Shown in pieces: positions 1 through 64,000 of a stretch of DNA of 64,000 nt (the stretch's first letter is position 1; every line of letters begins with the position of its first letter). Below the pieces are notes generated by a model. The model worked only from the letters and a program-made list of their open reading frames with translations, made no database searches and was not told the DNA's origin. Source of the DNA: a virus (lineage: Duplodnaviria > Caudoviricetes); the IMG/VR virus record IMGVR_UViG_3300010163_000002, positions 32,001-96,000 of that record; one strand, given 5' to 3'. The translations under genes were made by a program, and so were the position numbers.

Positions 1-33
1 TTTATCATTATTATTATACGTATTGAATGCCAT
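1..33 (-). CDS. 5' end of a gene running off the window (MAFNTYNNNDK...)
   Basis: ATG at 33, GGAGG RBS at 43-47 and late-type promoter AACAAAAGAATAA at 64-76, all on the minus strand. Confidence 0.6.
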   Translation of the reverse strand, partial: MAFNTYNNNDK

Positions 34-162
34 ATCACATATCCTCCTTAGATACATTTGAATTTATTCTTTTGTTAGTGGTAATGTAAAATGATACAAT
101 CTATCGAGGGAGACTATAAAGCCTCCCTCAATCAAATTTATAATATATTTTTATTTATTTTA

Positions 163-1311
163 TTAATCCATATCCGGATAATAAACCTGAATAGCACTGT
201 CATATCTATTTCTTACAGGCTGCTCTTTTGCTGCTCTCTGACGAATATCATATAGAGATTGTAAAGTATCAATTGCTTCTTTTCTGGCCTGTTCAGAAAT
301 ATCTTCGGTTAAGTAATCTTGTAAAATGGCAATATCGGTGTTGCATTTATGAATGATTGGCATCAAGTCAGAAGCCTCTGTAGATGTGCGAAGCAACAAG
401 CTAAGTTCATACACATCATCTTTAATGCTTCTAATTCCTTTAACTTTAAATTCTGAAAATTTCTTGGAAAATCTGGATCTAATATCATCAATAAATCCTT
501 CATTTATATTAAAATCTGTATGATTAAGGATATTAACAGCATAATCTAACTCTCTCTCTTCGAGCTTAGATGCTGTAAGTTGTTTCGCCTTATTAAGAGT
601 TTTTATTGCCGGTAATCTACGAATATTGAATTCTGTTTGCATTCTTAATACCCAAGATAATGCAATGAATCTATCATCTACTTCTTTAGCCATATATGTA
701 GTAGACGAAGTGATCTTTCTTATTGCAGACTCAAGATATGGGCCATACCCGCAAGATGTTACAAATGTATCTGCAATCATTTCTTTATTTCCAATTTTTG
801 CAAATAAAGATCCAGTTTTTACAACAGAATCCTTAATAGCATATCCCATAAGTTCTCTAAATCCTTTTGAAGCTTTCAAATCAACATGCTCTCCAGTTTT
901 GGTAAAATAAATATCAATCTGATTTTTAACTTCATCAATAGTTTCTGTTTCATATACAATATGGCCTATTTCATGAAGAAGAATAGCTGTTAATTCTTTC
1001 TTATTAAGAGCAAGCATCGGATCAAATAGTTTAGAATCCATCTCCACATAGTATTCTGTAAAAATACTTGTCCTTGAATCGCCTAAAACTTCCATAGCTT
1101 TATTGCCATCAATAGCCGGATACACTCTCATACCAAAAAATAATTTGTCTGTATTAAGAGTATAAATTACCTCTCGACATTTTGCTTTTATGAAAAATTT
1201 ATTAAGTTCATTACGAAGTTTTATTAATTCGGAAGAACCATGGAAATTATCCATATTAAGCATTAATTTTTCAATATTAGAAAAATCAAAATTACTTGCC
1301 ACTCTTTCCAT
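163..1311 (-). CDS. Probable virion/head protein with HExxH zinc-metallopeptidase-like motif
   Basis: ILLHEIGH motif with downstream E..AD (KEMIADTF); lies in the head gene cluster; GGAGG RBS favours start MERVAS at 1311 over 1332. Confidence 0.6.
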   Translation of the reverse strand: MERVASNFDFSNIEKLMLNMDNFHGSSELIKLRNELNKFFIKAKCREVIYTLNTDKLFFGMRVYPAIDGNKAMEVLGDSRTSIFTEYYVEMDSKLFDPMLALNKKELTAILLHEIGHIVYETETIDEVKNQIDIYFTKTGEHVDLKASKGFRELMGYAIKDSVVKTGSLFAKIGNKEMIADTFVTSCGYGPYLESAIRKITSSTTYMAKEVDDRFIALSWVLRMQTEFNIRRLPAIKTLNKAKQLTASKLEERELDYAVNILNHTDFNINEGFIDDIRSRFSKKFSEFKVKGIRSIKDDVYELSLLLRTSTEASDLMPIIHKCNTDIAILQDYLTEDISEQARKEAIDTLQSLYDIRQRAAKEQPVRNRYDSAIQVYYPDMD

Positions 1312-1492
1312 TCTTTTTACCTCCTGCATCATTATTTTTTATTTTATTTGGTGTTGGCACGTTTTTACCTGTAGCCTGATCATAATGGGTATATACAGAT
1401 CCAAGATCATTCATCGGAAAGTTATGTTTAAGTGCCTGATGTAATGGGCTAGGATTACCGCATATTAATACCTTTGGTTTATTAGTTCTCAT
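1292..1492 (-). CDS. 66-aa protein resembling the C-terminal arm of the major capsid protein
   Basis: Own RBS (AGGAGG) and late-type promoter (1513-1525); contains NDLGSVYTHYDQATGKNV, identical to the capsid C-terminal region. Confidence 0.65.
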   Translation of the reverse strand: MRTNKPKVLICGNPSPLHQALKHNFPMNDLGSVYTHYDQATGKNVPTPNKIKNNDAGGKKNGKSGK

Positions 1493-1701
1493 AGTATGCC
1501 TCCTTCATGCATTTACATTATTGTCAAATCAAAAGTAAAACCAGAGTAGCTTTCGCTACTCCGGCCCTACTTTTATATCATGAAAAGAAGATTTAAGTAT
1601 GGCAGCTAATTTAATTACGGCCCAACAGGCAGTTCGTTCTTGGTAGTTACGTTTTTACCTGTAGCCTGATCATAATGGGTATATACAGATCCAAGATCAT
1701 T
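1359..1701. repeat. Exact 53-bp direct repeat (1359-1411 and 1649-1701)
   Basis: acgtttttacctgtagcctgatcataatgggtatatacagatccaagatcatt occurs twice, 290 bp apart. Confidence 0.95.
1540..1563 (-). terminator. Intrinsic terminator after capsid gene
   Basis: gagtagc-tttc-gctactc hairpin followed by a T-rich tract on the minus strand. Confidence 0.7.
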
Positions 1702-3480
1702 GTTAGCGTACATGCTACCAATCGGATCAATATTCGGCAGATGCTCTCTAAGGCCAGTCGGATTAGCTACAAACAGACGGCCCTGAACAGGCTGGAATTC
1801 GAAGAACTTATAACGCTGGAATGCTGTCAGCGCCGGAAGTGTCGGATTCTCAGCATCTCTGATCTCATTGCTGATGTACATCTGATAATCATACAGACGG
1901 TATACAATACGGTTTGTATTCTTCGGAATCAGAAGTACAATCAGGTTGTCATTACCGAACAGCTTATCAGAAGAGATAAAGTTGTACACTCTCTTGTCGG
2001 ATGTGACAACAGTCTTCTTGAAGTCAAGCTCAACAGGTCCGATGTTTGCCGGAGTAGCATAAGAATATTCTGTCGGGATGATCTGGCGAATAAGTCCAGG
2101 ACGACCGATAATGGAAATCTGCATATTCGGATCACGAAGTACCGTAAGCAAACCGGTAATAAACTGATCAAGGGTATTCATGAACGTCTTCTGCAGCCAC
2201 TCAAGATGATCGTGAGCATAGTTCTGCGGCGGTGCAAAGTCAATTGTCTTAGCCAGCTTATGATCCTCATCAAGACGCATAAAGGATTCATCAAGATTCT
2301 CCTTGATATCATCATCCTTAACATTCTCCATGATATCCTTGATCATGCTCATGTACTTGGTAACCTGATTAATACCATACAGCGCACCGATGTCTTTTAC
2401 CTCTTCAGGAGTAATCGGAATCGTGATACCGTCGCTTTCAGGAATCTGAACATACGTAGTTCTTTCCTGCCACTCAACACGATTTGTCTTAAGCATACGG
2501 CTGGAAGCATCATAACGAGCCATCATCTTAACGGCTTTAATCTTTCCGCCAGAATTGATCTCAAACATATTATCCTGCTGAGTTGCAAACAGGGAATCAT
2601 GGAATACTTCCTCTGTAACTCCATCTGCGGCAGTAGTTTTAATGTCAACCGGCTGCATAATAATTCTATTATACTCGCCGTAACCCGGTGTGAACTCTGC
2701 TCTCCACGGTTTCCAAACCAGAGCTACTCCATCTGCAGTTGCTTCGGATTCTGTAATAGTAGCATTTCCTTCAGTATCAGTTCCAATTGTAAGAACTGTA
2801 TCGCCGGTCTTAGCATAATCTTCTACAGCCACTGCGCAGATGTGGGTTGCTACAGACAGATTATGAGACAGTCTCGGAACGTTGAAGTACTTATCGAGAA
2901 TATCCGTTGTCTTCATTTCCGGAAGTACAATCGGAACTTCTACCGGCTTATTGGCAGACTTCCAAGCGTTAAATATCTGATTCTGCTGATTAGCGATATC
3001 AATCTTACGCCCATCAGGAGTAATCATATAACGAGTTTCCATTGTCTCTGTCCATGACGTAGCCTTTGCAACGTATCTCGGTACAGCCTGCGCAAATACG
3101 CAGTTAAGCATAAGATACTTATGCATCGGAAGGGACAAACCAATCATTGGATTCCAGGTACTCATACCTGCCGCTGCATTCTCCTGCACAGCCTGCATAT
3201 CATTAATGAACATCTCGTTCATATCCTGCAGGCGGTCCTGATATTCCTCTGTCGTCATATTGTTCTTCGGGTCAATAATAGAGTTCTCTGTATAGAATTT
3301 CTTAAGCGCCTCCACATTACCCTTAAAAGCAAGTGCACGAGTCGGCTCTGCACCATAATCAACCTTAGATTCTCTTAAGATATTCTGCTGCGTCTCATAA
3401 AATGCAGCAGCATACTGATACATCGGATCTTTAGAGAAATTACCCATATTAGGGTTTTTTCTTTCACCAACACTAGGCAT
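1615..3480 (-). CDS. Major capsid protein precursor
   Basis: 621 aa; strong high-expression codon bias (long antisense shadow ORF); N-terminal propeptide-like region ending near VQE, then a segment reminiscent of T4 gp23 (NPMIGLSLPMHKYLMLN..AVP); late promoter at 3553-3565; near scaffold-like and protease genes. Confidence 0.75.
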   Translation of the reverse strand: MPSVGERKNPNMGNFSKDPMYQYAAAFYETQQNILRESKVDYGAEPTRALAFKGNVEALKKFYTENSIIDPKNNMTTEEYQDRLQDMNEMFINDMQAVQENAAAGMSTWNPMIGLSLPMHKYLMLNCVFAQAVPRYVAKATSWTETMETRYMITPDGRKIDIANQQNQIFNAWKSANKPVEVPIVLPEMKTTDILDKYFNVPRLSHNLSVATHICAVAVEDYAKTGDTVLTIGTDTEGNATITESEATADGVALVWKPWRAEFTPGYGEYNRIIMQPVDIKTTAADGVTEEVFHDSLFATQQDNMFEINSGGKIKAVKMMARYDASSRMLKTNRVEWQERTTYVQIPESDGITIPITPEEVKDIGALYGINQVTKYMSMIKDIMENVKDDDIKENLDESFMRLDEDHKLAKTIDFAPPQNYAHDHLEWLQKTFMNTLDQFITGLLTVLRDPNMQISIIGRPGLIRQIIPTEYSYATPANIGPVELDFKKTVVTSDKRVYNFISSDKLFGNDNLIVLLIPKNTNRIVYRLYDYQMYISNEIRDAENPTLPALTAFQRYKFFEFQPVQGRLFVANPTGLREHLPNIDPIGSMYANNDLGSVYTHYDQATGKNVTTKNELPVGP

Positions 3481-3552
3481 ATTTGTTACCTCCTTATTTT
3501 TGACTTAAGTTTAATTATTTATATAAATAATTAGGCTTACCATCCTAAGTAT

Positions 3553-3565
3553 TTATTATATTGTT
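3553..3565 (-). promoter_or_regulatory. Late-type promoter DAC(A/T)-N6-TAA (representative; about 19 copies)
   Basis: Also at 64-76(-), 1513-1525(-), 7157-7169(-), 7203-7215(+), 10723-10735(+), 12351-12363(-), 15370-15382(+), 18755-18767(-), 26344-26356(-), 26732-26744(+), 30408-30420(+), 33441-33453(+), 34213-34225(+), 39676-39688(-), 42289-42301(+), 42515-42527(+), 59132-59144(-), 62379-62391(-); resembles the AR9 late consensus AACA-N6-TA. Confidence 0.75.
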
Positions 3566-3573
3566 AGTTTTTC

Positions 3574-4581
3574 TTATTCGTGATTCTTACGTTTTACAGG
3601 TTTTTGTATTAATGCCTTGAGCATTGTACTAATTTGCGTAAGAACCAAAAGGCATTGTTTATAGTATGTAGTATTTTCAACATACGTTCTAGTCACATAT
3701 GCAGTTGTAATTACATAATTAACCATATCTTTAAGATCAACTAACTGATCTGCAATGAATGTAAGAGCTCTTGTATTATCAAAAGTTTTTGGTATTTTAT
3801 TTAAACTATCAAATATTGTTTCTATTGTATCATATAATTCTATATAGTTTGTTAGCAGCTCCTCATTTTTGATCGCGAGCTGTTGCGTGGTTAAATCGGC
3901 AAACAAATTCTTTTCCATATCTGCCAATGTACCGCTGCCAGAGCTATCAGAAGAATCTGCAGATTCTGAATCTCCTCCATCGTCTGTTTGATCGTCTCCA
4001 GAATCATCGGTATTTTCATCTTCGCCGGTATCTTCTGTAGAGCCATCGTCAGATCCTAAGTCATCAGAACCCATTTTGGTATAATCAGGCAAATCATCAT
4101 CTCCCGATGCAGTGTCTTCTACGTCATCTGTATTGTCCGCTGTCTCTGCATCATCCGTAACATCCTGAGTATCATCTGCATCAAATTCATCCTCAGTAAA
4201 ATCATGCAGGTCATCTTCGCCTTCAGTATCTGACTCGTCTGCAGTATTATCTGGATTATCTTCCGCAGGCTCATCAGCCATAGGTGCATCATCAGATTGA
4301 GGCTCTGCTTCAGGTTCGTCCGCTGCTGGTTCTGGATTATCGTCTGATTGTGCGGCCGGTTCTGAAGCCCCATCATCCTCCATATCAAATTCATCCTCTG
4401 TGAAATCATGCAAGTCATCATTAGTATCTTCCAGATTATCTTCTACTGGTTCGTCATCAGTATCTTCATCTTCTGGAGCACCATCCTGATTTTTGGTGTA
4501 ATCCTCATCACCAGAATCATCCATATGCTCCCCGTTAATTTCCAATTCATTAAAAAATGTATAGCTTGGTCTAAAAAGCAT
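3574..4581 (-). CDS. Highly acidic, largely disordered protein; probable prohead scaffold/core protein
   Basis: About 200 aa D/E-rich region with repeated DDLHDFTEDEFD, followed by a helical C-terminal domain; directly upstream of the capsid gene. Confidence 0.55.
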   Translation of the reverse strand: MLFRPSYTFFNELEINGEHMDDSGDEDYTKNQDGAPEDEDTDDEPVEDNLEDTNDDLHDFTEDEFDMEDDGASEPAAQSDDNPEPAADEPEAEPQSDDAPMADEPAEDNPDNTADESDTEGEDDLHDFTEDEFDADDTQDVTDDAETADNTDDVEDTASGDDDLPDYTKMGSDDLGSDDGSTEDTGEDENTDDSGDDQTDDGGDSESADSSDSSGSGTLADMEKNLFADLTTQQLAIKNEELLTNYIELYDTIETIFDSLNKIPKTFDNTRALTFIADQLVDLKDMVNYVITTAYVTRTYVENTTYYKQCLLVLTQISTMLKALIQKPVKRKNHE

Positions 4582-4606
4582 TGTATTTCACCTCCTTAAA
4601 TTTTCT

Positions 4607-7138
4607 TTAATCATCAGAATCTCCAACCGGAGGCACATCTTGTTTGTAATATATCGCCATTTTGTATTTGAGCCGCTGTCTCTGCCGTTCAAGATTTCTT
4701 TGAATAATTTCAAGCTGCCTTATTTTCTTAAGATCATTTTCATCTTCTGCCTGACGAATGTATCTTTCAACCATTTTAAGCTCAATCTCAATATCATCAA
4801 GGACTAGCTGCCTCTCTTTTGCTTTAAGCTTGTGGCTATAAGCAAAACCTCCGACGGCAGATATTACTGCAACGGCAGGATTAATAGCCCATGTTACTCC
4901 TAAAACACACGCTATCTTGATGCATTTAGATGCTGAAGGTAATATCCTGCCTTTTATTATAGCTTCCCTGTTGTCATTCATAGCAGCAGCTTCAATACCT
5001 TTAGATATATTATTTGCAGCCATATCAATAGCATTAGATGCTTGTTTTTCTTTGTCTTTAAGCTTTACAGCATTCTTTTTGAGACGATCAACAGCAAGTT
5101 TTAATGTATTGGTAAAATTCATTTCCATTACATATTCTTCATTCATATTCATATTAATCATCTCATTAAGACATGTAAGATAACACTTAATGGCTTGTAA
5201 GTCATTTGATGTTGAATATACCATCCTATCATTTTTAAGCTTGTATATATTTTCATTCAAATAATCAATTCTGATATAATCAGATACATCGTTTGAATTT
5301 TCCCTTAATTGATTTCTGTATTCGGTTAATGCATCGCACAATTTGTTTCTTTCGAGTACTGTAGGTACTGTAATAGAAAAATCTGTTAGCTGATCAATAG
5401 CATCATTATCAAGCTTATATATATTCTTAAATACTATCCCCTCGATATTATCATCAATTAGCCCTTCAGATATTGATTGCATAAGATTAGCTACAGACTC
5501 TATATTGGCGGTTTCCTCAAAATCGAAATCATCCCAATCATCGTCGTCAAAATCAAAATCGTCATCATACGATCCATCATATTCTGTTGATGTATCTCTC
5601 TCATAATTTTCATCTTCTGAATAAAGATTATTTTCGTATTCTTTAATTTTCGCGTAATCCTTATTAAGTTCATCTAGATATTTCTGAAGATTTTCCTTTG
5701 ACTGATTATCTTTTGATTTTTCAAGCTTGTCTTTTACAGCGTCAATTTCATTTTGGTACGCTTTAATAATTTTCTCTGTTTGTTTTCTTGATAAGGTTAA
5801 TTTGATAATGCTGTTAGTAATAAATCCAACCAAACCTAGAATAGGGTGTATATAAGTCATTAACACGACTACCATACCTCTTATGATAATAAAAATACTA
5901 GGCAGGTCATACACAATCTGATATGGGGATTTAGTAAATATTCCTGTAACCATTGCTTTAAGTCTAGTTACATTGGTTTTATTGTCAGGATCTTTAATAC
6001 ATTCTTTTCTAAATTCACTGATTTCTCTTTGGGTTGTTCTATCAATCCTTTCATCAGGATTGCCTTTCTTTGCGTCTTTAATTAATTGCCTGCCTGCCTT
6101 TTTAATTTCTTTCTTTTTATCTTTAGCATCTTTTTTCATATCTTTAAGGAAACCATCTTCATTTATTGCAAATGGGCTACAATAGTTTTCTATCAGCACA
6201 TTAGCAGTTTCTTGAGCTGATAATAGAATATTATCATCATCTCTATCAATGATATAATCTAATATATCAAAATCATCATCTGTAAATAATACAGAATCTT
6301 TTTTTACCTCCTGTACAGCACCAATGTCCTGTTCAGATAACCCAGAAGAAAGAATGTAATAATCCATTACAGCTTCAATTATGCATTCATTTTGATAATT
6401 AATATTATTTTTATTAATTGCATAGTATGCTGTTTCTAATGAATGAGACAGCTTATTCTTTAACGGAATATTATATGTATCTATGCATTTTGCAATTTCC
6501 ATAATAGCAATATACATACCGCCATAATCATATGAGGCTTCAGATATGATCTTATCGATATTAAATCTGGTTGAGATTTTGTTGTAATTGCTAATTATTC
6601 TATCGCATTCACGATTTTTTTTAGCTTCATGTATTATAACATTAAAACATTCTTCTATTACTGCTTCTGTCTGTACCTGGGACGGTGAAGAGGTAGATAC
6701 TCCATTAGATGTCATAGTACGTTTAATTGAATCTATAGCGCTCTGAATATTATCAGAAATAGAATCAAAATTATTTTTGTTTTTTGTTACTATTTTTCGT
6801 TTCAGCCTCGAATTTCTATATTTAAGAGATTTAATTAATTGAGAAGCATCCCGCACTTTGTCAGTGCCCTCGGCTAAGCACATCCCGCATGTTCTTATAG
6901 AAGAAACATTAGAATTTAAACATAATTCCTCATAAATATCCATAGCCTTATTAAATGCTTCTGTAGGAGTTTCAGCTAGCGATTCCCAATGCATAATAGC
7001 ATCGATAGCATTATTGTTACAAAATTTATGCTGTTCTGTATAAATTCGCGGAACAATTCTTGAGTTATTTGGTTTCATATTACCAAGAGATCTTATCCTA
7101 TTGGTAATATCAGAGTATTTAACGTCCATATTAAGCAC
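4607..7138 (-). CDS. Large virion/head-associated protein of unknown function
   Basis: 843 aa; late promoter at 7157-7169; many hydrophobic-x-E sites; two hydrophobic hairpin plus coiled-coil segments. Confidence 0.5.
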   Translation of the reverse strand: MLNMDVKYSDITNRIRSLGNMKPNNSRIVPRIYTEQHKFCNNNAIDAIMHWESLAETPTEAFNKAMDIYEELCLNSNVSSIRTCGMCLAEGTDKVRDASQLIKSLKYRNSRLKRKIVTKNKNNFDSISDNIQSAIDSIKRTMTSNGVSTSSPSQVQTEAVIEECFNVIIHEAKKNRECDRIISNYNKISTRFNIDKIISEASYDYGGMYIAIMEIAKCIDTYNIPLKNKLSHSLETAYYAINKNNINYQNECIIEAVMDYYILSSGLSEQDIGAVQEVKKDSVLFTDDDFDILDYIIDRDDDNILLSAQETANVLIENYCSPFAINEDGFLKDMKKDAKDKKKEIKKAGRQLIKDAKKGNPDERIDRTTQREISEFRKECIKDPDNKTNVTRLKAMVTGIFTKSPYQIVYDLPSIFIIIRGMVVVLMTYIHPILGLVGFITNSIIKLTLSRKQTEKIIKAYQNEIDAVKDKLEKSKDNQSKENLQKYLDELNKDYAKIKEYENNLYSEDENYERDTSTEYDGSYDDDFDFDDDDWDDFDFEETANIESVANLMQSISEGLIDDNIEGIVFKNIYKLDNDAIDQLTDFSITVPTVLERNKLCDALTEYRNQLRENSNDVSDYIRIDYLNENIYKLKNDRMVYSTSNDLQAIKCYLTCLNEMINMNMNEEYVMEMNFTNTLKLAVDRLKKNAVKLKDKEKQASNAIDMAANNISKGIEAAAMNDNREAIIKGRILPSASKCIKIACVLGVTWAINPAVAVISAVGGFAYSHKLKAKERQLVLDDIEIELKMVERYIRQAEDENDLKKIRQLEIIQRNLERQRQRLKYKMAIYYKQDVPPVGDSDD

Positions 7139-7245
7139 CGTCCCCTTTCTATGATATTATTATAAAGTTGAGTGATTCATCTGTTAAGCTATAATATAGA
7201 AAAACATGTAAATAAAACATGACGCTTATAAGGAGGTTCTAATAA

Positions 7246-8076
7246 ATGGATAATAAACCAATTGGAAATATTATTCTTGAAGGGGCCACTACAGTAGAGG
7301 ACTCTATTATCACTAATGGTTCCGGTAAAAGAGTACTTGCTGAAGGAACCCTCCAAGATATGGATGTAGAAAACAGAAATCGCAGAATTTATGCAAAAAA
7401 AGATTTGGTACCAGAAATTAATGGGCCAAGAATGACTGAGCTTATCAAAGCCAGACAATTCTGTGGAGAGTACGGGCACCCACTATCAGATGATCTTGTA
7501 AGACAGCAGACAATTGATCCTAAGCTTGTATGTGTAAGATTTGAAAAGGTATGGGTTGAAGATAATCTTGTTAAAGCTCAGTTTAGAGGAACAAACAATG
7601 ACTACGGATCATACTTTGATGCGGATTTACGTGAAGGATGCAAACCAGCATTTTCTCTTAGAGCACTCGGCGCAATTGAAAACGTTAATGGAAAAGCATA
7701 TGTAAAAGGAATTAAAATTATTACATGGGATAGCGTAATATACCCATCTCATAAAGTTGCTTATACATCTAATATTGTAACAGAATCAACTATGGATGGT
7801 AAACCATTATACGAAAATCAGATTGTTGTTCCTGTAGATGATCCTGGCACAATTATTACATTGAGAGAATCTGATGCTCGTACAGTGCTTTCTAGATTAC
7901 AAAGAGAATCTGCAAATCTTGATACCATCTTAAATACATTTGATGGGATCTATGATAAAATTTCTCAGGTTAATGAAAGTACAATTATGCTTACTAATAG
8001 AATGGGCGGTAAAATATATGTAAATCTTGAAGATCATGTGCAGAATCTCATAATGGATTATGTGACAAAATTGTAA
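7246..8076 (+). CDS. Prohead core protease (T4 gp21-like)
   Basis: NRNRRIY, GEYGHP, FSLRALG and WDSVIYPS motifs typical of T4 gp21; late promoter at 7203-7215. Confidence 0.9.
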   Translation: MDNKPIGNIILEGATTVEDSIITNGSGKRVLAEGTLQDMDVENRNRRIYAKKDLVPEINGPRMTELIKARQFCGEYGHPLSDDLVRQQTIDPKLVCVRFEKVWVEDNLVKAQFRGTNNDYGSYFDADLREGCKPAFSLRALGAIENVNGKAYVKGIKIITWDSVIYPSHKVAYTSNIVTESTMDGKPLYENQIVVPVDDPGTIITLRESDARTVLSRLQRESANLDTILNTFDGIYDKISQVNESTIMLTNRMGGKIYVNLEDHVQNLIMDYVTKL

Positions 8077-8084
8077 AAAAAATA

Positions 8085-8110
8085 AACCAGAGGGAGCAAT
8101 CCCTCTGGTT
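8085..8110. terminator. Bidirectional intrinsic terminator
   Basis: aaccagaggga-gcaa-tccctctggtt between convergent genes. Confidence 0.8.
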
Positions 8111-8113
8111 GCA

Positions 8114-8893
8114 CTATTTGCGAACTGGCGTACATAATATTTTTGCTGGTGTAATCTCCATGTTTATGGTCATATATTTATCAGTATTTATTTCTAATGA
8201 TGTATCACAAGACATATCTTTTGTATATTTCAAAAAGAATGCATTTATATACTTAATATCTGTAAATACATTATCTTTGAATAACCAAATTTCGTCGCCA
8301 TTAAGCACCATCAGCATATCAATAGAATTACTTATAGTACGCTGTAATATATCATACAATTCCTTGCGCTCATTAAGATTTAAATATACTAGATTTATTA
8401 AAATTGACCATATATGCTCAATTATTGTTGCTCTTCTGTATCGGCTTCTATATCTTTCTAGTTTTCTAACCATTTCCATACAATATTCAGCCGTTAAGCA
8501 ATATCCTCCGGTCAATGACATTATTTCGTTTTGATGATTAGCCATATATAGTTTAGCCTCTATTTCGCAAGCGCTTTCAATTTGAGCACGATACAGTTCA
8601 TCTTCCATCATTCTATTATAGTCTATTAATTGATCTGTATGATATAATTCATGAATTACTGCTTCTACAGTAAATAGTATTACATCTACAATATTATCAT
8701 AGAAATCTATCATACACTGTGGATTAAGTATGACTTTATTAGGAGATTTTGACCATCCACCTGCAAGGCATTGTGGTTGTTTTAACCAATTAATATCTAA
8801 TACTGCTGGTTGATTAATTATATTAATCTTACCATTATAATAATTGAATACGGTTTTGATATATGCCGTATAAGCATCTCTATCTATTGCCAT
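8114..8893 (-). CDS. HExxH metallopeptidase-like protein, paralog 1
   Basis: VIHELYHTDQ plus downstream IESACE; paralog of the adjacent gene. Confidence 0.55.
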   Translation of the reverse strand: MAIDRDAYTAYIKTVFNYYNGKINIINQPAVLDINWLKQPQCLAGGWSKSPNKVILNPQCMIDFYDNIVDVILFTVEAVIHELYHTDQLIDYNRMMEDELYRAQIESACEIEAKLYMANHQNEIMSLTGGYCLTAEYCMEMVRKLERYRSRYRRATIIEHIWSILINLVYLNLNERKELYDILQRTISNSIDMLMVLNGDEIWLFKDNVFTDIKYINAFFLKYTKDMSCDTSLEINTDKYMTINMEITPAKILCTPVRK

Positions 8894-9645
8894 AATAATT
8901 CCTCCTAATTATCAATTATACTGCACATTCTATTCATTGGCACTGCCTCTATGTCAATAATTAATGTATCGCCATCATACTTCATGCTAAAATTATTACG
9001 TTGTATGATATCGCATGAATACTTACCAATGAATGGATTGAATAGCGATGGTTCTAATAATCTACCGCCCCTACAAATTGTTAAACGCTCATCATTAATT
9101 TTCAATACTATATCAGTCTCCCTAGAAACAGATTCAGAAATTGAATTAATTACATGCATGATGATGTCTGGTGGAAAACACGCCACATTATCTATACTAA
9201 GTATTATATGATCAAGAATAGTTCTTCTTTCATATCTAGGATTAAATTTATCCCAATATGAAATTATTTCATTATAATCTATTTTTGTAATGTCAACCCC
9301 TGTAAGCATAGATACTTCATTTTGATGATCTGCTATATAAAGCATGGTTTCCATATTGCATGCAGATTCTATTTTATTTTTGTATACTTCATCTACATGC
9401 ATAATACGATAATCTACTACCTGATCTGTATGATACAATTCATGAATTATAACCTCAACAGTATTTACTTTAATAACATCCCAGTCATAATTATTAAATG
9501 TAATTATAACATCAGGATTTATTTTTACAATGTTAGGAAGATGGGACCATCCACCTGCAAGGCATTGTGGTTGTTTTAACCAATTAATATCTAATACTGC
9601 TGGTTGATTAATTATATTAATCTTACCATTATAATAATTGAATAC
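8751..9645. repeat. Exact 101-bp direct repeat (8751-8851 and 9545-9645) inside diverged paralogs
   Basis: Identical DNA encoding VFNYYNGKINIINQPAVLDINWLKQPQCLAGGWS; flanking sequence diverged. Confidence 0.9.
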
Positions 9646-9681
9646 CATGTGTATAAATTCTGTATATTCATCCCTGGTCAT
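8905..9681 (-). CDS. HExxH metallopeptidase-like protein, paralog 2
   Basis: IIHELYHTDQ; GGAGG RBS and alignment with paralog 1 place the start at MTRDEY (9681). Confidence 0.55.
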   Translation of the reverse strand: MTRDEYTEFIHMVFNYYNGKINIINQPAVLDINWLKQPQCLAGGWSHLPNIVKINPDVIITFNNYDWDVIKVNTVEVIIHELYHTDQVVDYRIMHVDEVYKNKIESACNMETMLYIADHQNEVSMLTGVDITKIDYNEIISYWDKFNPRYERRTILDHIILSIDNVACFPPDIIMHVINSISESVSRETDIVLKINDERLTICRGGRLLEPSLFNPFIGKYSCDIIQRNNFSMKYDGDTLIIDIEAVPMNRMCSIIDN

Positions 9682-10174
9682 CTTTTGCCTCCTTGATGGG
9701 ACTTTTATTAGTATCTCTACGCATTGTAAATTCGCCATTCTGCTTAAATATGAAATAGTAATCAGCATCATTTATAGGTTCTTTTGCTTTATCTTCCACT
9801 TCAATTATAAATGCAGTTAGTTTTCTACGATACAATGGTGGCATTCTAGCATCAGAAGTGAATGCTTTTATTTCAGCCCACGTCATACTATTAGACCCAT
9901 CTTTAATAAATCTTTTATTTTCAAATGGTTTTAATTCATGGTAAACACCATGTATATCTATTTCATGAATTATTCCAGAACAGCGACCAGATAAATACTC
10001 TATATTTACAAGCCCATCGCTAATTCCTATTACCTTATATGCAGCATCAATTCTAAAATCAAAATATGTTTTACCAACTATATATTTTTTAGTGTTATAA
10101 TCCAATCTATATGGTACAAGTTTATTATACATTATTACATCACTGATTGATTTGCAATAATACATTATTTTCAC
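9668..10174 (-). CDS. Hypothetical protein
   Basis: 168-aa ORF overlapping its neighbours in an operon. Confidence 0.6.
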   Translation of the reverse strand: MKIMYYCKSISDVIMYNKLVPYRLDYNTKKYIVGKTYFDFRIDAAYKVIGISDGLVNIEYLSGRCSGIIHEIDIHGVYHELKPFENKRFIKDGSNSMTWAEIKAFTSDARMPPLYRRKLTAFIIEVEDKAKEPINDADYYFIFKQNGEFTMRRDTNKSPIKEAKDDQG

Positions 10175-10434
10175 TCCTCTATCATATTTCTGTATAAATC
10201 ATCTAAAATATTTAAGGCCTTTTGTAAATCGTTGACATTCATGCTTGATAATTCAGGGTCACGATTAGTAATTATATTGTATATATTATCTCTCCACTCA
10301 GTTGCTAAGTTGCTATTAAGATAATGATATTTTCTAATTCCTAATAATCTGCATCTATTTTTAGCATCCGTATAAGCTAATATAAAAATATAAGCATCAG
10401 CTTCTGATTTAAAATAGTTAAAAAATGTATCCAT
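10171..10434 (-). CDS. Small helical protein, possibly degenerate J-domain-like
   Basis: YF.SE...YIF.L...LLGI...HY.....A..W pattern recalled from small DnaJ-like phage proteins; HPD motif absent. Confidence 0.35.
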   Translation of the reverse strand: MDTFFNYFKSEADAYIFILAYTDAKNRCRLLGIRKYHYLNSNLATEWRDNIYNIITNRDPELSSMNVNDLQKALNILDDLYRNMIEE

Positions 10435-10447
10435 AATTCCATTCTCC

Positions 10448-10654
10448 TTATTTTATTCCTAAAATTTCTTTTGCCGACATGTGTTCAAGTTCATATAACT
10501 TTTTGCAAGATATATAATTAGCTACAAATTCCAACAAGCAATCTGCTGGAATAACAAATTTTTTCTTTTGATCCTTGCTTCTGATAGTAACATCTCCCGA
10601 CATATCAGAATGATAATTGAATAGGGTTCCTTTGTTCGAAATATAAGTACGCAT
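10448..10654 (-). CDS. Small hypothetical early protein
   Basis: AGGAGG RBS before MRTYISN; TATATTAT element at 10689-10696. Confidence 0.6.
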   Translation of the reverse strand: MRTYISNKGTLFNYHSDMSGDVTIRSKDQKKKFVIPADCLLEFVANYISCKKLYELEHMSAKEILGIK

Positions 10655-10743
10655 ATAAATATCCTCCTTAAATTTTTTATTCATCATTATAATATACAAA
10701 TATAAATGTATTTTATATCATGGACAAATAAATAAAAACGGAG

Positions 10744-11553
10744 GTGAATAATATGGCAGGAACGTTGACACCAACATCGCCCCATTCTATTATACGCCCA
10801 GGAAATAGAATGACTGAGTTGGTTAATAAAATAGAACGTCGTCTTGGATTATCTGTATTACCATTGCCGGATGCTATAGCAAAAGACACATGGCATACTG
10901 TAATCGAGGAAGACACTATTCCTACATTTAGTAGATATTTTCCATACAAAATAACTATCATAGTGGATAATACATGCGAAAAAGATGGATTCTTTTTCAT
11001 AGATAAAGATCTACCAGAAGGAACTAAAATTCTTGGTGTAAAAGATGTAGACTGGCAGGCTTACAGATGTGATCCAAGGTTTGACAGATATGGAATAAAC
11101 TTTTCTACATATGACTTCATTAGTAGAGAATATGGCATTGATGATGTTGCGTTTACTCAAATGAGCGCAGATTTCATGAGCTTATTTAATCTTGGTATTT
11201 ATATTGAATTTGAATACCCTAATAAAGTAAAACTTGTATCTGTAAATGGCTCCCCAGTTTCAAGATATAGACCATTTCCATTACAGATATTTATAGAACA
11301 TCCACCAAATTTAATGACTATTAGTCCGACAATGATGGAAACATTTGAAAAGCTTGCAATGTGCGACATTGCAACTATGATTTATCAGCAACTTAAATAC
11401 TACGATGGAACAGAAACAGTATTTGCTAATCTTGATCTTAAGCTTGATGATTTAAGATCGTGGCAAGATAAGCGTGAAGATTTAGTAAGGGAGCTTGACG
11501 AAGCTCATACTTCAACTGCAAATGAATACGCTAATCTTATTATGACAGTATAA
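10744..11553 (+). CDS. Late protein, possibly neck/head-completion
   Basis: Late promoter GACAAATAAATAA at 10723-10735; IERRLG N-terminus and size reminiscent of myophage neck proteins. Confidence 0.4.
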   Translation: MNNMAGTLTPTSPHSIIRPGNRMTELVNKIERRLGLSVLPLPDAIAKDTWHTVIEEDTIPTFSRYFPYKITIIVDNTCEKDGFFFIDKDLPEGTKILGVKDVDWQAYRCDPRFDRYGINFSTYDFISREYGIDDVAFTQMSADFMSLFNLGIYIEFEYPNKVKLVSVNGSPVSRYRPFPLQIFIEHPPNLMTISPTMMETFEKLAMCDIATMIYQQLKYYDGTETVFANLDLKLDDLRSWQDKREDLVRELDEAHTSTANEYANLIMTV

Positions 11554-11558
11554 AAAAT

Positions 11559-11588
11559 ATTACAGAGGGAGCAATCCCTCTGTAATAT
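11559..11588. terminator. Bidirectional intrinsic terminator
   Basis: attacagaggga-gcaa-tccctctgtaat. Confidence 0.8.
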
Positions 11589-12323
11589 TTATTCATCTCT
11601 ATTCACAGCATTAGCTATATCAAAGAATGATCTTTTATTTCTATTGTATGTATAATTACTTGTATTTTCCATTGTGTTCATATCGAATAAATTTGTACCA
11701 TAACTTGGTCTACCAATATAGTTTAACATATTTTGAGCTAACTGATACATATTGCATGTGCTTAACATTTGATACAAAGAGAATATAATATTAGAAGGCA
11801 TGAAAAACATAGATGAATCATTATTCATGTATACATTAATACCAACAATATCATATCCGGTGCTATAATCAACTGCTGGTTCAAACTCTATATACTGATC
11901 AAATTGTAATTGTACTTTAATTGGATCTGGTCTATTTACCACAACAATTCTTCCATCTTGTCTTTTTGCAAATATCTTGTTCACACCATCTTCTCCAGCC
12001 ATCCATTTCATTACTCTCTTTAGATTAAATATTATAAAATATATATCTGCATGAAATAATTTTACATATGTTTTAAGATCATTGCGAGATACATCTATAG
12101 AAAAGTAATATGAAAAATTTCTTGCTATTTTTACCCGGCTATACTTATCTTTATCAGTATACAAATACTCTTTATGGTAATTTTCTTTTGCAGTACTATT
12201 TTTATTAATTTTTCTTACATAAAAAAGATCTACATTGAATTTTAATGATACTCCATTTCCAAGCCACATGACTATATCTGATATTCTATCATAATCATTA
12301 TGAACTAAACACATCTCTTTCAT
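11589..12323 (-). CDS. Hypothetical protein beginning with the shared motif (MKEMCLVH)
   Basis: GAGG RBS precedes ATG at 12323; promoter-like TACTTTATAGTAA at 12351-12363. Confidence 0.65.
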   Translation of the reverse strand: MKEMCLVHNDYDRISDIVMWLGNGVSLKFNVDLFYVRKINKNSTAKENYHKEYLYTDKDKYSRVKIARNFSYYFSIDVSRNDLKTYVKLFHADIYFIIFNLKRVMKWMAGEDGVNKIFAKRQDGRIVVVNRPDPIKVQLQFDQYIEFEPAVDYSTGYDIVGINVYMNNDSSMFFMPSNIIFSLYQMLSTCNMYQLAQNMLNYIGRPSYGTNLFDMNTMENTSNYTYNRNKRSFFDIANAVNRDE

Positions 12324-12443
12324 TGTATTTATCCTCGCCAATATTTTTAATTACTATAAAGTAAATAAAAAAATTATAATGTATTTTAAAGCCATGAGGA
12401 GTCCTACCGGGCTCCTCATAAACTTTTAGTGTGGGCGCACTAA

Positions 12444-13673
12444 TTATTTCCCTGTAAGTTTTGCCTTAAAAATGTGTAACGGATATGATACACATCCACA
12501 ATTAGGATCAACTACAGGAATATTGCCATATAATACCATTATAACGAACTTTTTATCATTACATGGCATTGTAAACGCCAGGTTATATTTTGCTAACAGC
12601 TCAGGCACATCAATGTATTCATTAATATTAACCTGAGTCAGGAACGGATTATTAGCTCGCTGTTTGCAATCCAACTCCTTCATTTTCTTCTTCAAGAGCG
12701 GATTATTCAACAGATCAAACAGCGGATATGTCGGAAGACCCTGAATAAGCTTGAAGTGCTTGTCAACTTCCTCTATCATCTGCTGATCTGTCAAACCACA
12801 CGTTTCATGCGGCAGTTTATGGACATGCTGCTGTACAGGTTGACTGCTATTATTGATAACCTGCTGAACAGTAGACATTCCGGGAACCACCTGCGCATTC
12901 GGCGTATTCTGCCTTATGAAATTACCAATATTAAATCCATTGGCAATGCTGTAGGCAGCCTGCTGCTGAGGAACTTCAGTCTTTTTAGACTTACTATCAT
13001 TTACAGAGGCAGGTGGTTTAGGAAGTTGTTTTGTACTGGTCTTTGCAGATGTTTTATTATCTGCTTTATCAGCATCTTTCGCCTCATCATTAATACCCTT
13101 AACGCACCCAGCCGTTGTACAAAGTAGATCCGTGAGAGCATTAACCTCATCGATCTCGTCCTGGGTCATTTTACAAGGGTCAAGGCTTTCAATTTCCGAC
13201 GCAAGCTTTTTAGCCTCTGATGCAATTGAGTTCAAATAGTTTTCACTATTTAAAATCAATTTTTTGAGATCAATTTTAACCAAGTCTTCAACCTTGGCTT
13301 TGATCTCATCGATTTTTGTAGATATCTTTTGATCAGCCTCAGATTCTACTGCAGCAGATTTCAATTTCGCATCAAGCTTATCGTCAAAGAATCTTCTAAT
13401 AAGTTTATCTGCGTCCATGCCAAATTTATCGTTCTGCTCTCTGTTGATAAGCATGGAGCCGAGAAGTTTGTGGTTCTCAAACTCCTTGCCAACCAAATCA
13501 ACAAGATGCTCATATGCATCTGTTAACTTAGCAATGCTGTCAGCGGCATTAATCTGATCAATTACTCTCTGCCGCTTTTCGTCTACGGGATATAATATAG
13601 AATCAATTGAATCCCAGATAAAGATCCAATCCTCTCCTCTGTTCTTTAATTCTGTTAATGTTTTAGCCTTCAT
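12444..13673 (-). CDS. Hypothetical protein (helical N-half, Q/P/S-rich linker, C-terminal globular domain)
   Basis: GGAGG RBS before MKAKTL (13673); terminator hairpin at about 12393-12420. Confidence 0.65.
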   Translation of the reverse strand: MKAKTLTELKNRGEDWIFIWDSIDSILYPVDEKRQRVIDQINAADSIAKLTDAYEHLVDLVGKEFENHKLLGSMLINREQNDKFGMDADKLIRRFFDDKLDAKLKSAAVESEADQKISTKIDEIKAKVEDLVKIDLKKLILNSENYLNSIASEAKKLASEIESLDPCKMTQDEIDEVNALTDLLCTTAGCVKGINDEAKDADKADNKTSAKTSTKQLPKPPASVNDSKSKKTEVPQQQAAYSIANGFNIGNFIRQNTPNAQVVPGMSTVQQVINNSSQPVQQHVHKLPHETCGLTDQQMIEEVDKHFKLIQGLPTYPLFDLLNNPLLKKKMKELDCKQRANNPFLTQVNINEYIDVPELLAKYNLAFTMPCNDKKFVIMVLYGNIPVVDPNCGCVSYPLHIFKAKLTGK

Positions 13674-13817
13674 AGCAAGGCCTCCTTTCTTTATTATAAT
13701 AAATATGTGCGCCCACCGAGAATATTTTCTTATCCTCAATCATAAATATATTATGCAACCAAAAAACTAATTGTTTACAGTATTATTACGGATAGGGAAT
13801 TAACCCTATCCGCATAT

Positions 13818-15335
13818 TCAATCATTATATACTACACTGCACATTACCTTATGAGTATTATATTTTTCCACAACCATATTATATCTTCTATCTATTTCAT
13901 CATCACTCATCCACACATCCTTACAAGATTTAGCATATACAGATAATATAGGTTTCTTTGTCTCATAATATCTCTTTGTAAAGAAAAATCCATGATCAAC
14001 TAAATCTATATACAGCCCTTCCTCTCTTGGTCTACCAAGGGTTTGTCTTGTTAGCACTTCAGATCTAAATGGTTCTGCTAGATTAACAACTACTTTAAGA
14101 TGTTTTATATCAGATGCAGTTCCAGAAGATTTAGTAGTACTAAGAATAATCTTATTATGAAGATTTAAATTTCTAAGCTCTTTCTTTATAGCGCTAGTGT
14201 AAATTCCCATATTGTTTTCAAGAAACGGTAATTGAGATATTAGATAATCATAAACATCAGCAATGCCTGAGTTAGTGCCAATGTAAATGATACATTTACC
14301 ATTCATATTGACTATCATATCTAATATTACCACTGCAAGCTTAAGAAAGTTTGGCCTAGCAACCAAATAATTAGTATATTTATTACGATTGAAACCATAC
14401 TGATTCTTGCAAGCTCTTATATCCATTGGAGATGGATGGGAATTAAAATGTATTGCCCAATAAGTAACATGAGGATCGGTATTCTCATCAAATAATGATA
14501 TTGATGGAATATTCTTAAAATACATTTGATATATTTGGTTTTCGTCTTTAGAAGATCTTGCCGGTGTTGCTGTTAAATATAAAGTCTTTTTTGTATTAGA
14601 GTGATAATCTATTTTACTCATATTATCAAAATACAAATGAGCTTCATCAAACACTTTCATATATATCTGCATATATTTGAATAGCTCATCTACTTTATAC
14701 CAACCGTACTTATCGCCATATGATCTTATTGTAGCATGAGATGCTAAAAATATTTGATATTGCAGTGGGTCTCTATTCAATAATTTATGAATACTAGAAG
14801 ATCCAGAAATCATATACAATTTATTTTCATGCAATGGAGTATACTCTAATATGCGAGCTTTCCATTGATTTAACCACTCAATAGAATTAGTAATTATTAC
14901 GGCTCTAGCCCCGGTAAAACATATTGATGCTACCGTGACAAAAGTTTTACCACTGCCAGTGGCAGAATTGCATGATAATTGAGATTTGGATTTGGTATAA
15001 TAATAATTATCTTTACCAAGAATGAATTTAAGTATCTCTGATTGTCTATCATCCTTTGTTAAATATTTAATACCTATAGGATCAGTATTTACGTATGGAT
15101 CTGATACTTTATCTACATACGGTTCGCACATAAATGTATTTTTTAAATAATTTATATCAAATCCTCTTGGTATAATAAGTTTTTTATTTTCTTCATCATA
15201 TTCTATTGCCTTAAAGAATGATTGATGATACGTTGGGTTCCATACAGAGAATAAATATTCTAATCTTGGAGCGTCCCCCATTTCATAATTATTTATTTCT
15301 ATTCTAGAATGTTTTAATACTATCTTCTTATCCAT
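13818..15335 (-). CDS. Superfamily 2 DExH helicase (UvsW-like)
   Basis: Walker A ATGSGKT, Walker B VFDEAH, motif III TATP, motif VI QTLGRPR. Confidence 0.9.
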   Translation of the reverse strand: MDKKIVLKHSRIEINNYEMGDAPRLEYLFSVWNPTYHQSFFKAIEYDEENKKLIIPRGFDINYLKNTFMCEPYVDKVSDPYVNTDPIGIKYLTKDDRQSEILKFILGKDNYYYTKSKSQLSCNSATGSGKTFVTVASICFTGARAVIITNSIEWLNQWKARILEYTPLHENKLYMISGSSSIHKLLNRDPLQYQIFLASHATIRSYGDKYGWYKVDELFKYMQIYMKVFDEAHLYFDNMSKIDYHSNTKKTLYLTATPARSSKDENQIYQMYFKNIPSISLFDENTDPHVTYWAIHFNSHPSPMDIRACKNQYGFNRNKYTNYLVARPNFLKLAVVILDMIVNMNGKCIIYIGTNSGIADVYDYLISQLPFLENNMGIYTSAIKKELRNLNLHNKIILSTTKSSGTASDIKHLKVVVNLAEPFRSEVLTRQTLGRPREEGLYIDLVDHGFFFTKRYYETKKPILSVYAKSCKDVWMSDDEIDRRYNMVVEKYNTHKVMCSVVYND

Positions 15336-15369
15336 AATTGCACCTCAAAAAATAATCTAGTATTATTTT

Positions 15370-15475
15370 AACATTGTTATAATGTGGTACTAAAAGTGCT
15401 GGTGCTACATTCCTCCAAGTTTTTCTATATACGCTGATGGCCCGTAGGGAGAAATCCCTACGGGCTAGCTTTTAT
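15370..15475 (+). ncRNA. Candidate small late RNA (about 95 nt)
   Basis: Late-type promoter AACATTGTTATAA (15370-15382) with no downstream ORF; ends in GC hairpin gcccgtaggga-gaaa-tccctacgggc plus T tract; contains CCUCC. Confidence 0.3.
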
Positions 15476-15853
15476 TTATAGCACTACTGTATTTGCCGGC
15501 ATAAATGACAATCTTACTGTGGATTGTCTATAATGCTTTTTAAATATACCAGCATGATATTTTATTACATTCTGCCATTCATCTATACTAAGATTAGCGT
15601 CATAACATTTAGCGTATGATGCCTGAAGAACAAATACTACTTCGCCATTTTTAGGGCAGCCCCATTGTTCCTTATAAGTTGTTCTTCCAGGAGTAATAAG
15701 CCATGTCACATAAGTATTTGTACTGGCATCTATTTCGTCTTCTATGATTTTAATCTCTTTGCAGAAATCTTCTATTGTGGTAATAACGTTTTTATGAAAA
15801 TAATCGCTGTTAATACCCAACGTAATCTGAGCTATACATTCATTATAATTCAT
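15476..15853 (-). CDS. Hypothetical protein
   Basis: 125-aa ORF starting 1 nt after the RNAP gene stop. Confidence 0.65.
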   Translation of the reverse strand: MNYNECIAQITLGINSDYFHKNVITTIEDFCKEIKIIEDEIDASTNTYVTWLITPGRTTYKEQWGCPKNGEVVFVLQASYAKCYDANLSIDEWQNVIKYHAGIFKKHYRQSTVRLSFMPANTVVL

Positions 15854-15854
15854 A

Positions 15855-18053
15855 CTATTCGCTCTCCTTTTTATCTACAATTTTAACCATCTCTATACCC
15901 TTTTCAGGATCTAAGATATCCACCTTGTCTGTAAATAATCCATCAGACATATAATTCTGCGGCTGTTCGCAGAAGAATAAATCAAAGAATGATGGCGCAT
16001 GTTTAGTAAATGATAACGGATTATAAAGAACTTTATGAAGATCTCTATAAAGCATAGATACAATAACACTAGGGTTGTTTACCAATGCATGATCCAATGT
16101 AAGCATCTTGCATTCAGCAAATGGATCATTCCAATTAGGTCTCTTAAGAACATCTGTCGTTGAAACCATCTGATTTGATAAGATTACTTCCAAATGAACT
16201 GCATCTACATCAAGACCCCCATCAATAACCAAATCAACAAAAGTCTGCATAATCTCATCTTTATTCATATTCTCTGTAACTGAAGCTTTATTGATTACGC
16301 TAATGATATCATTCATTGTTTTACTAATTTCATCATTGAAAATTCTTACATAGAACAGAATATCATCTGTAAGGCTGCTAAGTGGTATTGATACCTTTCC
16401 ATCTACAGCATGAGCTTTCTTACGAATAGCATTGTTAAGTGCTGTAGAAATATATAACGAATCTTGATCTTGCGTACCACATTCTATCATTTCTCCAGTT
16501 GGCGTTTGAATATAAAACGATGTTACATACTCATTATATAACCCGAAGCCATCATCTTCCATAGATATCTCATTACCATCGTCGTCGTATGATATTACAT
16601 CTTCCTCGTCATTTACAAGAAATATTTCTTCTGGATCAATGATTAAGAAAAATTTCTTAAGATCAAACTCATCCAAATCAGTAAGTTTAATACTTGTACC
16701 ATCTATATCAAAATAGTCCTGAAATTTTGGGAACCATTTCAGCGCAACAACTCTCGTTTCAAGAAGATGCTTGGCTGATAATAGAATCTGCGTAAGTTTT
16801 GATGATAACAATTCTGCAGCCATCTTGCCAGGGTTTATATTAATATTTGTATAATACAAATCTCCATAACAGCACTTGCATATTCCTTTACCAGATGTTT
16901 TGCACGAGCAAGTCATTGGAGAATGTAAATATATTGTTTCTCCTATAAGGGATTTATCTTCTGTATCAATTAAATACTTAATACCCCTAGGATTTTTACG
17001 ATAATATCTATTCTTAATCATACTAAGATGCTTATCTGATTTTATCTTAAATTTAATGAAATGCTGGGACATACATTCATAATTAGCATCCGGATTAAGA
17101 ATTGTATCTATATTGTTAAGGCCTAAACATCTAGCAAAGTCTCCAGAATCTCCAACATTATTTTTAGATAGAATTTGTGCTTTACGAGCCACACTAGATT
17201 CTATATAAAAATATCTCATATTATTTACTCCGCCATTGGTAAAACTATTAGCAATTACCTCTGGGAAGATCGTACCATCCCCGCTAGGTTTAGTACCTAT
17301 ATTGATCCTTGCTTCTTTAAACTGTCTTGGATTAATAGCTTCTTCTGCCTTGAAACTATTTGTTAATCCATGATCAAATCCCAAATATTTACGACTATCT
17401 TTAATAATATCTATAGCCTTATATGTTGCTTGCATACCATATTCCTTCACGCTCTCAAATGGGACATCCTGGAGAGTTGTATGCATAAGATCTCTGTATA
17501 ATGGAACCTTTTCCATTAACATAATATCGTCTTCATTATTAATGGTATTAGCAAGATAGTAAGAGAACTGTTCTATTTTGCTAAAGTTCCATAGGCTATC
17601 ACATATAATATTATTAAGGTAGATATTTCCAAACTTAATTTTATTTTCTCTAGTTAATATGAACTTATCTACAAATACTTTCATATTTTTTCTTTTTAGT
17701 TCGCTACCAAAGAAAATGTGTTTAGGCCTAATTTCCTGATCTGTTAGAAGAACCATCTTCCACATAAAAAGGCTAAACCAATAATCTACAACAAATAGTT
17801 TACAAGATAAACCATTGCCCCAATCAAGATTAATCATGAGATTATGCACATAATCTTCATCAATACCATCTTTAAGAATAGCATCGATACCATTAATGTG
17901 ATCTGAAACATTAGCCTTTGTAATATCCCTAGGAACATAGATCGTCATACACATATCTCTGTTCTTTATCATATCTGCATAGATATAATAGTTCTTATAA
18001 TTTACTAGGTAACTTTGATTAAAATCCTCATTAACCATATAGCCTATTTCCAT
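15855..18053 (-). CDS. Phage multisubunit RNA polymerase beta' C-terminal subunit (probably non-virion RNAP)
   Basis: Bridge-helix-like VGDSGDFAR, Zn site SPMTC...ICKCCYG, trigger-loop-like TQILLSAKH, VHLEVILSNQM; early-type TATATTAT at 18091-18098; NADFDGD not in this subunit. Confidence 0.85.
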   Translation of the reverse strand: MEIGYMVNEDFNQSYLVNYKNYYIYADMIKNRDMCMTIYVPRDITKANVSDHINGIDAILKDGIDEDYVHNLMINLDWGNGLSCKLFVVDYWFSLFMWKMVLLTDQEIRPKHIFFGSELKRKNMKVFVDKFILTRENKIKFGNIYLNNIICDSLWNFSKIEQFSYYLANTINNEDDIMLMEKVPLYRDLMHTTLQDVPFESVKEYGMQATYKAIDIIKDSRKYLGFDHGLTNSFKAEEAINPRQFKEARINIGTKPSGDGTIFPEVIANSFTNGGVNNMRYFYIESSVARKAQILSKNNVGDSGDFARCLGLNNIDTILNPDANYECMSQHFIKFKIKSDKHLSMIKNRYYRKNPRGIKYLIDTEDKSLIGETIYLHSPMTCSCKTSGKGICKCCYGDLYYTNININPGKMAAELLSSKLTQILLSAKHLLETRVVALKWFPKFQDYFDIDGTSIKLTDLDEFDLKKFFLIIDPEEIFLVNDEEDVISYDDDGNEISMEDDGFGLYNEYVTSFYIQTPTGEMIECGTQDQDSLYISTALNNAIRKKAHAVDGKVSIPLSSLTDDILFYVRIFNDEISKTMNDIISVINKASVTENMNKDEIMQTFVDLVIDGGLDVDAVHLEVILSNQMVSTTDVLKRPNWNDPFAECKMLTLDHALVNNPSVIVSMLYRDLHKVLYNPLSFTKHAPSFFDLFFCEQPQNYMSDGLFTDKVDILDPEKGIEMVKIVDKKESE

Positions 18054-18208
18054 TATAAATATCCTCCTTGCTTTTTCTTCTTACTCCTTTATAATATACC
18101 TTCAAAAAGAAATTTGCGGTATTATATTAAAGTACGGGAAGATATAAAATCGTAAAATGGAAAATAAAAACCGCATGGGTATTATCCCATGCAGCCTTTA
18201 TATCGTTC

Positions 18209-18700
18209 TTACATAAATCTGATCGGCGGAAGCTTCTTAGCATTCTTAATATGCTCTTTCTGGGATCTCTTTGCAATTGTCTTTGCCTTGGTCCCGTATT
18301 TGGTAAAGATAGCAAGTCTAAGCTTTCTCTCTTTAACACGATTAAGCGCAAGCTGTTTAAACAGCGGGTCCTTAGCATTTCTGCAAAGAATAAGTGCAGC
18401 AAGATGCTCTCTACGAGTAAGATCATCATTCTTTCCAATTCGAACAAATGTTTTCTTACTCATCTTCTGAGCTTCAACCATAGCCTGAACCTCTGCAGAC
18501 TCGGTAAATGATTTCTGAACTTCTTCTCCATTATCGAAATACGTCATGCTCTCCAAAGCAGAAGTCATCATATTGTTCTCTACTTCTTTAGCAATGGCAT
18601 CCATACCATCTTCTGTATCCGGATCGGCATTACCAGCAATAAGATCAATATCATTAGTTTCTGCCTCAGTACCTTCCTTTAAATACTGGTTAAATAACAT
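18209..18700 (-). CDS. Late protein, probable internal head protein (acidic N-half, basic C-half)
   Basis: Late promoter at 18755-18767; LKEG/ALES/FTES candidate protease sites before a K/R-rich domain. Confidence 0.5.
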   Translation of the reverse strand: MLFNQYLKEGTEAETNDIDLIAGNADPDTEDGMDAIAKEVENNMMTSALESMTYFDNGEEVQKSFTESAEVQAMVEAQKMSKKTFVRIGKNDDLTRREHLAALILCRNAKDPLFKQLALNRVKERKLRLAIFTKYGTKAKTIAKRSQKEHIKNAKKLPPIRFM

Positions 18701-18804
18701 ATTTATTTACCTCCTTAGAATTTTATTTTCATGTAGTCTTATTATACAGGGATTTTACTGTTATGTTTTTATAAATATGGCTGGTTAAACTTTAAAATAA
18801 ATCA

Positions 18805-18812
18805 TATATTAT
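18805..18812 (+). promoter_or_regulatory. Early-type promoter TATA(T/C)TAT (representative; about 10 copies)
   Basis: Also at 10689-10696(-), 18091-18098(-), 21490-21497(+), 25226-25233(-), 26668-26675(-), 53053-53060(-), 57629-57636(-), 60188-60195(-, variant), 62415-62422(-); similar to phiKZ-type early TATATTA elements. Confidence 0.6.
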
Positions 18813-18871
18813 AAATATGGATAAATTTTAGAAGGTATAAAAATATTTAATTTCAAGGAGGATAATAAATA

Positions 18872-19249
18872 ATGGAACTAACCAGAGAGCAAGCAATAGA
18901 AGAACACAGAAAAATGTGGAATTGGATTGCTGATAATATTGAAAAAATAAAACCAAATGGTAATAAAGACATTAAGGAATACTATCTGTACAAAATAAGA
19001 AAATTAGACGAATCAATAGATAATTACTGCTTTTGCTGCGAATATTCCAGTATTTATGAAACCAGCATGATAAAACTTGTTTGTGATCATTGTCCAATAG
19101 AATGGGATGGAGAATGCAGAAATTGCCTTTCATCGCTTTTGTATAACAATTTTACTATGGCTATATGTAATAACAAGTATGATATTGCATCTACTATGGC
19201 AAAACAAATTGCCAATTTGCCAGAAAAGAAAAAGCCAAAAAATATTTAG
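18872..19249 (+). CDS. Cys-rich repeat-family protein, copy 1
   Basis: MELTREQAIEEHRKMWNWIA...CFCCEY...CxxCP...IANLP; early promoter at 18805-18812. Confidence 0.75.
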   Translation: MELTREQAIEEHRKMWNWIADNIEKIKPNGNKDIKEYYLYKIRKLDESIDNYCFCCEYSSIYETSMIKLVCDHCPIEWDGECRNCLSSLLYNNFTMAICNNKYDIASTMAKQIANLPEKKKPKNI

Positions 19250-19311
19250 GTAAACCAGATATTATATTTTCCGAATTTTTAAAATAAAAATTAAAGAAAG
19301 GATATAATCAT

Positions 19312-21444
19312 ATGTCAGATATTAGTTTCATGCCCAAAGTACTAAGTGCCAAAGCAATACAAGAATATGAACAAGTAATGGTAGATGGATTAAGACATTC
19401 GTTCCCATTACTAAAAGAATCAGAGCTCAGAGAAGCCATAGAATATTCTATTAGTAATAGATTCAAAGATTCTCCGGCTCAGATTAAAAACAATTATACT
19501 AATAAAAATTTAAATGGTACAGCGTTAGAGGTTCTTTCATATATAGAGAAACTACAGCCTATTATTACATCAAGCGGCGTATTGTTTAAAAGACATAAAG
19601 AAGCAGATAACCCACTATCAAGAATGATTATGGGTTTTATTAATCAAAGAGCAAAATATAAAAAAGAGATGTTTAAATATCCTAAAGGATCAGAAATGTT
19701 TCAGAGATATAATTTACTACAACTACTGGAAAAATTAAATGCTAATGCCACATACGGCGTGTTAGGCGCACCGACCTCGGCTTATTATAATATATATGTA
19801 GCAGAAGCAATTACCCGTCAGGGTAGATCTTATATTAGTTGTAGTATTATGCTATTTGAATCATTATTGTCTAATAACGTTAAATTTAATAACTTAAATG
19901 AAGTAATTACGTTTATCAATAACGTAGAACATGAAAAACCTAACAGAAATTTACTGGATAAATATATACTTGATAGAAATATTACTTTGGAAGAGTGTTT
20001 CTTTAAGATTATGAACACTGCGGATATGATGATATGGATTCCGACAGAAACAGAAATGGCAAGAGTATGGGAATACATTCAAGGATTATCTCAGGAAGAT
20101 ATTAATAGGTTATATTATAAGAATAACTTGTATTCATTTGTAGATCTTCCAGTTGTTACAGATTTAGTAATAAAAATTCTTGGAGAATTAAATACTCCAT
20201 TTATGAATCCTAATAATCCGCCAAAAAATATTAAAGAGGATCTTGATACTCTTGTTTGTATGATTAAGGAGTATGTGTATTACCCGCACTTCTATATAGA
20301 CAAGCTTGATCGTATTGAGTATATGCAAAGAGACATAGTTGTGGTATCAGATACCGATAGTACAATTATATCATTTGACGCATGGTATAGATTCATACTA
20401 CAGAAAGTGTACAATCTAGATTTGCCAATCAAAAAAGAAAAATTTGATATGGTTAAAGTCATTAAAGCAGATGAGTTTGGAGATTTACCATTAAGAGAAA
20501 TGTGCGAAATTGTAGATCCTGTATACGATTACAATTTCTATACAGATGAAGTGATTGAATTGCAACGACTAATTGAACCATGCAAAATAATACCTCAGGA
20601 GTCTCTTAAGTATTCAATTATCAATATAATTGCTTATGTATGTAGCGACCTGGTGGTGGATTATTTGCGTGAATATACCAAGCTTACTGGAAGTTATCAG
20701 GAAGGCGTAAAATGCCGCATGATTATGAAAAATGAATTTACCTTCTTGCGTCTGTTGCTGACTAATAATCGTAGAAATTATGCGGATATTCAAAGCATTC
20801 AGGAAGGAAACATAATACCAAAAAGCGAAAGTATGGCTATCATGGGCCTTCCCATCAACAAAAGTGTATTATCAGAAGATACAAAAGAAAAATTACAAAG
20901 AATTCTGTATGAAGATATACTTACTGCTGACAATATAGATCAAGTAAATATTATGAAGAAGCTTGTATTATTTGAGAAAGAAATTTATAATAGTATTATG
21001 AATAAAGAGATCAAATATTATAAGCCAGACAATATAGCATCGTTAGCTTCATATAAGAAAGAACCATTGTCTGTTAATGGTATATTGGCGTCTGTTATTT
21101 ATAATAAGATGCGTGCAGAAGATATGCCAGCGATTAATCTTGAAGAAAGGAATAAAATAATAAAAATCAAGATTGATGTTAACAAGAAAAATGTAGAATC
21201 TATAAAGGATATATATCCGGAAGAATATGCTAAATTGGTTGCGTTGTTAAATGACCCGGTTCTTGGTTCTAAAGTTACCACAATAGCATTACCGCTTGAT
21301 ACTGCAGTGCCAGATTGGGTATTATCATTTGTAGATTTTAAAACAATCATTAATGACCAGCTAAAGAATTTCCCATTAGATAGTGTTGGAATTAAACGAT
21401 TGCAAAATGATTCTGTAAATGTATCAAATATAATTCAATTATAG
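19312..21444 (+). CDS. Family B DNA polymerase, C-terminal part (motifs B and C) of a split enzyme
   Basis: R..YKKEM...EKLNANATYG (motif B) and VSDTDS (motif C); lacks the exonuclease motifs and motif A, which are in 40300-42219. Confidence 0.85.
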   Translation: MSDISFMPKVLSAKAIQEYEQVMVDGLRHSFPLLKESELREAIEYSISNRFKDSPAQIKNNYTNKNLNGTALEVLSYIEKLQPIITSSGVLFKRHKEADNPLSRMIMGFINQRAKYKKEMFKYPKGSEMFQRYNLLQLLEKLNANATYGVLGAPTSAYYNIYVAEAITRQGRSYISCSIMLFESLLSNNVKFNNLNEVITFINNVEHEKPNRNLLDKYILDRNITLEECFFKIMNTADMMIWIPTETEMARVWEYIQGLSQEDINRLYYKNNLYSFVDLPVVTDLVIKILGELNTPFMNPNNPPKNIKEDLDTLVCMIKEYVYYPHFYIDKLDRIEYMQRDIVVVSDTDSTIISFDAWYRFILQKVYNLDLPIKKEKFDMVKVIKADEFGDLPLREMCEIVDPVYDYNFYTDEVIELQRLIEPCKIIPQESLKYSIINIIAYVCSDLVVDYLREYTKLTGSYQEGVKCRMIMKNEFTFLRLLLTNNRRNYADIQSIQEGNIIPKSESMAIMGLPINKSVLSEDTKEKLQRILYEDILTADNIDQVNIMKKLVLFEKEIYNSIMNKEIKYYKPDNIASLASYKKEPLSVNGILASVIYNKMRAEDMPAINLEERNKIIKIKIDVNKKNVESIKDIYPEEYAKLVALLNDPVLGSKVTTIALPLDTAVPDWVLSFVDFKTIINDQLKNFPLDSVGIKRLQNDSVNVSNIIQL

Positions 21445-21550
21445 AAATATAGGGAGGGTTTAAACCCTCCCTATAAATTTCTTTAGTAATATATTATAAT
21501 TTTGAATTAAACTAATATAATTTAATAATAAAACAAAGGAGATTTAAATA

Positions 21551-21973
21551 ATGAAATTAACTAAAGAGCAAACAATTGAAGAACATCATAAGATGTGGAA
21601 TTGGATTGCTGAAAATGTGCACGATATAAGACCAACTACAGCAAAACAAATTAAAGAATATTACTTAAAAAATATAAGTTGCTTAAAAGAAACAACTGAC
21701 AATAATTGTTTTTGCCCAGAGTATATTAATGAATTATGCTATAATTGCTCATTATATTGGGGAGCTAAACCGTATAGATGCGTGATTGATAACTGCGTGT
21801 TTTATATAGAGTTCTCAAAGTATATTAGATGTGCTGATTATGTAAAAGCAGCAGATATGGCAAAATTGATAGCAAACTTACCAAAAAGAAAGGATGATAA
21901 TAATGGAATTAACCAGAGAACAGGCTATCGAAGAACACAGAAAAATGTGGAATTGGATTTCCGAGAATATTGA
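21551..21973 (+). CDS. Cys-rich repeat-family protein, copy 2
   Basis: MKLTKEQTIEEHHKMWNWIA...CFCPEY; reads on into the next gene in another frame; early promoter at 21490-21497. Confidence 0.7.
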   Translation: MKLTKEQTIEEHHKMWNWIAENVHDIRPTTAKQIKEYYLKNISCLKETTDNNCFCPEYINELCYNCSLYWGAKPYRCVIDNCVFYIEFSKYIRCADYVKAADMAKLIANLPKRKDDNNGINQRTGYRRTQKNVELDFREY

Positions 21974-22637
21974 AAAAATAGAACCAGATAATATCAGAGA
22001 TATCAAACGATATTATTTGTACAAAATAAGAAAATTAAACGAATCAATAGATAATTACTGCTTTTGCTGCGAATATGATAGTAATGCCATGACATGTTTT
22101 GATGATGCGTGCTTTAATTGCCCACTAATTTGGGGAGATATAGACAGTGAATGTTCCAACGTTGATAGTTTGCATGACATTTTCATAAAAAATGTAAAAT
22201 CTAAAAATTACAATGCAGCATCAAATATAGCAAAACAAATAGCAAATCTACCAGAAAGAAAAAACGCAATATTTAAATTGACCAAAGAACAAGCAATAGA
22301 AGAACACAGAAAAATGTGGAATTGGATCGCTGATAATGTGGAGAATATGCAGGTTACTAAAGTCGATTATATAAAGAAATATTATATGAAGGTAATAAGA
22401 AGAATAAGAGTAAATATAGAAAGAGATTGTTTTTGTTGCGAGTATGCCAAGCAACAATCGCCATTACAAGAAAATATATGCGATTATTGCCCATTGGATT
22501 GTAATAGTAAAGAAAACAATCATATTATTAGTGAAGATTTGTTTGATTACTTTTATAGTAAATGTGTGTCTACTGGGAGATACATTCAGGCATCAAATAT
22601 AGCAAGGCAGATAGCAAATCTACCAGAAAGAAAATAA
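21903..22637 (+). CDS. Cys-rich repeat-family protein with two tandem domains (copies 3 and 4)
   Basis: Two LT.EQAIEEHRKMWNWI...CFCCEY...IANLPERK units. Confidence 0.75.
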   Translation: MELTREQAIEEHRKMWNWISENIEKIEPDNIRDIKRYYLYKIRKLNESIDNYCFCCEYDSNAMTCFDDACFNCPLIWGDIDSECSNVDSLHDIFIKNVKSKNYNAASNIAKQIANLPERKNAIFKLTKEQAIEEHRKMWNWIADNVENMQVTKVDYIKKYYMKVIRRIRVNIERDCFCCEYAKQQSPLQENICDYCPLDCNSKENNHIISEDLFDYFYSKCVSTGRYIQASNIARQIANLPERK

Positions 22638-22647
22638 TAAATGAGGT

Positions 22648-23163
22648 ATGAATATGATTACAGTAGAAACAATTAAAGACAATTTCAAGGGAGCACTCAT
22701 TACAAGTGTGAAACCGGCAAGAAAAAATTCATATGGTAAATATATGAGCCATAGAAACGATGAAGAAATAATACTTGTATCGCAGAAAACACATGTATTA
22801 CAAGTAGAAGATTATTCTAAATGGTATAATTTGTATTATCTTATGCCAGGAAATATTTCTACAAAAGAACTATATTTAGTGTCTTTAACATTTGGAGATA
22901 TAATAGATGGTATAGACCATTGTTACTATCCAAATTCTGTAATAGAATTTTGTTGCAAAAATAACTTGCTGATTGATGGTATTAGTTACATGGCTATATG
23001 CAAAATGCTATATGAATATATGGATTTTGGAGATATAAAGGAATATCTGCCTAATTCTGTAGATTTGTATAGAACTTTGCAGTGGGATTACAATGCTAAA
23101 TGTAATACATTCTATTTATCTAAAAATGATATGGGTGCAATAGGAGGATATTATAATGAGTAA
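22648..23163 (+). CDS. Hypothetical protein
   Basis: 171-aa ORF with GAGG RBS, in operon. Confidence 0.6.
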   Translation: MNMITVETIKDNFKGALITSVKPARKNSYGKYMSHRNDEEIILVSQKTHVLQVEDYSKWYNLYYLMPGNISTKELYLVSLTFGDIIDGIDHCYYPNSVIEFCCKNNLLIDGISYMAICKMLYEYMDFGDIKEYLPNSVDLYRTLQWDYNAKCNTFYLSKNDMGAIGGYYNE

Positions 23164-23866
23164 AGCACATAATTGTTTGTACTATTTAGCAAAAAACGAT
23201 AAAGAATACGAACAAATCATGAAAGAAGGGATAATCCCAACAGAAAAGTGTATCGCAGATATATCTATGGATAAAGAAAAAATCACTCTTTTATGCGAAT
23301 TCAATCAGGTAGGTAAATGGAAAATTCTTGAACAAAAACCAATTGTATTAAGGATATCTAATGTAGCCAAAGAAGATTGCAAAGAAGTTGAGTTGGTTGA
23401 TATTGCTAAAAGACTGATATATGATAGAGTAATATCGCCAGAAAATATTGAAAGGGCGTATGTTTTTACAACGAGAAAACAAATGAAAGAATTGTGTGTT
23501 GCGTACGCAATCGGTCTAAGTATTATTATATCTAATACTATATATCATTATGATAACAATACTCCAGAGCATGAAAAATTTGTTGAATATATTAGTAAAT
23601 CTACAAATAATATTGTCAGTACAATCGACCGATTAGATTATAAGAACAACTGGAGATGGGTAGCTAAAAAATTAAGAGAATATGCGGATGAAGGAAACTA
23701 CACATTCTTAGATACCTACTGCAATAGCGATATTAAACTATATGAGCAGATTACTATGTTCCCAAGAGATGATACTTATGGAGACCGTTGGGTGCTGAGA
23801 AAATGTATTCAGACCGCATTTAAAAATATGCTTAATTTAGATACAGGAGGGTATACAAAATGTTAG
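23156..23866 (+). CDS. Hypothetical protein with possible degenerate ADP-ribosyltransferase/KptA-like N-terminal domain
   Basis: LYY....IMKEGIIP...VLRI...ISPENI follows the LYH...I.KEGL.P...VL.I...IPPE.I pattern, but the His is replaced. Confidence 0.35.
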   Translation: MSKAHNCLYYLAKNDKEYEQIMKEGIIPTEKCIADISMDKEKITLLCEFNQVGKWKILEQKPIVLRISNVAKEDCKEVELVDIAKRLIYDRVISPENIERAYVFTTRKQMKELCVAYAIGLSIIISNTIYHYDNNTPEHEKFVEYISKSTNNIVSTIDRLDYKNNWRWVAKKLREYADEGNYTFLDTYCNSDIKLYEQITMFPRDDTYGDRWVLRKCIQTAFKNMLNLDTGGYTKC

Positions 23867-24297
23867 TTGTACAAGTACCATATACAGTATTAATTCCTAA
23901 AGATTATGTTAGCAATCCTTATCTTATAAAGCTTAAGGGAAATGAGTATATTAAAATCTCAACAATAGTTACTATCAATAATGATGAACTTAATAATTAT
24001 TATCAATTAAATGGAGATCTTGCTATACCATTTATAGTGTATAATAATTGGATGCTTAAGTGCATGCCTGAAATAGCTAAAATGTTTGGATCGATATCTA
24101 ATAAGGATATAAATATTGATGAGATAGTAGCACTGGTAAATAATTTTACTGTAATTAATATAAGTGATTCATATAAGATAGAAGATATGCTTCCTGTTCA
24201 AGAATTTAGAAATGCATTTGCAATGGCCATGATGGGCGATGTGTTATATAATTATATTATGGAAAAGTACGCTTTACCATATATAGACAAAAAATAG
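23860..24297 (+). CDS. Hypothetical protein, paralog A
   Basis: Shares PY.V...Y, GDLAIPFIVY.NW and Y..EKY.LP.I.KK with the next gene. Confidence 0.65.
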   Translation: MLVVQVPYTVLIPKDYVSNPYLIKLKGNEYIKISTIVTINNDELNNYYQLNGDLAIPFIVYNNWMLKCMPEIAKMFGSISNKDINIDEIVALVNNFTVINISDSYKIEDMLPVQEFRNAFAMAMMGDVLYNYIMEKYALPYIDKK

Positions 24298-24330
24298 AAA
24301 TATACTTTTAAAAATACAGGAGGGCACAAA

Positions 24331-24744
24331 ATGTTAAATTTATCAACCCCATATAAAGTAATATTCTCAAAAAAATATTATATACAACAACCTGCATTTA
24401 TATGGTTACACGATAATACGTACCATATTTTAGGAGGAATTCATTCGTTAGATATATGTCCTACAGATGATAACTATTATACATTAACAGGTGATTTAGC
24501 TATACCATTTATAGTATACCATAACTGGTGGTTGGAGGGCTCTATATCTAGAGTAAAGAATTCCACAGAACGCGATGAAAAATTATTATATGTGCTTAAA
24601 GAAAATATTATAGATATAGGAAACGCATATAATATAATTGATATAGTACCAGAAATAGCTACGTATGAAGATCCTGATGTTGCATATATTTATCTTGCTT
24701 ATATGATAGAAAAATATTTATTACCGCATATAAACAAAAAATAA
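24331..24744 (+). CDS. Hypothetical protein, paralog B
   Basis: Paralog of the previous gene; GGAGG RBS. Confidence 0.65.
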   Translation: MLNLSTPYKVIFSKKYYIQQPAFIWLHDNTYHILGGIHSLDICPTDDNYYTLTGDLAIPFIVYHNWWLEGSISRVKNSTERDEKLLYVLKENIIDIGNAYNIIDIVPEIATYEDPDVAYIYLAYMIEKYLLPHINKK

Positions 24745-24854
24745 ATACACTAATCAAATTAACATCCGGTGGGATTAATCCCACCGGCCTTTAAAACTCA
24801 AAGACAGATGAATCATCTTTGAGTGTTTTTATTTTTTATATCTCGCCTCCAATC

Positions 24855-25143
24855 TTACTTTCTAATATACCCGTTGTTTTCCAGGTATATTAGAATACGT
24901 CTTGTGTATTTAGCGCAAGACATATTAAATGCCTTAGCCGGATACACATTACCACGGGTTACATCGAGAAGACTGGAAGCGAACCAGTCCTGGAAGTCCG
25001 CTGCCTGCTCCTCGATTTCTAGCATAGCATCAGTATGCTTGGTATTTCCGCCAAGCATAAGCAGAGCTTTGTTGGCGGTTGCTTTGAAGCTCATATGTGG
25101 ACTTTACGAGTTCCTTATTCATTGTGCTCATTGTTGTATTCAT
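24855..25143 (-). pseudogene. Small early gene apparently frameshifted near ACATATG (25092-25098)
   Basis: RBS-led frame from 25143 stops after 37 codons; the protein-like 79-aa frame (MSFKAT...) is offset by 1 nt. Confidence 0.35.
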
Positions 25144-25367
25144 AGTATCCTCTTTCTCACTTATAACGGGCTTCAAGCGACTACCCGATTTTATTTTTAT
25201 ATAATAATATCTTCTATTCACCATTATAATATACAAACAAAAAGATATCCAGTAGGGTTTCCCCTACTGGCACTTTTATCTCGTTTAATAATATAAATTT
25301 GGCTGGAATTTATTTATCATTATAACAAGATATACTTTAAGATATAATGAATTTTTTGCTTTTGCCT

Positions 25368-25919
25368 TTACATTATTGTCAATTCAAATTTTTCACTAAA
25401 ATGAATTTCTAATCCCATTTCAAGAGCATGTCTGGCAACAGCCATTTTTTCTGCAGAGATTTTTAACCCATCATATTTTTCAACATCAACTCCAGATTTA
25501 AATCCGGAATAGATTTCATAAATCTGATCTTCGTCGTATCCAGCTTCAATATAGCTGTGCATGTCATGCCCCTCAACCAATGCGGCGATTGCCCAATTGG
25601 ATTTAATATACGGAATACTCGGATTAAAATACGGAAGAAGCTGCTCTGTGGTTAATCCATGAGAATATCCGGTAAGAATAACCTGCATTTGTGTAGCATT
25701 CAATTCCGGATTCATAAAACGCTCAGGCCTAATTTCCGGATTTTTTTCTGCAGAGGTAAATACAGAAAGAATCATATCAAGCTGCTCTGTATTGAATTCT
25801 TTTATTTCTACTTCTTCAATGCTGCATTTATCCATTAACTTTGCAGCGCTATCAATCCATGCAGATGAATATGCCGGATTTTTTAATAATCTCATTTCAA
25901 TTTGCTTTTTGTTATCCAT
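25368..25919 (-). CDS. Helical repeat protein of unknown function, translationally coupled to tad1
   Basis: Imperfect repeats FNTEQLDMI/LNATQMQVI/YDEDQIYEI/ISAEKMAVA about 25 aa apart; TAATG stop-start overlap with tad1. Confidence 0.65.
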   Translation of the reverse strand: MDNKKQIEMRLLKNPAYSSAWIDSAAKLMDKCSIEEVEIKEFNTEQLDMILSVFTSAEKNPEIRPERFMNPELNATQMQVILTGYSHGLTTEQLLPYFNPSIPYIKSNWAIAALVEGHDMHSYIEAGYDEDQIYEIYSGFKSGVDVEKYDGLKISAEKMAVARHALEMGLEIHFSEKFELTIM

Positions 25920-26320
25920 TATTTTACTCCTTCTGTAGAATCTGTGTTATTAGTTCCCTGCACGCCTGACGCAATTCTTCTGTTAGTTCTGTCTCTTAAT
26001 GCTACTACAGCATCTGTAATAGACTTGATTGCTCTTGCATTTTCTTCACATGCAAATTCAGAAGACTGAAATGCTGTAAGACGCGTAAGTACCATAAGAA
26101 GAAGATCTTCATTGAATACTCCATTGATTCCGCATTCTTTAACCGGTCCCTCCTGAAAGTTTACTCTGCAAATAGCACCACCTGTTTCTGCATTACGTAC
26201 AACGAAATGATGTGGCCCGTTATACTTGAACTGTGATGCATCTTCACAACATACCTTTGTTAATTTCTGCGTAAAAAGCGGATGCTCGATAGGGAGCATC
26301 TGTAAATCATTAGATCCCAT
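25919..26320 (-). CDS. tad1: Thoeris anti-defence 1 (Tad1) family signalling-molecule sponge
   Basis: N.PHHF..., NFQEGPVKECGINGV.NEDLL.M..TRL..FQ.S.F.C.EN..AI..., RT..R...GVQGT closely match the Tad1 consensus as I recall it. Confidence 0.85.
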   Translation of the reverse strand: MGSNDLQMLPIEHPLFTQKLTKVCCEDASQFKYNGPHHFVVRNAETGGAICRVNFQEGPVKECGINGVFNEDLLLMVLTRLTAFQSSEFACEENARAIKSITDAVVALRDRTNRRIASGVQGTNNTDSTEGVK

Positions 26321-26405
26321 TACTTTATCCTCCTTAATATTTTTTACTATAAAGTACCATATAGTTTATTTATTAAATATAACAAAAAATAATGCAGGCC
26401 TAAAC

Positions 26406-26582
26406 CTACATTATTCTGCCCATGCTCTGAAGAGTATGAATAATGCTATACTTAAGTTTAACCAGTTCCAATCGCATCTTTAATGCGAAAAGAGGGTTAG
26501 TAATTTTACACCTCCATACCAGAAGCGCAAGGCGAAGATCAAAGATCTTCTTTTCTAAATTTATTTTATTTAATTTCATCAT
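26406..26582 (-). CDS. Small basic/hydrophobic early protein (58 aa)
   Basis: Follows the duplicated promoter/RBS cassette. Confidence 0.5.
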   Translation of the reverse strand: MMKLNKINLEKKIFDLRLALLVWRCKITNPLFALKMRLELVKLKYSIIHTLQSMGRIM

Positions 26583-26767
26583 AGTATCCTCTTTCTCGCT
26601 TATAACGGGCTTCAAGCGACTACCCGATTTTATTTTTTATTTATATTATTATCTTCTATTCACTATTATAATATATAAATAAATATATAGAGAATTACAA
26701 ATATTACAGTCGAGCATATTTTATATTCCAAAACATTGTGATAAATAACACGAAAGGAGGTAATATA

Positions 26768-27107
26768 GTGAACTACGAACCAACAATGGTTGGAAGACCT
26801 ATGAATACTGCAAATCCGTATAATAACGTCGTTGTTAACAGACAAGCTGTATACCCTGGCGGGCCTCCACCGCCAAGACAAACATATTCAAAACCGCAAA
26901 CTATAAGAACATTATATGCTCAAAAAACAACTAAAAATAAGAGTTTCTTGGATATGCACCATTATCTTGAATCTATAGGAATTAAGAATAATGAATTCAT
27001 GCTAACTCTTATAGATCCAGATCTTGATGGTATTGACCCTCATGATCCTAACCTCAATGCTTATTATAAACAGAAAATTTTGCGAGAATGCCTATGCAAC
27101 TATTGGT
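26768..27107 (+). CDS. Terminase large subunit, exon 1
   Basis: Late promoter at 26732-26744, GGAGG plus GTG start; ends ...RECLCNYW; joining to exon 2 gives NYWYFIRECVRVP. Confidence 0.85.
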
Positions 27108-28327
27108 AAAAATGAAATGCTCCGTATTATGGTAACATAGTGCGTGCACCTTACTGAATTGCTGGGAAAGGCTAAGAGCTTCAATGCCTATTAATAGGAG
27201 TCGAAAGACAGAAACAAGTTTGAAGATGGACTATGCTGAAATAAAAGCTATATATCTATATAGTGCTAAAGTCTAATTAATGTCTAATCAGCAGCCAACA
27301 GATTAGTACTACAATACCGAAGGAAGTACTAATTATGGAAATTATTGGTAAACGATTTGAAAGTAATAATTTTGGATTCTTTAAAGTTATTGATACAGTA
27401 GATAAGATAAAATGTAAAGAGCCTAGATACCTTATACAATTTGAAAATACTGGATCTTATAATACGGCCTCGTATAATTCAATACGGCACGGAAGAGTAA
27501 AAGACAGGTATGCTCCAATTGTAGCAGGTGTAGGATTTCTTGGAGATTATGATGGTAAAATAACAACAGATCCGTTTATTTATGGTTTATATAGGCCATG
27601 GAATGATATGCTGAATAGGTGTTATAATGTTACAGATGAAGATTATCCAGAATATGGAGCTATAGGAATTAGAGTTGATAAAGCGTGGTTTAATTTTGGT
27701 ACATATTTGCATGATGTGCAACAATTGCCAGGTTTTAATCTTAAGCTAAAATACTGGGATATTTATCAATTGGATAAGGATTATTTGCAGCTTAATATTC
27801 CTAAATGTAACAGAATATACTCTAAGCATACTTGTATATGGATTTCAAAGCATGATAATATTTTGCTTATGAATACAGAAAATGGTAATAAAACTGGCAT
27901 GATGGGTATAGTGGAAAGAAGTGGGGGATACGTGGTTAGATATCGTAATAAATCATACGGTAAATACGACAATCTAATAGCTGCAGGTAATGCTTATAAT
28001 AATCTATTCCCATTATTAACAAGATCTAATCCGCATGCAAACATATTCATTCCAAATAATGTGCCATATATACCTCAAGAGGAAATTATTAAGCACTTAA
28101 TGAATCCAAAAGAATTATGTAAAATCGTTCAATAAATACTATTGGTTGGTTCAACGACTATCCGTGATGAGTGTAGCGGAGTAGGGCCCAAGTGGGTGGG
28201 TGAGAATCCCTTAAATCCAAGCGGTAAGGCGTCCATTATATGGATGAAGATATAGTCTCAGCATATGGAGAAATTCCATAGTATTTATTTTAATATAACG
28301 TAATATAACGAATTACGGTAAGAATTA
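27108..28327 (+). mobile_element. Group I intron with homing endonuclease ORF in the P6 loop
   Basis: Core elements P gaattgctgggaa, Q aatcagcagcc, R ttcaacgacta, S aagatatagtc; 5' splice site after U27107; ATGAAAT (27112-27118) is complementary to the exon 2 start ATTTCAT; P6 gccaac/gttggt flanks the ORF. Confidence 0.9.
27335..28135 (+). CDS. Intron-encoded homing endonuclease (HNH-related)
   Basis: W..ML.RCY....Y..YGA.GI.V...W..F..., QLDKD, YSK.TC.W..K.DN motifs; lies inside the intron. Confidence 0.8.
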   Translation: MEIIGKRFESNNFGFFKVIDTVDKIKCKEPRYLIQFENTGSYNTASYNSIRHGRVKDRYAPIVAGVGFLGDYDGKITTDPFIYGLYRPWNDMLNRCYNVTDEDYPEYGAIGIRVDKAWFNFGTYLHDVQQLPGFNLKLKYWDIYQLDKDYLQLNIPKCNRIYSKHTCIWISKHDNILLMNTENGNKTGMMGIVERSGGYVVRYRNKSYGKYDNLIAAGNAYNNLFPLLTRSNPHANIFIPNNVPYIPQEEIIKHLMNPKELCKIVQ

Positions 28328-30354
28328 ATTTCATAAGGGAATGTGTAAGAGTACCATCATCAGGCAGACCTATGATGTATAAACTTACACGAGCTAATCT
28401 TGCATTAAATTTCTGTATGAGTTTAAACCTTAATGTATTTGAGGAGATACCTCGACAGCAGGGTAAAACAGTTTCTGTAGCAATTAGGCTACTTTATGTA
28501 TATAATTTTGGAACTACCAACACCAAGATGGCATTCCTGCATAAGGGTATGGATGGTGCTAAGGATAACTTACAAACTCTTAAAGATATCCGTGATATGC
28601 TCCCTCCGTATCTTATTATGAAAGAACGAGTAATGCCAGACGGTAAAGTAGATAAAGGTCGTAATAATACTACGGATATACTTAATCCATTTAATAATAA
28701 CTCAATTAAAACATTTGCATCCGCAACCAATAAAGCTAAAGCGGCATCATTACTTAGAGGTAAGTCCCTTAGCACTATATGGTACGATGAGTACGGATTT
28801 TTACCATATAATGATGTAATTTATATGAATGCTGCTCCTGCATTTAAAACAGCTTCAGAAATAGCTAAAAAGAATGGAACTCCTCATGGTATTGTAATTA
28901 CTACAACACCTGGATTTATGACTACAAATGAGGGTAAAGAAGCATATTCAATGAAAGAGATGGCTACTAAATTTAGCGAATCTTGGTACGATTTGAAATA
29001 TGCCGAGCTAATGCAAATCATAAATGCCAATACAAAATCAGATTTTGTATACATTAAATTTACCTACCAGCAACTCGGATGTAGCGAGCAATGGTTTGCT
29101 GAAGTAAGTAAACTTCTTAAGAATAGTTGGCCTGACATAAGGCGAGAGATTTTGCTTGAGTGGGCTACTGGAGTGGAAAACTCTCCATTTAAAGAAGAAG
29201 ATCTTGATACTATATCTGGTCTTATCAGACAACCTATAAGTATTACATATCTACTTGGTAAATATAGATTTGAAACTTATCTGCAGGCTGATACTAGAAC
29301 ATATCCCCCTCTTATTGGAGTCGATGTTGCTAGTGGATATCGGCAAGATAGTTCGACTATTACTGTAGTAGATTCTTTAACAACTAAAGTTCTTGGATGT
29401 ATGAATTGTAACTATATAAGTACAATCGATTTGGCAAGATGCATTGAATTCATTGTTAAGAACTGGATGCCGAATTCGATTATCAATGTTGAGAGGAACG
29501 GGGGTTATGGTTCAACAGTTATAACTAAGCTTGTTAAGATGGGCTTAAGGAAAAACTTATATTATGAGATAAAAGATGTCGTAACAGAAGAAAAACAAGA
29601 CGGTATTCATTCATATAAACAGAAAACAAGAATGAAAGTATATGGCCTTACGTCTACCAAAGCAATAAGAAATACTCTAATTGATATTCTTATTGAGCGA
29701 GTTGAGAGTCATAAAGATAAAATCGTATCTCCTATAATTTATAATGAGCTGCTTGGAATGGAGATTAAACGTAATGGTAAAGTCGAGCATTCTGATAGCA
29801 CTCATGATGACCAGGTATTTTCTATGTTAATGGCTTTATATATGTGGTATGAAGGCGTTAATATGGGAGAACGCTTTGGCATGAAAAAGACATCTATTAG
29901 AACAGATGAAGATATAGACGAACAAGTAGATTACTACAATGATGATTCAGTAGAGATAGTTGGGTCTTTTAATCAGGAAGATGATTTAAATACAGAAATT
30001 GAAAAGGATCTTGATAATGCTATTAAAGCTGGCGGTATGCAGATGCAAGAATTTCTTGATCAACGTAGAGCTCAAGAGCAAGCTCAATTTAAATCATTAA
30101 TTCTTTCTCCTATAGGAGAAAGAGCTTATAGACAAAAATATAATATTCCAGATAACGTACCAATAACAAATTTTGTTGGAGAGCAGAATAATTTCAACGT
30201 CCCAGATTCTGTTCTTCTAGGATTTTATAACAATAATAACGGTAATCCGTATTTTGAAAGCGAAGTACCGTTTAATAGATTAGCCGTATCAGAAGATCAA
30301 GCTTATATGCTTGAAGATGATGGATATAGATACCAGGATCATTTTAATTTCTAA
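28328..30354 (+). CDS. Terminase large subunit, exon 2
   Basis: Walker A PRQQGKT, Walker B IWYDE, motif III ITTTP, nuclease IGVDVASG and HDDQVFS. Confidence 0.92.
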
Positions 30355-30445
30355 ATATTTTATGGAGGAGGTTATATGCCTCCTCCATTGCTTTTTATCA
30401 TAAAAAGTACAACTATGTAAAAATAATCTAAGGAGGACTGATATA

Positions 30446-31240
30446 ATGAATGGCAATCAGGTAGAATTGTACCGGATCGATAATGAATACAATATTAGCG
30501 AAATATTAGCTCATTTTGATTCGGATTTCATACTACACGCATTAGAAGACAAATTAGAGCATATTGATTATGCTTCAACACTTATAGAACCAAATTTTGT
30601 TGGAGCATTCGAAAGCAATTTCAAACTCATGAATGATGAATATTCTGGGGATAGTCAGAATATTCGTACAGTAAGAGAGCAAGTATACAGAGAAATTATT
30701 AAAGTATTATGCGGTAAATTTAATCTTGAATTTAATAGTATTGATGACCACATTGATCCATATACTGCAGCATATTACTTGTATGATTTTCTCGTATGCA
30801 ATAGAAATACTATTATGGTAAACTTCTTTGTAGCATTCATAATTAATAATAAAGAGAGTTTATGCAATATGCTTAATGTAGAAGACTTCAGAAAAAATAA
30901 GGACAGCTCATCAGCATATGGAAAACGAGTATATTCTGATACTGATTATGCCATCATAAGTGCAAATATCCCTAAAATTATTAACTATATTCAGACATTG
31001 GATATTAGATTAATAAATATATTTCAAAGCGTATATGTAGATCCGGCATTAGTTCAATTTCTTGATAATGCATTTGCTGATAAGGGAAATTTCTTTAAAG
31101 ATTATTATTGTACTGCAATAAATAATGTAGAAATTGCCCCAATAATAATAACTAATATAAGGCTATCGTTGCAAAAAATTGTAGGGGATGTTAGTGCAAG
31201 TCATATAGACGAGATTATGGCGACAAGCCCAAAGGCATAA
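30446..31240 (+). CDS. Late hypothetical protein (probably virion/morphogenesis)
   Basis: Late-type promoter at 30408-30420; AGGAGG RBS; lies between terminase and tail genes. Confidence 0.6.
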   Translation: MNGNQVELYRIDNEYNISEILAHFDSDFILHALEDKLEHIDYASTLIEPNFVGAFESNFKLMNDEYSGDSQNIRTVREQVYREIIKVLCGKFNLEFNSIDDHIDPYTAAYYLYDFLVCNRNTIMVNFFVAFIINNKESLCNMLNVEDFRKNKDSSSAYGKRVYSDTDYAIISANIPKIINYIQTLDIRLINIFQSVYVDPALVQFLDNAFADKGNFFKDYYCTAINNVEIAPIIITNIRLSLQKIVGDVSASHIDEIMATSPKA

Positions 31241-31268
31241 AATATAATTAAACGGAGGATATAGAAAA

Positions 31269-32375
31269 ATGAGCGAAAAAATTGTAAACATTGATGACGT
31301 GGCAACACTTAGAGACGATACCGAATTAACTGACGATCAGGTCGGATTAATTTATAATTCTCTTAAAAATGAAGATAAAGCCAGCCAGGATAATTTAAAA
31401 AATGCTATAGATAAAACAGAATCAACTCAATACACTTCTGAAGATAATAATGTGATTGAAGCGCAGGATATGATTCCCGGAGTTGATGCTATTCCTAGCA
31501 ATTTAAAATACGAAGAAACAACAGGAGAGATTGAAGAAACTGAAGAAAATATTAAAGATACATTAGAAATGTACGGAATCAAAGATGAAGACGTAGAATT
31601 AATGCTTGATGTGATTAATCAGTATAAAAATGATAAAAACGTAAGCATTACAAATATCTATAATAAGTTACCAGCATCATTCAAAACAATGGTTGATAAC
31701 CTTGCTATGCTTGAGGGAGCGCCAAAGGATTTCAAACAGCTTAGAGCAATGAGAAATGCTGCTACTAGAACTCTTCTTGATGAGTTCATCAATGACTCTA
31801 AACTCTCTAAAGCTGTAGAAGACTACACCAAAGAAGTATCAGATGCTATAAATGAAATGGAAACCGGGTACAATAAAATTATTAATGACGCAATCAACGA
31901 TGCATTTGATAAAATTGATAAGATTGAAGCCGAAAACCCAACTCAAGCTGCTAATATTAAAGCTATAAAACAAGCGTTTAAAGACGCAGTAGAGCTTGAA
32001 TTACAGCTTAATATTGCTTCTCATACATCCAGTAAAAAGATTGCTAAATGGGCAACAAGGTTTTCAGGAGAAGTAATATATTTCAACAAGAAAGTAAGTA
32101 ATAACATTGCTGGAGTTAAAATTCCTGATATTTCTGAACTTGTTCCTATCATTAAAAGCGCTCTTCCACAATATACGCATGACGAAATTAAACAATTTTT
32201 ATGTGTAGTTGTTAGGTCTATTGATAAGATAGACATCAATACACTTTACGGAATTTCTTATATTTATTCAATGATTTCGAATATTTATAAGTATAAATTC
32301 TGTGCTATTAATGATGAGAAAGGAGAAAAGATCTTTGGGAATATCTCCAGGGTTATCGATGCGATTTTATCCTAA
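31269..32375 (+). CDS. Late hypothetical helical protein
   Basis: 368-aa ORF with GGAGG RBS, in operon. Confidence 0.6.
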   Translation: MSEKIVNIDDVATLRDDTELTDDQVGLIYNSLKNEDKASQDNLKNAIDKTESTQYTSEDNNVIEAQDMIPGVDAIPSNLKYEETTGEIEETEENIKDTLEMYGIKDEDVELMLDVINQYKNDKNVSITNIYNKLPASFKTMVDNLAMLEGAPKDFKQLRAMRNAATRTLLDEFINDSKLSKAVEDYTKEVSDAINEMETGYNKIINDAINDAFDKIDKIEAENPTQAANIKAIKQAFKDAVELELQLNIASHTSSKKIAKWATRFSGEVIYFNKKVSNNIAGVKIPDISELVPIIKSALPQYTHDEIKQFLCVVVRSIDKIDINTLYGISYIYSMISNIYKYKFCAINDEKGEKIFGNISRVIDAILS

Positions 32376-32389
32376 GGAGGTACAACACT

Positions 32390-33388
32390 ATGAGATCTCA
32401 TATTATAAACGGGCATTATATGTTCGGCAATACGTTCATGCAGCCCGATATGCCTCATTATAACCATATTAAACATCATATTTTAGCACCAGTGCACAGG
32501 CCAATGCCACCATATCCAGATTCAGGCGTTCCAGGATCTATTCAGGGTAAACCAGGGCAGTGTTTATGCTTCGAAACTGAGGGCGGGCAAAAAATTGATT
32601 GCCCGTACGTAAATTCTGATGACGAGAATGCAGAAACCTCGTGCAATTGCGATTGCGAATTGTGCAAAGCTGGAATTATTCGAGATCCTCTGATGTTTAA
32701 TGTAGTAAACATTGAAACTTCAATTGTAAAAACTCTTAAATTGACCCTTTACGGAACATCTTCAGATAAAGACAAAACTGTAGAGATGAAAGAGGGGAAC
32801 AGATATGCTGTAACATATATCACTGAGAGAGGTATGGTTACATCTGTTGGCTATTTAGAATTAATTAGCGATAGTGTTCCTGATAAATGCACTAGATATA
32901 TTGGCGGAGCAAACAGCATGGCTACGGTATCATCTGCATACATAGGAATGGATTGTTCTACTGAAGGGCATTCTGATAAAAGAAAAATCTATATAGCAAC
33001 AATCAGATTTGTTCAGGCTCTCGAAGAGGGTGAAACTCCAGATATCGAGGAAGTTAAAAGCATGAGGGAAAGATTACAGGAACTACTTGATGCTATTGAA
33101 AATGGAGAACTAGTATTCTGTGATAAAAAATCATGCTGCGATGACGGTATTGATGTACAGCCAATTGAACCTGAAAATCCGGTAGACCCAGATACTGGAA
33201 AATATGATGACTATACTGGCATAGATACTACATCTGTTGCAGCTAACTCGAAAAAGGTATATGATATAATGGATGAGATTGGTTCAATGATTCCAGAAAC
33301 AAAACAATCTGAAAAATTTATTCCTGATTCCAATATGGTGCTGGACGACACGAAAAATTTGGAACGTATGGATGTTAAACTTCTTTAA
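32390..33388 (+). CDS. Late hypothetical protein with His/Pro- and Cys-rich N-terminus
   Basis: HYNHIKHH, CLC, CNCDCELC; AGGAGG RBS. Confidence 0.6.
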   Translation: MRSHIINGHYMFGNTFMQPDMPHYNHIKHHILAPVHRPMPPYPDSGVPGSIQGKPGQCLCFETEGGQKIDCPYVNSDDENAETSCNCDCELCKAGIIRDPLMFNVVNIETSIVKTLKLTLYGTSSDKDKTVEMKEGNRYAVTYITERGMVTSVGYLELISDSVPDKCTRYIGGANSMATVSSAYIGMDCSTEGHSDKRKIYIATIRFVQALEEGETPDIEEVKSMRERLQELLDAIENGELVFCDKKSCCDDGIDVQPIEPENPVDPDTGKYDDYTGIDTTSVAANSKKVYDIMDEIGSMIPETKQSEKFIPDSNMVLDDTKNLERMDVKLL

Positions 33389-33473
33389 TACAAAATTTTA
33401 AAGTTCCAGTAGCCAATTAAGGCTACTGGATAACTTTTCGAACTTTAATATAATAGTAAAGGAGGATAACGGC

Positions 33474-34187
33474 ATGGTTGAATTATTCTATAAAATTGAC
33501 AAAAACAAAGTTATTTTCAATGGCGAAGGCGAATTAATCTATTATGTACCAGAAAAATATTTTGAAATTAAAGCGGCTGAAATTATTGGAGAATTGACAA
33601 GAGTAATGGGAATGTTTATGTATGCGGTATTTGATAAAAACGGTAAACGTACAGTTTTTAAACAGTTTAAATGCCCATCAATGATTGAATGTAAACCATC
33701 TACTATTACTAAAGAAGCAAATTACCATTTAGAAGGAACCAAGGAACCCAAAGCATATAGGCTTATGCATTTTTCTAAAGGCGATCAATTATTCTGCACA
33801 AGTATACCGTCAGAATTTAGTACTTTGGAAAAATTTGTAGACTTATTTAAAGGCGGAAATCTGCCGGAAACAATACCATACGATGAAGTACAAAATTATA
33901 TCTTAAAAAATGCAGAATTATGTAACTTTGATTATAAAGTATCAAACCAGGCTATAGGAATTGTTATATCAGAAATTTACAGAAAAGAGGATGATTTATC
34001 TAAGCCATTCAGATTTAGCAAAACAGATGATATGCTTGCTTATAAAGCATTGCCTGTGGCTAAAATTCCAATGTATACATCGCCATTTACAGCAATAACA
34101 TCTGAAAATGCAGATGAAGCTATAGCTGCAGCAATGACTGTTGCTGGAGATAAAGACTCTCCATTGGAAAAAATATTTATGAATTAG
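33474..34187 (+). CDS. Probable extreme C-terminal beta' fragment of a second (virion) RNA polymerase
   Basis: GIVISEIYR...PFR and SPFTAITSEN...AIAAA...SPLEKI resemble the beta' C-terminal EVIVRQM...SF..AASFQE..VL..AA region; late promoter at 33441-33453. Confidence 0.45.
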   Translation: MVELFYKIDKNKVIFNGEGELIYYVPEKYFEIKAAEIIGELTRVMGMFMYAVFDKNGKRTVFKQFKCPSMIECKPSTITKEANYHLEGTKEPKAYRLMHFSKGDQLFCTSIPSEFSTLEKFVDLFKGGNLPETIPYDEVQNYILKNAELCNFDYKVSNQAIGIVISEIYRKEDDLSKPFRFSKTDDMLAYKALPVAKIPMYTSPFTAITSENADEAIAAAMTVAGDKDSPLEKIFMN

Positions 34188-34283
34188 TACAAGGCAACCT
34201 GCGCTATTTATAAACATATGAATAAAGCTTACTGCTTTAATTTATTTATAAATAAATTAAAAATAATCAAGGAGGTTAACAAT

Positions 34284-36149
34284 ATGAAGGGATATCCTAA
34301 GTCTCGATTTGATATCATCAATCAGACCCAAATTCAGGAAATCACAGTTGATACTATCAACTATCCGATTGCTTTGTTTATGCAGCCATACACAAGCGAT
34401 AAAGGAACTGAGAATTGGGAAGTGATTGGTGATTTTGAGAAATTCTCCAAAGAAAAAGGAGGAATCAGTTTCCTTAGGCATGGACAGGCACAGCTTACTG
34501 TAGCAGAAGTGCTTAGAAGTGGCGGCTATGTACTTGGTAAACGTATGCTATCTGACGATGCTGCCCTGGCAAACGTTACTGTCAAGGCAAGAGTAGTAAA
34601 AGTTGATTCTGTATCTTATGTATATTTCTATACTAAATCAGGAATCAATATTGCAGACTTTGAAGAAGCTTGCGATGTTGGTTATGGAGATTTTGATTCT
34701 ACTGCAACCCCTGCAGAGGGCGAAAACAGTATTGATATTCCGCTGTTTACTGTAACACCGATGGGTCGCGGCGCCAGCGGAATCTTCTTCAGAATCAGCC
34801 CGGAGTACGCTTCTTCCAGAAGCAAAAATACCACAAGTTACCTTAAGTATGCTTTTGATATTTTCGAAGATGGTAATGAGATTGAGAGCATTGTATTTAC
34901 AATGAATCCAGAAATTATCATCGATGATATCGCTCAGGCTATGAATCCGAAGATTAAATCTAATTCTGGCCAGGTTAGAGTTAAACTGTATGAAGACGGT
35001 ATGTTTAAACTTATTGATGAATTGGCTAAAACTGCTGTTGATGCTGCTGGAGAGCCTATTCCTGCCGCTGAACTTGTGAACCTTGACTTCATTAATGCTT
35101 GCGATCGTAAGGGAGAAAGCACTATTGGCGGAATCGTAACAATTAATCAGGCAGACGAAGAGCAGCTCAGCCAGTGGGAAGCAAACAAGCCAGCAGATAT
35201 TACAACTCCGTATGATCTTGCAGACGCTGTTGGTATTCCACTTACAAACGGTAGCTATGGCACAATGGGTGTTAGTCCTGTTACTAATACCACTGAATAC
35301 GAGAACATGCTTCTTTCTGTATTCGGTAAGAACACAGAATCTCCGCTGTTTAGTACCAAGATTTACGATCTTGATGCGTATAAAATTGATGCTATTTTTG
35401 ACTGTAATTTCCCGATGACAGTCAAAAATGCTATTGTTGATCTTGTGGATTTCCGTGGAGATATGGTCTACCTGTGTGATCTTGGAACAAAAGCAAATAC
35501 TCTTGCTAGAATCATTGATGAGGCTTCTAAGATTACTCTTTCCAAGTATACAGCTCTGTATCATAACTACATGAAAATCATCGATCCATTTACCAAGAAA
35601 GAGATTACAGTTACAATGCCGTATCTTCTTGTAAACAAGATGGTTAAGCATGTTGCTAAGGGCGTCGGTATTCCATTCGCTGGTATCGCAAATGACCTTA
35701 CGTTCAATACTATCATTGAAAACTCCATCAATTTCCTGCCTGTTGAAATTCCTGGAATTAATCAGAAGCAGGAACTTGTAGATATGAATATTAACTATCT
35801 TAATATTTATGACGGAGTTCCGGTAATGGAAACAATGTATACAAATGATGGAGAATACTCCCAGCTTTCATTCCTGCACAATATCATGGCCGTACAGGAA
35901 ATTATTAAAGTTATTAGAGCTCGTTGCCCGCAGACCAGATATACTTTCTTGGATGGTGATGATCTTGAGCAGTATATTGATGATGTTGAAGCTATTGTTA
36001 AGCAGTATTCAACAAACTTCAAATCTATCAGTGTTCAGTACATGGCCGACGAGAAGTATGAATCTAATAACATCTTCTATGCAGTGCTTAAGGTACAGTT
36101 CAAGAACTTCATTCAGGAAGAGTACTTTAAGATCATTGCTATTGCTTAA
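34284..36149 (+). CDS. Tail sheath protein
   Basis: About 620 aa, high-expression codon bias, sheath-like C-terminal region (FRGD..YL.D, PFAG, INYL, LSFLHN, VKVQF-like end); directly precedes the tube gene; late promoter at 34213-34225. Confidence 0.8.
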   Translation: MKGYPKSRFDIINQTQIQEITVDTINYPIALFMQPYTSDKGTENWEVIGDFEKFSKEKGGISFLRHGQAQLTVAEVLRSGGYVLGKRMLSDDAALANVTVKARVVKVDSVSYVYFYTKSGINIADFEEACDVGYGDFDSTATPAEGENSIDIPLFTVTPMGRGASGIFFRISPEYASSRSKNTTSYLKYAFDIFEDGNEIESIVFTMNPEIIIDDIAQAMNPKIKSNSGQVRVKLYEDGMFKLIDELAKTAVDAAGEPIPAAELVNLDFINACDRKGESTIGGIVTINQADEEQLSQWEANKPADITTPYDLADAVGIPLTNGSYGTMGVSPVTNTTEYENMLLSVFGKNTESPLFSTKIYDLDAYKIDAIFDCNFPMTVKNAIVDLVDFRGDMVYLCDLGTKANTLARIIDEASKITLSKYTALYHNYMKIIDPFTKKEITVTMPYLLVNKMVKHVAKGVGIPFAGIANDLTFNTIIENSINFLPVEIPGINQKQELVDMNINYLNIYDGVPVMETMYTNDGEYSQLSFLHNIMAVQEIIKVIRARCPQTRYTFLDGDDLEQYIDDVEAIVKQYSTNFKSISVQYMADEKYESNNIFYAVLKVQFKNFIQEEYFKIIAIA

Positions 36150-36166
36150 AGAAGGAGGCGAATATA

Positions 36167-37153
36167 ATGGCAGTATATAAAAACCGTACAACCGATTCCT
36201 TCGCTGACTTTAAAGCAGCAGAGTGGGATGCTGGTGGTGACAAAAATAAAATGATTGGTAACCTTTTTACCAATACAAAGGATTTCAAAGATGTTACTAC
36301 GTATAGACTTATGCGAGGTGTTCCGGATTTTGGTTCACTTGTACAGTTTAATCCGTACGAAACAGGATATGCCGCATTTATTATTTGCCAGATGCCAAAG
36401 TTCATTGAACTGCTGGCAAAATATGATGCAGAGTACAATAAGCTGATCTCTAACTGGGCGCATATTATTGAATATGAGTTTAAGAGTTTTGAAGGTCTTG
36501 ATGCCATCAGTGCAGATACTATCACTCTTGGTGATGATCTGAACTCTATTAACGTTATTTCTAAGGTTAATATGCAGGGAGCGTCTGAGTTTACACTGAC
36601 TTATGACGAAAAATCTGGTTCTCCGCTTACCAAGTTTGCTAAACTGTATCTTACTGGTATTAAGGATGGACGTACTCAGGTTAAAACGTATCACGGCCTT
36701 ATTCATTCTGATAAAATGGAACCGGGCTTTGAGAATGAGGTATTCACATTCCTGTTTATCGCTACAGATAACACGATGAGATCTGTAGAGTCTGCTTATC
36801 TGTTGATTGGCTGCCAGCTTAACTCTGCAGATACAGATATGTATAACTTCACAAAGGGCGATATCGATAAGCGTGCAGTATCCGTTAAGTTTAATGGATA
36901 TCCAGTACAGTCTACCGATATCAACAAAGCAGCTCAGAGAATGCTTGACTTCTTGCTTAGTAAGGATGCTGGTGTACGTCAGATTATCGTTAACAGCGAT
37001 AACTATAACTATACTGGAACAGAGAGTATCGCTAAGACTCTTACTAGCTACGGTGCTGGTAGTACATATACCCAGGGTCTTGATCAGGATACTAAGACTT
37101 ACGATACGGCAAGCTTCTATAAAGCTTCCAATAGCCAGGCAGTTACTGTATAA
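36167..37153 (+). CDS. Tail tube protein
   Basis: Directly downstream of sheath; FTLTYDE.SG.P..K...YLTGI.D..T pattern typical of jumbo-myophage tubes. Confidence 0.7.
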   Translation: MAVYKNRTTDSFADFKAAEWDAGGDKNKMIGNLFTNTKDFKDVTTYRLMRGVPDFGSLVQFNPYETGYAAFIICQMPKFIELLAKYDAEYNKLISNWAHIIEYEFKSFEGLDAISADTITLGDDLNSINVISKVNMQGASEFTLTYDEKSGSPLTKFAKLYLTGIKDGRTQVKTYHGLIHSDKMEPGFENEVFTFLFIATDNTMRSVESAYLLIGCQLNSADTDMYNFTKGDIDKRAVSVKFNGYPVQSTDINKAAQRMLDFLLSKDAGVRQIIVNSDNYNYTGTESIAKTLTSYGAGSTYTQGLDQDTKTYDTASFYKASNSQAVTV

Positions 37154-37165
37154 TCAAACAATATG

Positions 37166-37195
37166 TATCCCTGTAGGAGCAATCCTACAGGGATA
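37166..37195. terminator. Bidirectional intrinsic terminator
   Basis: tatccctgtagga-gcaa-tcctacagggata. Confidence 0.8.
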
Positions 37196-37211
37196 TGTTT
37201 TGCTTTTATAT

Positions 37212-39647
37212 TTAAGATTCCATATTTTCAGCATCGCTGACTCTATCTTTAATCTCCCCTTGCCTTGCAGCATTTTCTATCTTCTTAATCATATCAATAT
37301 TAACATAAGATCCTAAGAAATAAATTTTAAGTTCCTTAGCAAATCTATTTCTTACATTGTCATTCTTTTCATCCGCCATAAAGATGTTTGCTAAATTTTC
37401 ACAATAATCATTAGTATTTGTAACTAACTGATTGGTATTGGTAACATTTATAAACAATGGTGGTGGTAATGTAACAGTAATACGATCATTTGAACTATAT
37501 TCCATATTATAAATCTTTGTACACAATGGATTTATAGTCTTTTGGAAATCTGATTGTCTTGCATAGACAAATCTTAAGAATTTAGAATTGCTCATTGTTA
37601 ATTGCAACGCATAATCCGGAGATTGTCTATTTTGAATAATTTCTATTGGAACTCCTGTAGGGTTGATTGCTGACTCTTCCAATAAATTAAGAAGATCTGT
37701 TTTAATCTCGATCTGTTGTCCTGGCATCACTTCAAAATCAATTGGTGATTGCCCGTCAGCACTTCTTGGTACAATATAATCATTATACCTTCCTGTGATA
37801 TTAAGAACAGAATTTATATTCTCAATCTGTCTTATACCGAAATTAGATTTCTTAATTTCATTAATAGTTTTTAATAGTGTTTTTGAGATATTTGATTCCA
37901 CTGATTGCTTCACATAATATACACGCTTATCATTACCGCGAGTCATAATACCTAAACAATTTGTAAGATATATAGCGACCCATAATTTAGCAGGAATTAA
38001 GCTAAGATTAAGATCACTAATACCACGTCCAGTATCTTCATCAAGTTCAAAATAAATATGATGAATATCCTCCGGAGGAATATAGCTTACACGTATATTA
38101 TTAGTGGAACCTGCAGCGGCATTAAATGAGTCATTATATTTAAGAATATAATAAATCTCTCTCTTAAGATCTTGATTGTTATTAACAAAGTTATTGTCGA
38201 TCTTCTCTGCAAGGCTAGCTGCTACACTTCTAAGCAACTCCTCTCGCCTCTGCATTGAATCAAATGCTTCTGATCTGCCATTGCTCCTCAATCCAGTAAT
38301 AGTGTTAACCATTCCGGTTGAGCTAAATCTTTCATCAAACAGTTCTGCCTGATTATCAAATTCAAAATAGTAATAGCCAAGGCAAATATCATTAAGAATA
38401 ATAGGAGTAACTCTTTCTCTTTTAAGTATTTTAACAATGCATCCATTCATTCCATTAAGATTGGAACTTTGCGATTTTTTGGTGTATAAACCGTCTGCTG
38501 TGGTATCATCTTGATTTGGCAATTCCATATCATCATGAAGAGTTTTATCAAACTTATGGTGCGTCGGAAGTTTAGCTCCCATTTCAAGATCTCCATTCAT
38601 AGAATTTCCAAATGTATAAGGCTTACCATCATTGGCAATAGAATCTATACCTTCATTAATTATATCTGGGTTATCTTGCTCCATAGCAAGTTCCATTAGA
38701 TACTGTTCTGTTAAAGATTGCTCTCTAACAAATTGTCTCTTATTTCTGGCATCTTGCTCTGCTTTAACAATAGATGAAATAATACCAGATTCTATATTGA
38801 TATCGATATTAAATTCACCAAGATCATATTTTGCAGCTCTTTGGTCCGATTTTATTAAATCATTATATTCCTGTATATATGCGGATGAATCAATATGTAT
38901 TGGTTCAAATTCCGATACCGAACTTTCTATCAATAAATCAGAAGATTCGGCATAATTAGTTCTAACCTGAATTGTTTTTGTATTATTGCTAAGTTTTCTA
39001 TCAAGTAATCTATTAATTGCTTTCTGATATGGCACACAATATACAAAAGTTTCGCCATATTTTGAGGTTTGTTCATAAATTTTGCTTATAAGTTTTTGCA
39101 TCTCGTATCTATTTTTCATATCCTCAATATTACGAGCATGCTGTTCTTTTGATTCTCTTGTAAGAGCAATATCAGAATCAAGATTTAGAAAATCTTTACT
39201 AAAACTATCTGCTGATAATACATTGTCTTTGATTGTATCCAGCGCCTCCTGAAGTTTAGGCATATACTTCAACACTTCATCTATTTCTGTATCTATAGCT
39301 TTAACCCATCTATTATCAAGATAAGAACTTGTTAGATTATTGATAAATTCATTATCGCCAAATATTCTTTCAAATTCCCTTATAGTCCCGTCGTCATTTT
39401 GGGAATTAAAGAGAAGACGCTCATATAATCTTGATATATTAGGTTCACCAATGTTGTCAACATTGGTATCCATAATATCTTTAATAGATGCAGTTATGTC
39501 AGTTTTTATCGCTTTAAGCTGTTGTTTGTTGCCAGGGTCTGATAAGTATGTCGATTTATACAGATCGTCCATATTGCCACGAACAAAGCCTGCCAACTTA
39601 TGCAATAAGCCAGTTTTTATTGGCTTGTTTTCATTATCTGAAGGCAT
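37212..39647 (-). CDS. Portal protein (T4 gp20-like) with a large internal insertion
   Basis: P.LQEALD.I.DNV, KYGETFVY, KRVYYV, DYIVPR, IDFEVMPGQ, TGVP motifs; late promoter at 39676-39688. Confidence 0.75.
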   Translation of the reverse strand: MPSDNENKPIKTGLLHKLAGFVRGNMDDLYKSTYLSDPGNKQQLKAIKTDITASIKDIMDTNVDNIGEPNISRLYERLLFNSQNDDGTIREFERIFGDNEFINNLTSSYLDNRWVKAIDTEIDEVLKYMPKLQEALDTIKDNVLSADSFSKDFLNLDSDIALTRESKEQHARNIEDMKNRYEMQKLISKIYEQTSKYGETFVYCVPYQKAINRLLDRKLSNNTKTIQVRTNYAESSDLLIESSVSEFEPIHIDSSAYIQEYNDLIKSDQRAAKYDLGEFNIDINIESGIISSIVKAEQDARNKRQFVREQSLTEQYLMELAMEQDNPDIINEGIDSIANDGKPYTFGNSMNGDLEMGAKLPTHHKFDKTLHDDMELPNQDDTTADGLYTKKSQSSNLNGMNGCIVKILKRERVTPIILNDICLGYYYFEFDNQAELFDERFSSTGMVNTITGLRSNGRSEAFDSMQRREELLRSVAASLAEKIDNNFVNNNQDLKREIYYILKYNDSFNAAAGSTNNIRVSYIPPEDIHHIYFELDEDTGRGISDLNLSLIPAKLWVAIYLTNCLGIMTRGNDKRVYYVKQSVESNISKTLLKTINEIKKSNFGIRQIENINSVLNITGRYNDYIVPRSADGQSPIDFEVMPGQQIEIKTDLLNLLEESAINPTGVPIEIIQNRQSPDYALQLTMSNSKFLRFVYARQSDFQKTINPLCTKIYNMEYSSNDRITVTLPPPLFINVTNTNQLVTNTNDYCENLANIFMADEKNDNVRNRFAKELKIYFLGSYVNIDMIKKIENAARQGEIKDRVSDAENMES

Positions 39648-39698
39648 ATGTTTTTATCCCCCTTTCTTATTGTACTTACTAAGATGTCTGAAAATGGC

Positions 39699-40319
39699 TT
39701 AATTACCATGATATAAATCTATATAAGCTATATAAGTAATCATGTTAAATTTTTTCTTATCTATTCTAAATTTAACTACAAATATATTTTCATTGGGTTT
39801 GCTGTATAAAGTCATAAATAATTTATCCGCCTTGGTTATTGGAAGGATTGATGGAAATATTGTAATCAATTTTCCATTAAAATCTGTAATCAACCCGCCG
39901 CTAGATTTATTCATATTGTAAATTTTATCTCTTATTACATCAGACTGTACTTCCGGAGAACAATTATAAGTATCTATATTCTGTGCTATTTGTATTTTAT
40001 TCATCGCCAGTGATAATATAGAATGATCATATCCTATATTTAGTTCCCCTCCAGCAACTGTCTTTATAGTATCGCCAAGATTAAACTCAAATTCTGATTC
40101 TAATGATATAGTTTTCACAAATGCCGATAGCGCCCTCGTATTGATGAGAGCGCCAACAGCATAGCACTTTATAAAATTACTATCTAAAATGATATAAGAT
40201 AATACATCTTTTATATTATCTACTCCTATCATCATATTTTTAACTAGTATAAAGTCTTTACGTTTAAAAGCTTTTGCAGCTTCATTAAGATATACTAATT
40301 CAGCCGTTGTTAATTTCAT
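39699..40319 (-). CDS. Hypothetical protein coupled to DNA polymerase N-part; possible clamp-like accessory
   Basis: 206-aa alpha/beta protein overlapping the polymerase gene end; MKLT..L..L N-terminus only weakly like T4 gp45. Confidence 0.3.
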   Translation of the reverse strand: MKLTTAELVYLNEAAKAFKRKDFILVKNMMIGVDNIKDVLSYIILDSNFIKCYAVGALINTRALSAFVKTISLESEFEFNLGDTIKTVAGGELNIGYDHSILSLAMNKIQIAQNIDTYNCSPEVQSDVIRDKIYNMNKSSGGLITDFNGKLITIFPSILPITKADKLFMTLYSKPNENIFVVKFRIDKKKFNMITYIAYIDLYHGN

Positions 40320-42219
40320 ATTTAGGCATCCTTTCTTGTATAATACACATATTTTTAAGTTGAGTATTATTTATTATGCTACACATTGTACGTTGTGAAT
40401 TCTGCGGAATAACATTACACATAATTCTAAGACCGCTAATTGGATCATAAGAATATAAACCTCTCGCTGGAGCTTTAACTTTAGTAAAGTAATGTATAAT
40501 ATCATTATACATATCTTCATATCCTGCAAGATTAAAATATCTTTCGCAGAAGTTAAGTCTATCACGACATACAAAATCTTCAATAAACCATACAGATCTA
40601 TCAAAATACGGATTATTAAATCTATTTTCTTTAAGATCAATAATTTCAGGAAATATTACTTTTCCTCTTTGAGTATTTGGAGCCATATTGTTTTCATCTA
40701 CTATGGAGGGGTACAATGCTTTGTAATCGAAATCGTCTAAATTATCGCATACTAAAATGGCTCTATCATTTATCTTTATTTTAGGTTTATCACTAACCAG
40801 CACAGGATCTGCTACAAATGCTCCGGCAAATCCTACTTTCTCGTTACTTTTGTTTATATTATTTCCAAGGACGTATCCATATTCCCCAAAGTCCTTTGAT
40901 CCACGATTAACAAGGTAAGTTGTTTGTCTATGAACTTTAGCATATCTTGTATTTGTATTCATTGACTTTGAATATACAAAATCTATATCTCCAACCTTAT
41001 GTTCTACACATAGCTGAACTATAGTATCCATTACGTTATAAAATACAAATACTAAATAATTTAAATATGGTAGTTTGGCAAGCTGAGTTGTTATATGTGA
41101 ATAATCAAGCTTTCTTACCCCTGCAAATAATCCGCCAATATAATCAAGTTTGAATGATGCTACCGCTCTTTGACCTTTACGACGAGATGCAAATGTAATC
41201 AACTGATCAAGATATACTGTATAACATGATGCTTGAGCGTAGTCTCCTCTTTCTTCAAATTTATCAGCTCTTTTATCAATATAATAATAGCACTCTTTAA
41301 CCTTAAAATCCGAATGGCAAATTATGTCTTTAGGATCGTATCCTAAATTAATTATTCTTTGAATTAAATATGGTAAGTCGAATGCGATGTTCCATGCTAT
41401 TGCGAAATCGGGTTTCACTGTATTAATTACATTGAATGCATCATGAATTAATTTTATTTCATCATCATAAAATATAATCTGATACTGAAATTCATGTAAA
41501 CCATATCTATGCTCATTCTTCCATCCACCAACATTTTCCTGAACAAACTTCTTTAATCTTTCAGGGATGCCGTTCATATGTTTGAATTCATCTATTAAGG
41601 GATTACTATCGTTCTCCAATAATAAAGTATAAATTCTTTTATTCGCTTCATCTACTAAAGTTATTGCATTTACTGGGCACTCTCCTGGCTCGGGGAAATC
41701 TCCTTTCATGTCAATAATGTCAGTCTCTATATCGAAATATAATTTTGTTGGTTTGAATTGTTCATTCCTATATAATCGCGCAAACTCTTTTCTATAATAA
41801 TCCTCAATATGCATATCTGCAGCAAATACAGATTTAATTTTAAACAATTCATCGTTTGCTCTTGCATTACCATTTCTAAGATTGTCAAAAAAGAATTCAA
41901 GGCAACCAGTTTTTTCAGCAATATCTTTCTTTAAATTATTATACTTACAAGTTACTGGATGAACATATTTTTTCTCTATGCATAATTGATTATATTCTGC
42001 AGGAACCCCTTCATTAAGCATATAATAAGTATATTCTGGCTCATCTATATGCTGAACTTTCTTTTCCATAGTATCCATATCTTTATATATAATATCAATA
42101 CTATCTTTACCATATTTCCCTGTTGCAAGATCTTTTTGTGGTTTATGATATATTACGTTTAGTAGCGAAATATTGTCTCCAATATTATAGCCTTTAATAA
42201 AGGACTTATCAGTATTCAT
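40300..42219 (-). CDS. Family B DNA polymerase, N-terminal part (3'-5' exonuclease plus motif A)
   Basis: ExoI FDIETD, ExoII WNIAFDLPY, ExoIII YNVMD, motif A DFDYKALYPSI..ENN.AP.T; GGAGG RBS before MNTDKS. Confidence 0.88.
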   Translation of the reverse strand: MNTDKSFIKGYNIGDNISLLNVIYHKPQKDLATGKYGKDSIDIIYKDMDTMEKKVQHIDEPEYTYYMLNEGVPAEYNQLCIEKKYVHPVTCKYNNLKKDIAEKTGCLEFFFDNLRNGNARANDELFKIKSVFAADMHIEDYYRKEFARLYRNEQFKPTKLYFDIETDIIDMKGDFPEPGECPVNAITLVDEANKRIYTLLLENDSNPLIDEFKHMNGIPERLKKFVQENVGGWKNEHRYGLHEFQYQIIFYDDEIKLIHDAFNVINTVKPDFAIAWNIAFDLPYLIQRIINLGYDPKDIICHSDFKVKECYYYIDKRADKFEERGDYAQASCYTVYLDQLITFASRRKGQRAVASFKLDYIGGLFAGVRKLDYSHITTQLAKLPYLNYLVFVFYNVMDTIVQLCVEHKVGDIDFVYSKSMNTNTRYAKVHRQTTYLVNRGSKDFGEYGYVLGNNINKSNEKVGFAGAFVADPVLVSDKPKIKINDRAILVCDNLDDFDYKALYPSIVDENNMAPNTQRGKVIFPEIIDLKENRFNNPYFDRSVWFIEDFVCRDRLNFCERYFNLAGYEDMYNDIIHYFTKVKAPARGLYSYDPISGLRIMCNVIPQNSQRTMCSIINNTQLKNMCIIQERMPKYEINNG

Positions 42220-42288
42220 GCATTTTACCTCCTTTAACATTATTTCATTGTGCACTGCTTTATATAGTTTTACCAATCAACACAAATC

Positions 42289-42506
42289 AACATCTTAGTA
42301 AATGACTAAATAGCGATACCCTATAAGATGTTTAGTCATTTAATGCCATCTTGTAAAACGAACTTTGTGTGTTGTGACTGTATGGCCTTCCGTTGTTTTA
42401 TTTCGCTGGTATGTTTTTCATTCTGTATCCTCCGATATAGATAGATGCTGTAAATGTACGTGACTCCCGGAGCTGTAGGGTGGCTCCGGGGGTATATTTT
42501 GTTTTT
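42289..42506 (+). ncRNA. Candidate late non-coding RNA of about 200 nt
   Basis: Late promoter AACATCTTAGTAA (42289-42301), 5' hairpin (42301-42340), U-rich body with CCUCC, terminator ctcccggagc/gctccggggg plus T tract; the next gene has its own promoter at 42515-42527. Confidence 0.4.
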
Positions 42507-42572
42507 AGACCTCAAACAAATATGTAATTAATGATACATGTTAAAATTTTTATTTTAAGGAGGATTAAACGT

Positions 42573-43493
42573 ATGGCTCTTCTTAACATTAATAAATTTG
42601 TTAAAGGTTCTGATGATTATGTAGATCACAGCCTCGAACAAAATGCTACGCCTGTTGTTGAAACTATCGATGAAACAAAAAAGAAAAGAACAAGAAAAAA
42701 GAATGAAGTAGTTCCTAGCGCACCAGCTCCTGTTGTACCACAATCAAGCATGTCTTATATTCAGGAAAATATTCCTTATGCTGGAGCTTATGCAGAAACC
42801 ACAAAACAATTAGATGAGACAATTGCCCAACTTAATATATTAGGATCTGATATTGTAACAGACCTCAATATGGTTAGAGCCAATAAAACCATGCGTAATA
42901 AGTATGGTATTATTAATGATATGACTCAGACAGCAGCATCCATTTTGAATGGTAAAATTGCTGCGATTAAAGAAAAGAATTCGACCATTAATACAATTAA
43001 CAAACTCGAACTCGATAGAGTTAAGCAGCTTAAAATTAGTGCATCTGAAGAGGATGATAACACAAAAATTGCAAATCTATATAATGCATTTATTAACACC
43101 CCTGTTGGCGCTGGGCCAGGATTACTTGCTCCGCCAATGCAGGATATTATCGCAGCCGGCCCTTCAGGACCTAATATGCCTGTAGTGTCTCTCGGATCTG
43201 ATCAGCAAGCATGGGAGGCTAGTCTTGATCCCGCTCAGAATCGTATGGTTCTTGAGGCAAAAGGCGCTATAGAAACAATAGTTGTATATGATGAAGCAAC
43301 AGGAAACAGATGGTTTGATGTGGTTGATAAAATCACAAGACAATCTGTGCCAAATGTAGAAAAACCTGATAATTCTTATATCTATGATTTGGATATAAAT
43401 ATCAGGGGTGGATTCGCTAAGGATTCTAATCGTGGGGTAACATATCCATTAGTTGTAATTAATAATGGGGACCAGAGCATTATGCAATATTAA
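42573..43493 (+). CDS. Hypothetical protein (coiled-coil plus small beta C-terminal domain)
   Basis: AGGAGG RBS before MALLN; late-type promoter at 42515-42527. Confidence 0.65.
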   Translation: MALLNINKFVKGSDDYVDHSLEQNATPVVETIDETKKKRTRKKNEVVPSAPAPVVPQSSMSYIQENIPYAGAYAETTKQLDETIAQLNILGSDIVTDLNMVRANKTMRNKYGIINDMTQTAASILNGKIAAIKEKNSTINTINKLELDRVKQLKISASEEDDNTKIANLYNAFINTPVGAGPGLLAPPMQDIIAAGPSGPNMPVVSLGSDQQAWEASLDPAQNRMVLEAKGAIETIVVYDEATGNRWFDVVDKITRQSVPNVEKPDNSYIYDLDINIRGGFAKDSNRGVTYPLVVINNGDQSIMQY

Positions 43494-43533
43494 AAGATTG
43501 CCCTGAGGGATTACTCCCTCAGGGATACATTTG

Positions 43534-44163
43534 TTAATATACAAAATATCTACACTTTAATTCTGCATACATTCGTGAAGAATCTTCATATAAATCATTT
43601 ATAGAGTGAATTAATATGTAATCCAAAGTATCAATACTATCTATCATTGCAGCATCTAACTTACCAACAGCATAACTTCCTACACGGGTAGATGAAGTCC
43701 ATACGAAATAATAAAATAGATCATCCTTTCCCAGTATCATCATATCATTTGGTATATGGGAAAGATAAACAGCGCCATCTTTTTGTATTTCATATTTAAT
43801 TGAATTTACGTATGCTGCCCAACTAAGTTTTGGAGCTGTATCGCTAATAAGATAGCATTTGTGTATAGTCATATCATTTAGCATTTGTATAGCTATATCA
43901 GACACGCTTCTAATGAAATATGTATTTATTGGTATTCTATTTAATCTCTCTGTTTGATTAGGAATGCGTTCAAATTCAAACAAATCCAATATTGAATATT
44001 CATCTTTATTCGAATCATTATATAAAGAAAAATTTTTTAAATCCAATGTTGCCATAGATAATAATGTCATTATATCATATTCAGAATTATTTTGACAACG
44101 CGATAATGCGTATTCTAATAATCGTCTTGCACTATTGTCATTAAATTTTTCAAATTCTCCCAT
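43534..44163 (-). CDS. Hypothetical protein
   Basis: 209-aa ORF; terminator hairpin at about 43501-43524. Confidence 0.6.
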   Translation of the reverse strand: MGEFEKFNDNSARRLLEYALSRCQNNSEYDIMTLLSMATLDLKNFSLYNDSNKDEYSILDLFEFERIPNQTERLNRIPINTYFIRSVSDIAIQMLNDMTIHKCYLISDTAPKLSWAAYVNSIKYEIQKDGAVYLSHIPNDMMILGKDDLFYYFVWTSSTRVGSYAVGKLDAAMIDSIDTLDYILIHSINDLYEDSSRMYAELKCRYFVY

Positions 44164-44164
44164 C

Positions 44165-44536
44165 TTAAATTTTCCTTTCTTGTAAATTTGCTATTTGTCT
44201 TGCTATAATAGATGCCTCGTTGTACTGTTTGAGAAGTATATGAGTTCGAAAAGCATCATATAAACCATCTGCCATCAAATTCGCACATAAATTTTCCTCA
44301 TTATACCATTCTAATGGGCAATATATACATATGCCAGCGTACTTATGCGCCATAAATAGCGCATATTCGCAGCAAAAGCAGTGGTTATTTATTGGTTCGT
44401 CTAATTTTCTTATATTGGTCAGATATCTCATTTTAATCTCAACAGCAAATTCTGGCCTTATCTCTTCTATATTATCAGCAATCCAATTCCACATTTTTCT
44501 GTGTTCTTCGATAGCCTGTTCTCTGGTTAATTCCAT
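44165..44536 (-). CDS. Cys-rich repeat-family protein, copy 5
   Basis: MELTREQAIEEHRKMWNWIA...CFCCEY...CIYCP; first 57 nt identical (inverted) to 21903-21959. Confidence 0.75.
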   Translation of the reverse strand: MELTREQAIEEHRKMWNWIADNIEEIRPEFAVEIKMRYLTNIRKLDEPINNHCFCCEYALFMAHKYAGICIYCPLEWYNEENLCANLMADGLYDAFRTHILLKQYNEASIIARQIANLQERKI

Positions 44537-44630
44537 ATTAATATTCCTCCTTTATTCTTTTGCAATCTTATCTAGCCACTCCATCTAGTAGAAAGTTTAC
44601 TAAACAGATTAACTGGCTTAATACAATAGT

Positions 44631-47324
44631 TTAAAATTTCCATATTATATTACCCCCATATACAGTATTAGCACCATCTTTTAAAATAATAAGATCTGCC
44701 ATTTCTGTAGTAAGCTCGCTGTTATGCGATATCATAAAGCATTGTTCACACTGTAAGATAGCCATAATCCTATCTATTAATGTTAGGAAGTAAGACCTAT
44801 TAAATGCGTCAAGAGATTCATCCATCTCATCAAGCGATATTATATTGTATTTAGTTGCAGATTGATGAAGAATTGCATATGACAATATCATACTTATCAT
44901 AGACTTCTGTGCTGTTGACATAGAACTTATATCATCATGCATTAATCCAGAACCCAAACAAGGAATTCTAAATTCTTGTTCATTTATAACAAATGGCTGC
45001 AATACAAATTCTCCGTCAAATAGTAAAGACAATAACTCATTTGCTGTAGATATTATCTTATTCATATATAATTGCATGTATAAAGTCTGAATACCTGTAG
45101 ATGATGAAGAATAGTATCGTATCTTTTCAATCTTAGTATATTTATCATTATACTCTGCTAATTCAACTTTATAATCAGCAAGTAATATTAATGAATGCTT
45201 TATTTTGTTTCTTTCTTCATTTAACGTATTAATATCGTTTTCAACAGCATTCATGTTAGTATTTAATTTGGCCAAATTATCCTCAAGTGTATTTAACTCA
45301 GAAGTGTTGTTCTCTAACGTTGTTTTTACCTTAGATAATTCAGCTTGTTTTTGCTCAGAAGGAATCAATGAGTCATTTATCTTAAGGTATAGATCCCTAA
45401 CTTTAGAAATGGTAGTTTCGAGTGATATTATAGATTTAGATGTTTCATCTATATCCATATTTGTAGATTCTATTTCTGATGACACAGAATCTATTTTTCC
45501 AGATATTTTGTTTATATCATCAATTATAGAATCTATTATTTCGCCCTGGGTTTCATATATTTTATACTCAATCTGATATGTATGAAGATGATCTATAGCA
45601 ATTTTATATTCTTCAATCATGTTTCCACAATCTACAAATTTATATAATTCATCTATATCATCAAAACTATCCATTTGAGTTATTCTATATAAAAACGTTT
45701 GAGCAAAATCTTTTCTTACTGGTAATTTATTTATAAATGCTATTTTAGAATTTAACTCTCTTTCTATATTTTTTATACAAGATAATATATCCCCATACAG
45801 CGTATATTTATCTATAGTACTATCTATACCACATATATCTGCATTATATTGTGATATCGCTTCTTCTAATTTACGCATTTCATCTTCTGGATATTGGGTA
45901 TTTGCTTTAATTGCAGACTCTATATAAGGGCAAGAATCTATAGTGCATCCCAATGGTCTATTAACTAATTCTGATGCTATCTCTCTCTTTGCTCTAAATA
46001 TATTATATCTTTCATTAAGAGCAATTTCTTCAGATCTAAGTCTAGATAACTCATCTTTCATAGATGGAATTAATCTTATCTTATCTACAACTGCATTTGT
46101 ATTATTGATTACTTCATTTATATCTTCTATAGAATATGAACTTAAAATGTTATAAGCCATATCTTTAAGATATTTCAACGATTCCATTGCTGAATCAAAT
46201 TCTGCCCTGGATATAATATTTATATTTGATAATCTCATTTGCTTAAACACCGCCTCGTGTTCAGCAATAGTATTACTAAGTTCAGCAATCATTCTTTTTA
46301 ATTCTGTAAAATCGTAATCAGACTGAAGAGAATTTAACTTGGCTTGCTTTGATTGCAATTCTTTAACATCATACTCCCTTTCAGATAATAATACAGGAAT
46401 CTTGGATTTTAACGAGTCTAATTTATTATTTAAAGATATTAGTTGTTGTTCTAATGAATCTAGAAATGGCTTAACGTATTCTACTCCATTAATGCCGTAT
46501 TTGTTCATTTGTCCATATACAGAATTTTTTAAAATTTTTACAGTACCGTTAACATCTTTAAGATCTGATACTATTTGGTCATAATTATTATCTCTCAATA
46601 TATTTATATAGTCAGATATTCTAACCTTTACTGCAGCTATTGCTTCTATAGTCTGATTTTTTTCTTCTTCAAGTTTCTTTAATCTAGATTCAATATTACC
46701 AAGTTTAGCGTTAAGCTGTACTTCATTTCCCAAATAATCAATCTTGTATGTAAGAGAGTTGATTAATGATTTAAAAGTAGATGCTTTTTTGGTAAGATTC
46801 TTATAAATGGCATTATAAGTTTCCAGATTATGTATTATTGAATTAACCAACTTCTTACGTTCTGCAGGTTTGGAATCAACCAAACCTTTATTTTCAGATG
46901 TAAGCTTAGACAATGACAAGTAATTAGAATCCAAATTAAATTCTTCAAATAAAATATCTCTACATGATGAAATATTACCATTCGGATTTAATTCTACTAA
47001 AGTACCATTTATTGTTTTGGATATATATCCCTTTGTTGTACCCCTACCGCTATTGGTTATGGGATGAATATACTTAATAACATAATCTATACCATTATTA
47101 CTTAAAACTACAGTTTTTCTTGCCTCTGCATTAGGAATAAAATTATCATTTGTATCTGGATTTGGACTTATGGCATTTAATAAAGTAGACTTACCAGATC
47201 CATTTTTACCTCTAATAATAACTTTATTTGTAACGCATTTTGTAAAATCTATATTAATCTGAGTTAATCCCATGCCATTATATATTCCGATATAATTACA
47301 CAATTCTATGGATTTATACCTCAT
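44631..47324 (-). CDS. SbcC/Rad50-like SMC ATPase
   Basis: Walker A GKNGSGKST, long coiled coils with central Cys hook (CTIDSCPY), signature MSTAQ, Walker B/D-loop ISLDEMDESLD, H-loop ISHN. Confidence 0.9.
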   Translation of the reverse strand: MRYKSIELCNYIGIYNGMGLTQINIDFTKCVTNKVIIRGKNGSGKSTLLNAISPNPDTNDNFIPNAEARKTVVLSNNGIDYVIKYIHPITNSGRGTTKGYISKTINGTLVELNPNGNISSCRDILFEEFNLDSNYLSLSKLTSENKGLVDSKPAERKKLVNSIIHNLETYNAIYKNLTKKASTFKSLINSLTYKIDYLGNEVQLNAKLGNIESRLKKLEEEKNQTIEAIAAVKVRISDYINILRDNNYDQIVSDLKDVNGTVKILKNSVYGQMNKYGINGVEYVKPFLDSLEQQLISLNNKLDSLKSKIPVLLSEREYDVKELQSKQAKLNSLQSDYDFTELKRMIAELSNTIAEHEAVFKQMRLSNINIISRAEFDSAMESLKYLKDMAYNILSSYSIEDINEVINNTNAVVDKIRLIPSMKDELSRLRSEEIALNERYNIFRAKREIASELVNRPLGCTIDSCPYIESAIKANTQYPEDEMRKLEEAISQYNADICGIDSTIDKYTLYGDILSCIKNIERELNSKIAFINKLPVRKDFAQTFLYRITQMDSFDDIDELYKFVDCGNMIEEYKIAIDHLHTYQIEYKIYETQGEIIDSIIDDINKISGKIDSVSSEIESTNMDIDETSKSIISLETTISKVRDLYLKINDSLIPSEQKQAELSKVKTTLENNTSELNTLEDNLAKLNTNMNAVENDINTLNEERNKIKHSLILLADYKVELAEYNDKYTKIEKIRYYSSSSTGIQTLYMQLYMNKIISTANELLSLLFDGEFVLQPFVINEQEFRIPCLGSGLMHDDISSMSTAQKSMISMILSYAILHQSATKYNIISLDEMDESLDAFNRSYFLTLIDRIMAILQCEQCFMISHNSELTTEMADLIILKDGANTVYGGNIIWKF

Positions 47325-47404
47325 AATATCACCTCATTAATTTATTATTCTTTATATCATTGTAAACTGTATTATATTATTGCAATATTTATAAGGCAGG
47401 AGAC

Positions 47405-47719
47405 TTAACTCCTGCCTTTGTTATTTTTGCTTAATCCATATCCAAACTGTTCTAATACTGCTTTATCAATTACAGGTATAGGGAAACCATTTCTCCAATC
47501 CATAATGAATTTTCTTCCACATCCCATACAAATCATATATTTTACTTCGTTTTGTAGTAATACATGTTTTATATCTCTTAACGAATGCCCGCTATCTATA
47601 AGGCCTTTATATCTTATACACGTATTGGAGTCATTTACAGCAAATGATAAAAGATCTCTACCACATTTCGGGCATATATATGGAGTAATTACAGTGCACA
47701 TTTCTTTCAATTCATTCAT
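47405..47719 (-). CDS. Zinc-ribbon protein
   Basis: CPKC...CMGC; N-terminal LKEMCTVI motif. Confidence 0.65.
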   Translation of the reverse strand: MNELKEMCTVITPYICPKCGRDLLSFAVNDSNTCIRYKGLIDSGHSLRDIKHVLLQNEVKYMICMGCGRKFIMDWRNGFPIPVIDKAVLEQFGYGLSKNNKGRS

Positions 47720-48548
47720 TTTTAGTTTCCATCCTGTTTATTTTAGCGCTGTTGTCTGTATACAGTGCGGTAATAATTTCAGAAAATAAAAGAGACTCTA
47801 TCCAATCATACACGCATTTCCATTCTTCTAATCCATCAGTATTGATAAACTGATAAATTTTAGCTAACTCTTCGTAAGTTATCATAATTGTTTGACGCTG
47901 TTCATAGCTATTAGGAATAAGTTGGATCGCGCCAAGCAAATATTTCTTTTCTAGCGTATTAAGATATTTCTTTCTGTAATAATTTAATAATTCAATGGTG
48001 TGTAATAGCATGTTATTAGAAGTTGTTTCAACACAATCTGTAAAAGTATTTCCCAAAATAATGGTTGCTTCATCGTCTATTAAATACTCATAACTAAAAT
48101 CTTTTAGCTCAAATTCCTTATTACGAATAATACGCTCTATGTTGCAAGGGCTAATAACTTTACCTACTTCATGTGCATTGAATTCATTCCACCAATATAA
48201 TGGCGCGGTAATATCTACATATACTACAATCATTTGTCTATATTTGTCGTATATGGATTTATCTTTAACTAACGATAGCATAAGATAATAATCGTTATAA
48301 CCAACCTTGAATGTTCTATCGAATTCATCCTTGCCACATGGTTTTATCCCATATCCATATTTTAAATCCATGTCTATCATTGCTTGATTTTTGGTTGGAT
48401 TTTTAAGAAGCGCGCAATGAGCGCACCCAATATGGTTGTCTCCTCCGCAATATCCACTATTTCCTTCATCCAAATTATTCATAGCGGTTCTTAATCCACG
48501 AATAGCATGCTCCCATCCAACTACTTCTGTATTTTCTAATTTAATCAT
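47712..48548 (-). CDS. Degenerate ThyX-like (flavin-dependent thymidylate synthase-related) phage protein
   Basis: MIK.ENTEV.GWEHAIRG.R, YVDITAPLYWW.EF, P.SY.Q..T....YE.L..IY match a phage ThyX-like family as recalled; STMH and R..H.L motifs are altered. Confidence 0.5.
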   Translation of the reverse strand: MIKLENTEVVGWEHAIRGLRTAMNNLDEGNSGYCGGDNHIGCAHCALLKNPTKNQAMIDMDLKYGYGIKPCGKDEFDRTFKVGYNDYYLMLSLVKDKSIYDKYRQMIVVYVDITAPLYWWNEFNAHEVGKVISPCNIERIIRNKEFELKDFSYEYLIDDEATIILGNTFTDCVETTSNNMLLHTIELLNYYRKKYLNTLEKKYLLGAIQLIPNSYEQRQTIMITYEELAKIYQFINTDGLEEWKCVYDWIESLLFSEIITALYTDNSAKINRMETKNE

Positions 48549-48559
48549 TTAAATACCTC

Positions 48560-49180
48560 TTATCGGATTCCGTATAATTGTAAGTCTATTCCTTTACTTA
48601 ATATTTCATTAATCGTATCAACACTCATATCGCTAACATCATTCTCATCAACGCGTTTAAACATATTGAGAATATGAATTGCTACTATAGCCTTATTCCA
48701 TCTTAGAGCATTCATTAATACACTACCCTGCAAAATGTTAGAGATATTGCATGTTGTCACATAAAATATTTCTACCAATTTCTTAATTGCATCATAATAT
48801 ACGGAATTACCCATCTGCCTGGCAAGTATAGATGCAGGATCATCTCCTTCAGGAACATTTTGTTTTATATTAAAATAATCTAAAAAGATTACGAATATAT
48901 CTGTGCCATTCATATGAATGAAATCATAAAATTCCAGCGTATCATTTCCAATACAATTAGTTGTAAATGTCACAATATATTCATCTTCTTTTAATATAAA
49001 ATCCAACTGTTTTGGTTTATTATTAGGATCAAATTTACATAAATTGTTCTGCAAAACTGAAATAATAATAGGGTCCATATCAGTGAATGCAGAATAATCA
49101 TTTTGTTTCTTCATTTTTAATGCAGATAAAAGATATCTATAAAAAGAGACTATCTCATTGTTTTCCATTTTAAGCATCAT
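48560..49180 (-). CDS. Hypothetical protein
   Basis: 206-aa ORF in operon. Confidence 0.6.
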   Translation of the reverse strand: MMLKMENNEIVSFYRYLLSALKMKKQNDYSAFTDMDPIIISVLQNNLCKFDPNNKPKQLDFILKEDEYIVTFTTNCIGNDTLEFYDFIHMNGTDIFVIFLDYFNIKQNVPEGDDPASILARQMGNSVYYDAIKKLVEIFYVTTCNISNILQGSVLMNALRWNKAIVAIHILNMFKRVDENDVSDMSVDTINEILSKGIDLQLYGIR

Positions 49181-49539
49181 TATTCATCTACCTCCATTGG
49201 ATTTTTAATATTAGCATCACTCAGATGCTGTTCAAAATATTCTTCTCCATATAATATACTTCTTAATTTTGTTAGCGGAATGAAACCATACGCTGTAGGC
49301 ATCATTCTAAAAATTGCATTGCAATTATTGCATATTCCAAGAGCATCATGATTCATGATTTTATAAGCAATAACCTCACCGTCCATATTAGTTAGATAAT
49401 TAGTTGTTTGTATTTCATTTACAATAAATTGTTTATGACCACATATAGGGCACGAGCCTATTGGCACCATTCTGCACATTTCTTTCAAAAAATAATCACC
49501 TCCAATTAAATAAGAACGGAGGGAATTCCCTCCGTTCAT
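49180..49539 (-). CDS. Zinc-ribbon protein
   Basis: CPIC...CNNC; LKEMCRMV motif just before the first CxxC, as in 47405-47719. Confidence 0.6.
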   Translation of the reverse strand: MNGGNSLRSYLIGGDYFLKEMCRMVPIGSCPICGHKQFIVNEIQTTNYLTNMDGEVIAYKIMNHDALGICNNCNAIFRMMPTAYGFIPLTKLRSILYGEEYFEQHLSDANIKNPMEVDE

Positions 49540-49542
49540 AAT

Positions 49543-49779
49543 TTATTTCTTTTTGTGCGGCGTATGTCTGATCTTTCGTATATCACCCTTTACTAACAAA
49601 ATCGCATCTGACTTTGCTTCATCCATATTCAATACAATAGATGTATATTTTTTAGCAATCCCATTTACGACCACGTCACCAAGAGTAGCATTAATTCCAT
49701 GCGCTTTATGGAATAAATCTGCCTCCTGCTCAGAATATACGAAATATCTAAAATACATCGACGGAACTTTATTAGCCAT
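49543..49779 (-). CDS. Small hypothetical protein
   Basis: 78-aa ORF with GGAGG RBS. Confidence 0.6.
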   Translation of the reverse strand: MANKVPSMYFRYFVYSEQEADLFHKAHGINATLGDVVVNGIAKKYTSIVLNMDEAKSDAILLVKGDIRKIRHTPHKKK

Positions 49780-49803
49780 AATTTATTTAGCCTCCCCTTT
49801 ATA

Positions 49804-51576
49804 TCATTCTTCCGTATAAAACATTAACCCATCTCCAAACAAATCTATCCCAGGAATAAACTGTTCTTGAGATTGAGTGTACAGCTCATAATCGATTAAA
49901 GTCTTAGCAATTTTTATGCAATCATTTAACCTATCATTATTACTTTGTTTTCCTGTAATTGAAGTTACTATACTGCACATTTCCTTCTTGGCGTTCATTT
50001 TTCTATATATATCAATAACCTTCGCAAGCTCGGATTCCCAGCTAGATGGTTCTTCATATTCTGTAAAATGCCCATCATGCAATTGTACTAACGGGCATAT
50101 AGTTCCGCTAATTCCCGGATCTGAATTTGACGAACTGTCAATATCAACTCTACCGAGATGCGACGGATGAATAGATCTATATGCATTCGATATTGCATTT
50201 GCTTTTTCGCCTATTCCAGATACACCTTTATAGGTATATTTAAGTGCAGTTATAGCATCAAGATCGTTTACACAATCTTTATAATTAACTAGCTGGCATT
50301 TTATTATTGCATTAATCAGATACATTGGCGGTATTCTTATAGCCTTTCTTATTGTTTCAAGATTAGCTTTATCACCCTTATCAGAAATACGATAAATACC
50401 AGTAGCCAATTTTGATGCATAGTATGAAGCTAAATACTCAGCCCATCTTACTTTTTTAGTTGATATATCAAGATTTTCTTTGCGTCTTAAGCTATTGAAT
50501 TCATACATCATCCATCTCAATACGCAATATACAGTATCTTTATTTTCTGGCTGAAGTTTAAGATCCTCCTTGGTCATAATATCATATATGAATTCCAAAG
50601 AGCCAAGTATGTTATAACCTTTTTCGTACATACTATCAAAATCTTTAACCGTAAACTCCGCTCCTAATGATTTAATCCATTCTCTACCATTGAATATATC
50701 GTTAAACCTCATATTACTGGTTTTAAACATAATATACATGGTATATACAAATGATTGAGCCACCTGTACAGAATCATATATCATTTTATTTATTACGATA
50801 TATATACTATCCCTTATGGGGAATATATAATTATCTTCTCTGCTATACCCATCTGCGTTATTAACTACAAAAATCCCCGTTATTCCAAGAAACTTCATAG
50901 CACCATAATAACCCATTTTAGCACCAATATATTTCATAAGAAGAAGAGACTTCTTAAACATATTGGCAATGAAATATGTGCATGGTATAGAATCTCCATT
51001 TATATCGGTGATGGTATTTGTGTATCTGTAAACCCTTATGGGCATGAATACAGTCTTAAATGTGATAGACTGTTTCTTTGCATTTTTAGATGCGCTATTA
51101 TTATAAGTACTAGCATCTACAATCTGGTACATCGCTGAGTACATATTTCCATTCAACCTGAAATAGAAATGGTTAACAATTCTTGGTATTGCGATATATA
51201 CTGTTATACGATCGCTAACTAAACCATTTTTCTTTTCAAATATTTGGATATAATAGTCCACTTTAATGATTTTCAAATCAGAGTCTCTTAAATTAATGAA
51301 CCCATAAGGATTATCTCTTGCCTTTTTCTCATTTGGCTTTTTGCCTTTATTGATTACGGATTCTTCATATTCCCAAAGTACATGATTAACGTCATCGTAA
51401 TCATCAATTACTTCAAAATTCTCGACCTTTATTGTAAAGGTCGAATCTCGTTCACACGAATAGATTACTTTTCTCAGTGCATCTATAAGATCTTCATCAT
51501 GCCTATTAAATAATTCATCATTAAACTTAGGCCTGAATTGATCATTATACATGTGTATTAATTCTCGTTGTTTCAT
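49804..51576 (-). CDS. Phage multisubunit RNA polymerase beta N-terminal subunit
   Basis: FRLNG..Y...YQ and RSIHPSHLGRVD....S.SDPG match beta F.ING.ER...Q and RDVH.SHYGR.CP. Confidence 0.85.
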   Translation of the reverse strand: MKQRELIHMYNDQFRPKFNDELFNRHDEDLIDALRKVIYSCERDSTFTIKVENFEVIDDYDDVNHVLWEYEESVINKGKKPNEKKARDNPYGFINLRDSDLKIIKVDYYIQIFEKKNGLVSDRITVYIAIPRIVNHFYFRLNGNMYSAMYQIVDASTYNNSASKNAKKQSITFKTVFMPIRVYRYTNTITDINGDSIPCTYFIANMFKKSLLLMKYIGAKMGYYGAMKFLGITGIFVVNNADGYSREDNYIFPIRDSIYIVINKMIYDSVQVAQSFVYTMYIMFKTSNMRFNDIFNGREWIKSLGAEFTVKDFDSMYEKGYNILGSLEFIYDIMTKEDLKLQPENKDTVYCVLRWMMYEFNSLRRKENLDISTKKVRWAEYLASYYASKLATGIYRISDKGDKANLETIRKAIRIPPMYLINAIIKCQLVNYKDCVNDLDAITALKYTYKGVSGIGEKANAISNAYRSIHPSHLGRVDIDSSSNSDPGISGTICPLVQLHDGHFTEYEEPSSWESELAKVIDIYRKMNAKKEMCSIVTSITGKQSNNDRLNDCIKIAKTLIDYELYTQSQEQFIPGIDLFGDGLMFYTEE

Positions 51577-52193
51577 TTCTCAGGCCTCCCTTGAGTTAAA
51601 TCTATATTAAACTCCTGATGCATTGGATTAGGTACATTCTCGTCTTTATCCCTTATGGTTAAATCCACAGATAGATCAAATGCATTAGAAATACTAATCA
51701 ATTTACCAAGAGTAATAGAATTACCCTTAATAAGCCTCATATCATTTTGGAATTGATCAAAACGATCTTCGTATTGTTTTGGATCTATCCTCTTAAGATT
51801 AAGCGCATTTTTAAGAGCTTTCATTTCAGGAGTATCTTTTTCTCCAATCTTAAGCTGTAGTACATTTTCTGACGTAGTCATAATTTCATCCTGAATGTCT
51901 CTTATTAATTGTCTTTTCTGAAATATTTCGTCAATGCATTTTGCATTATCGAAATCTATAATTTTGTCTGCCGAATATTCTGCCTCATTATCCGGTTTAT
52001 TTACTATAGCCACCATAGCCCCTGGTTGATAATATATTCCTGGCCCAGATTCTGTACTTCTATTTCTTATAGGAAGCACTCTATCGCCCACCTGAATTGC
52101 TGTAAATTTTGGTGTATATAAATCTGGATTTTCTGTATACTGCTCCATTGTACATACGGAATACATTTTATCCTCTATATTTACTTTCTTCAT
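51573..52193 (-). CDS. Hypothetical protein, possible C-terminal HTH
   Basis: NSITLGKLISISNAFDL resembles an XRE-type C-terminal helix; overlaps the RNAP gene start. Confidence 0.5.
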   Translation of the reverse strand: MKKVNIEDKMYSVCTMEQYTENPDLYTPKFTAIQVGDRVLPIRNRSTESGPGIYYQPGAMVAIVNKPDNEAEYSADKIIDFDNAKCIDEIFQKRQLIRDIQDEIMTTSENVLQLKIGEKDTPEMKALKNALNLKRIDPKQYEDRFDQFQNDMRLIKGNSITLGKLISISNAFDLSVDLTIRDKDENVPNPMHQEFNIDLTQGRPEK

Positions 52194-52277
52194 ATTCTTA
52201 CCATGCCTTTCAAAAAATTAAAATGTCTGGTAAGAACCTAATCTTACCAGACATAGTAATCCCTGCATTATTTCGGT

Positions 52278-52988
52278 TTATTTATCAAGTACTGTATCAT
52301 CTTTGATGATAGCTTTCATATGACCGTCCGGAGTAATGGCAAATACCTTTTCTCCATCCTCTACAGACACAGACGCCATAAAGTATCCCGGCAGTTCAAT
52401 ATCAACTACCTCCCCGTCAATAGCTTCGCGATCAAGAATCTGAGTAAGTGTATCGATTACGATAAGACACGCATCGAAGATGTATGATTCATGCTCAAAC
52501 TGTACTCCTCCTACATCATAACCAACCTTGTTAAAGGTATATGTGAATTCTCTTCCGCTGCACAGGAGTTTCTTTACTGTCTTGCTCTTCTCAAGCATCT
52601 CGATATCTTTCTGATCGAATGTCATTACATAACTCCAGTTACCCGGCTCGTCAGGATTATCTTTATTGTCATGATACTCTACAATAGCTCCGAACTTGAA
52701 ATTACCCGCTGTATCGATAAGGCACAGGGCTACAGCCTCATCGTTCTTAGCAACTTTAACACCGGAAAGGTATGCTGATACAGAAGCGAAGAATGACTTA
52801 GTAAGTCTCTCAGGACGATCGTCATCGCCGAATGTATATCCCAGGCTATTTCCGTTTACAACGAACGCCTGATGCATTTCTGTTTCTTCCAGAGTCTTTT
52901 CTGCCTTAGGTGTTTTAAATACTCCGGCTACAATAGCCTTCTGGTTCAACAGCCTTTTAAAATCTGTTTGGTTAAATAAATTTCTCAT
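52278..52988 (-). CDS. Early hypothetical protein, probably abundant
   Basis: High-expression-type codons; early-type TATACTAT at 53053-53060; terminator at about 52225-52252. Confidence 0.65.
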   Translation of the reverse strand: MRNLFNQTDFKRLLNQKAIVAGVFKTPKAEKTLEETEMHQAFVVNGNSLGYTFGDDDRPERLTKSFFASVSAYLSGVKVAKNDEAVALCLIDTAGNFKFGAIVEYHDNKDNPDEPGNWSYVMTFDQKDIEMLEKSKTVKKLLCSGREFTYTFNKVGYDVGGVQFEHESYIFDACLIVIDTLTQILDREAIDGEVVDIELPGYFMASVSVEDGEKVFAITPDGHMKAIIKDDTVLDK

Positions 52989-53083
52989 GATTTCTTACCT
53001 CCGTAATTTTTAATATAATTTATAAAGTGCATACTACACTCTTTACCAGAATATAGTATACATTTATATTTAAGTTTGTAGGT

Positions 53084-55381
53084 TTATAAAGTTATATTAT
53101 TATGCTCTATAAACTGCTGTTTAGTGAATATAGGAATTCCTAAAGTTTTTGCCCTTGTTGCTTTGGATGAAGTTGTATTCAAATCATTAACAATTAAAGC
53201 CGTTGTATCTTTTGTAATGCCATACGTATCACTAGCATCAAATCCATGTTCTACAAGAAGCCTAATATATTCAGAATCTCTGAAACCTGATAATACAACT
53301 CTAGGCCCCGTTGGGGCTGTCCCTTTGCTATTAATGATATGAATATTATTAATAATACATGCTAAATCTTCAGCATATAACAATAACCCGTCAGCTATAG
53401 TACTAGCTGTTTTGGGGCCAATTTTAGGAATATCTTTAAGCCTATCATAATTGTCAATGGATAATAATTCTTCCAATGTGTATACATTAAAAATCACTTT
53501 CCATGTTTCATCAGCTATACCATCAAACCCCATAGCAGACATAATTCTATAATCCATATAATCTTCAGTTTTTAACCTATTTATACAGTTCAGTAGATTA
53601 GCGCTGTTTAATGGGCCAAGAATATCAGTTTGCTCATTGGTAAGATTTATAAGCTGATTGAATGATTTTAGCTTAAGAGTCCTAACAGTTTCTTCTGCAA
53701 AATCCTTAAACCCAAGCCTATCAAGCATATCAACCATCTTCATAGTCAATCTTTCAGGGCAATGAGTATTTGGACATTTAGCAGATTTGCCAGATTCTGA
53801 TATTTCTATAGGAGCACCGCAAAACGGGCAATTTGTAATAAATTGCAACGGTTCATTCTTATTATCCCTATTGTGTTGGTTATCTGGTTTAGTAATATAT
53901 GTGATTACTTCATTCACATAGTCAATATTGATTTCATCACCAATAGCAAGATTTAATTCCTTAAATCTTTTAAAGGAATGAATAGTTTGTTTTGTATGGA
54001 TACCTCCAATAAATTCACATGGTTTAAAATGCACCATTGGAATTATAGTACCAGTTTTACCAACTGAATACGTGTAACCCAAGAATATAGTTCTAGCACT
54101 CTTTGGATTAAATTTTATAGCCATAGAATATTTATTAACAGAGTTTTCTCTACCAAGCATTTGCTTCTTATTTGAATCTGTAAATGATATTACTACACCA
54201 TCTATCATATATGGTAAAATCTTTCTAACCTCTTCTGCAGACTCTGTAAATTGTTTAACCTGATATAAGATAGACTGATAATCCCCATAAAATGTACAGA
54301 ATCTATTATACTCTCCAGAATTATAATACTTATTCAGAAAATTTAATTCTGTAATTCTTGGCATATCCAATGATGTAGCAAGAGGTATTAGAGTTATATA
54401 ATCAATAAATCTATTACCATCACTAGCTCCTAATATTCCTATAATAGCATTTCTTGCATTCTTGTATGATTTTTGTCTGATTTGTGATAGCATATCAAGA
54501 TTGTAATACGTTATAACAGCCTCAAATTTAATACCAAATTTAATATCCTTTGGCACATCTTTGGCATTATAAAATTTATACCCGCCAAATATAGGAGTCA
54601 AATCTGTAGCTACATTTTCTGCAGTATCTCCTCTGCTTAATGCAGATATTATTGTGTCTCCACATACTTCTGCTTCTACAGATACTCCATCGTATTTGAG
54701 TTCTCCAACCATCTCAAATTTTTCCCCGGGATATATAGCTTGTTTTTCAAGACATTTATGAATAAAATCTCTCTCAAATACATTTACAGATGGAGTATTA
54801 AACGCATCGGCCTTAATAGCATCATTATTTAATACAAATTTACACTTATCAAGAGTACCAACAAGCTCCGGATATTTGTGCTCTGTATTAATCAGTCTTT
54901 TTGTAATTGGCCCATTATCTATAAAACACATATTCTTAGGTCTTACATTTGATAACGGGGTATGCTGTGACCATATATCTCTAATATACATTTTTGAATC
55001 CATGTCATCTAGAGCAACGCACATAACCTTTTCATCAATAATTTCATTTTGAGGCCTCTCCTCAAATATTACAGGAGGGGCCCCTACTTGATAGTTTTTA
55101 TCATATTTCTGATAAATAACTATTAATCTATCATAAACTCCATCATCTAGAGGGTTAATTGAACAACTAGTATTGTTATAAGCAATATTGCTTATTCTTA
55201 ATATTAAATCAGCAATCATAATTTGGTTCTTTGACCAATTTGGGTTCTCTATTAATTCTAATGCAGTATAACTTATACTTGCGCTAACCTTATAGTCATC
55301 TATAACACTAAGGTCTCCTGATTTGAGAGCTTTCAATATCATCCTCAGGTTTTCTATTGCCATCATTTTCATCATCACCAA
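53084..55381 (-). CDS. ligA: NAD-dependent DNA ligase
   Basis: D..YDRL (domain Ia), ELKYDG, SRGD....TDLT, NARNA, IDGVVI, AIKF, VGKTG.I.P, Zn finger CPFC...CPN..C, HhH IPKIG.KTA, C-terminal BRCT; true start probably a few codons downstream. Confidence 0.93.
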   Translation of the reverse strand: MVMMKMMAIENLRMILKALKSGDLSVIDDYKVSASISYTALELIENPNWSKNQIMIADLILRISNIAYNNTSCSINPLDDGVYDRLIVIYQKYDKNYQVGAPPVIFEERPQNEIIDEKVMCVALDDMDSKMYIRDIWSQHTPLSNVRPKNMCFIDNGPITKRLINTEHKYPELVGTLDKCKFVLNNDAIKADAFNTPSVNVFERDFIHKCLEKQAIYPGEKFEMVGELKYDGVSVEAEVCGDTIISALSRGDTAENVATDLTPIFGGYKFYNAKDVPKDIKFGIKFEAVITYYNLDMLSQIRQKSYKNARNAIIGILGASDGNRFIDYITLIPLATSLDMPRITELNFLNKYYNSGEYNRFCTFYGDYQSILYQVKQFTESAEEVRKILPYMIDGVVISFTDSNKKQMLGRENSVNKYSMAIKFNPKSARTIFLGYTYSVGKTGTIIPMVHFKPCEFIGGIHTKQTIHSFKRFKELNLAIGDEINIDYVNEVITYITKPDNQHNRDNKNEPLQFITNCPFCGAPIEISESGKSAKCPNTHCPERLTMKMVDMLDRLGFKDFAEETVRTLKLKSFNQLINLTNEQTDILGPLNSANLLNCINRLKTEDYMDYRIMSAMGFDGIADETWKVIFNVYTLEELLSIDNYDRLKDIPKIGPKTASTIADGLLLYAEDLACIINNIHIINSKGTAPTGPRVVLSGFRDSEYIRLLVEHGFDASDTYGITKDTTALIVNDLNTTSSKATRAKTLGIPIFTKQQFIEHNNITL

Positions 55382-57569
55382 CCTTTTTACACATTACTTT
55401 AAGGCATAATGGATTCTTGCTTTGACGTTCTGTCATTGCTGCATTATACATCATGGGAAGCTCGTCAAATCTACCCATGATATCCCTTATATTAGTTTTT
55501 GGCGCAAATCTGCTGGGCGGTACTACTTTAGCCATAACATTTAATACCATCTGTTTGCGTTTCTTTGGAATCTTATTGAATACCAATTCAAGACCCATTG
55601 TCTCCATCAATGCATTGATTATTTCGGCATTTCTGTTCTTTGACTGATGATCAAGCCTAATATCAATATTGTATGGATCTCCTGTTAATAGCTGTTCTGT
55701 TAGTCTTCTTCCCAATGGAGATGAAGAATATAACATAAGAAGCATTACAACGTACTGTACGCCTAAATGCATCATATCGCCAGCTTCCATAAATCCGAAC
55801 ATAATCGGAGTCTTTGTAAACTTGGCCTCATACATCTTATTAGCTTTAGAACGAGTATTAAGATTCTTAAGATTGGTAGCTGAAAGTGATGTTACAGAAA
55901 ACTTCTCTTCCGCATACTGCTTCAATCTATAATGATAAATCTTGCCTGCAGACATTGGTCTACGGGTTTGTACCATTCTTACATTACCATTAGAATCAAC
56001 CATTGGTACCTTGACCTTATACTGTTTAATCCATGAGAACTTTCTGTATATATCGCTTAAGGTATCAATATTAATTGTTGTGGTAAATGGCTGAATACTT
56101 AATATAATACCATCATCTTCAAAAAGACTATCAATAAATACTTTAGCCTCAAATTCATCATCGAAATTAACGTTCTCTTTGAAGAAGTTTGCTTGGGCTG
56201 GATCGACCATGTTAACAAAGTCATACCACATATAGCATTTCTCTGTAGCACTTAATACTTCAAGTTTAAAATAATCAAGTATCCTCATACCAATAAACGA
56301 TAAAGATTGCTCATTTAACTGGCCAATATTTTCTCTGTTTATACATGTAGATTGATTCTTAACTACCTCAACTCTTTTGCCATTATCAAGCATTGGCATC
56401 ATTTCATCAGGAAGAATCTGTGATACAACACCTTTACCACCATATCTATCAGACATCTTATCACCAGCGCACATTGGTAGTGCCTGAACCGTTGTTACTT
56501 CCATAATAACATGGTTAAACTGTTTGCTATCGAAATAGCCTTTGCCAAGTATTGCATCTCTACAGGTTCCATAAAGCTTCTTAAGCTCATACGATAGCAT
56601 ATGGCTTTCTGTCATTGCAAGTGGGCCTACTATATCATTGACTTGCCTACAGAAATTCATATATTGATTATAATAGAACAAAAGCTGTTCATTATATCTT
56701 GACCCGGTAAGAGCTTCCGGATTATTTGTAAATACGTTTATATCCGCTACAATACCATCCATTGTGATATTTCTATCTGATAGCATTGTATCTCTCAAAT
56801 TAGATTGAGACATTGTGAATAGAATATTATCATTTTCTATTCTTCTTATTGCACAGAATACACCATCCTTTACTTCTTCTCCAATATTAGGAAAGGTTTT
56901 ATAAATGCCATTACTTCCATATAAATCAAGAAGAATATCATTATCATTTATACTGATAGAATTATTCTTGACTAATACAGTTTCAAGTTTCTTAGCTGCT
57001 GTTTCTGATATTATAACAGAGTCCTCCATATTTTGAGCGCATGATAAATATAATGTAAGAAGATTAACACCATTCATCTTATTAGTATATTCATCAAATC
57101 CAATGGACGTTTTAATGACATCTTTATTATGCAGAATATCTCCAACTTTAAGATTATCAAGTCTTTCATTATTCCACCAGAAACCATATGACTCTGTATT
57201 ATAGTTATATGAAACTCTTTCTATCACATCATACATTCCAGTGTCTACATCCTGAACTATTAGATAGTAATGTTTATTTGTAAAATCGAATTTATTAATC
57301 TTAAATAAGATTTTAAGATTTTTATCATTTTCCACATACGAATTAGATTTTCTGCCAAATTCCGTTTCGTATCCGGTTTGAATAATTGGTACCTCAGCAT
57401 TATTAAGTACCATGTGCTGTTCTGTATGGATAGAATACATCAATGCTCGCGAACCAGAGTTAGCTGGTTTAAATGGCTGCATTAGCGTTCTACCCAAAGC
57501 ATAATTATAATCTGGTAGATCTTTTGTATATTCATCTACTTGTTGCATTATGTTAAGATCGTTACCCAT
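55308..57569 (-). CDS. Phage multisubunit RNA polymerase beta C-terminal subunit
   Basis: SRALM, NMEDSVIISE, GDKMSDRYGGKGVVSQILPDEMMP, RLKQYAEEK, FGFME. Confidence 0.92.
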   Translation of the reverse strand: MGNDLNIMQQVDEYTKDLPDYNYALGRTLMQPFKPANSGSRALMYSIHTEQHMVLNNAEVPIIQTGYETEFGRKSNSYVENDKNLKILFKINKFDFTNKHYYLIVQDVDTGMYDVIERVSYNYNTESYGFWWNNERLDNLKVGDILHNKDVIKTSIGFDEYTNKMNGVNLLTLYLSCAQNMEDSVIISETAAKKLETVLVKNNSISINDNDILLDLYGSNGIYKTFPNIGEEVKDGVFCAIRRIENDNILFTMSQSNLRDTMLSDRNITMDGIVADINVFTNNPEALTGSRYNEQLLFYYNQYMNFCRQVNDIVGPLAMTESHMLSYELKKLYGTCRDAILGKGYFDSKQFNHVIMEVTTVQALPMCAGDKMSDRYGGKGVVSQILPDEMMPMLDNGKRVEVVKNQSTCINRENIGQLNEQSLSFIGMRILDYFKLEVLSATEKCYMWYDFVNMVDPAQANFFKENVNFDDEFEAKVFIDSLFEDDGIILSIQPFTTTINIDTLSDIYRKFSWIKQYKVKVPMVDSNGNVRMVQTRRPMSAGKIYHYRLKQYAEEKFSVTSLSATNLKNLNTRSKANKMYEAKFTKTPIMFGFMEAGDMMHLGVQYVVMLLMLYSSSPLGRRLTEQLLTGDPYNIDIRLDHQSKNRNAEIINALMETMGLELVFNKIPKKRKQMVLNVMAKVVPPSRFAPKTNIRDIMGRFDELPMMYNAAMTERQSKNPLCLKVMCKKVGDDENDGNRKPEDDIESSQIRRP

Positions 57570-57642
57570 CTTACTTTCCTCCTTAATATTTTTATTAAGA
57601 GATGGGTTTATATCCCCATCTCTTAAATATAATATATTATCA

Positions 57643-57855
57643 TTAGATTATTTTGCACATAGTCTTTTTTCTTTCATCGCATTTTCTTCGAATGAAATTA
57701 TTAACACTTTCTCTAGGAATTTTCCATACAGTGCCAATCTTAAATGCATCTATGTCTCCACTATTCAACAAATCATATGCTGTATTCTTTCCAATACCAA
57801 GCATATTGCAGAGCCCATCTATTTCAATAAGTGCAGGCTGCTCTTTAATTGTCAT
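57643..57855 (-). CDS. Excisionase/MerR-type helix-turn-helix DNA-binding protein
   Basis: L..MLGIGKNTAYDLL.SG.I.AFKIG..WKIPRES. Confidence 0.85.
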   Translation of the reverse strand: MTIKEQPALIEIDGLCNMLGIGKNTAYDLLNSGDIDAFKIGTVWKIPRESVNNFIRRKCDERKKTMCKII

Positions 57856-57876
57856 TCAATAATTCACCCCTTATCT

Positions 57877-59106
57877 TTAGTTAAACGTATTAAGTTGCTG
57901 TAATATTGCTTGATATGGGGACGCCATACCATTCATCATATCTTTTTCCATTTTCTTTTTTGCTTCTCTAGCTAGCATATCTTCTGTGAGTGCCTTAAAA
58001 CACACAGAAACAAACTGATTGTAGAAATCAGGATTGTTATATAGAGTATGTTTAAATGATTTTTGTGAAAATTTAATATCGCTACCAGGCAATCTTAAAT
58101 ATGCTCCAGCCCCTTCAAGAATATTATTCTCCTTAAGATAATAGTACAAACTTAAGTCAGGATCATATCCAGTATTCTGATCAAATACCAACGTGGCTGC
58201 TTTACCGGCCTTGTTAGTTCTAGATTTCACGATCTCTACACTTACAATAGAACCATCTATTCCAAATGCCTCAGACTCTTTAAGTTTAGATTTTTCGTCT
58301 AATCTAAAAATATTATTCTGAAGATATGTAGAAGTAGTTTTTCCTCCAGGTAATGATTCATCCTGTTTAAGATAAGCCAAATCAGATTTACTTGGTAAGA
58401 AACTTCCTATGCCTTTCTTTGTAATATGGTTAATTACAAGCATAATAATATTTGCTTCTCTACAAAGCGGAACTAATCTAAGGAAAATATCAGAATTAAT
58501 TCTCGCTGTTGTAGCTCCATTCATATTACTTCCTTCATCATCTGTTAAGTTCTTTGGGAGGATTGCTTTAAGCGAATCCAATATGTATACTGTTGGTTCG
58601 AACTTAATAATTGGCTTTCCATACTCATCAATAATTCCAGTGTCATATGCATACTCTTCCGGATTATCGACTTTGATATCATGGATAAGTTTAATTCTGT
58701 TATATACGCTTTCTGTTGTAATACCGGCGTCTCTTAAGATGAATCTATTTTTAAATTCATCCTGAGAAAATCCTGATAACTGAATGGCTCTACTGAGCAA
58801 GAAACCAGATTCAGCATTATCCATATAAACGCACGATGTAGGAAATGGCCTAATAATATTTGCCGCCCACTGAGCGCAAATAGTAGATTTACCAGCGCCA
58901 GATCTAGCAATTACAGCATTAATAGATCCATCAACAATTCCAACTTCAAAATGTTTTTTACCGTTGATTTCAAGAATTGTTCCATTAAGAAAATCTATAT
59001 TTAAAAAACCGGTGCTATATGCTATTGAATGCTGCTGTTCATTTATCATTGATATATCTTTTGTTTTCTTTACTTGTTCTCTAAACGCCGCACTAAGTAA
59101 TGTCAT
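57877..59106 (-). CDS. RecA/UvsX-like recombinase
   Basis: STGFLNIDFLNG, Walker A ARSGAGKST, DNAE, YILDSL, INH, LPGG, VKSR. Confidence 0.88.
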   Translation of the reverse strand: MTLLSAAFREQVKKTKDISMINEQQHSIAYSTGFLNIDFLNGTILEINGKKHFEVGIVDGSINAVIARSGAGKSTICAQWAANIIRPFPTSCVYMDNAESGFLLSRAIQLSGFSQDEFKNRFILRDAGITTESVYNRIKLIHDIKVDNPEEYAYDTGIIDEYGKPIIKFEPTVYILDSLKAILPKNLTDDEGSNMNGATTARINSDIFLRLVPLCREANIIMLVINHITKKGIGSFLPSKSDLAYLKQDESLPGGKTTSTYLQNNIFRLDEKSKLKESEAFGIDGSIVSVEIVKSRTNKAGKAATLVFDQNTGYDPDLSLYYYLKENNILEGAGAYLRLPGSDIKFSQKSFKHTLYNNPDFYNQFVSVCFKALTEDMLAREAKKKMEKDMMNGMASPYQAILQQLNTFN

Positions 59107-59234
59107 AATCTATACCTCCATAAATAATTCATTACAAGAATGTAACACGCGAAATAATTTATTACAATTTAATATGGGAATAAAAAATAAACAGCACAAT
59201 ATGATTGCAGTAGGGATTTCTCCCTACTGCATAA

Positions 59235-60158
59235 TTATGGCACATATATACCTTCATACGTTTTTAATGCATATACAGCATCATTAATTCTGCTGTAATC
59301 GTCTGACAACCGCTGCATTGAAAATCTTATTTTCTTTTGATTATTAACCATGTCATAACCAGATGCATAATTAAGAAGTGTAGATCTAATCATAGCAGAT
59401 GGTAAATCATTAAGTATGTCAAGAATAACAAGAGATAGAGTAGAGTCAACTTCCTCTATCTCAGGGGTCACCCATCCATTCTCATTATCATCATATTCCG
59501 GTATAACGTCGAACATAACATATTGGAATATTTTAACCCAGTCTGCCATAATATTATAAAGGGTTCTAAATATTTCCATAATCATATCATGTGACATTAG
59601 TACCTTAGGTTGATTTATAATAGCAAAATCAACTCTTCTAACACAAATATTTAAATCCAAATCAGAGTATCTTGCTATTAAAAGTGAGTTAGCAAAAGTC
59701 CCACTTAATCCAAGCCCTAACAATCTTGGAAGTTGCCCTCTATTGATTATAGAACTTATCTTAAGCATTCTATCAGATACCATCTTATCCCTGTTAGATG
59801 GATTTAATGTAATATACTGATAGCATATCATATTGATTTTAACAATATGATCTTTTTCAAATGTCGGTATTGAAACTATTACATCTATAAAAGCTTCAAG
59901 AAATCTTACATCTGTAAAACACTGTACATAAACATTTACATCCTGAGACCCAAAGAAAATATTGTTAAGAATAACATGAATATTATTCCTTATAAAAGAT
60001 CTCAATTCGTCATTTCCCATATTTGGAACATCATAAATGCTTTTAAGTAAAATATTATTATTGAATCTTGGCGAATTTGCCGGAACGACTTTCACCATTT
60101 CTCTCAAATGAGTTCTATCGTACTCAGCTTTCTCTGCCCAATATTTTTCAAAAGCCAT
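59235..60158 (-). CDS. Hypothetical helical protein
   Basis: 307 aa; GGAGG RBS; N-terminal LREMVKVV variant of the shared motif. Confidence 0.65.
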   Translation of the reverse strand: MAFEKYWAEKAEYDRTHLREMVKVVPANSPRFNNNILLKSIYDVPNMGNDELRSFIRNNIHVILNNIFFGSQDVNVYVQCFTDVRFLEAFIDVIVSIPTFEKDHIVKINMICYQYITLNPSNRDKMVSDRMLKISSIINRGQLPRLLGLGLSGTFANSLLIARYSDLDLNICVRRVDFAIINQPKVLMSHDMIMEIFRTLYNIMADWVKIFQYVMFDVIPEYDDNENGWVTPEIEEVDSTLSLVILDILNDLPSAMIRSTLLNYASGYDMVNNQKKIRFSMQRLSDDYSRINDAVYALKTYEGIYVP

Positions 60159-60265
60159 CTTACTTACCTCCTTTGTTTATTACATATATAATATGCAACT
60201 AAATGTAATTTAATGAAAAAATAAAACAGCGGGCAGTCTTTATAACTACCCGCCGTATATAAATA

Positions 60266-61450
60266 TTAATACTGGCCAATAATGCTATCAGATCCACGTT
60301 TTACATTGTTGATTTTGATAGCTCTGCTCTTTGGGAACTGTTTCTTAAAATCTGCGACTACATCATTTGGATTTCTCATCTGTCTAACACTAGATTCCTC
60401 AAGTTCATCATCCAGATCAATGTTCCCGAAGATATCAGCAAGCTTCTTTGAATCTTTGTTGAGCTTCTCTTTAAGTGAAGCATACTTTTTGCCAATATTC
60501 AGAATTCCCTCTTCAGGGAACGGCAAGCCAGCTATAATGATATCAATGTACTCGTTATCTTCAGAATCATCGTTCTGAACATGACGATATACTTCAAGAG
60601 GTTCGCCAGTATACCTTTTTACTACAGTCAGCTCATTATCAACAACTGACTGCGTCTTTGGATTAGCGTTAACAATGACAGCTATTCTCTTGCAGCCAGC
60701 ATTATCATATTCGAACCCTTTCATCTCTTCAAAAGATTCCATAGTGGCTTTATTAGTGAGATCGTAATTCTTAGCCCCGCTAATATCTACATGTCTGATA
60801 TCCATATAACCAGGCGTAGTCACGACTTTATAATGGTCCGTATCATCAATATTCTGAGATGACGGAACCATTTTACTACCAATAAGGATTTCTACCTGAG
60901 ATGCAAACTCCTCATTAGCTTTCTGTTCTGCAACAGCATAATTCTTGGTATAATCCAAGAATTTTTGATTTTCGATTGTGTGGAGGATAACACCGTCAGG
61001 CAATTCTCTAAAGAACTTAAGAGAATTATTAAGCCCTCTAGTGTCTTCTCCAAACCCAATCAAAGCGAATACATGTACCGGCATATTCAATGCAGTAAAG
61101 TACTTGGCTACGATTGGAGTAGCGCCGCAACCTGTACCACCTTCGATGGACGTTACAAGAATCACCGCTTTTGTTGACGGATCAATCATGCTAGCAAGAT
61201 CAATCTCTTCATTAACAATTGCTTTATACATGGCATCGCATCCCTTATTAGGCTCTTTCCCGCAACCCCCTAACATTGCGGAGAATTTAATGGCAAGATC
61301 GCTCTTGCCCTCTTTATAAGCATCAGGGATATCCTTCAGAGTCGTATTAAGGAGTCTCACTCTACCCTCAGGCATAATTCTTCTTTGAAGAACCTCAATA
61401 GCAGCCTTATTACCAGCAGCCCCGATCCCGAACAAAAACATTTCCATCAT
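60266..61450 (-). CDS. PhuZ-like tubulin/FtsZ-family GTPase
   Basis: GIGAAGNK, LNT, GGCGK, tubulin-signature-like SIEGGTGCG, IENQK, T7-loop-like NIDDTD. Confidence 0.88.
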   Translation of the reverse strand: MMEMFLFGIGAAGNKAAIEVLQRRIMPEGRVRLLNTTLKDIPDAYKEGKSDLAIKFSAMLGGCGKEPNKGCDAMYKAIVNEEIDLASMIDPSTKAVILVTSIEGGTGCGATPIVAKYFTALNMPVHVFALIGFGEDTRGLNNSLKFFRELPDGVILHTIENQKFLDYTKNYAVAEQKANEEFASQVEILIGSKMVPSSQNIDDTDHYKVVTTPGYMDIRHVDISGAKNYDLTNKATMESFEEMKGFEYDNAGCKRIAVIVNANPKTQSVVDNELTVVKRYTGEPLEVYRHVQNDDSEDNEYIDIIIAGLPFPEEGILNIGKKYASLKEKLNKDSKKLADIFGNIDLDDELEESSVRQMRNPNDVVADFKKQFPKSRAIKINNVKRGSDSIIGQY

Positions 61451-61464
61451 AGTATTATCCTCCT

Positions 61465-62145
61465 CTATTCTATGATTATTTTATAGGCTTTATCCATCAT
61501 ACTAGTAATGGTTTCAGCCCATTTACTGAGATCTGTATTTTTATTAGATTCTACAATCTCAGATATAGAATGATAGCCATTTGAATAATAGCCATCATAA
61601 AAACAGTTAGCTATTGATTCTACATCAGCAGCAAACTGTTTATTAACATCCGTATTGTCAGACGTAAGAACTACATCATTTCTGTTGTAGCCCCACCCAT
61701 ACCTCAATGCTGTTGCCATAAGTATGAAGATAGGATCTAATCCATTAGAATTAGACGCCTGACAGAAAACACCCCCTTTCCCATTGAAGATGCTTTCATT
61801 ATTTTCGCAGTGGGATAAATAGTAGTCGATGATTTTATTCATATCATCTTCCGTAATATCCATCCTATTTAATAAATCCATATCAGAATTAAATTCTCCA
61901 TTATACGGAGATGCATCTGACACTTTCTTTGCAACGCCTACCACATTGTATGTAGTGAACATTGCTGGCTCGAAAGTTGGTTCTGTTTCTGTAGCCGCGT
62001 GTACCTCTGGAGACACAGCTTCCACAGGCGTCGCCGAGGTTAAACAGCACTTTAGTGTTGTAATGCCCATAATGACTGACGCTATGATAATAGCGCAATC
62101 CATCATATCAAATCTTTCAAATAGTTTCTTAAATCCCTTATTCAT
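61465..62145 (-). CDS. Membrane-anchored glucosaminidase (GH73/lysozyme-like) homolog, probably catalytically inactive
   Basis: N-terminal hydrophobic segment; G..F..AS...GLDP.F....ALRYGWG where ALESGWG is expected; YY..GY.SI..I...W tail. Confidence 0.5.
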   Translation of the reverse strand: MNKGFKKLFERFDMMDCAIIIASVIMGITTLKCCLTSATPVEAVSPEVHAATETEPTFEPAMFTTYNVVGVAKKVSDASPYNGEFNSDMDLLNRMDITEDDMNKIIDYYLSHCENNESIFNGKGGVFCQASNSNGLDPIFILMATALRYGWGYNRNDVVLTSDNTDVNKQFAADVESIANCFYDGYYSNGYHSISEIVESNKNTDLSKWAETITSMMDKAYKIIIE

Positions 62146-62230
62146 TAGTACTCCCTTCTCTCGCTCCCCAGCGAGGATCATAGACGTTTTTACCCATGTG
62201 CAATTAAGCACATGGGTATTTTAGTGTTTT

Positions 62231-62353
62231 TTATTCTTTATCTTTGTTTTCGTCATCCTGACGATTAACCTTCTGGTTATCTTCCTCGGACAACATTACA
62301 GGGACCATATATTCTCCCTGTTCTCTGATAATCCCATACTCTTTATCAGTCAT
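62231..62353 (-). CDS. 40-aa acidic microprotein (below the ORF-track cutoff)
   Basis: AGGAGGTG RBS, MTDKEYGIIREQGEYMVPVMLSEEDNQKVNRQDDENKDKE*, late-type promoter at 62379-62391. Confidence 0.6.
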   Translation of the reverse strand: MTDKEYGIIREQGEYMVPVMLSEEDNQKVNRQDDENKDKE

Positions 62354-62573
62354 AATATCACCTCCTTAATGTTTTTTATTATAATAATGTATTAGGGATC
62401 ATCTTTACCTAAATATAGTATACAATTTATAAATTAGATTATGACAATACACAACCCAGATGGATTTAACCATCTGGGCAATGTAGGGGTAAGTAAGAAC
62501 TTCAAAAGAAAGTTATAATGGGTTTTAATATATAAAGGCAGATTTATATATTACTTAATAGTTCTATTATATA

Positions 62574-62807
62574 TTATTTATATACAGATTTTAAAGCTCC
62601 ATGTAAAGGATTAACTGTATAATGCGTTACAGTATCTTTAGGTTTAGGATAAAATGATGTATCAAGATCTTCTATAAAATCTTCATAATCACCACTTGAC
62701 GGTATAATATCAGCTTCCTGACATGCTGTATGAATTTCTACATATGGATCGTTTATGACAGCATCGCTGCTGTTAAACAAATCTGACAATGATTTTATTC
62801 CATTCAT
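62574..62807 (-). CDS. Small hypothetical protein
   Basis: 77 aa with AGGAGG RBS. Confidence 0.55.
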   Translation of the reverse strand: MNGIKSLSDLFNSSDAVINDPYVEIHTACQEADIIPSSGDYEDFIEDLDTSFYPKPKDTVTHYTVNPLHGALKSVYK

Positions 62808-62819
62808 TAGTTTTCCTCC

Positions 62820-63701
62820 TTAATTTATAATAGTGCACATATCTCTACCATATTTAGTATCAGCACATCTATACTGGCTGTTAGAAAAATATGGTATTAA
62901 ACCATATCTAATAGGATTATTAGCTGTAGGTTTAACCGGATAATATGTAACGATTGATGTATCTATTTCAAAATTTAAACCCGATCTTCTATAGAATAGA
63001 TTATATTGAGGAACTTGCCCGCTAGTATATTTATGTGTAGCATAATCGTTGTGTGGATAATATTCTCCATTTTTTAAACTATTTGAATACTTGGATATAT
63101 CGCTATCAGGGAATTTTTTCATTTTAACATATCCTGGAGCATATATTCTTTTCCATGGTTCTATATTTCTTTGCCTATCGTATAAATCAATTATATATGG
63201 CATATGGTCATATAAATATTCGTCAGTATATCCCTGAATATGCGGCAAATCCGCTAAAAAATACTCAAAACACAACCATCTGTCACATACTATAGTCCCA
63301 AGAGCCCCAATATATGGGAATGTGCTACATCCGGGATTATAGCATGCGCGAATCATATCTTTCCACATCATCCATGCTTTAGGATTATCATCTCTCGATG
63401 CTCTGCCCATATACGAAGTATCATAATCCAAATTTGGTATGTACCATTTTAAGTTGCCTTTTATAATGCTATCGTATGTAATAATAGAATCAGATGCTAA
63501 TAAAATAAATTCGCGATTGTATATATCCACCCTAAATAATGGGCATTTACATTCCCCAATTTCTGGATCTAATATTCTCTGGTCTCTTCTAGATATTTCT
63601 TTAATATGTACAATATATCTCTTACCAGAATAATAAATTTGATTTAGTTGTATCGGATCTCCTAATTTAATCTTGATTGGTTCAATAATAATGTTTTTCA
63701 T
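62820..63701 (-). CDS. Free-standing HNH-related homing-endonuclease homolog, possibly degenerate
   Basis: WMMWKDMIRACYNP....FPYIGALG..VCDRWLCFE.F..D and IY.P parallel the intron ORF; the LDKD segment is altered (IDLYD). Confidence 0.6.
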   Translation of the reverse strand: MKNIIIEPIKIKLGDPIQLNQIYYSGKRYIVHIKEISRRDQRILDPEIGECKCPLFRVDIYNREFILLASDSIITYDSIIKGNLKWYIPNLDYDTSYMGRASRDDNPKAWMMWKDMIRACYNPGCSTFPYIGALGTIVCDRWLCFEYFLADLPHIQGYTDEYLYDHMPYIIDLYDRQRNIEPWKRIYAPGYVKMKKFPDSDISKYSNSLKNGEYYPHNDYATHKYTSGQVPQYNLFYRRSGLNFEIDTSIVTYYPVKPTANNPIRYGLIPYFSNSQYRCADTKYGRDMCTIIN

Positions 63702-63770
63702 AATGCATATCCTTTCTTCTTTATCCCCTGATATTGCCTAATATTAATTAGTCTTTATGCTTTAGTAATT

Positions 63771-63898
63771 TTGTTTTTACATGAATCTTTTTTATTTGTT
63801 TTACTTATCTTTCTACTATTTAAATCAGTATGAGCGTAAGCGGAACCTTTTTGCTTTGTTTTTATGTGAATCTTTCTTATTGGTTTTTATTTATCTTT
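63771..63898. repeat. Imperfect direct repeat of about 43 bp in non-coding, T-skewed DNA
   Basis: ttgtttttacatgaatcttttttatttgttttacttatcttt (63771-) versus ttgtttttatgtgaatctttcttattggtttttatttatcttt (63856-). Confidence 0.6.
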
Positions 63899-64000
63899 TA
63901 TTTCTTATTTATCTAAATTATTTGAATCTACTATCTGCGGAGAGACCGCGGTCTTTACAATTCTGTTTAGGCCTGTGTATTTTTTTACACAAGCTGATTT

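Follow-up and report, generated by a model that had tools for sequence, protein, structure and literature searches.

The peptide [KR]-x-M-[CV]-x-[IV]-[IV], hereafter the tag, was present in 13-24 copies in the whole proteome of an uncultured jumbo phage (genome of 248,905 bp, 249 kb), compared with approximately one copy in shuffled proteomes. The window analysed here was a 64-kb stretch of this genome (64,000 nucleotides). The tag carriers of the window, and the predicted clamp-fold gene next to one of them, are listed below in window coordinates; a further eight tag carriers are encoded outside the window.

8114..8893, minus strand: paralog of the metallopeptidase-like protein that follows, with a degenerate C-terminal AKILCTP (8126-8146)
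8905..9771, minus strand: metallopeptidase-like protein (weak Pfam PhageMetallopep match), C-terminal tag NRMCSII (8914-8934)
11589..12341, minus strand: 250-aa protein of no assigned family, N-terminal tag KEMCLVH (12300-12320)
13818..15335, minus strand: SF2 helicase (Pfam ResIII/DEAD), C-terminal tag KVMCSVV (13830-13850)
15855..18053, minus strand: non-virion RNA polymerase (nvRNAP) beta'-C (its best match in AR9 carries the annotation nvRNAP beta' C-terminus), C-terminal tag IEMVKIV (15876-15896)
19312..21444, plus strand: PolB-C (Pfam divDNApol and DNA_pol_B), tags FDMVKVI (20443-20463) and REMCEIV (20494-20514) in an insertion absent from AR9
27335..28135, plus strand: endonuclease ORF (flanking ORFs match terminase), C-terminal tag KELCKIV (28109-28129)
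39699..40319, minus strand: predicted 206-aa clamp-fold protein, candidate receptor (AF2, Foldseek, VIA)
40300..42276, minus strand: PolB-N, exonuclease and N-terminal part of a split B-family DNA polymerase (Pfam DNA_pol_B_exo1), three tags 12 aa apart in the tail (40408-40428, 40372-40392, 40336-40356), the triple tag being kept in relatives
47405..47719, minus strand: 104-aa Zn-ribbon protein, N-terminal tag KEMCTVI (47687-47707)
49180..49539, minus strand: 119-aa Zn-ribbon protein, N-terminal tag KEMCRMV (49465-49485)
49804..51576, minus strand: nvRNAP beta-N (AR9 homolog annotated as nvRNAP beta N-terminus), tag KEMCSIV (49966-49986) in a C-terminal extension
51573..52193, minus strand: 206-aa protein of no assigned family, loop tag GAMVAIV (52002-52022)
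53084..55381, minus strand: NAD-dependent DNA ligase (Pfam ligase domains), tags KVMCVAL (55010-55030) and KNMCFID (54917-54937) in an N-terminal insertion that AR9 lacks
55308..57569, minus strand: nvRNAP beta-C (matched by tblastn with AR9 nvRNAP beta-C), tags NVMAKVV (55521-55541) and KVMCKKV (55380-55400) in the tail
57643..57855, minus strand: 70-aa HTH_17 protein (Pfam HTH_17, 2e-11), C-terminal tag KTMCKII (57646-57666)
59235..60158, minus strand: 307-aa protein of no assigned family, tag REMVKVV (60084-60104) near the N-terminus
62820..63701, minus strand: HNH endonuclease (PHROG HNH endonuclease), C-terminal tag RDMCTII (62826-62846)

The simple pattern MC.[IV][IV] occurred 13 times in the phage proteome, whereas per-protein shuffles gave 0.7-0.8 copies (maximum 3-4), and the strict pattern [KR]-x-M-[CV]-x-[IV]-[IV] occurred 10 times against 0.4-0.5. 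MC.IV was also recovered by an unbiased spaced 4-mer scan (6 vs 0.07). A position-weight scan returned 24 matches in 20 proteins, compared with about one in shuffles; because the instances scored had also served to train the weight matrix, counts of the simple patterns provide the cleaner test. Of the 24 position-weight matches, 17 were no more than 30 residues away from a protein end, against an expectation of 20% (binomial p 1e-7). The position-weight match IEPCKII in PolB-C was not accepted as a tag, being conserved in all lineages. When DNA able to encode MCx[IV][IV] was examined by frame, 13-14 copies were found in the coding frame, one in another frame, two in antisense and one in intergenic DNA, and the codons varied synonymously from copy to copy. 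This coding-frame specificity and the varied codons indicate a peptide motif and not a DNA repeat.

The approximately 20 carriers belong to otherwise unrelated protein families that handle DNA and RNA, namely PolB-N, PolB-C, a DnaB-like helicase, the SF2 helicase, the NAD ligase, four nvRNAP subunits, HNH/homing endonucleases, and small HTH and Zn-ribbon proteins. No tag was present in the capsid, terminase, sheath, SbcC and UvsX proteins checked in this phage; the terminase large-subunit gene is in two parts, with the endonuclease ORF at 27335..28135 between them. The tags occupied N- or C-terminal tails, or lineage-specific insertion loops absent from the AR9 homologs, and valine freely substituted for cysteine. 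The PolB-N tail (residues 601-658 in this phage) was modelled with a pLDDT of 37-49 and no secondary structure, and is predicted to be disordered. All of the tag instances listed in an initial annotation of this DNA were found, at most a few bases from where it had placed them, but AKILCTP is a degenerate L-C variant whose status as a tag is doubtful because it scored below threshold. That annotation had also described the tag as conserved at the protein level and carried by non-structural proteins, and the results agreed with it on both points; the alignments supported addition of the tag in one lineage.

Related phages were then compared with this phage (G000). G001 and G002 had the same tag, with 11 and 14 copies versus approximately 0.7 in shuffles, and a similar terminal bias (within 30 residues of an end in 18/25 and 23/29 matches, next to 17/24 in G000). 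Orthologous tag sites were conserved in close relatives although their flanks diverged. Orthologs of the metallopeptidase-like protein (8905..9771) ended in NLMCKKV or KNKMC, and relatives of the endonuclease ORF in KEMCIIV or KIMCKTV; the tag of the 307-aa protein was retained in G001 and G002 and was not evident in G003-G005. Each of these three more distant relatives had an enriched private tag that no other genome carried: LFHK, written [KR]LFHK, in G003 (n=7, 0.2 expected), [NK]PFxH in G004 (n=21, 0.2 expected) and [KQR]x[IV][IV]xF[NI] in G005 (n=8, 2.2 expected).

The private tags were found at the same aligned ends and insertions of helicases, nvRNAP subunits, PolB-C, ligase and others. 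In other lineages the SF2 helicase ended in RLF..KLFHK, PFEH/PFSH/PFVH or VIKF, and the RNAP beta-N tag site was occupied by LFHK, PFIH or IRFI. The end of RNAP beta'-C had private tags in G004 and G005 and the near-tag PLFYK in G003, while the RNAP beta-C tail had four PFIH copies in G004, and PIKF, PIRF and related copies in G005. An alignment of PolB-C from five relatives and AR9 placed each lineage's own tag at both tag sites. Private tags occupied the first ligase site in G003, G004 and G005; at the second site G004 and G005 had them and G003 had a gap. The 250-aa protein started with PFEH in G004 and VIKF in G005 at the same site, the 104-aa Zn-ribbon ortholog of G004 had PFIH at the same site, and the loop site of the 51573..52193 protein aligned with DLFHK in G003, PFYH in G004 and VIGF in G005. 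No tag was found in AR9, whose homologs lack the corresponding tails and insertions. For most of 37 lineages, the PolB-N tail contained 2-4 (mostly three) copies of that lineage's own tag, about 10-13 residues apart. The tags changed in concert across lineages; the motif is private to a clade at approximately 62% or more PolB-N identity, the next clade using another.

The gene at 39699..40319 begins, with an ATG preceded by AAGGA, 20 nt before PolB-N ends, and is translationally coupled to it. Pfam and PHROG searches with its 206-aa product gave no match. For the AF2 model (pLDDT 89.7, pTM 0.83), all top PDB matches in Foldseek were sliding clamps (E 2.5e-5 and below), and VIA comparison with clamps, including T4 gp45, gave Z 9.5-10.6 over 174-193 of the 206 residues; PCNA, 9-1-1 and beta clamps were among the fold matches. 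The protein is thus modelled as a two-domain PCNA/gp45-type sliding clamp. Its family comprised 316 representatives. The gene was single-copy in 6/6 tagged genomes and lay directly after PolB-N in 33 of 37 lineages, often with an overlap of 3-28 nt. In the untagged AR9 it was undetected within the sensitivity of HMM search, and an RNase H gene occupies its position. The clamp-fold protein diverges faster than its neighbour PolB-N. Its identity among G000, G001 and G002 was only 32-51% despite their common tag, so that divergence of the clamp does not closely track change of the tag, and other conserved, fast-evolving proteins exist. No clamp loader was recognised with PF13177 or PF16790 (no match) or PF00004 (one match of 17 bits).

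The initial annotation had proposed a portable docking tag for one phage partner, with a clamp among the receptor options, and this part of the proposal was retained, a single phage-encoded partner being the simplest account. Our preferred reading, at a probability of about 0.5, is that the tag is a short linear docking motif read by a single co-evolving phage hub, most likely the 206-aa clamp. The occurrence of a different peptide at the same sites in each lineage would follow from one phage hub co-evolving with all copies. The tandem tags at near-constant spacing on the polymerase tail and the clamp gene coupled to that tail point to the clamp. Clients would plug the tag into a peptide pocket of the clamp and so be held on phage DNA. 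Such docking would make the polymerase processive, recruit the ligase and the helicases to the replication fork, and link the late (non-virion) RNA polymerase with DNA under replication, as T4 gp45 does. We infer the receptor role of the clamp, as well as its oligomeric state and loading. Known clamps bind terminal or loop peptides of polymerases, ligases and late-transcription factors (PDB 6drt; PMC9690074; PMC12867686). Against the clamp, the tag is unlike the known clamp-binding motifs (PIP box, QL[SD]LF, T4-type).

A rather unlikely alternative, albeit one with several observations in its favour, is that the tag is an address or import label, by which a non-clamp phage receptor brings or holds each polypeptide in a DNA-containing replication compartment or factory. 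In the multi-subunit enzymes every subunit bears a tag of its own, and for the four nvRNAP subunits and both polymerase halves a per-polypeptide label accounts for this no less well than a toolbelt does. Tags also occur on mobile homing endonucleases and on small DNA-binding proteins, the structural proteins checked have none, and the concerted change across lineages is compatible with any single receptor. The tubulin reported in the initial annotation was also present, as a tubulin-like gene scoring 31 bits, slightly below the Pfam cut-off. However, HMMs for chimallin (phrog_4795; positive control phiKZ gp54 at 1.8e-232) and PicA/Imp1 (phrog_3141; used with no positive control) had no match in this genome and two relatives. 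The chimallin-nucleus import that the initial annotation had favoured is therefore not supported, and the chimallin system is not known to use a linear import signal. The regularly spaced tandem tags and the clamp gene also favour the clamp over such a label.

Docking to a host hub (beta clamp, SSB, chaperone or protease adaptor), with the tag differences reflecting different hosts, is improbable. Several bacterial hubs typically bind short hydrophobic peptides with basic flanks. However, bacteria as a whole share one beta-clamp motif, whereas phages with 45-50% polymerase identity have radically different tags, one tag is kept by three phages (G000, G001 and G002) that differ by 25-35% in core proteins, and the phage encodes its own predicted clamp-fold protein. 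We regard it as very improbable that the tags act as stickers for one another, need no dedicated receptor, and hold split enzymes and a replication-transcription factory together through pairing, or cysteine or metal bridging. The tag core is beta-branched and hydrophobic, and the split enzymes are multivalent (three tags in PolB-N, two in PolB-C, two in the ligase and up to four in G004 beta-C), but valine replaces cysteine, the tags NPFxH and KLFHK are cysteine-free, and the proteome-wide switch of tag is explained no better than by a single receptor. Slightly less probable again is that the tag, as a degron or a site recognised by a protease, sets the time at which early proteins are removed. 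ClpX-type degrons are known at both N- and C-termini, AR9 encodes an ATP-dependent protease, and a crude promoter classification gave 10 early and 2 late carriers versus 69 and 73 for other genes; however, the non-virion RNA polymerase and the DNA polymerase are required late, and triple tandem polymerase copies kept in many lineages are difficult to reconcile with removal. A chance, compositional or DNA-level origin (promoter, terminator or paralogous segment), to which the position of many copies near gene boundaries might have pointed, was rejected by the frame test and is at odds with the varied codons, the shuffles, the unrelated carrier families and the orthologs that keep the tag as a peptide.

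With the clamp as the preferred receptor, one of the closest known systems is that of T4/RB69 gp45, which shares a phage-encoded two-domain clamp fold (model versus gp45: Z 9.5, rmsd 3.4, 174-175 residues), clients with short peptides at protein ends (gp43 polymerase, DNA ligase, gp33, gp55) and a link, here proposed, between replication and late transcription. Unlike in T4/RB69, the clamp and motif of this phage have no sequence similarity to their counterparts, no clamp loader was found, and clamp binding is predicted; the clients include multisubunit RNAP catalytic subunits, helicases and homing endonucleases, and the tags are tandem and replaced wholesale between related lineages. The PCNA PIP-box and beta-clamp QL[SD]LF toolbelts likewise have one pocket (a candidate here) for a motif at the N- or C-terminus or in a loop of many DNA enzymes, but the PCNA and beta-clamp motifs are shared by entire domains of life, whereas this one is clade-private. 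Herpesvirus UL42 and UL44 are loader-independent clamp-fold proteins that bind a B-family polymerase by its extreme C-terminal tail, with one client for one factor, in contrast to the approximately 20 clients and tandem tags of this phage.

UL42 has been named as a comparison for the chimallivirus Rhc system (PMC13648687). As here, that system (PhiKZ gp155, Goslar) combines a split PolB (DNAP-N, DNAP-C) with a clamp-derived accessory protein, which binds the split polymerase, associates with and pulls down nvRNAP, and affects late transcription (PMC13648687, PMC13648698). Rhc is a 482-aa RNase H-clamp fusion that works as a monomer by way of a large folded thumb-domain interface instead of peptide tags (PMC13648687, PMC13648698), whereas the predicted clamp of this phage is a stand-alone protein of 206 aa, and profile similarity between the two was negligible (hhalign probability 0.1). 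PicA/Imp1 import, in related RNAP-encoding jumbo phages, selects the same protein classes (polymerases, nvRNAP and homing endonucleases), but neither PicA/Imp1 nor chimallin was detected here and the signal is a simple linear peptide. The T4 capsid-targeting sequence is also a short common peptide on unrelated proteins; it is exclusively N-terminal, is cleaved and marks late proteins loaded into the virion, whereas in this phage non-virion enzymes carry the tags, at an N- or C-terminus or within a loop.

The peptide [KR]-x-M-[CV]-x-[IV]-[IV] was confirmed as a shared tag on non-virion proteins of this phage. The genome (G000) was a single 248,905-bp contig of 32.7% GC with direct terminal repeats, of which the window represents bases 32001-96000. 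Its RNA polymerase (RNAP) beta-C subunit was 33% identical to the non-virion RNAP (nvRNAP) subunit of Bacillus phage AR9, and megablast with a 13-kb stretch of the window as query returned no GenBank phage match at the DNA level. The phage is thus an uncultured jumbo phage with AR9 and PBS1 as distant relatives. The 261 ORFs used were called greedily by length and are approximate, with some overlong N-termini. In this ORF set the pattern MC.[IV][IV] occurred 13 times, against 0.7-0.8 (maximum 3-4) in per-protein shuffles, and the strict pattern of the initial annotation, which had called for this comparison, occurred 10 times against 0.4-0.5. All the instances that it had listed were found in the sequence, AKILCTP as a weak variant. 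An unbiased count of spaced 4-mers also recovered MC.IV (6 against 0.07), outranked only by patterns from one paralog family and from CPxCG zinc knuckles. A weight-matrix scan, partly circular as the matrix was trained on the same instances, gave 24 matches in 20 proteins against approximately 1 in shuffles; 17 of these were at most 30 residues from a protein end (expectation 20%, p 1e-7). Three other peptides were set aside: ...HRKMWNWI..., the top match of the de novo search in G000, belongs to a paralog family, while EMVPVVK, from a 164-aa protein, and the PolB-C peptide IEPCKII occupy conserved core positions.

Of the matches to the DNA pattern for MCx[IV][IV], 13-14 were in the coding frame, one was in a different frame, two were antisense and one was intergenic, and the copies used different synonymous codons (TGT/TGC, ATT/ATA/ATC, GTN). 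The constraint therefore acts on the peptide, and the earlier claim of conservation at the protein level holds. The carriers were the following, PolB-N and PolB-C being the two halves of the split B-family DNA polymerase.

Proteins carrying the tag
Window, DNA replication: PolB-N (three copies), PolB-C (two), NAD ligase (two), SF2 helicase
Window, transcription: nvRNAP beta-N, beta-C and beta'-C
Window, endonucleases: an ORF between the two parts of a terminase gene, 27335-28135(+); a free HNH endonuclease
Window, small and other proteins: an HTH_17 protein, two Zn-ribbon proteins, two metallopeptidase-like paralogs, three unknowns
Outside the window: a DnaB-like helicase, the fourth nvRNAP subunit (its AR9 homolog is at 194414-195808), six unknowns

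The tag was located at both termini and in loops of non-virion enzymes. This short peptide sits in flexible ends or loops of a set of unrelated proteins that act on DNA, as a clamp client motif would. Among the G000 proteins checked, it was absent from the major head protein, terminase, sheath, two further virion proteins, SbcC and UvsX; for the first three and SbcC this bears out the earlier statement that structural proteins and SbcC lack it. A promoter-class analysis of the carriers, made with crude regular expressions, gave a weak hint at most. Elements like TATATTATAA, which resemble the AR9 early promoter AAATATATATTAT, were present in approximately 20-24 upstream regions genome-wide, and AACA-N6-TA late-type elements were also frequent upstream of G000 genes. 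The terminase large-subunit gene was in two parts, at 26738-27109 and 28372-30354(+), on either side of the tagged endonuclease ORF, an arrangement consistent with an intron. The ortholog in the relative G001 was one protein of 784 aa, and the AR9 terminase gene is likewise joined, from five pieces.

Two IMG/VR genomes, G001 (259 kb) and G002 (239 kb), were 57-88% identical to G000 over most shared proteins and harboured 11 and 14 copies of the tag, respectively, against approximately 0.7 in shuffles. Both retained it at orthologous protein ends despite changing flanks. Certain orthologs terminated just as ...KNKMC or ...NLMCKKV, which points to [KR]-x-M-[CV] as the core. No copy was present in AR9, whose homologs were shorter and had none of the tails; the tags lie in tails and insertions that AR9 lacks. 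A de novo search in AR9 returned nothing but tail-fibre repeats and zinc knuckles. Three more distant relatives, with PolB-N 43-50% identical, each enriched a private peptide seen in no other genome: LFHK in G003 (7 against 0.2 expected), [NK]PFxH in G004 (21 against 0.2) and [KQR]x[IV][IV]xF[NI] in G005 (8 against 2.2). In alignments these private tags coincided in position with the MC tag of G000. This held for both helicases and beta'-C at the C-terminus, for beta-N and beta-C in the tail, for the fourth nvRNAP subunit and small proteins at the N-terminus, and for PolB-C and the ligase at two sites each in the insertions missing from AR9. The joint change of tag across a whole proteome speaks for a single co-evolving reader in each phage, and the reading of the peptide as a docking tag is strongly supported.

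A less probable alternative is that the tag serves localisation without a shell, a role that suits the separate tagging of every nvRNAP subunit and both polymerase halves. The genome, in which no chimallin was detected, also encodes a tubulin/FtsZ-like protein (window 60266-61450(-); Pfam Tubulin 31 bits against a cut-off of 33, E 4.3e-8). Import into a chimallin compartment, which the initial annotation had suggested together with a search for chimallin and PicA/Imp1 homologs as a check, is unsupported, as profile searches for both were empty. The chimallin HMM phrog_4795 had no match at E<=0.1 in G000, G001, G002 or AR9, with phiKZ gp54 recovered at 1.8e-232 as positive control, and the PicA/Imp1 HMM phrog_3141, run without a phiKZ control, had none at E<=0.1 in G000, G001 or G002. 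The frame test and the codon variety ruled out a signal in the DNA itself, be it a promoter, a terminator or an extended -10 box concealed in ATG-TGT-xxT-ATA-AT. Also ruled out were an internal start at the tag Met (which follows a conserved K/R-E, with the majority of copies 7-12 codons upstream of a stop), an inter-subunit Cys4 metal site (Cys can be replaced by Val, and tags in other lineages are Cys-free), a CaaX-type lipidation box (the distance from Cys to the C-terminus varies) and a split-intein junction (the segments are much too short).

The tail of PolB-N was compared over 37 lineages. Most C-terminal tails held two to four copies, mostly three, of the lineage's own tag, approximately 10-13 residues apart; examples are RIMCxIV, QxVIxFN, KPFxH, GMxY, NAFS, KLFHK, [KR]PF and EPM[VI]F. 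A multi-copy tail in most lineages, with differing peptides, indicates an old architecture with a fast-changing sequence. The G000 tail (residues 601-658) was predicted to be disordered (pLDDT 37-49, against 80-96 in the core). One PolB-N subclade (L084, L085, L089-L091, L094, L115, L117) has, in place of the triple-tag tail, a C-terminal module that is longer and conserved (...DFNNFTEIFNSLKDGYLYSKPK...); one xFIHC-type element precedes this module, and the clamp-fold gene described below is still downstream. A paralogous module of approximately 120 aa that starts MELTREQAIEEHRKMWNWIADN was also present, with several of its copies flanking PolB-C. It is a paralog family and not the tag, and it had no ortholog in G001 or G002. 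Its six copies were located as follows.

Copies of the MELTREQAIEEHRKMWNWIADN module
Window 18872-19249(+), one copy
Window 21551-21973(+), one copy
Window 21894-22637(+), two copies
Window 44165-44536(-), one copy
Genome 12862-13221(-), one copy

Just after PolB-C, window 21551-25296(+) encoded eight plus-strand ORFs for which BLAST found no counterpart in the five relatives, and looks like a genome-specific accessory island.

The best-supported, though unproven, candidate for the tag receptor is the product of the gene next after PolB-N.

Window 39699-40319(-): clamp-fold protein of 206 aa, beginning 20 nt before the PolB-N stop, with AAGGA upstream

This protein had no Pfam or PHROG match, and nothing useful was obtained for nine other conserved unknowns either. 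Its AF2 model (pLDDT 89.7, pTM 0.83) had only sliding clamps as top PDB matches, namely Rad9-Hus1-Rad1, PCNA, the ASFV clamp, the beta clamp and T4 gp45 (Foldseek E from 2.5e-5; Z 9.5-10.6 over 174-193 of the 206 residues), and an independent atlas look-up also indicated a sliding clamp. As modelled, a probable clamp-fold hub is encoded in the same system as the tags. The family numbered 316 representatives among 1.84 billion proteins, with no tblastn match in 50,697 GenBank phage records and no longer or fused forms found. The gene directly followed PolB-N in 33 of the 37 lineages and was single-copy in all six tagged genomes. It was undetected in AR9, where the gene after PolB-N (L121; AR9 107800-108393) encodes an RNase H (phrog_2259) at the position taken by the clamp-fold gene in the uncultured clade. 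The clamp diverges faster than PolB-N (51% against 74% identity, and 32% against 66%). As tag class tracked the PolB-N tree, there were too few independent contrasts for an analysis of co-variation between clamp columns and tag class. A second fast-evolving protein of 206 aa (window 48560-49180(-)), located among Zn-ribbon genes next to nvRNAP beta-N, had 45% identity to its ortholog in G001 and 31% to that in G002, and did not match the clamp HMM.

The clamp-loader families PF13177 and PF16790 had no match, and PF00004 had one match of 17 bits (genome 118365-118478); a divergent loader could escape these profiles. As no loader was recognised, the clamp may act independently of one, like herpesvirus UL42 and the clamp domain of the RNase H-clamp protein (Rhc) of chimalliviruses (PMC13648687). 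The clamp was modelled as a monomer; a trimeric ring is at most hinted at by the two to four (mostly three) tags that most PolB-N tails bear. A complex prediction with three clamp copies and the PolB-N tail, made without controls, scored 0.00 and speaks neither for nor against binding.

These observations might indicate that each lineage of the uncultured AR9-like jumbo phages has a private 'zip code', in which a clamp-like hub and approximately 20-25 multivalently tagged clients form a self-contained replication-transcription factory; we would give this a probability of about one in four. The hub would be one fast-evolving clamp-like protein per lineage, and the factory would sit on the phage DNA and could run without a shell, possibly as a multivalent network. 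If so, a code switched as a whole between lineages would shield a phage against co-infecting relatives or tag-mimicking inhibitors and act as an incompatibility or speciation barrier, and any protein, a selfish homing endonuclease included, could reach the phage DNA by gaining a seven-residue tag. The work points to an unannotated clamp family and to a peptide code across the proteome by which the probable clients of this family are marked. Confirmation would provide a rare case of a hub and some 20 client motifs changing together across a phylogeny, make the evolution of hub-motif specificity, a long-standing question, testable with natural cognate and non-cognate pairs, identify parts that couple replisome and late transcription in an uncultured phage group, and yield a portable tag for directing proteins to phage DNA.

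The functionally closest known systems include T4 gp45, whose client peptides are carried by polymerase, ligase and late-transcription factors, as well as the toolbelts of PCNA and the beta clamp (PMC9690074). In phage Mu, late transcription likewise makes use of the host clamp (PMC12867686), and chimallivirus Rhc connects a clamp-derived domain with split PolB and nvRNAP (PMC13648687, PMC13648698). In Rhc this domain is fused to an N-terminal RNase H domain, whereas the clamp described here is a stand-alone protein of 206 aa and AR9 has a separate RNase H gene at the clamp position; hhalign of the 123-sequence clamp profile against phiKZ gp155 (Rhc) found no similarity (probability 0.1). The T4-type capsid-targeting sequence is an N-terminal leader on virion-loaded proteins, and the tag, with its copies at either end and in loops of non-virion enzymes, does not match it. 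The tag consensus also shares no residue pattern with the PIP box, QL[SD]LF or T4-type motifs. Unlike the known clamp systems, the one presented here has an unannotated clamp family, a tag that is private to one clade and replaced in the next, and candidate clients that include RNAP catalytic subunits and selfish endonucleases.
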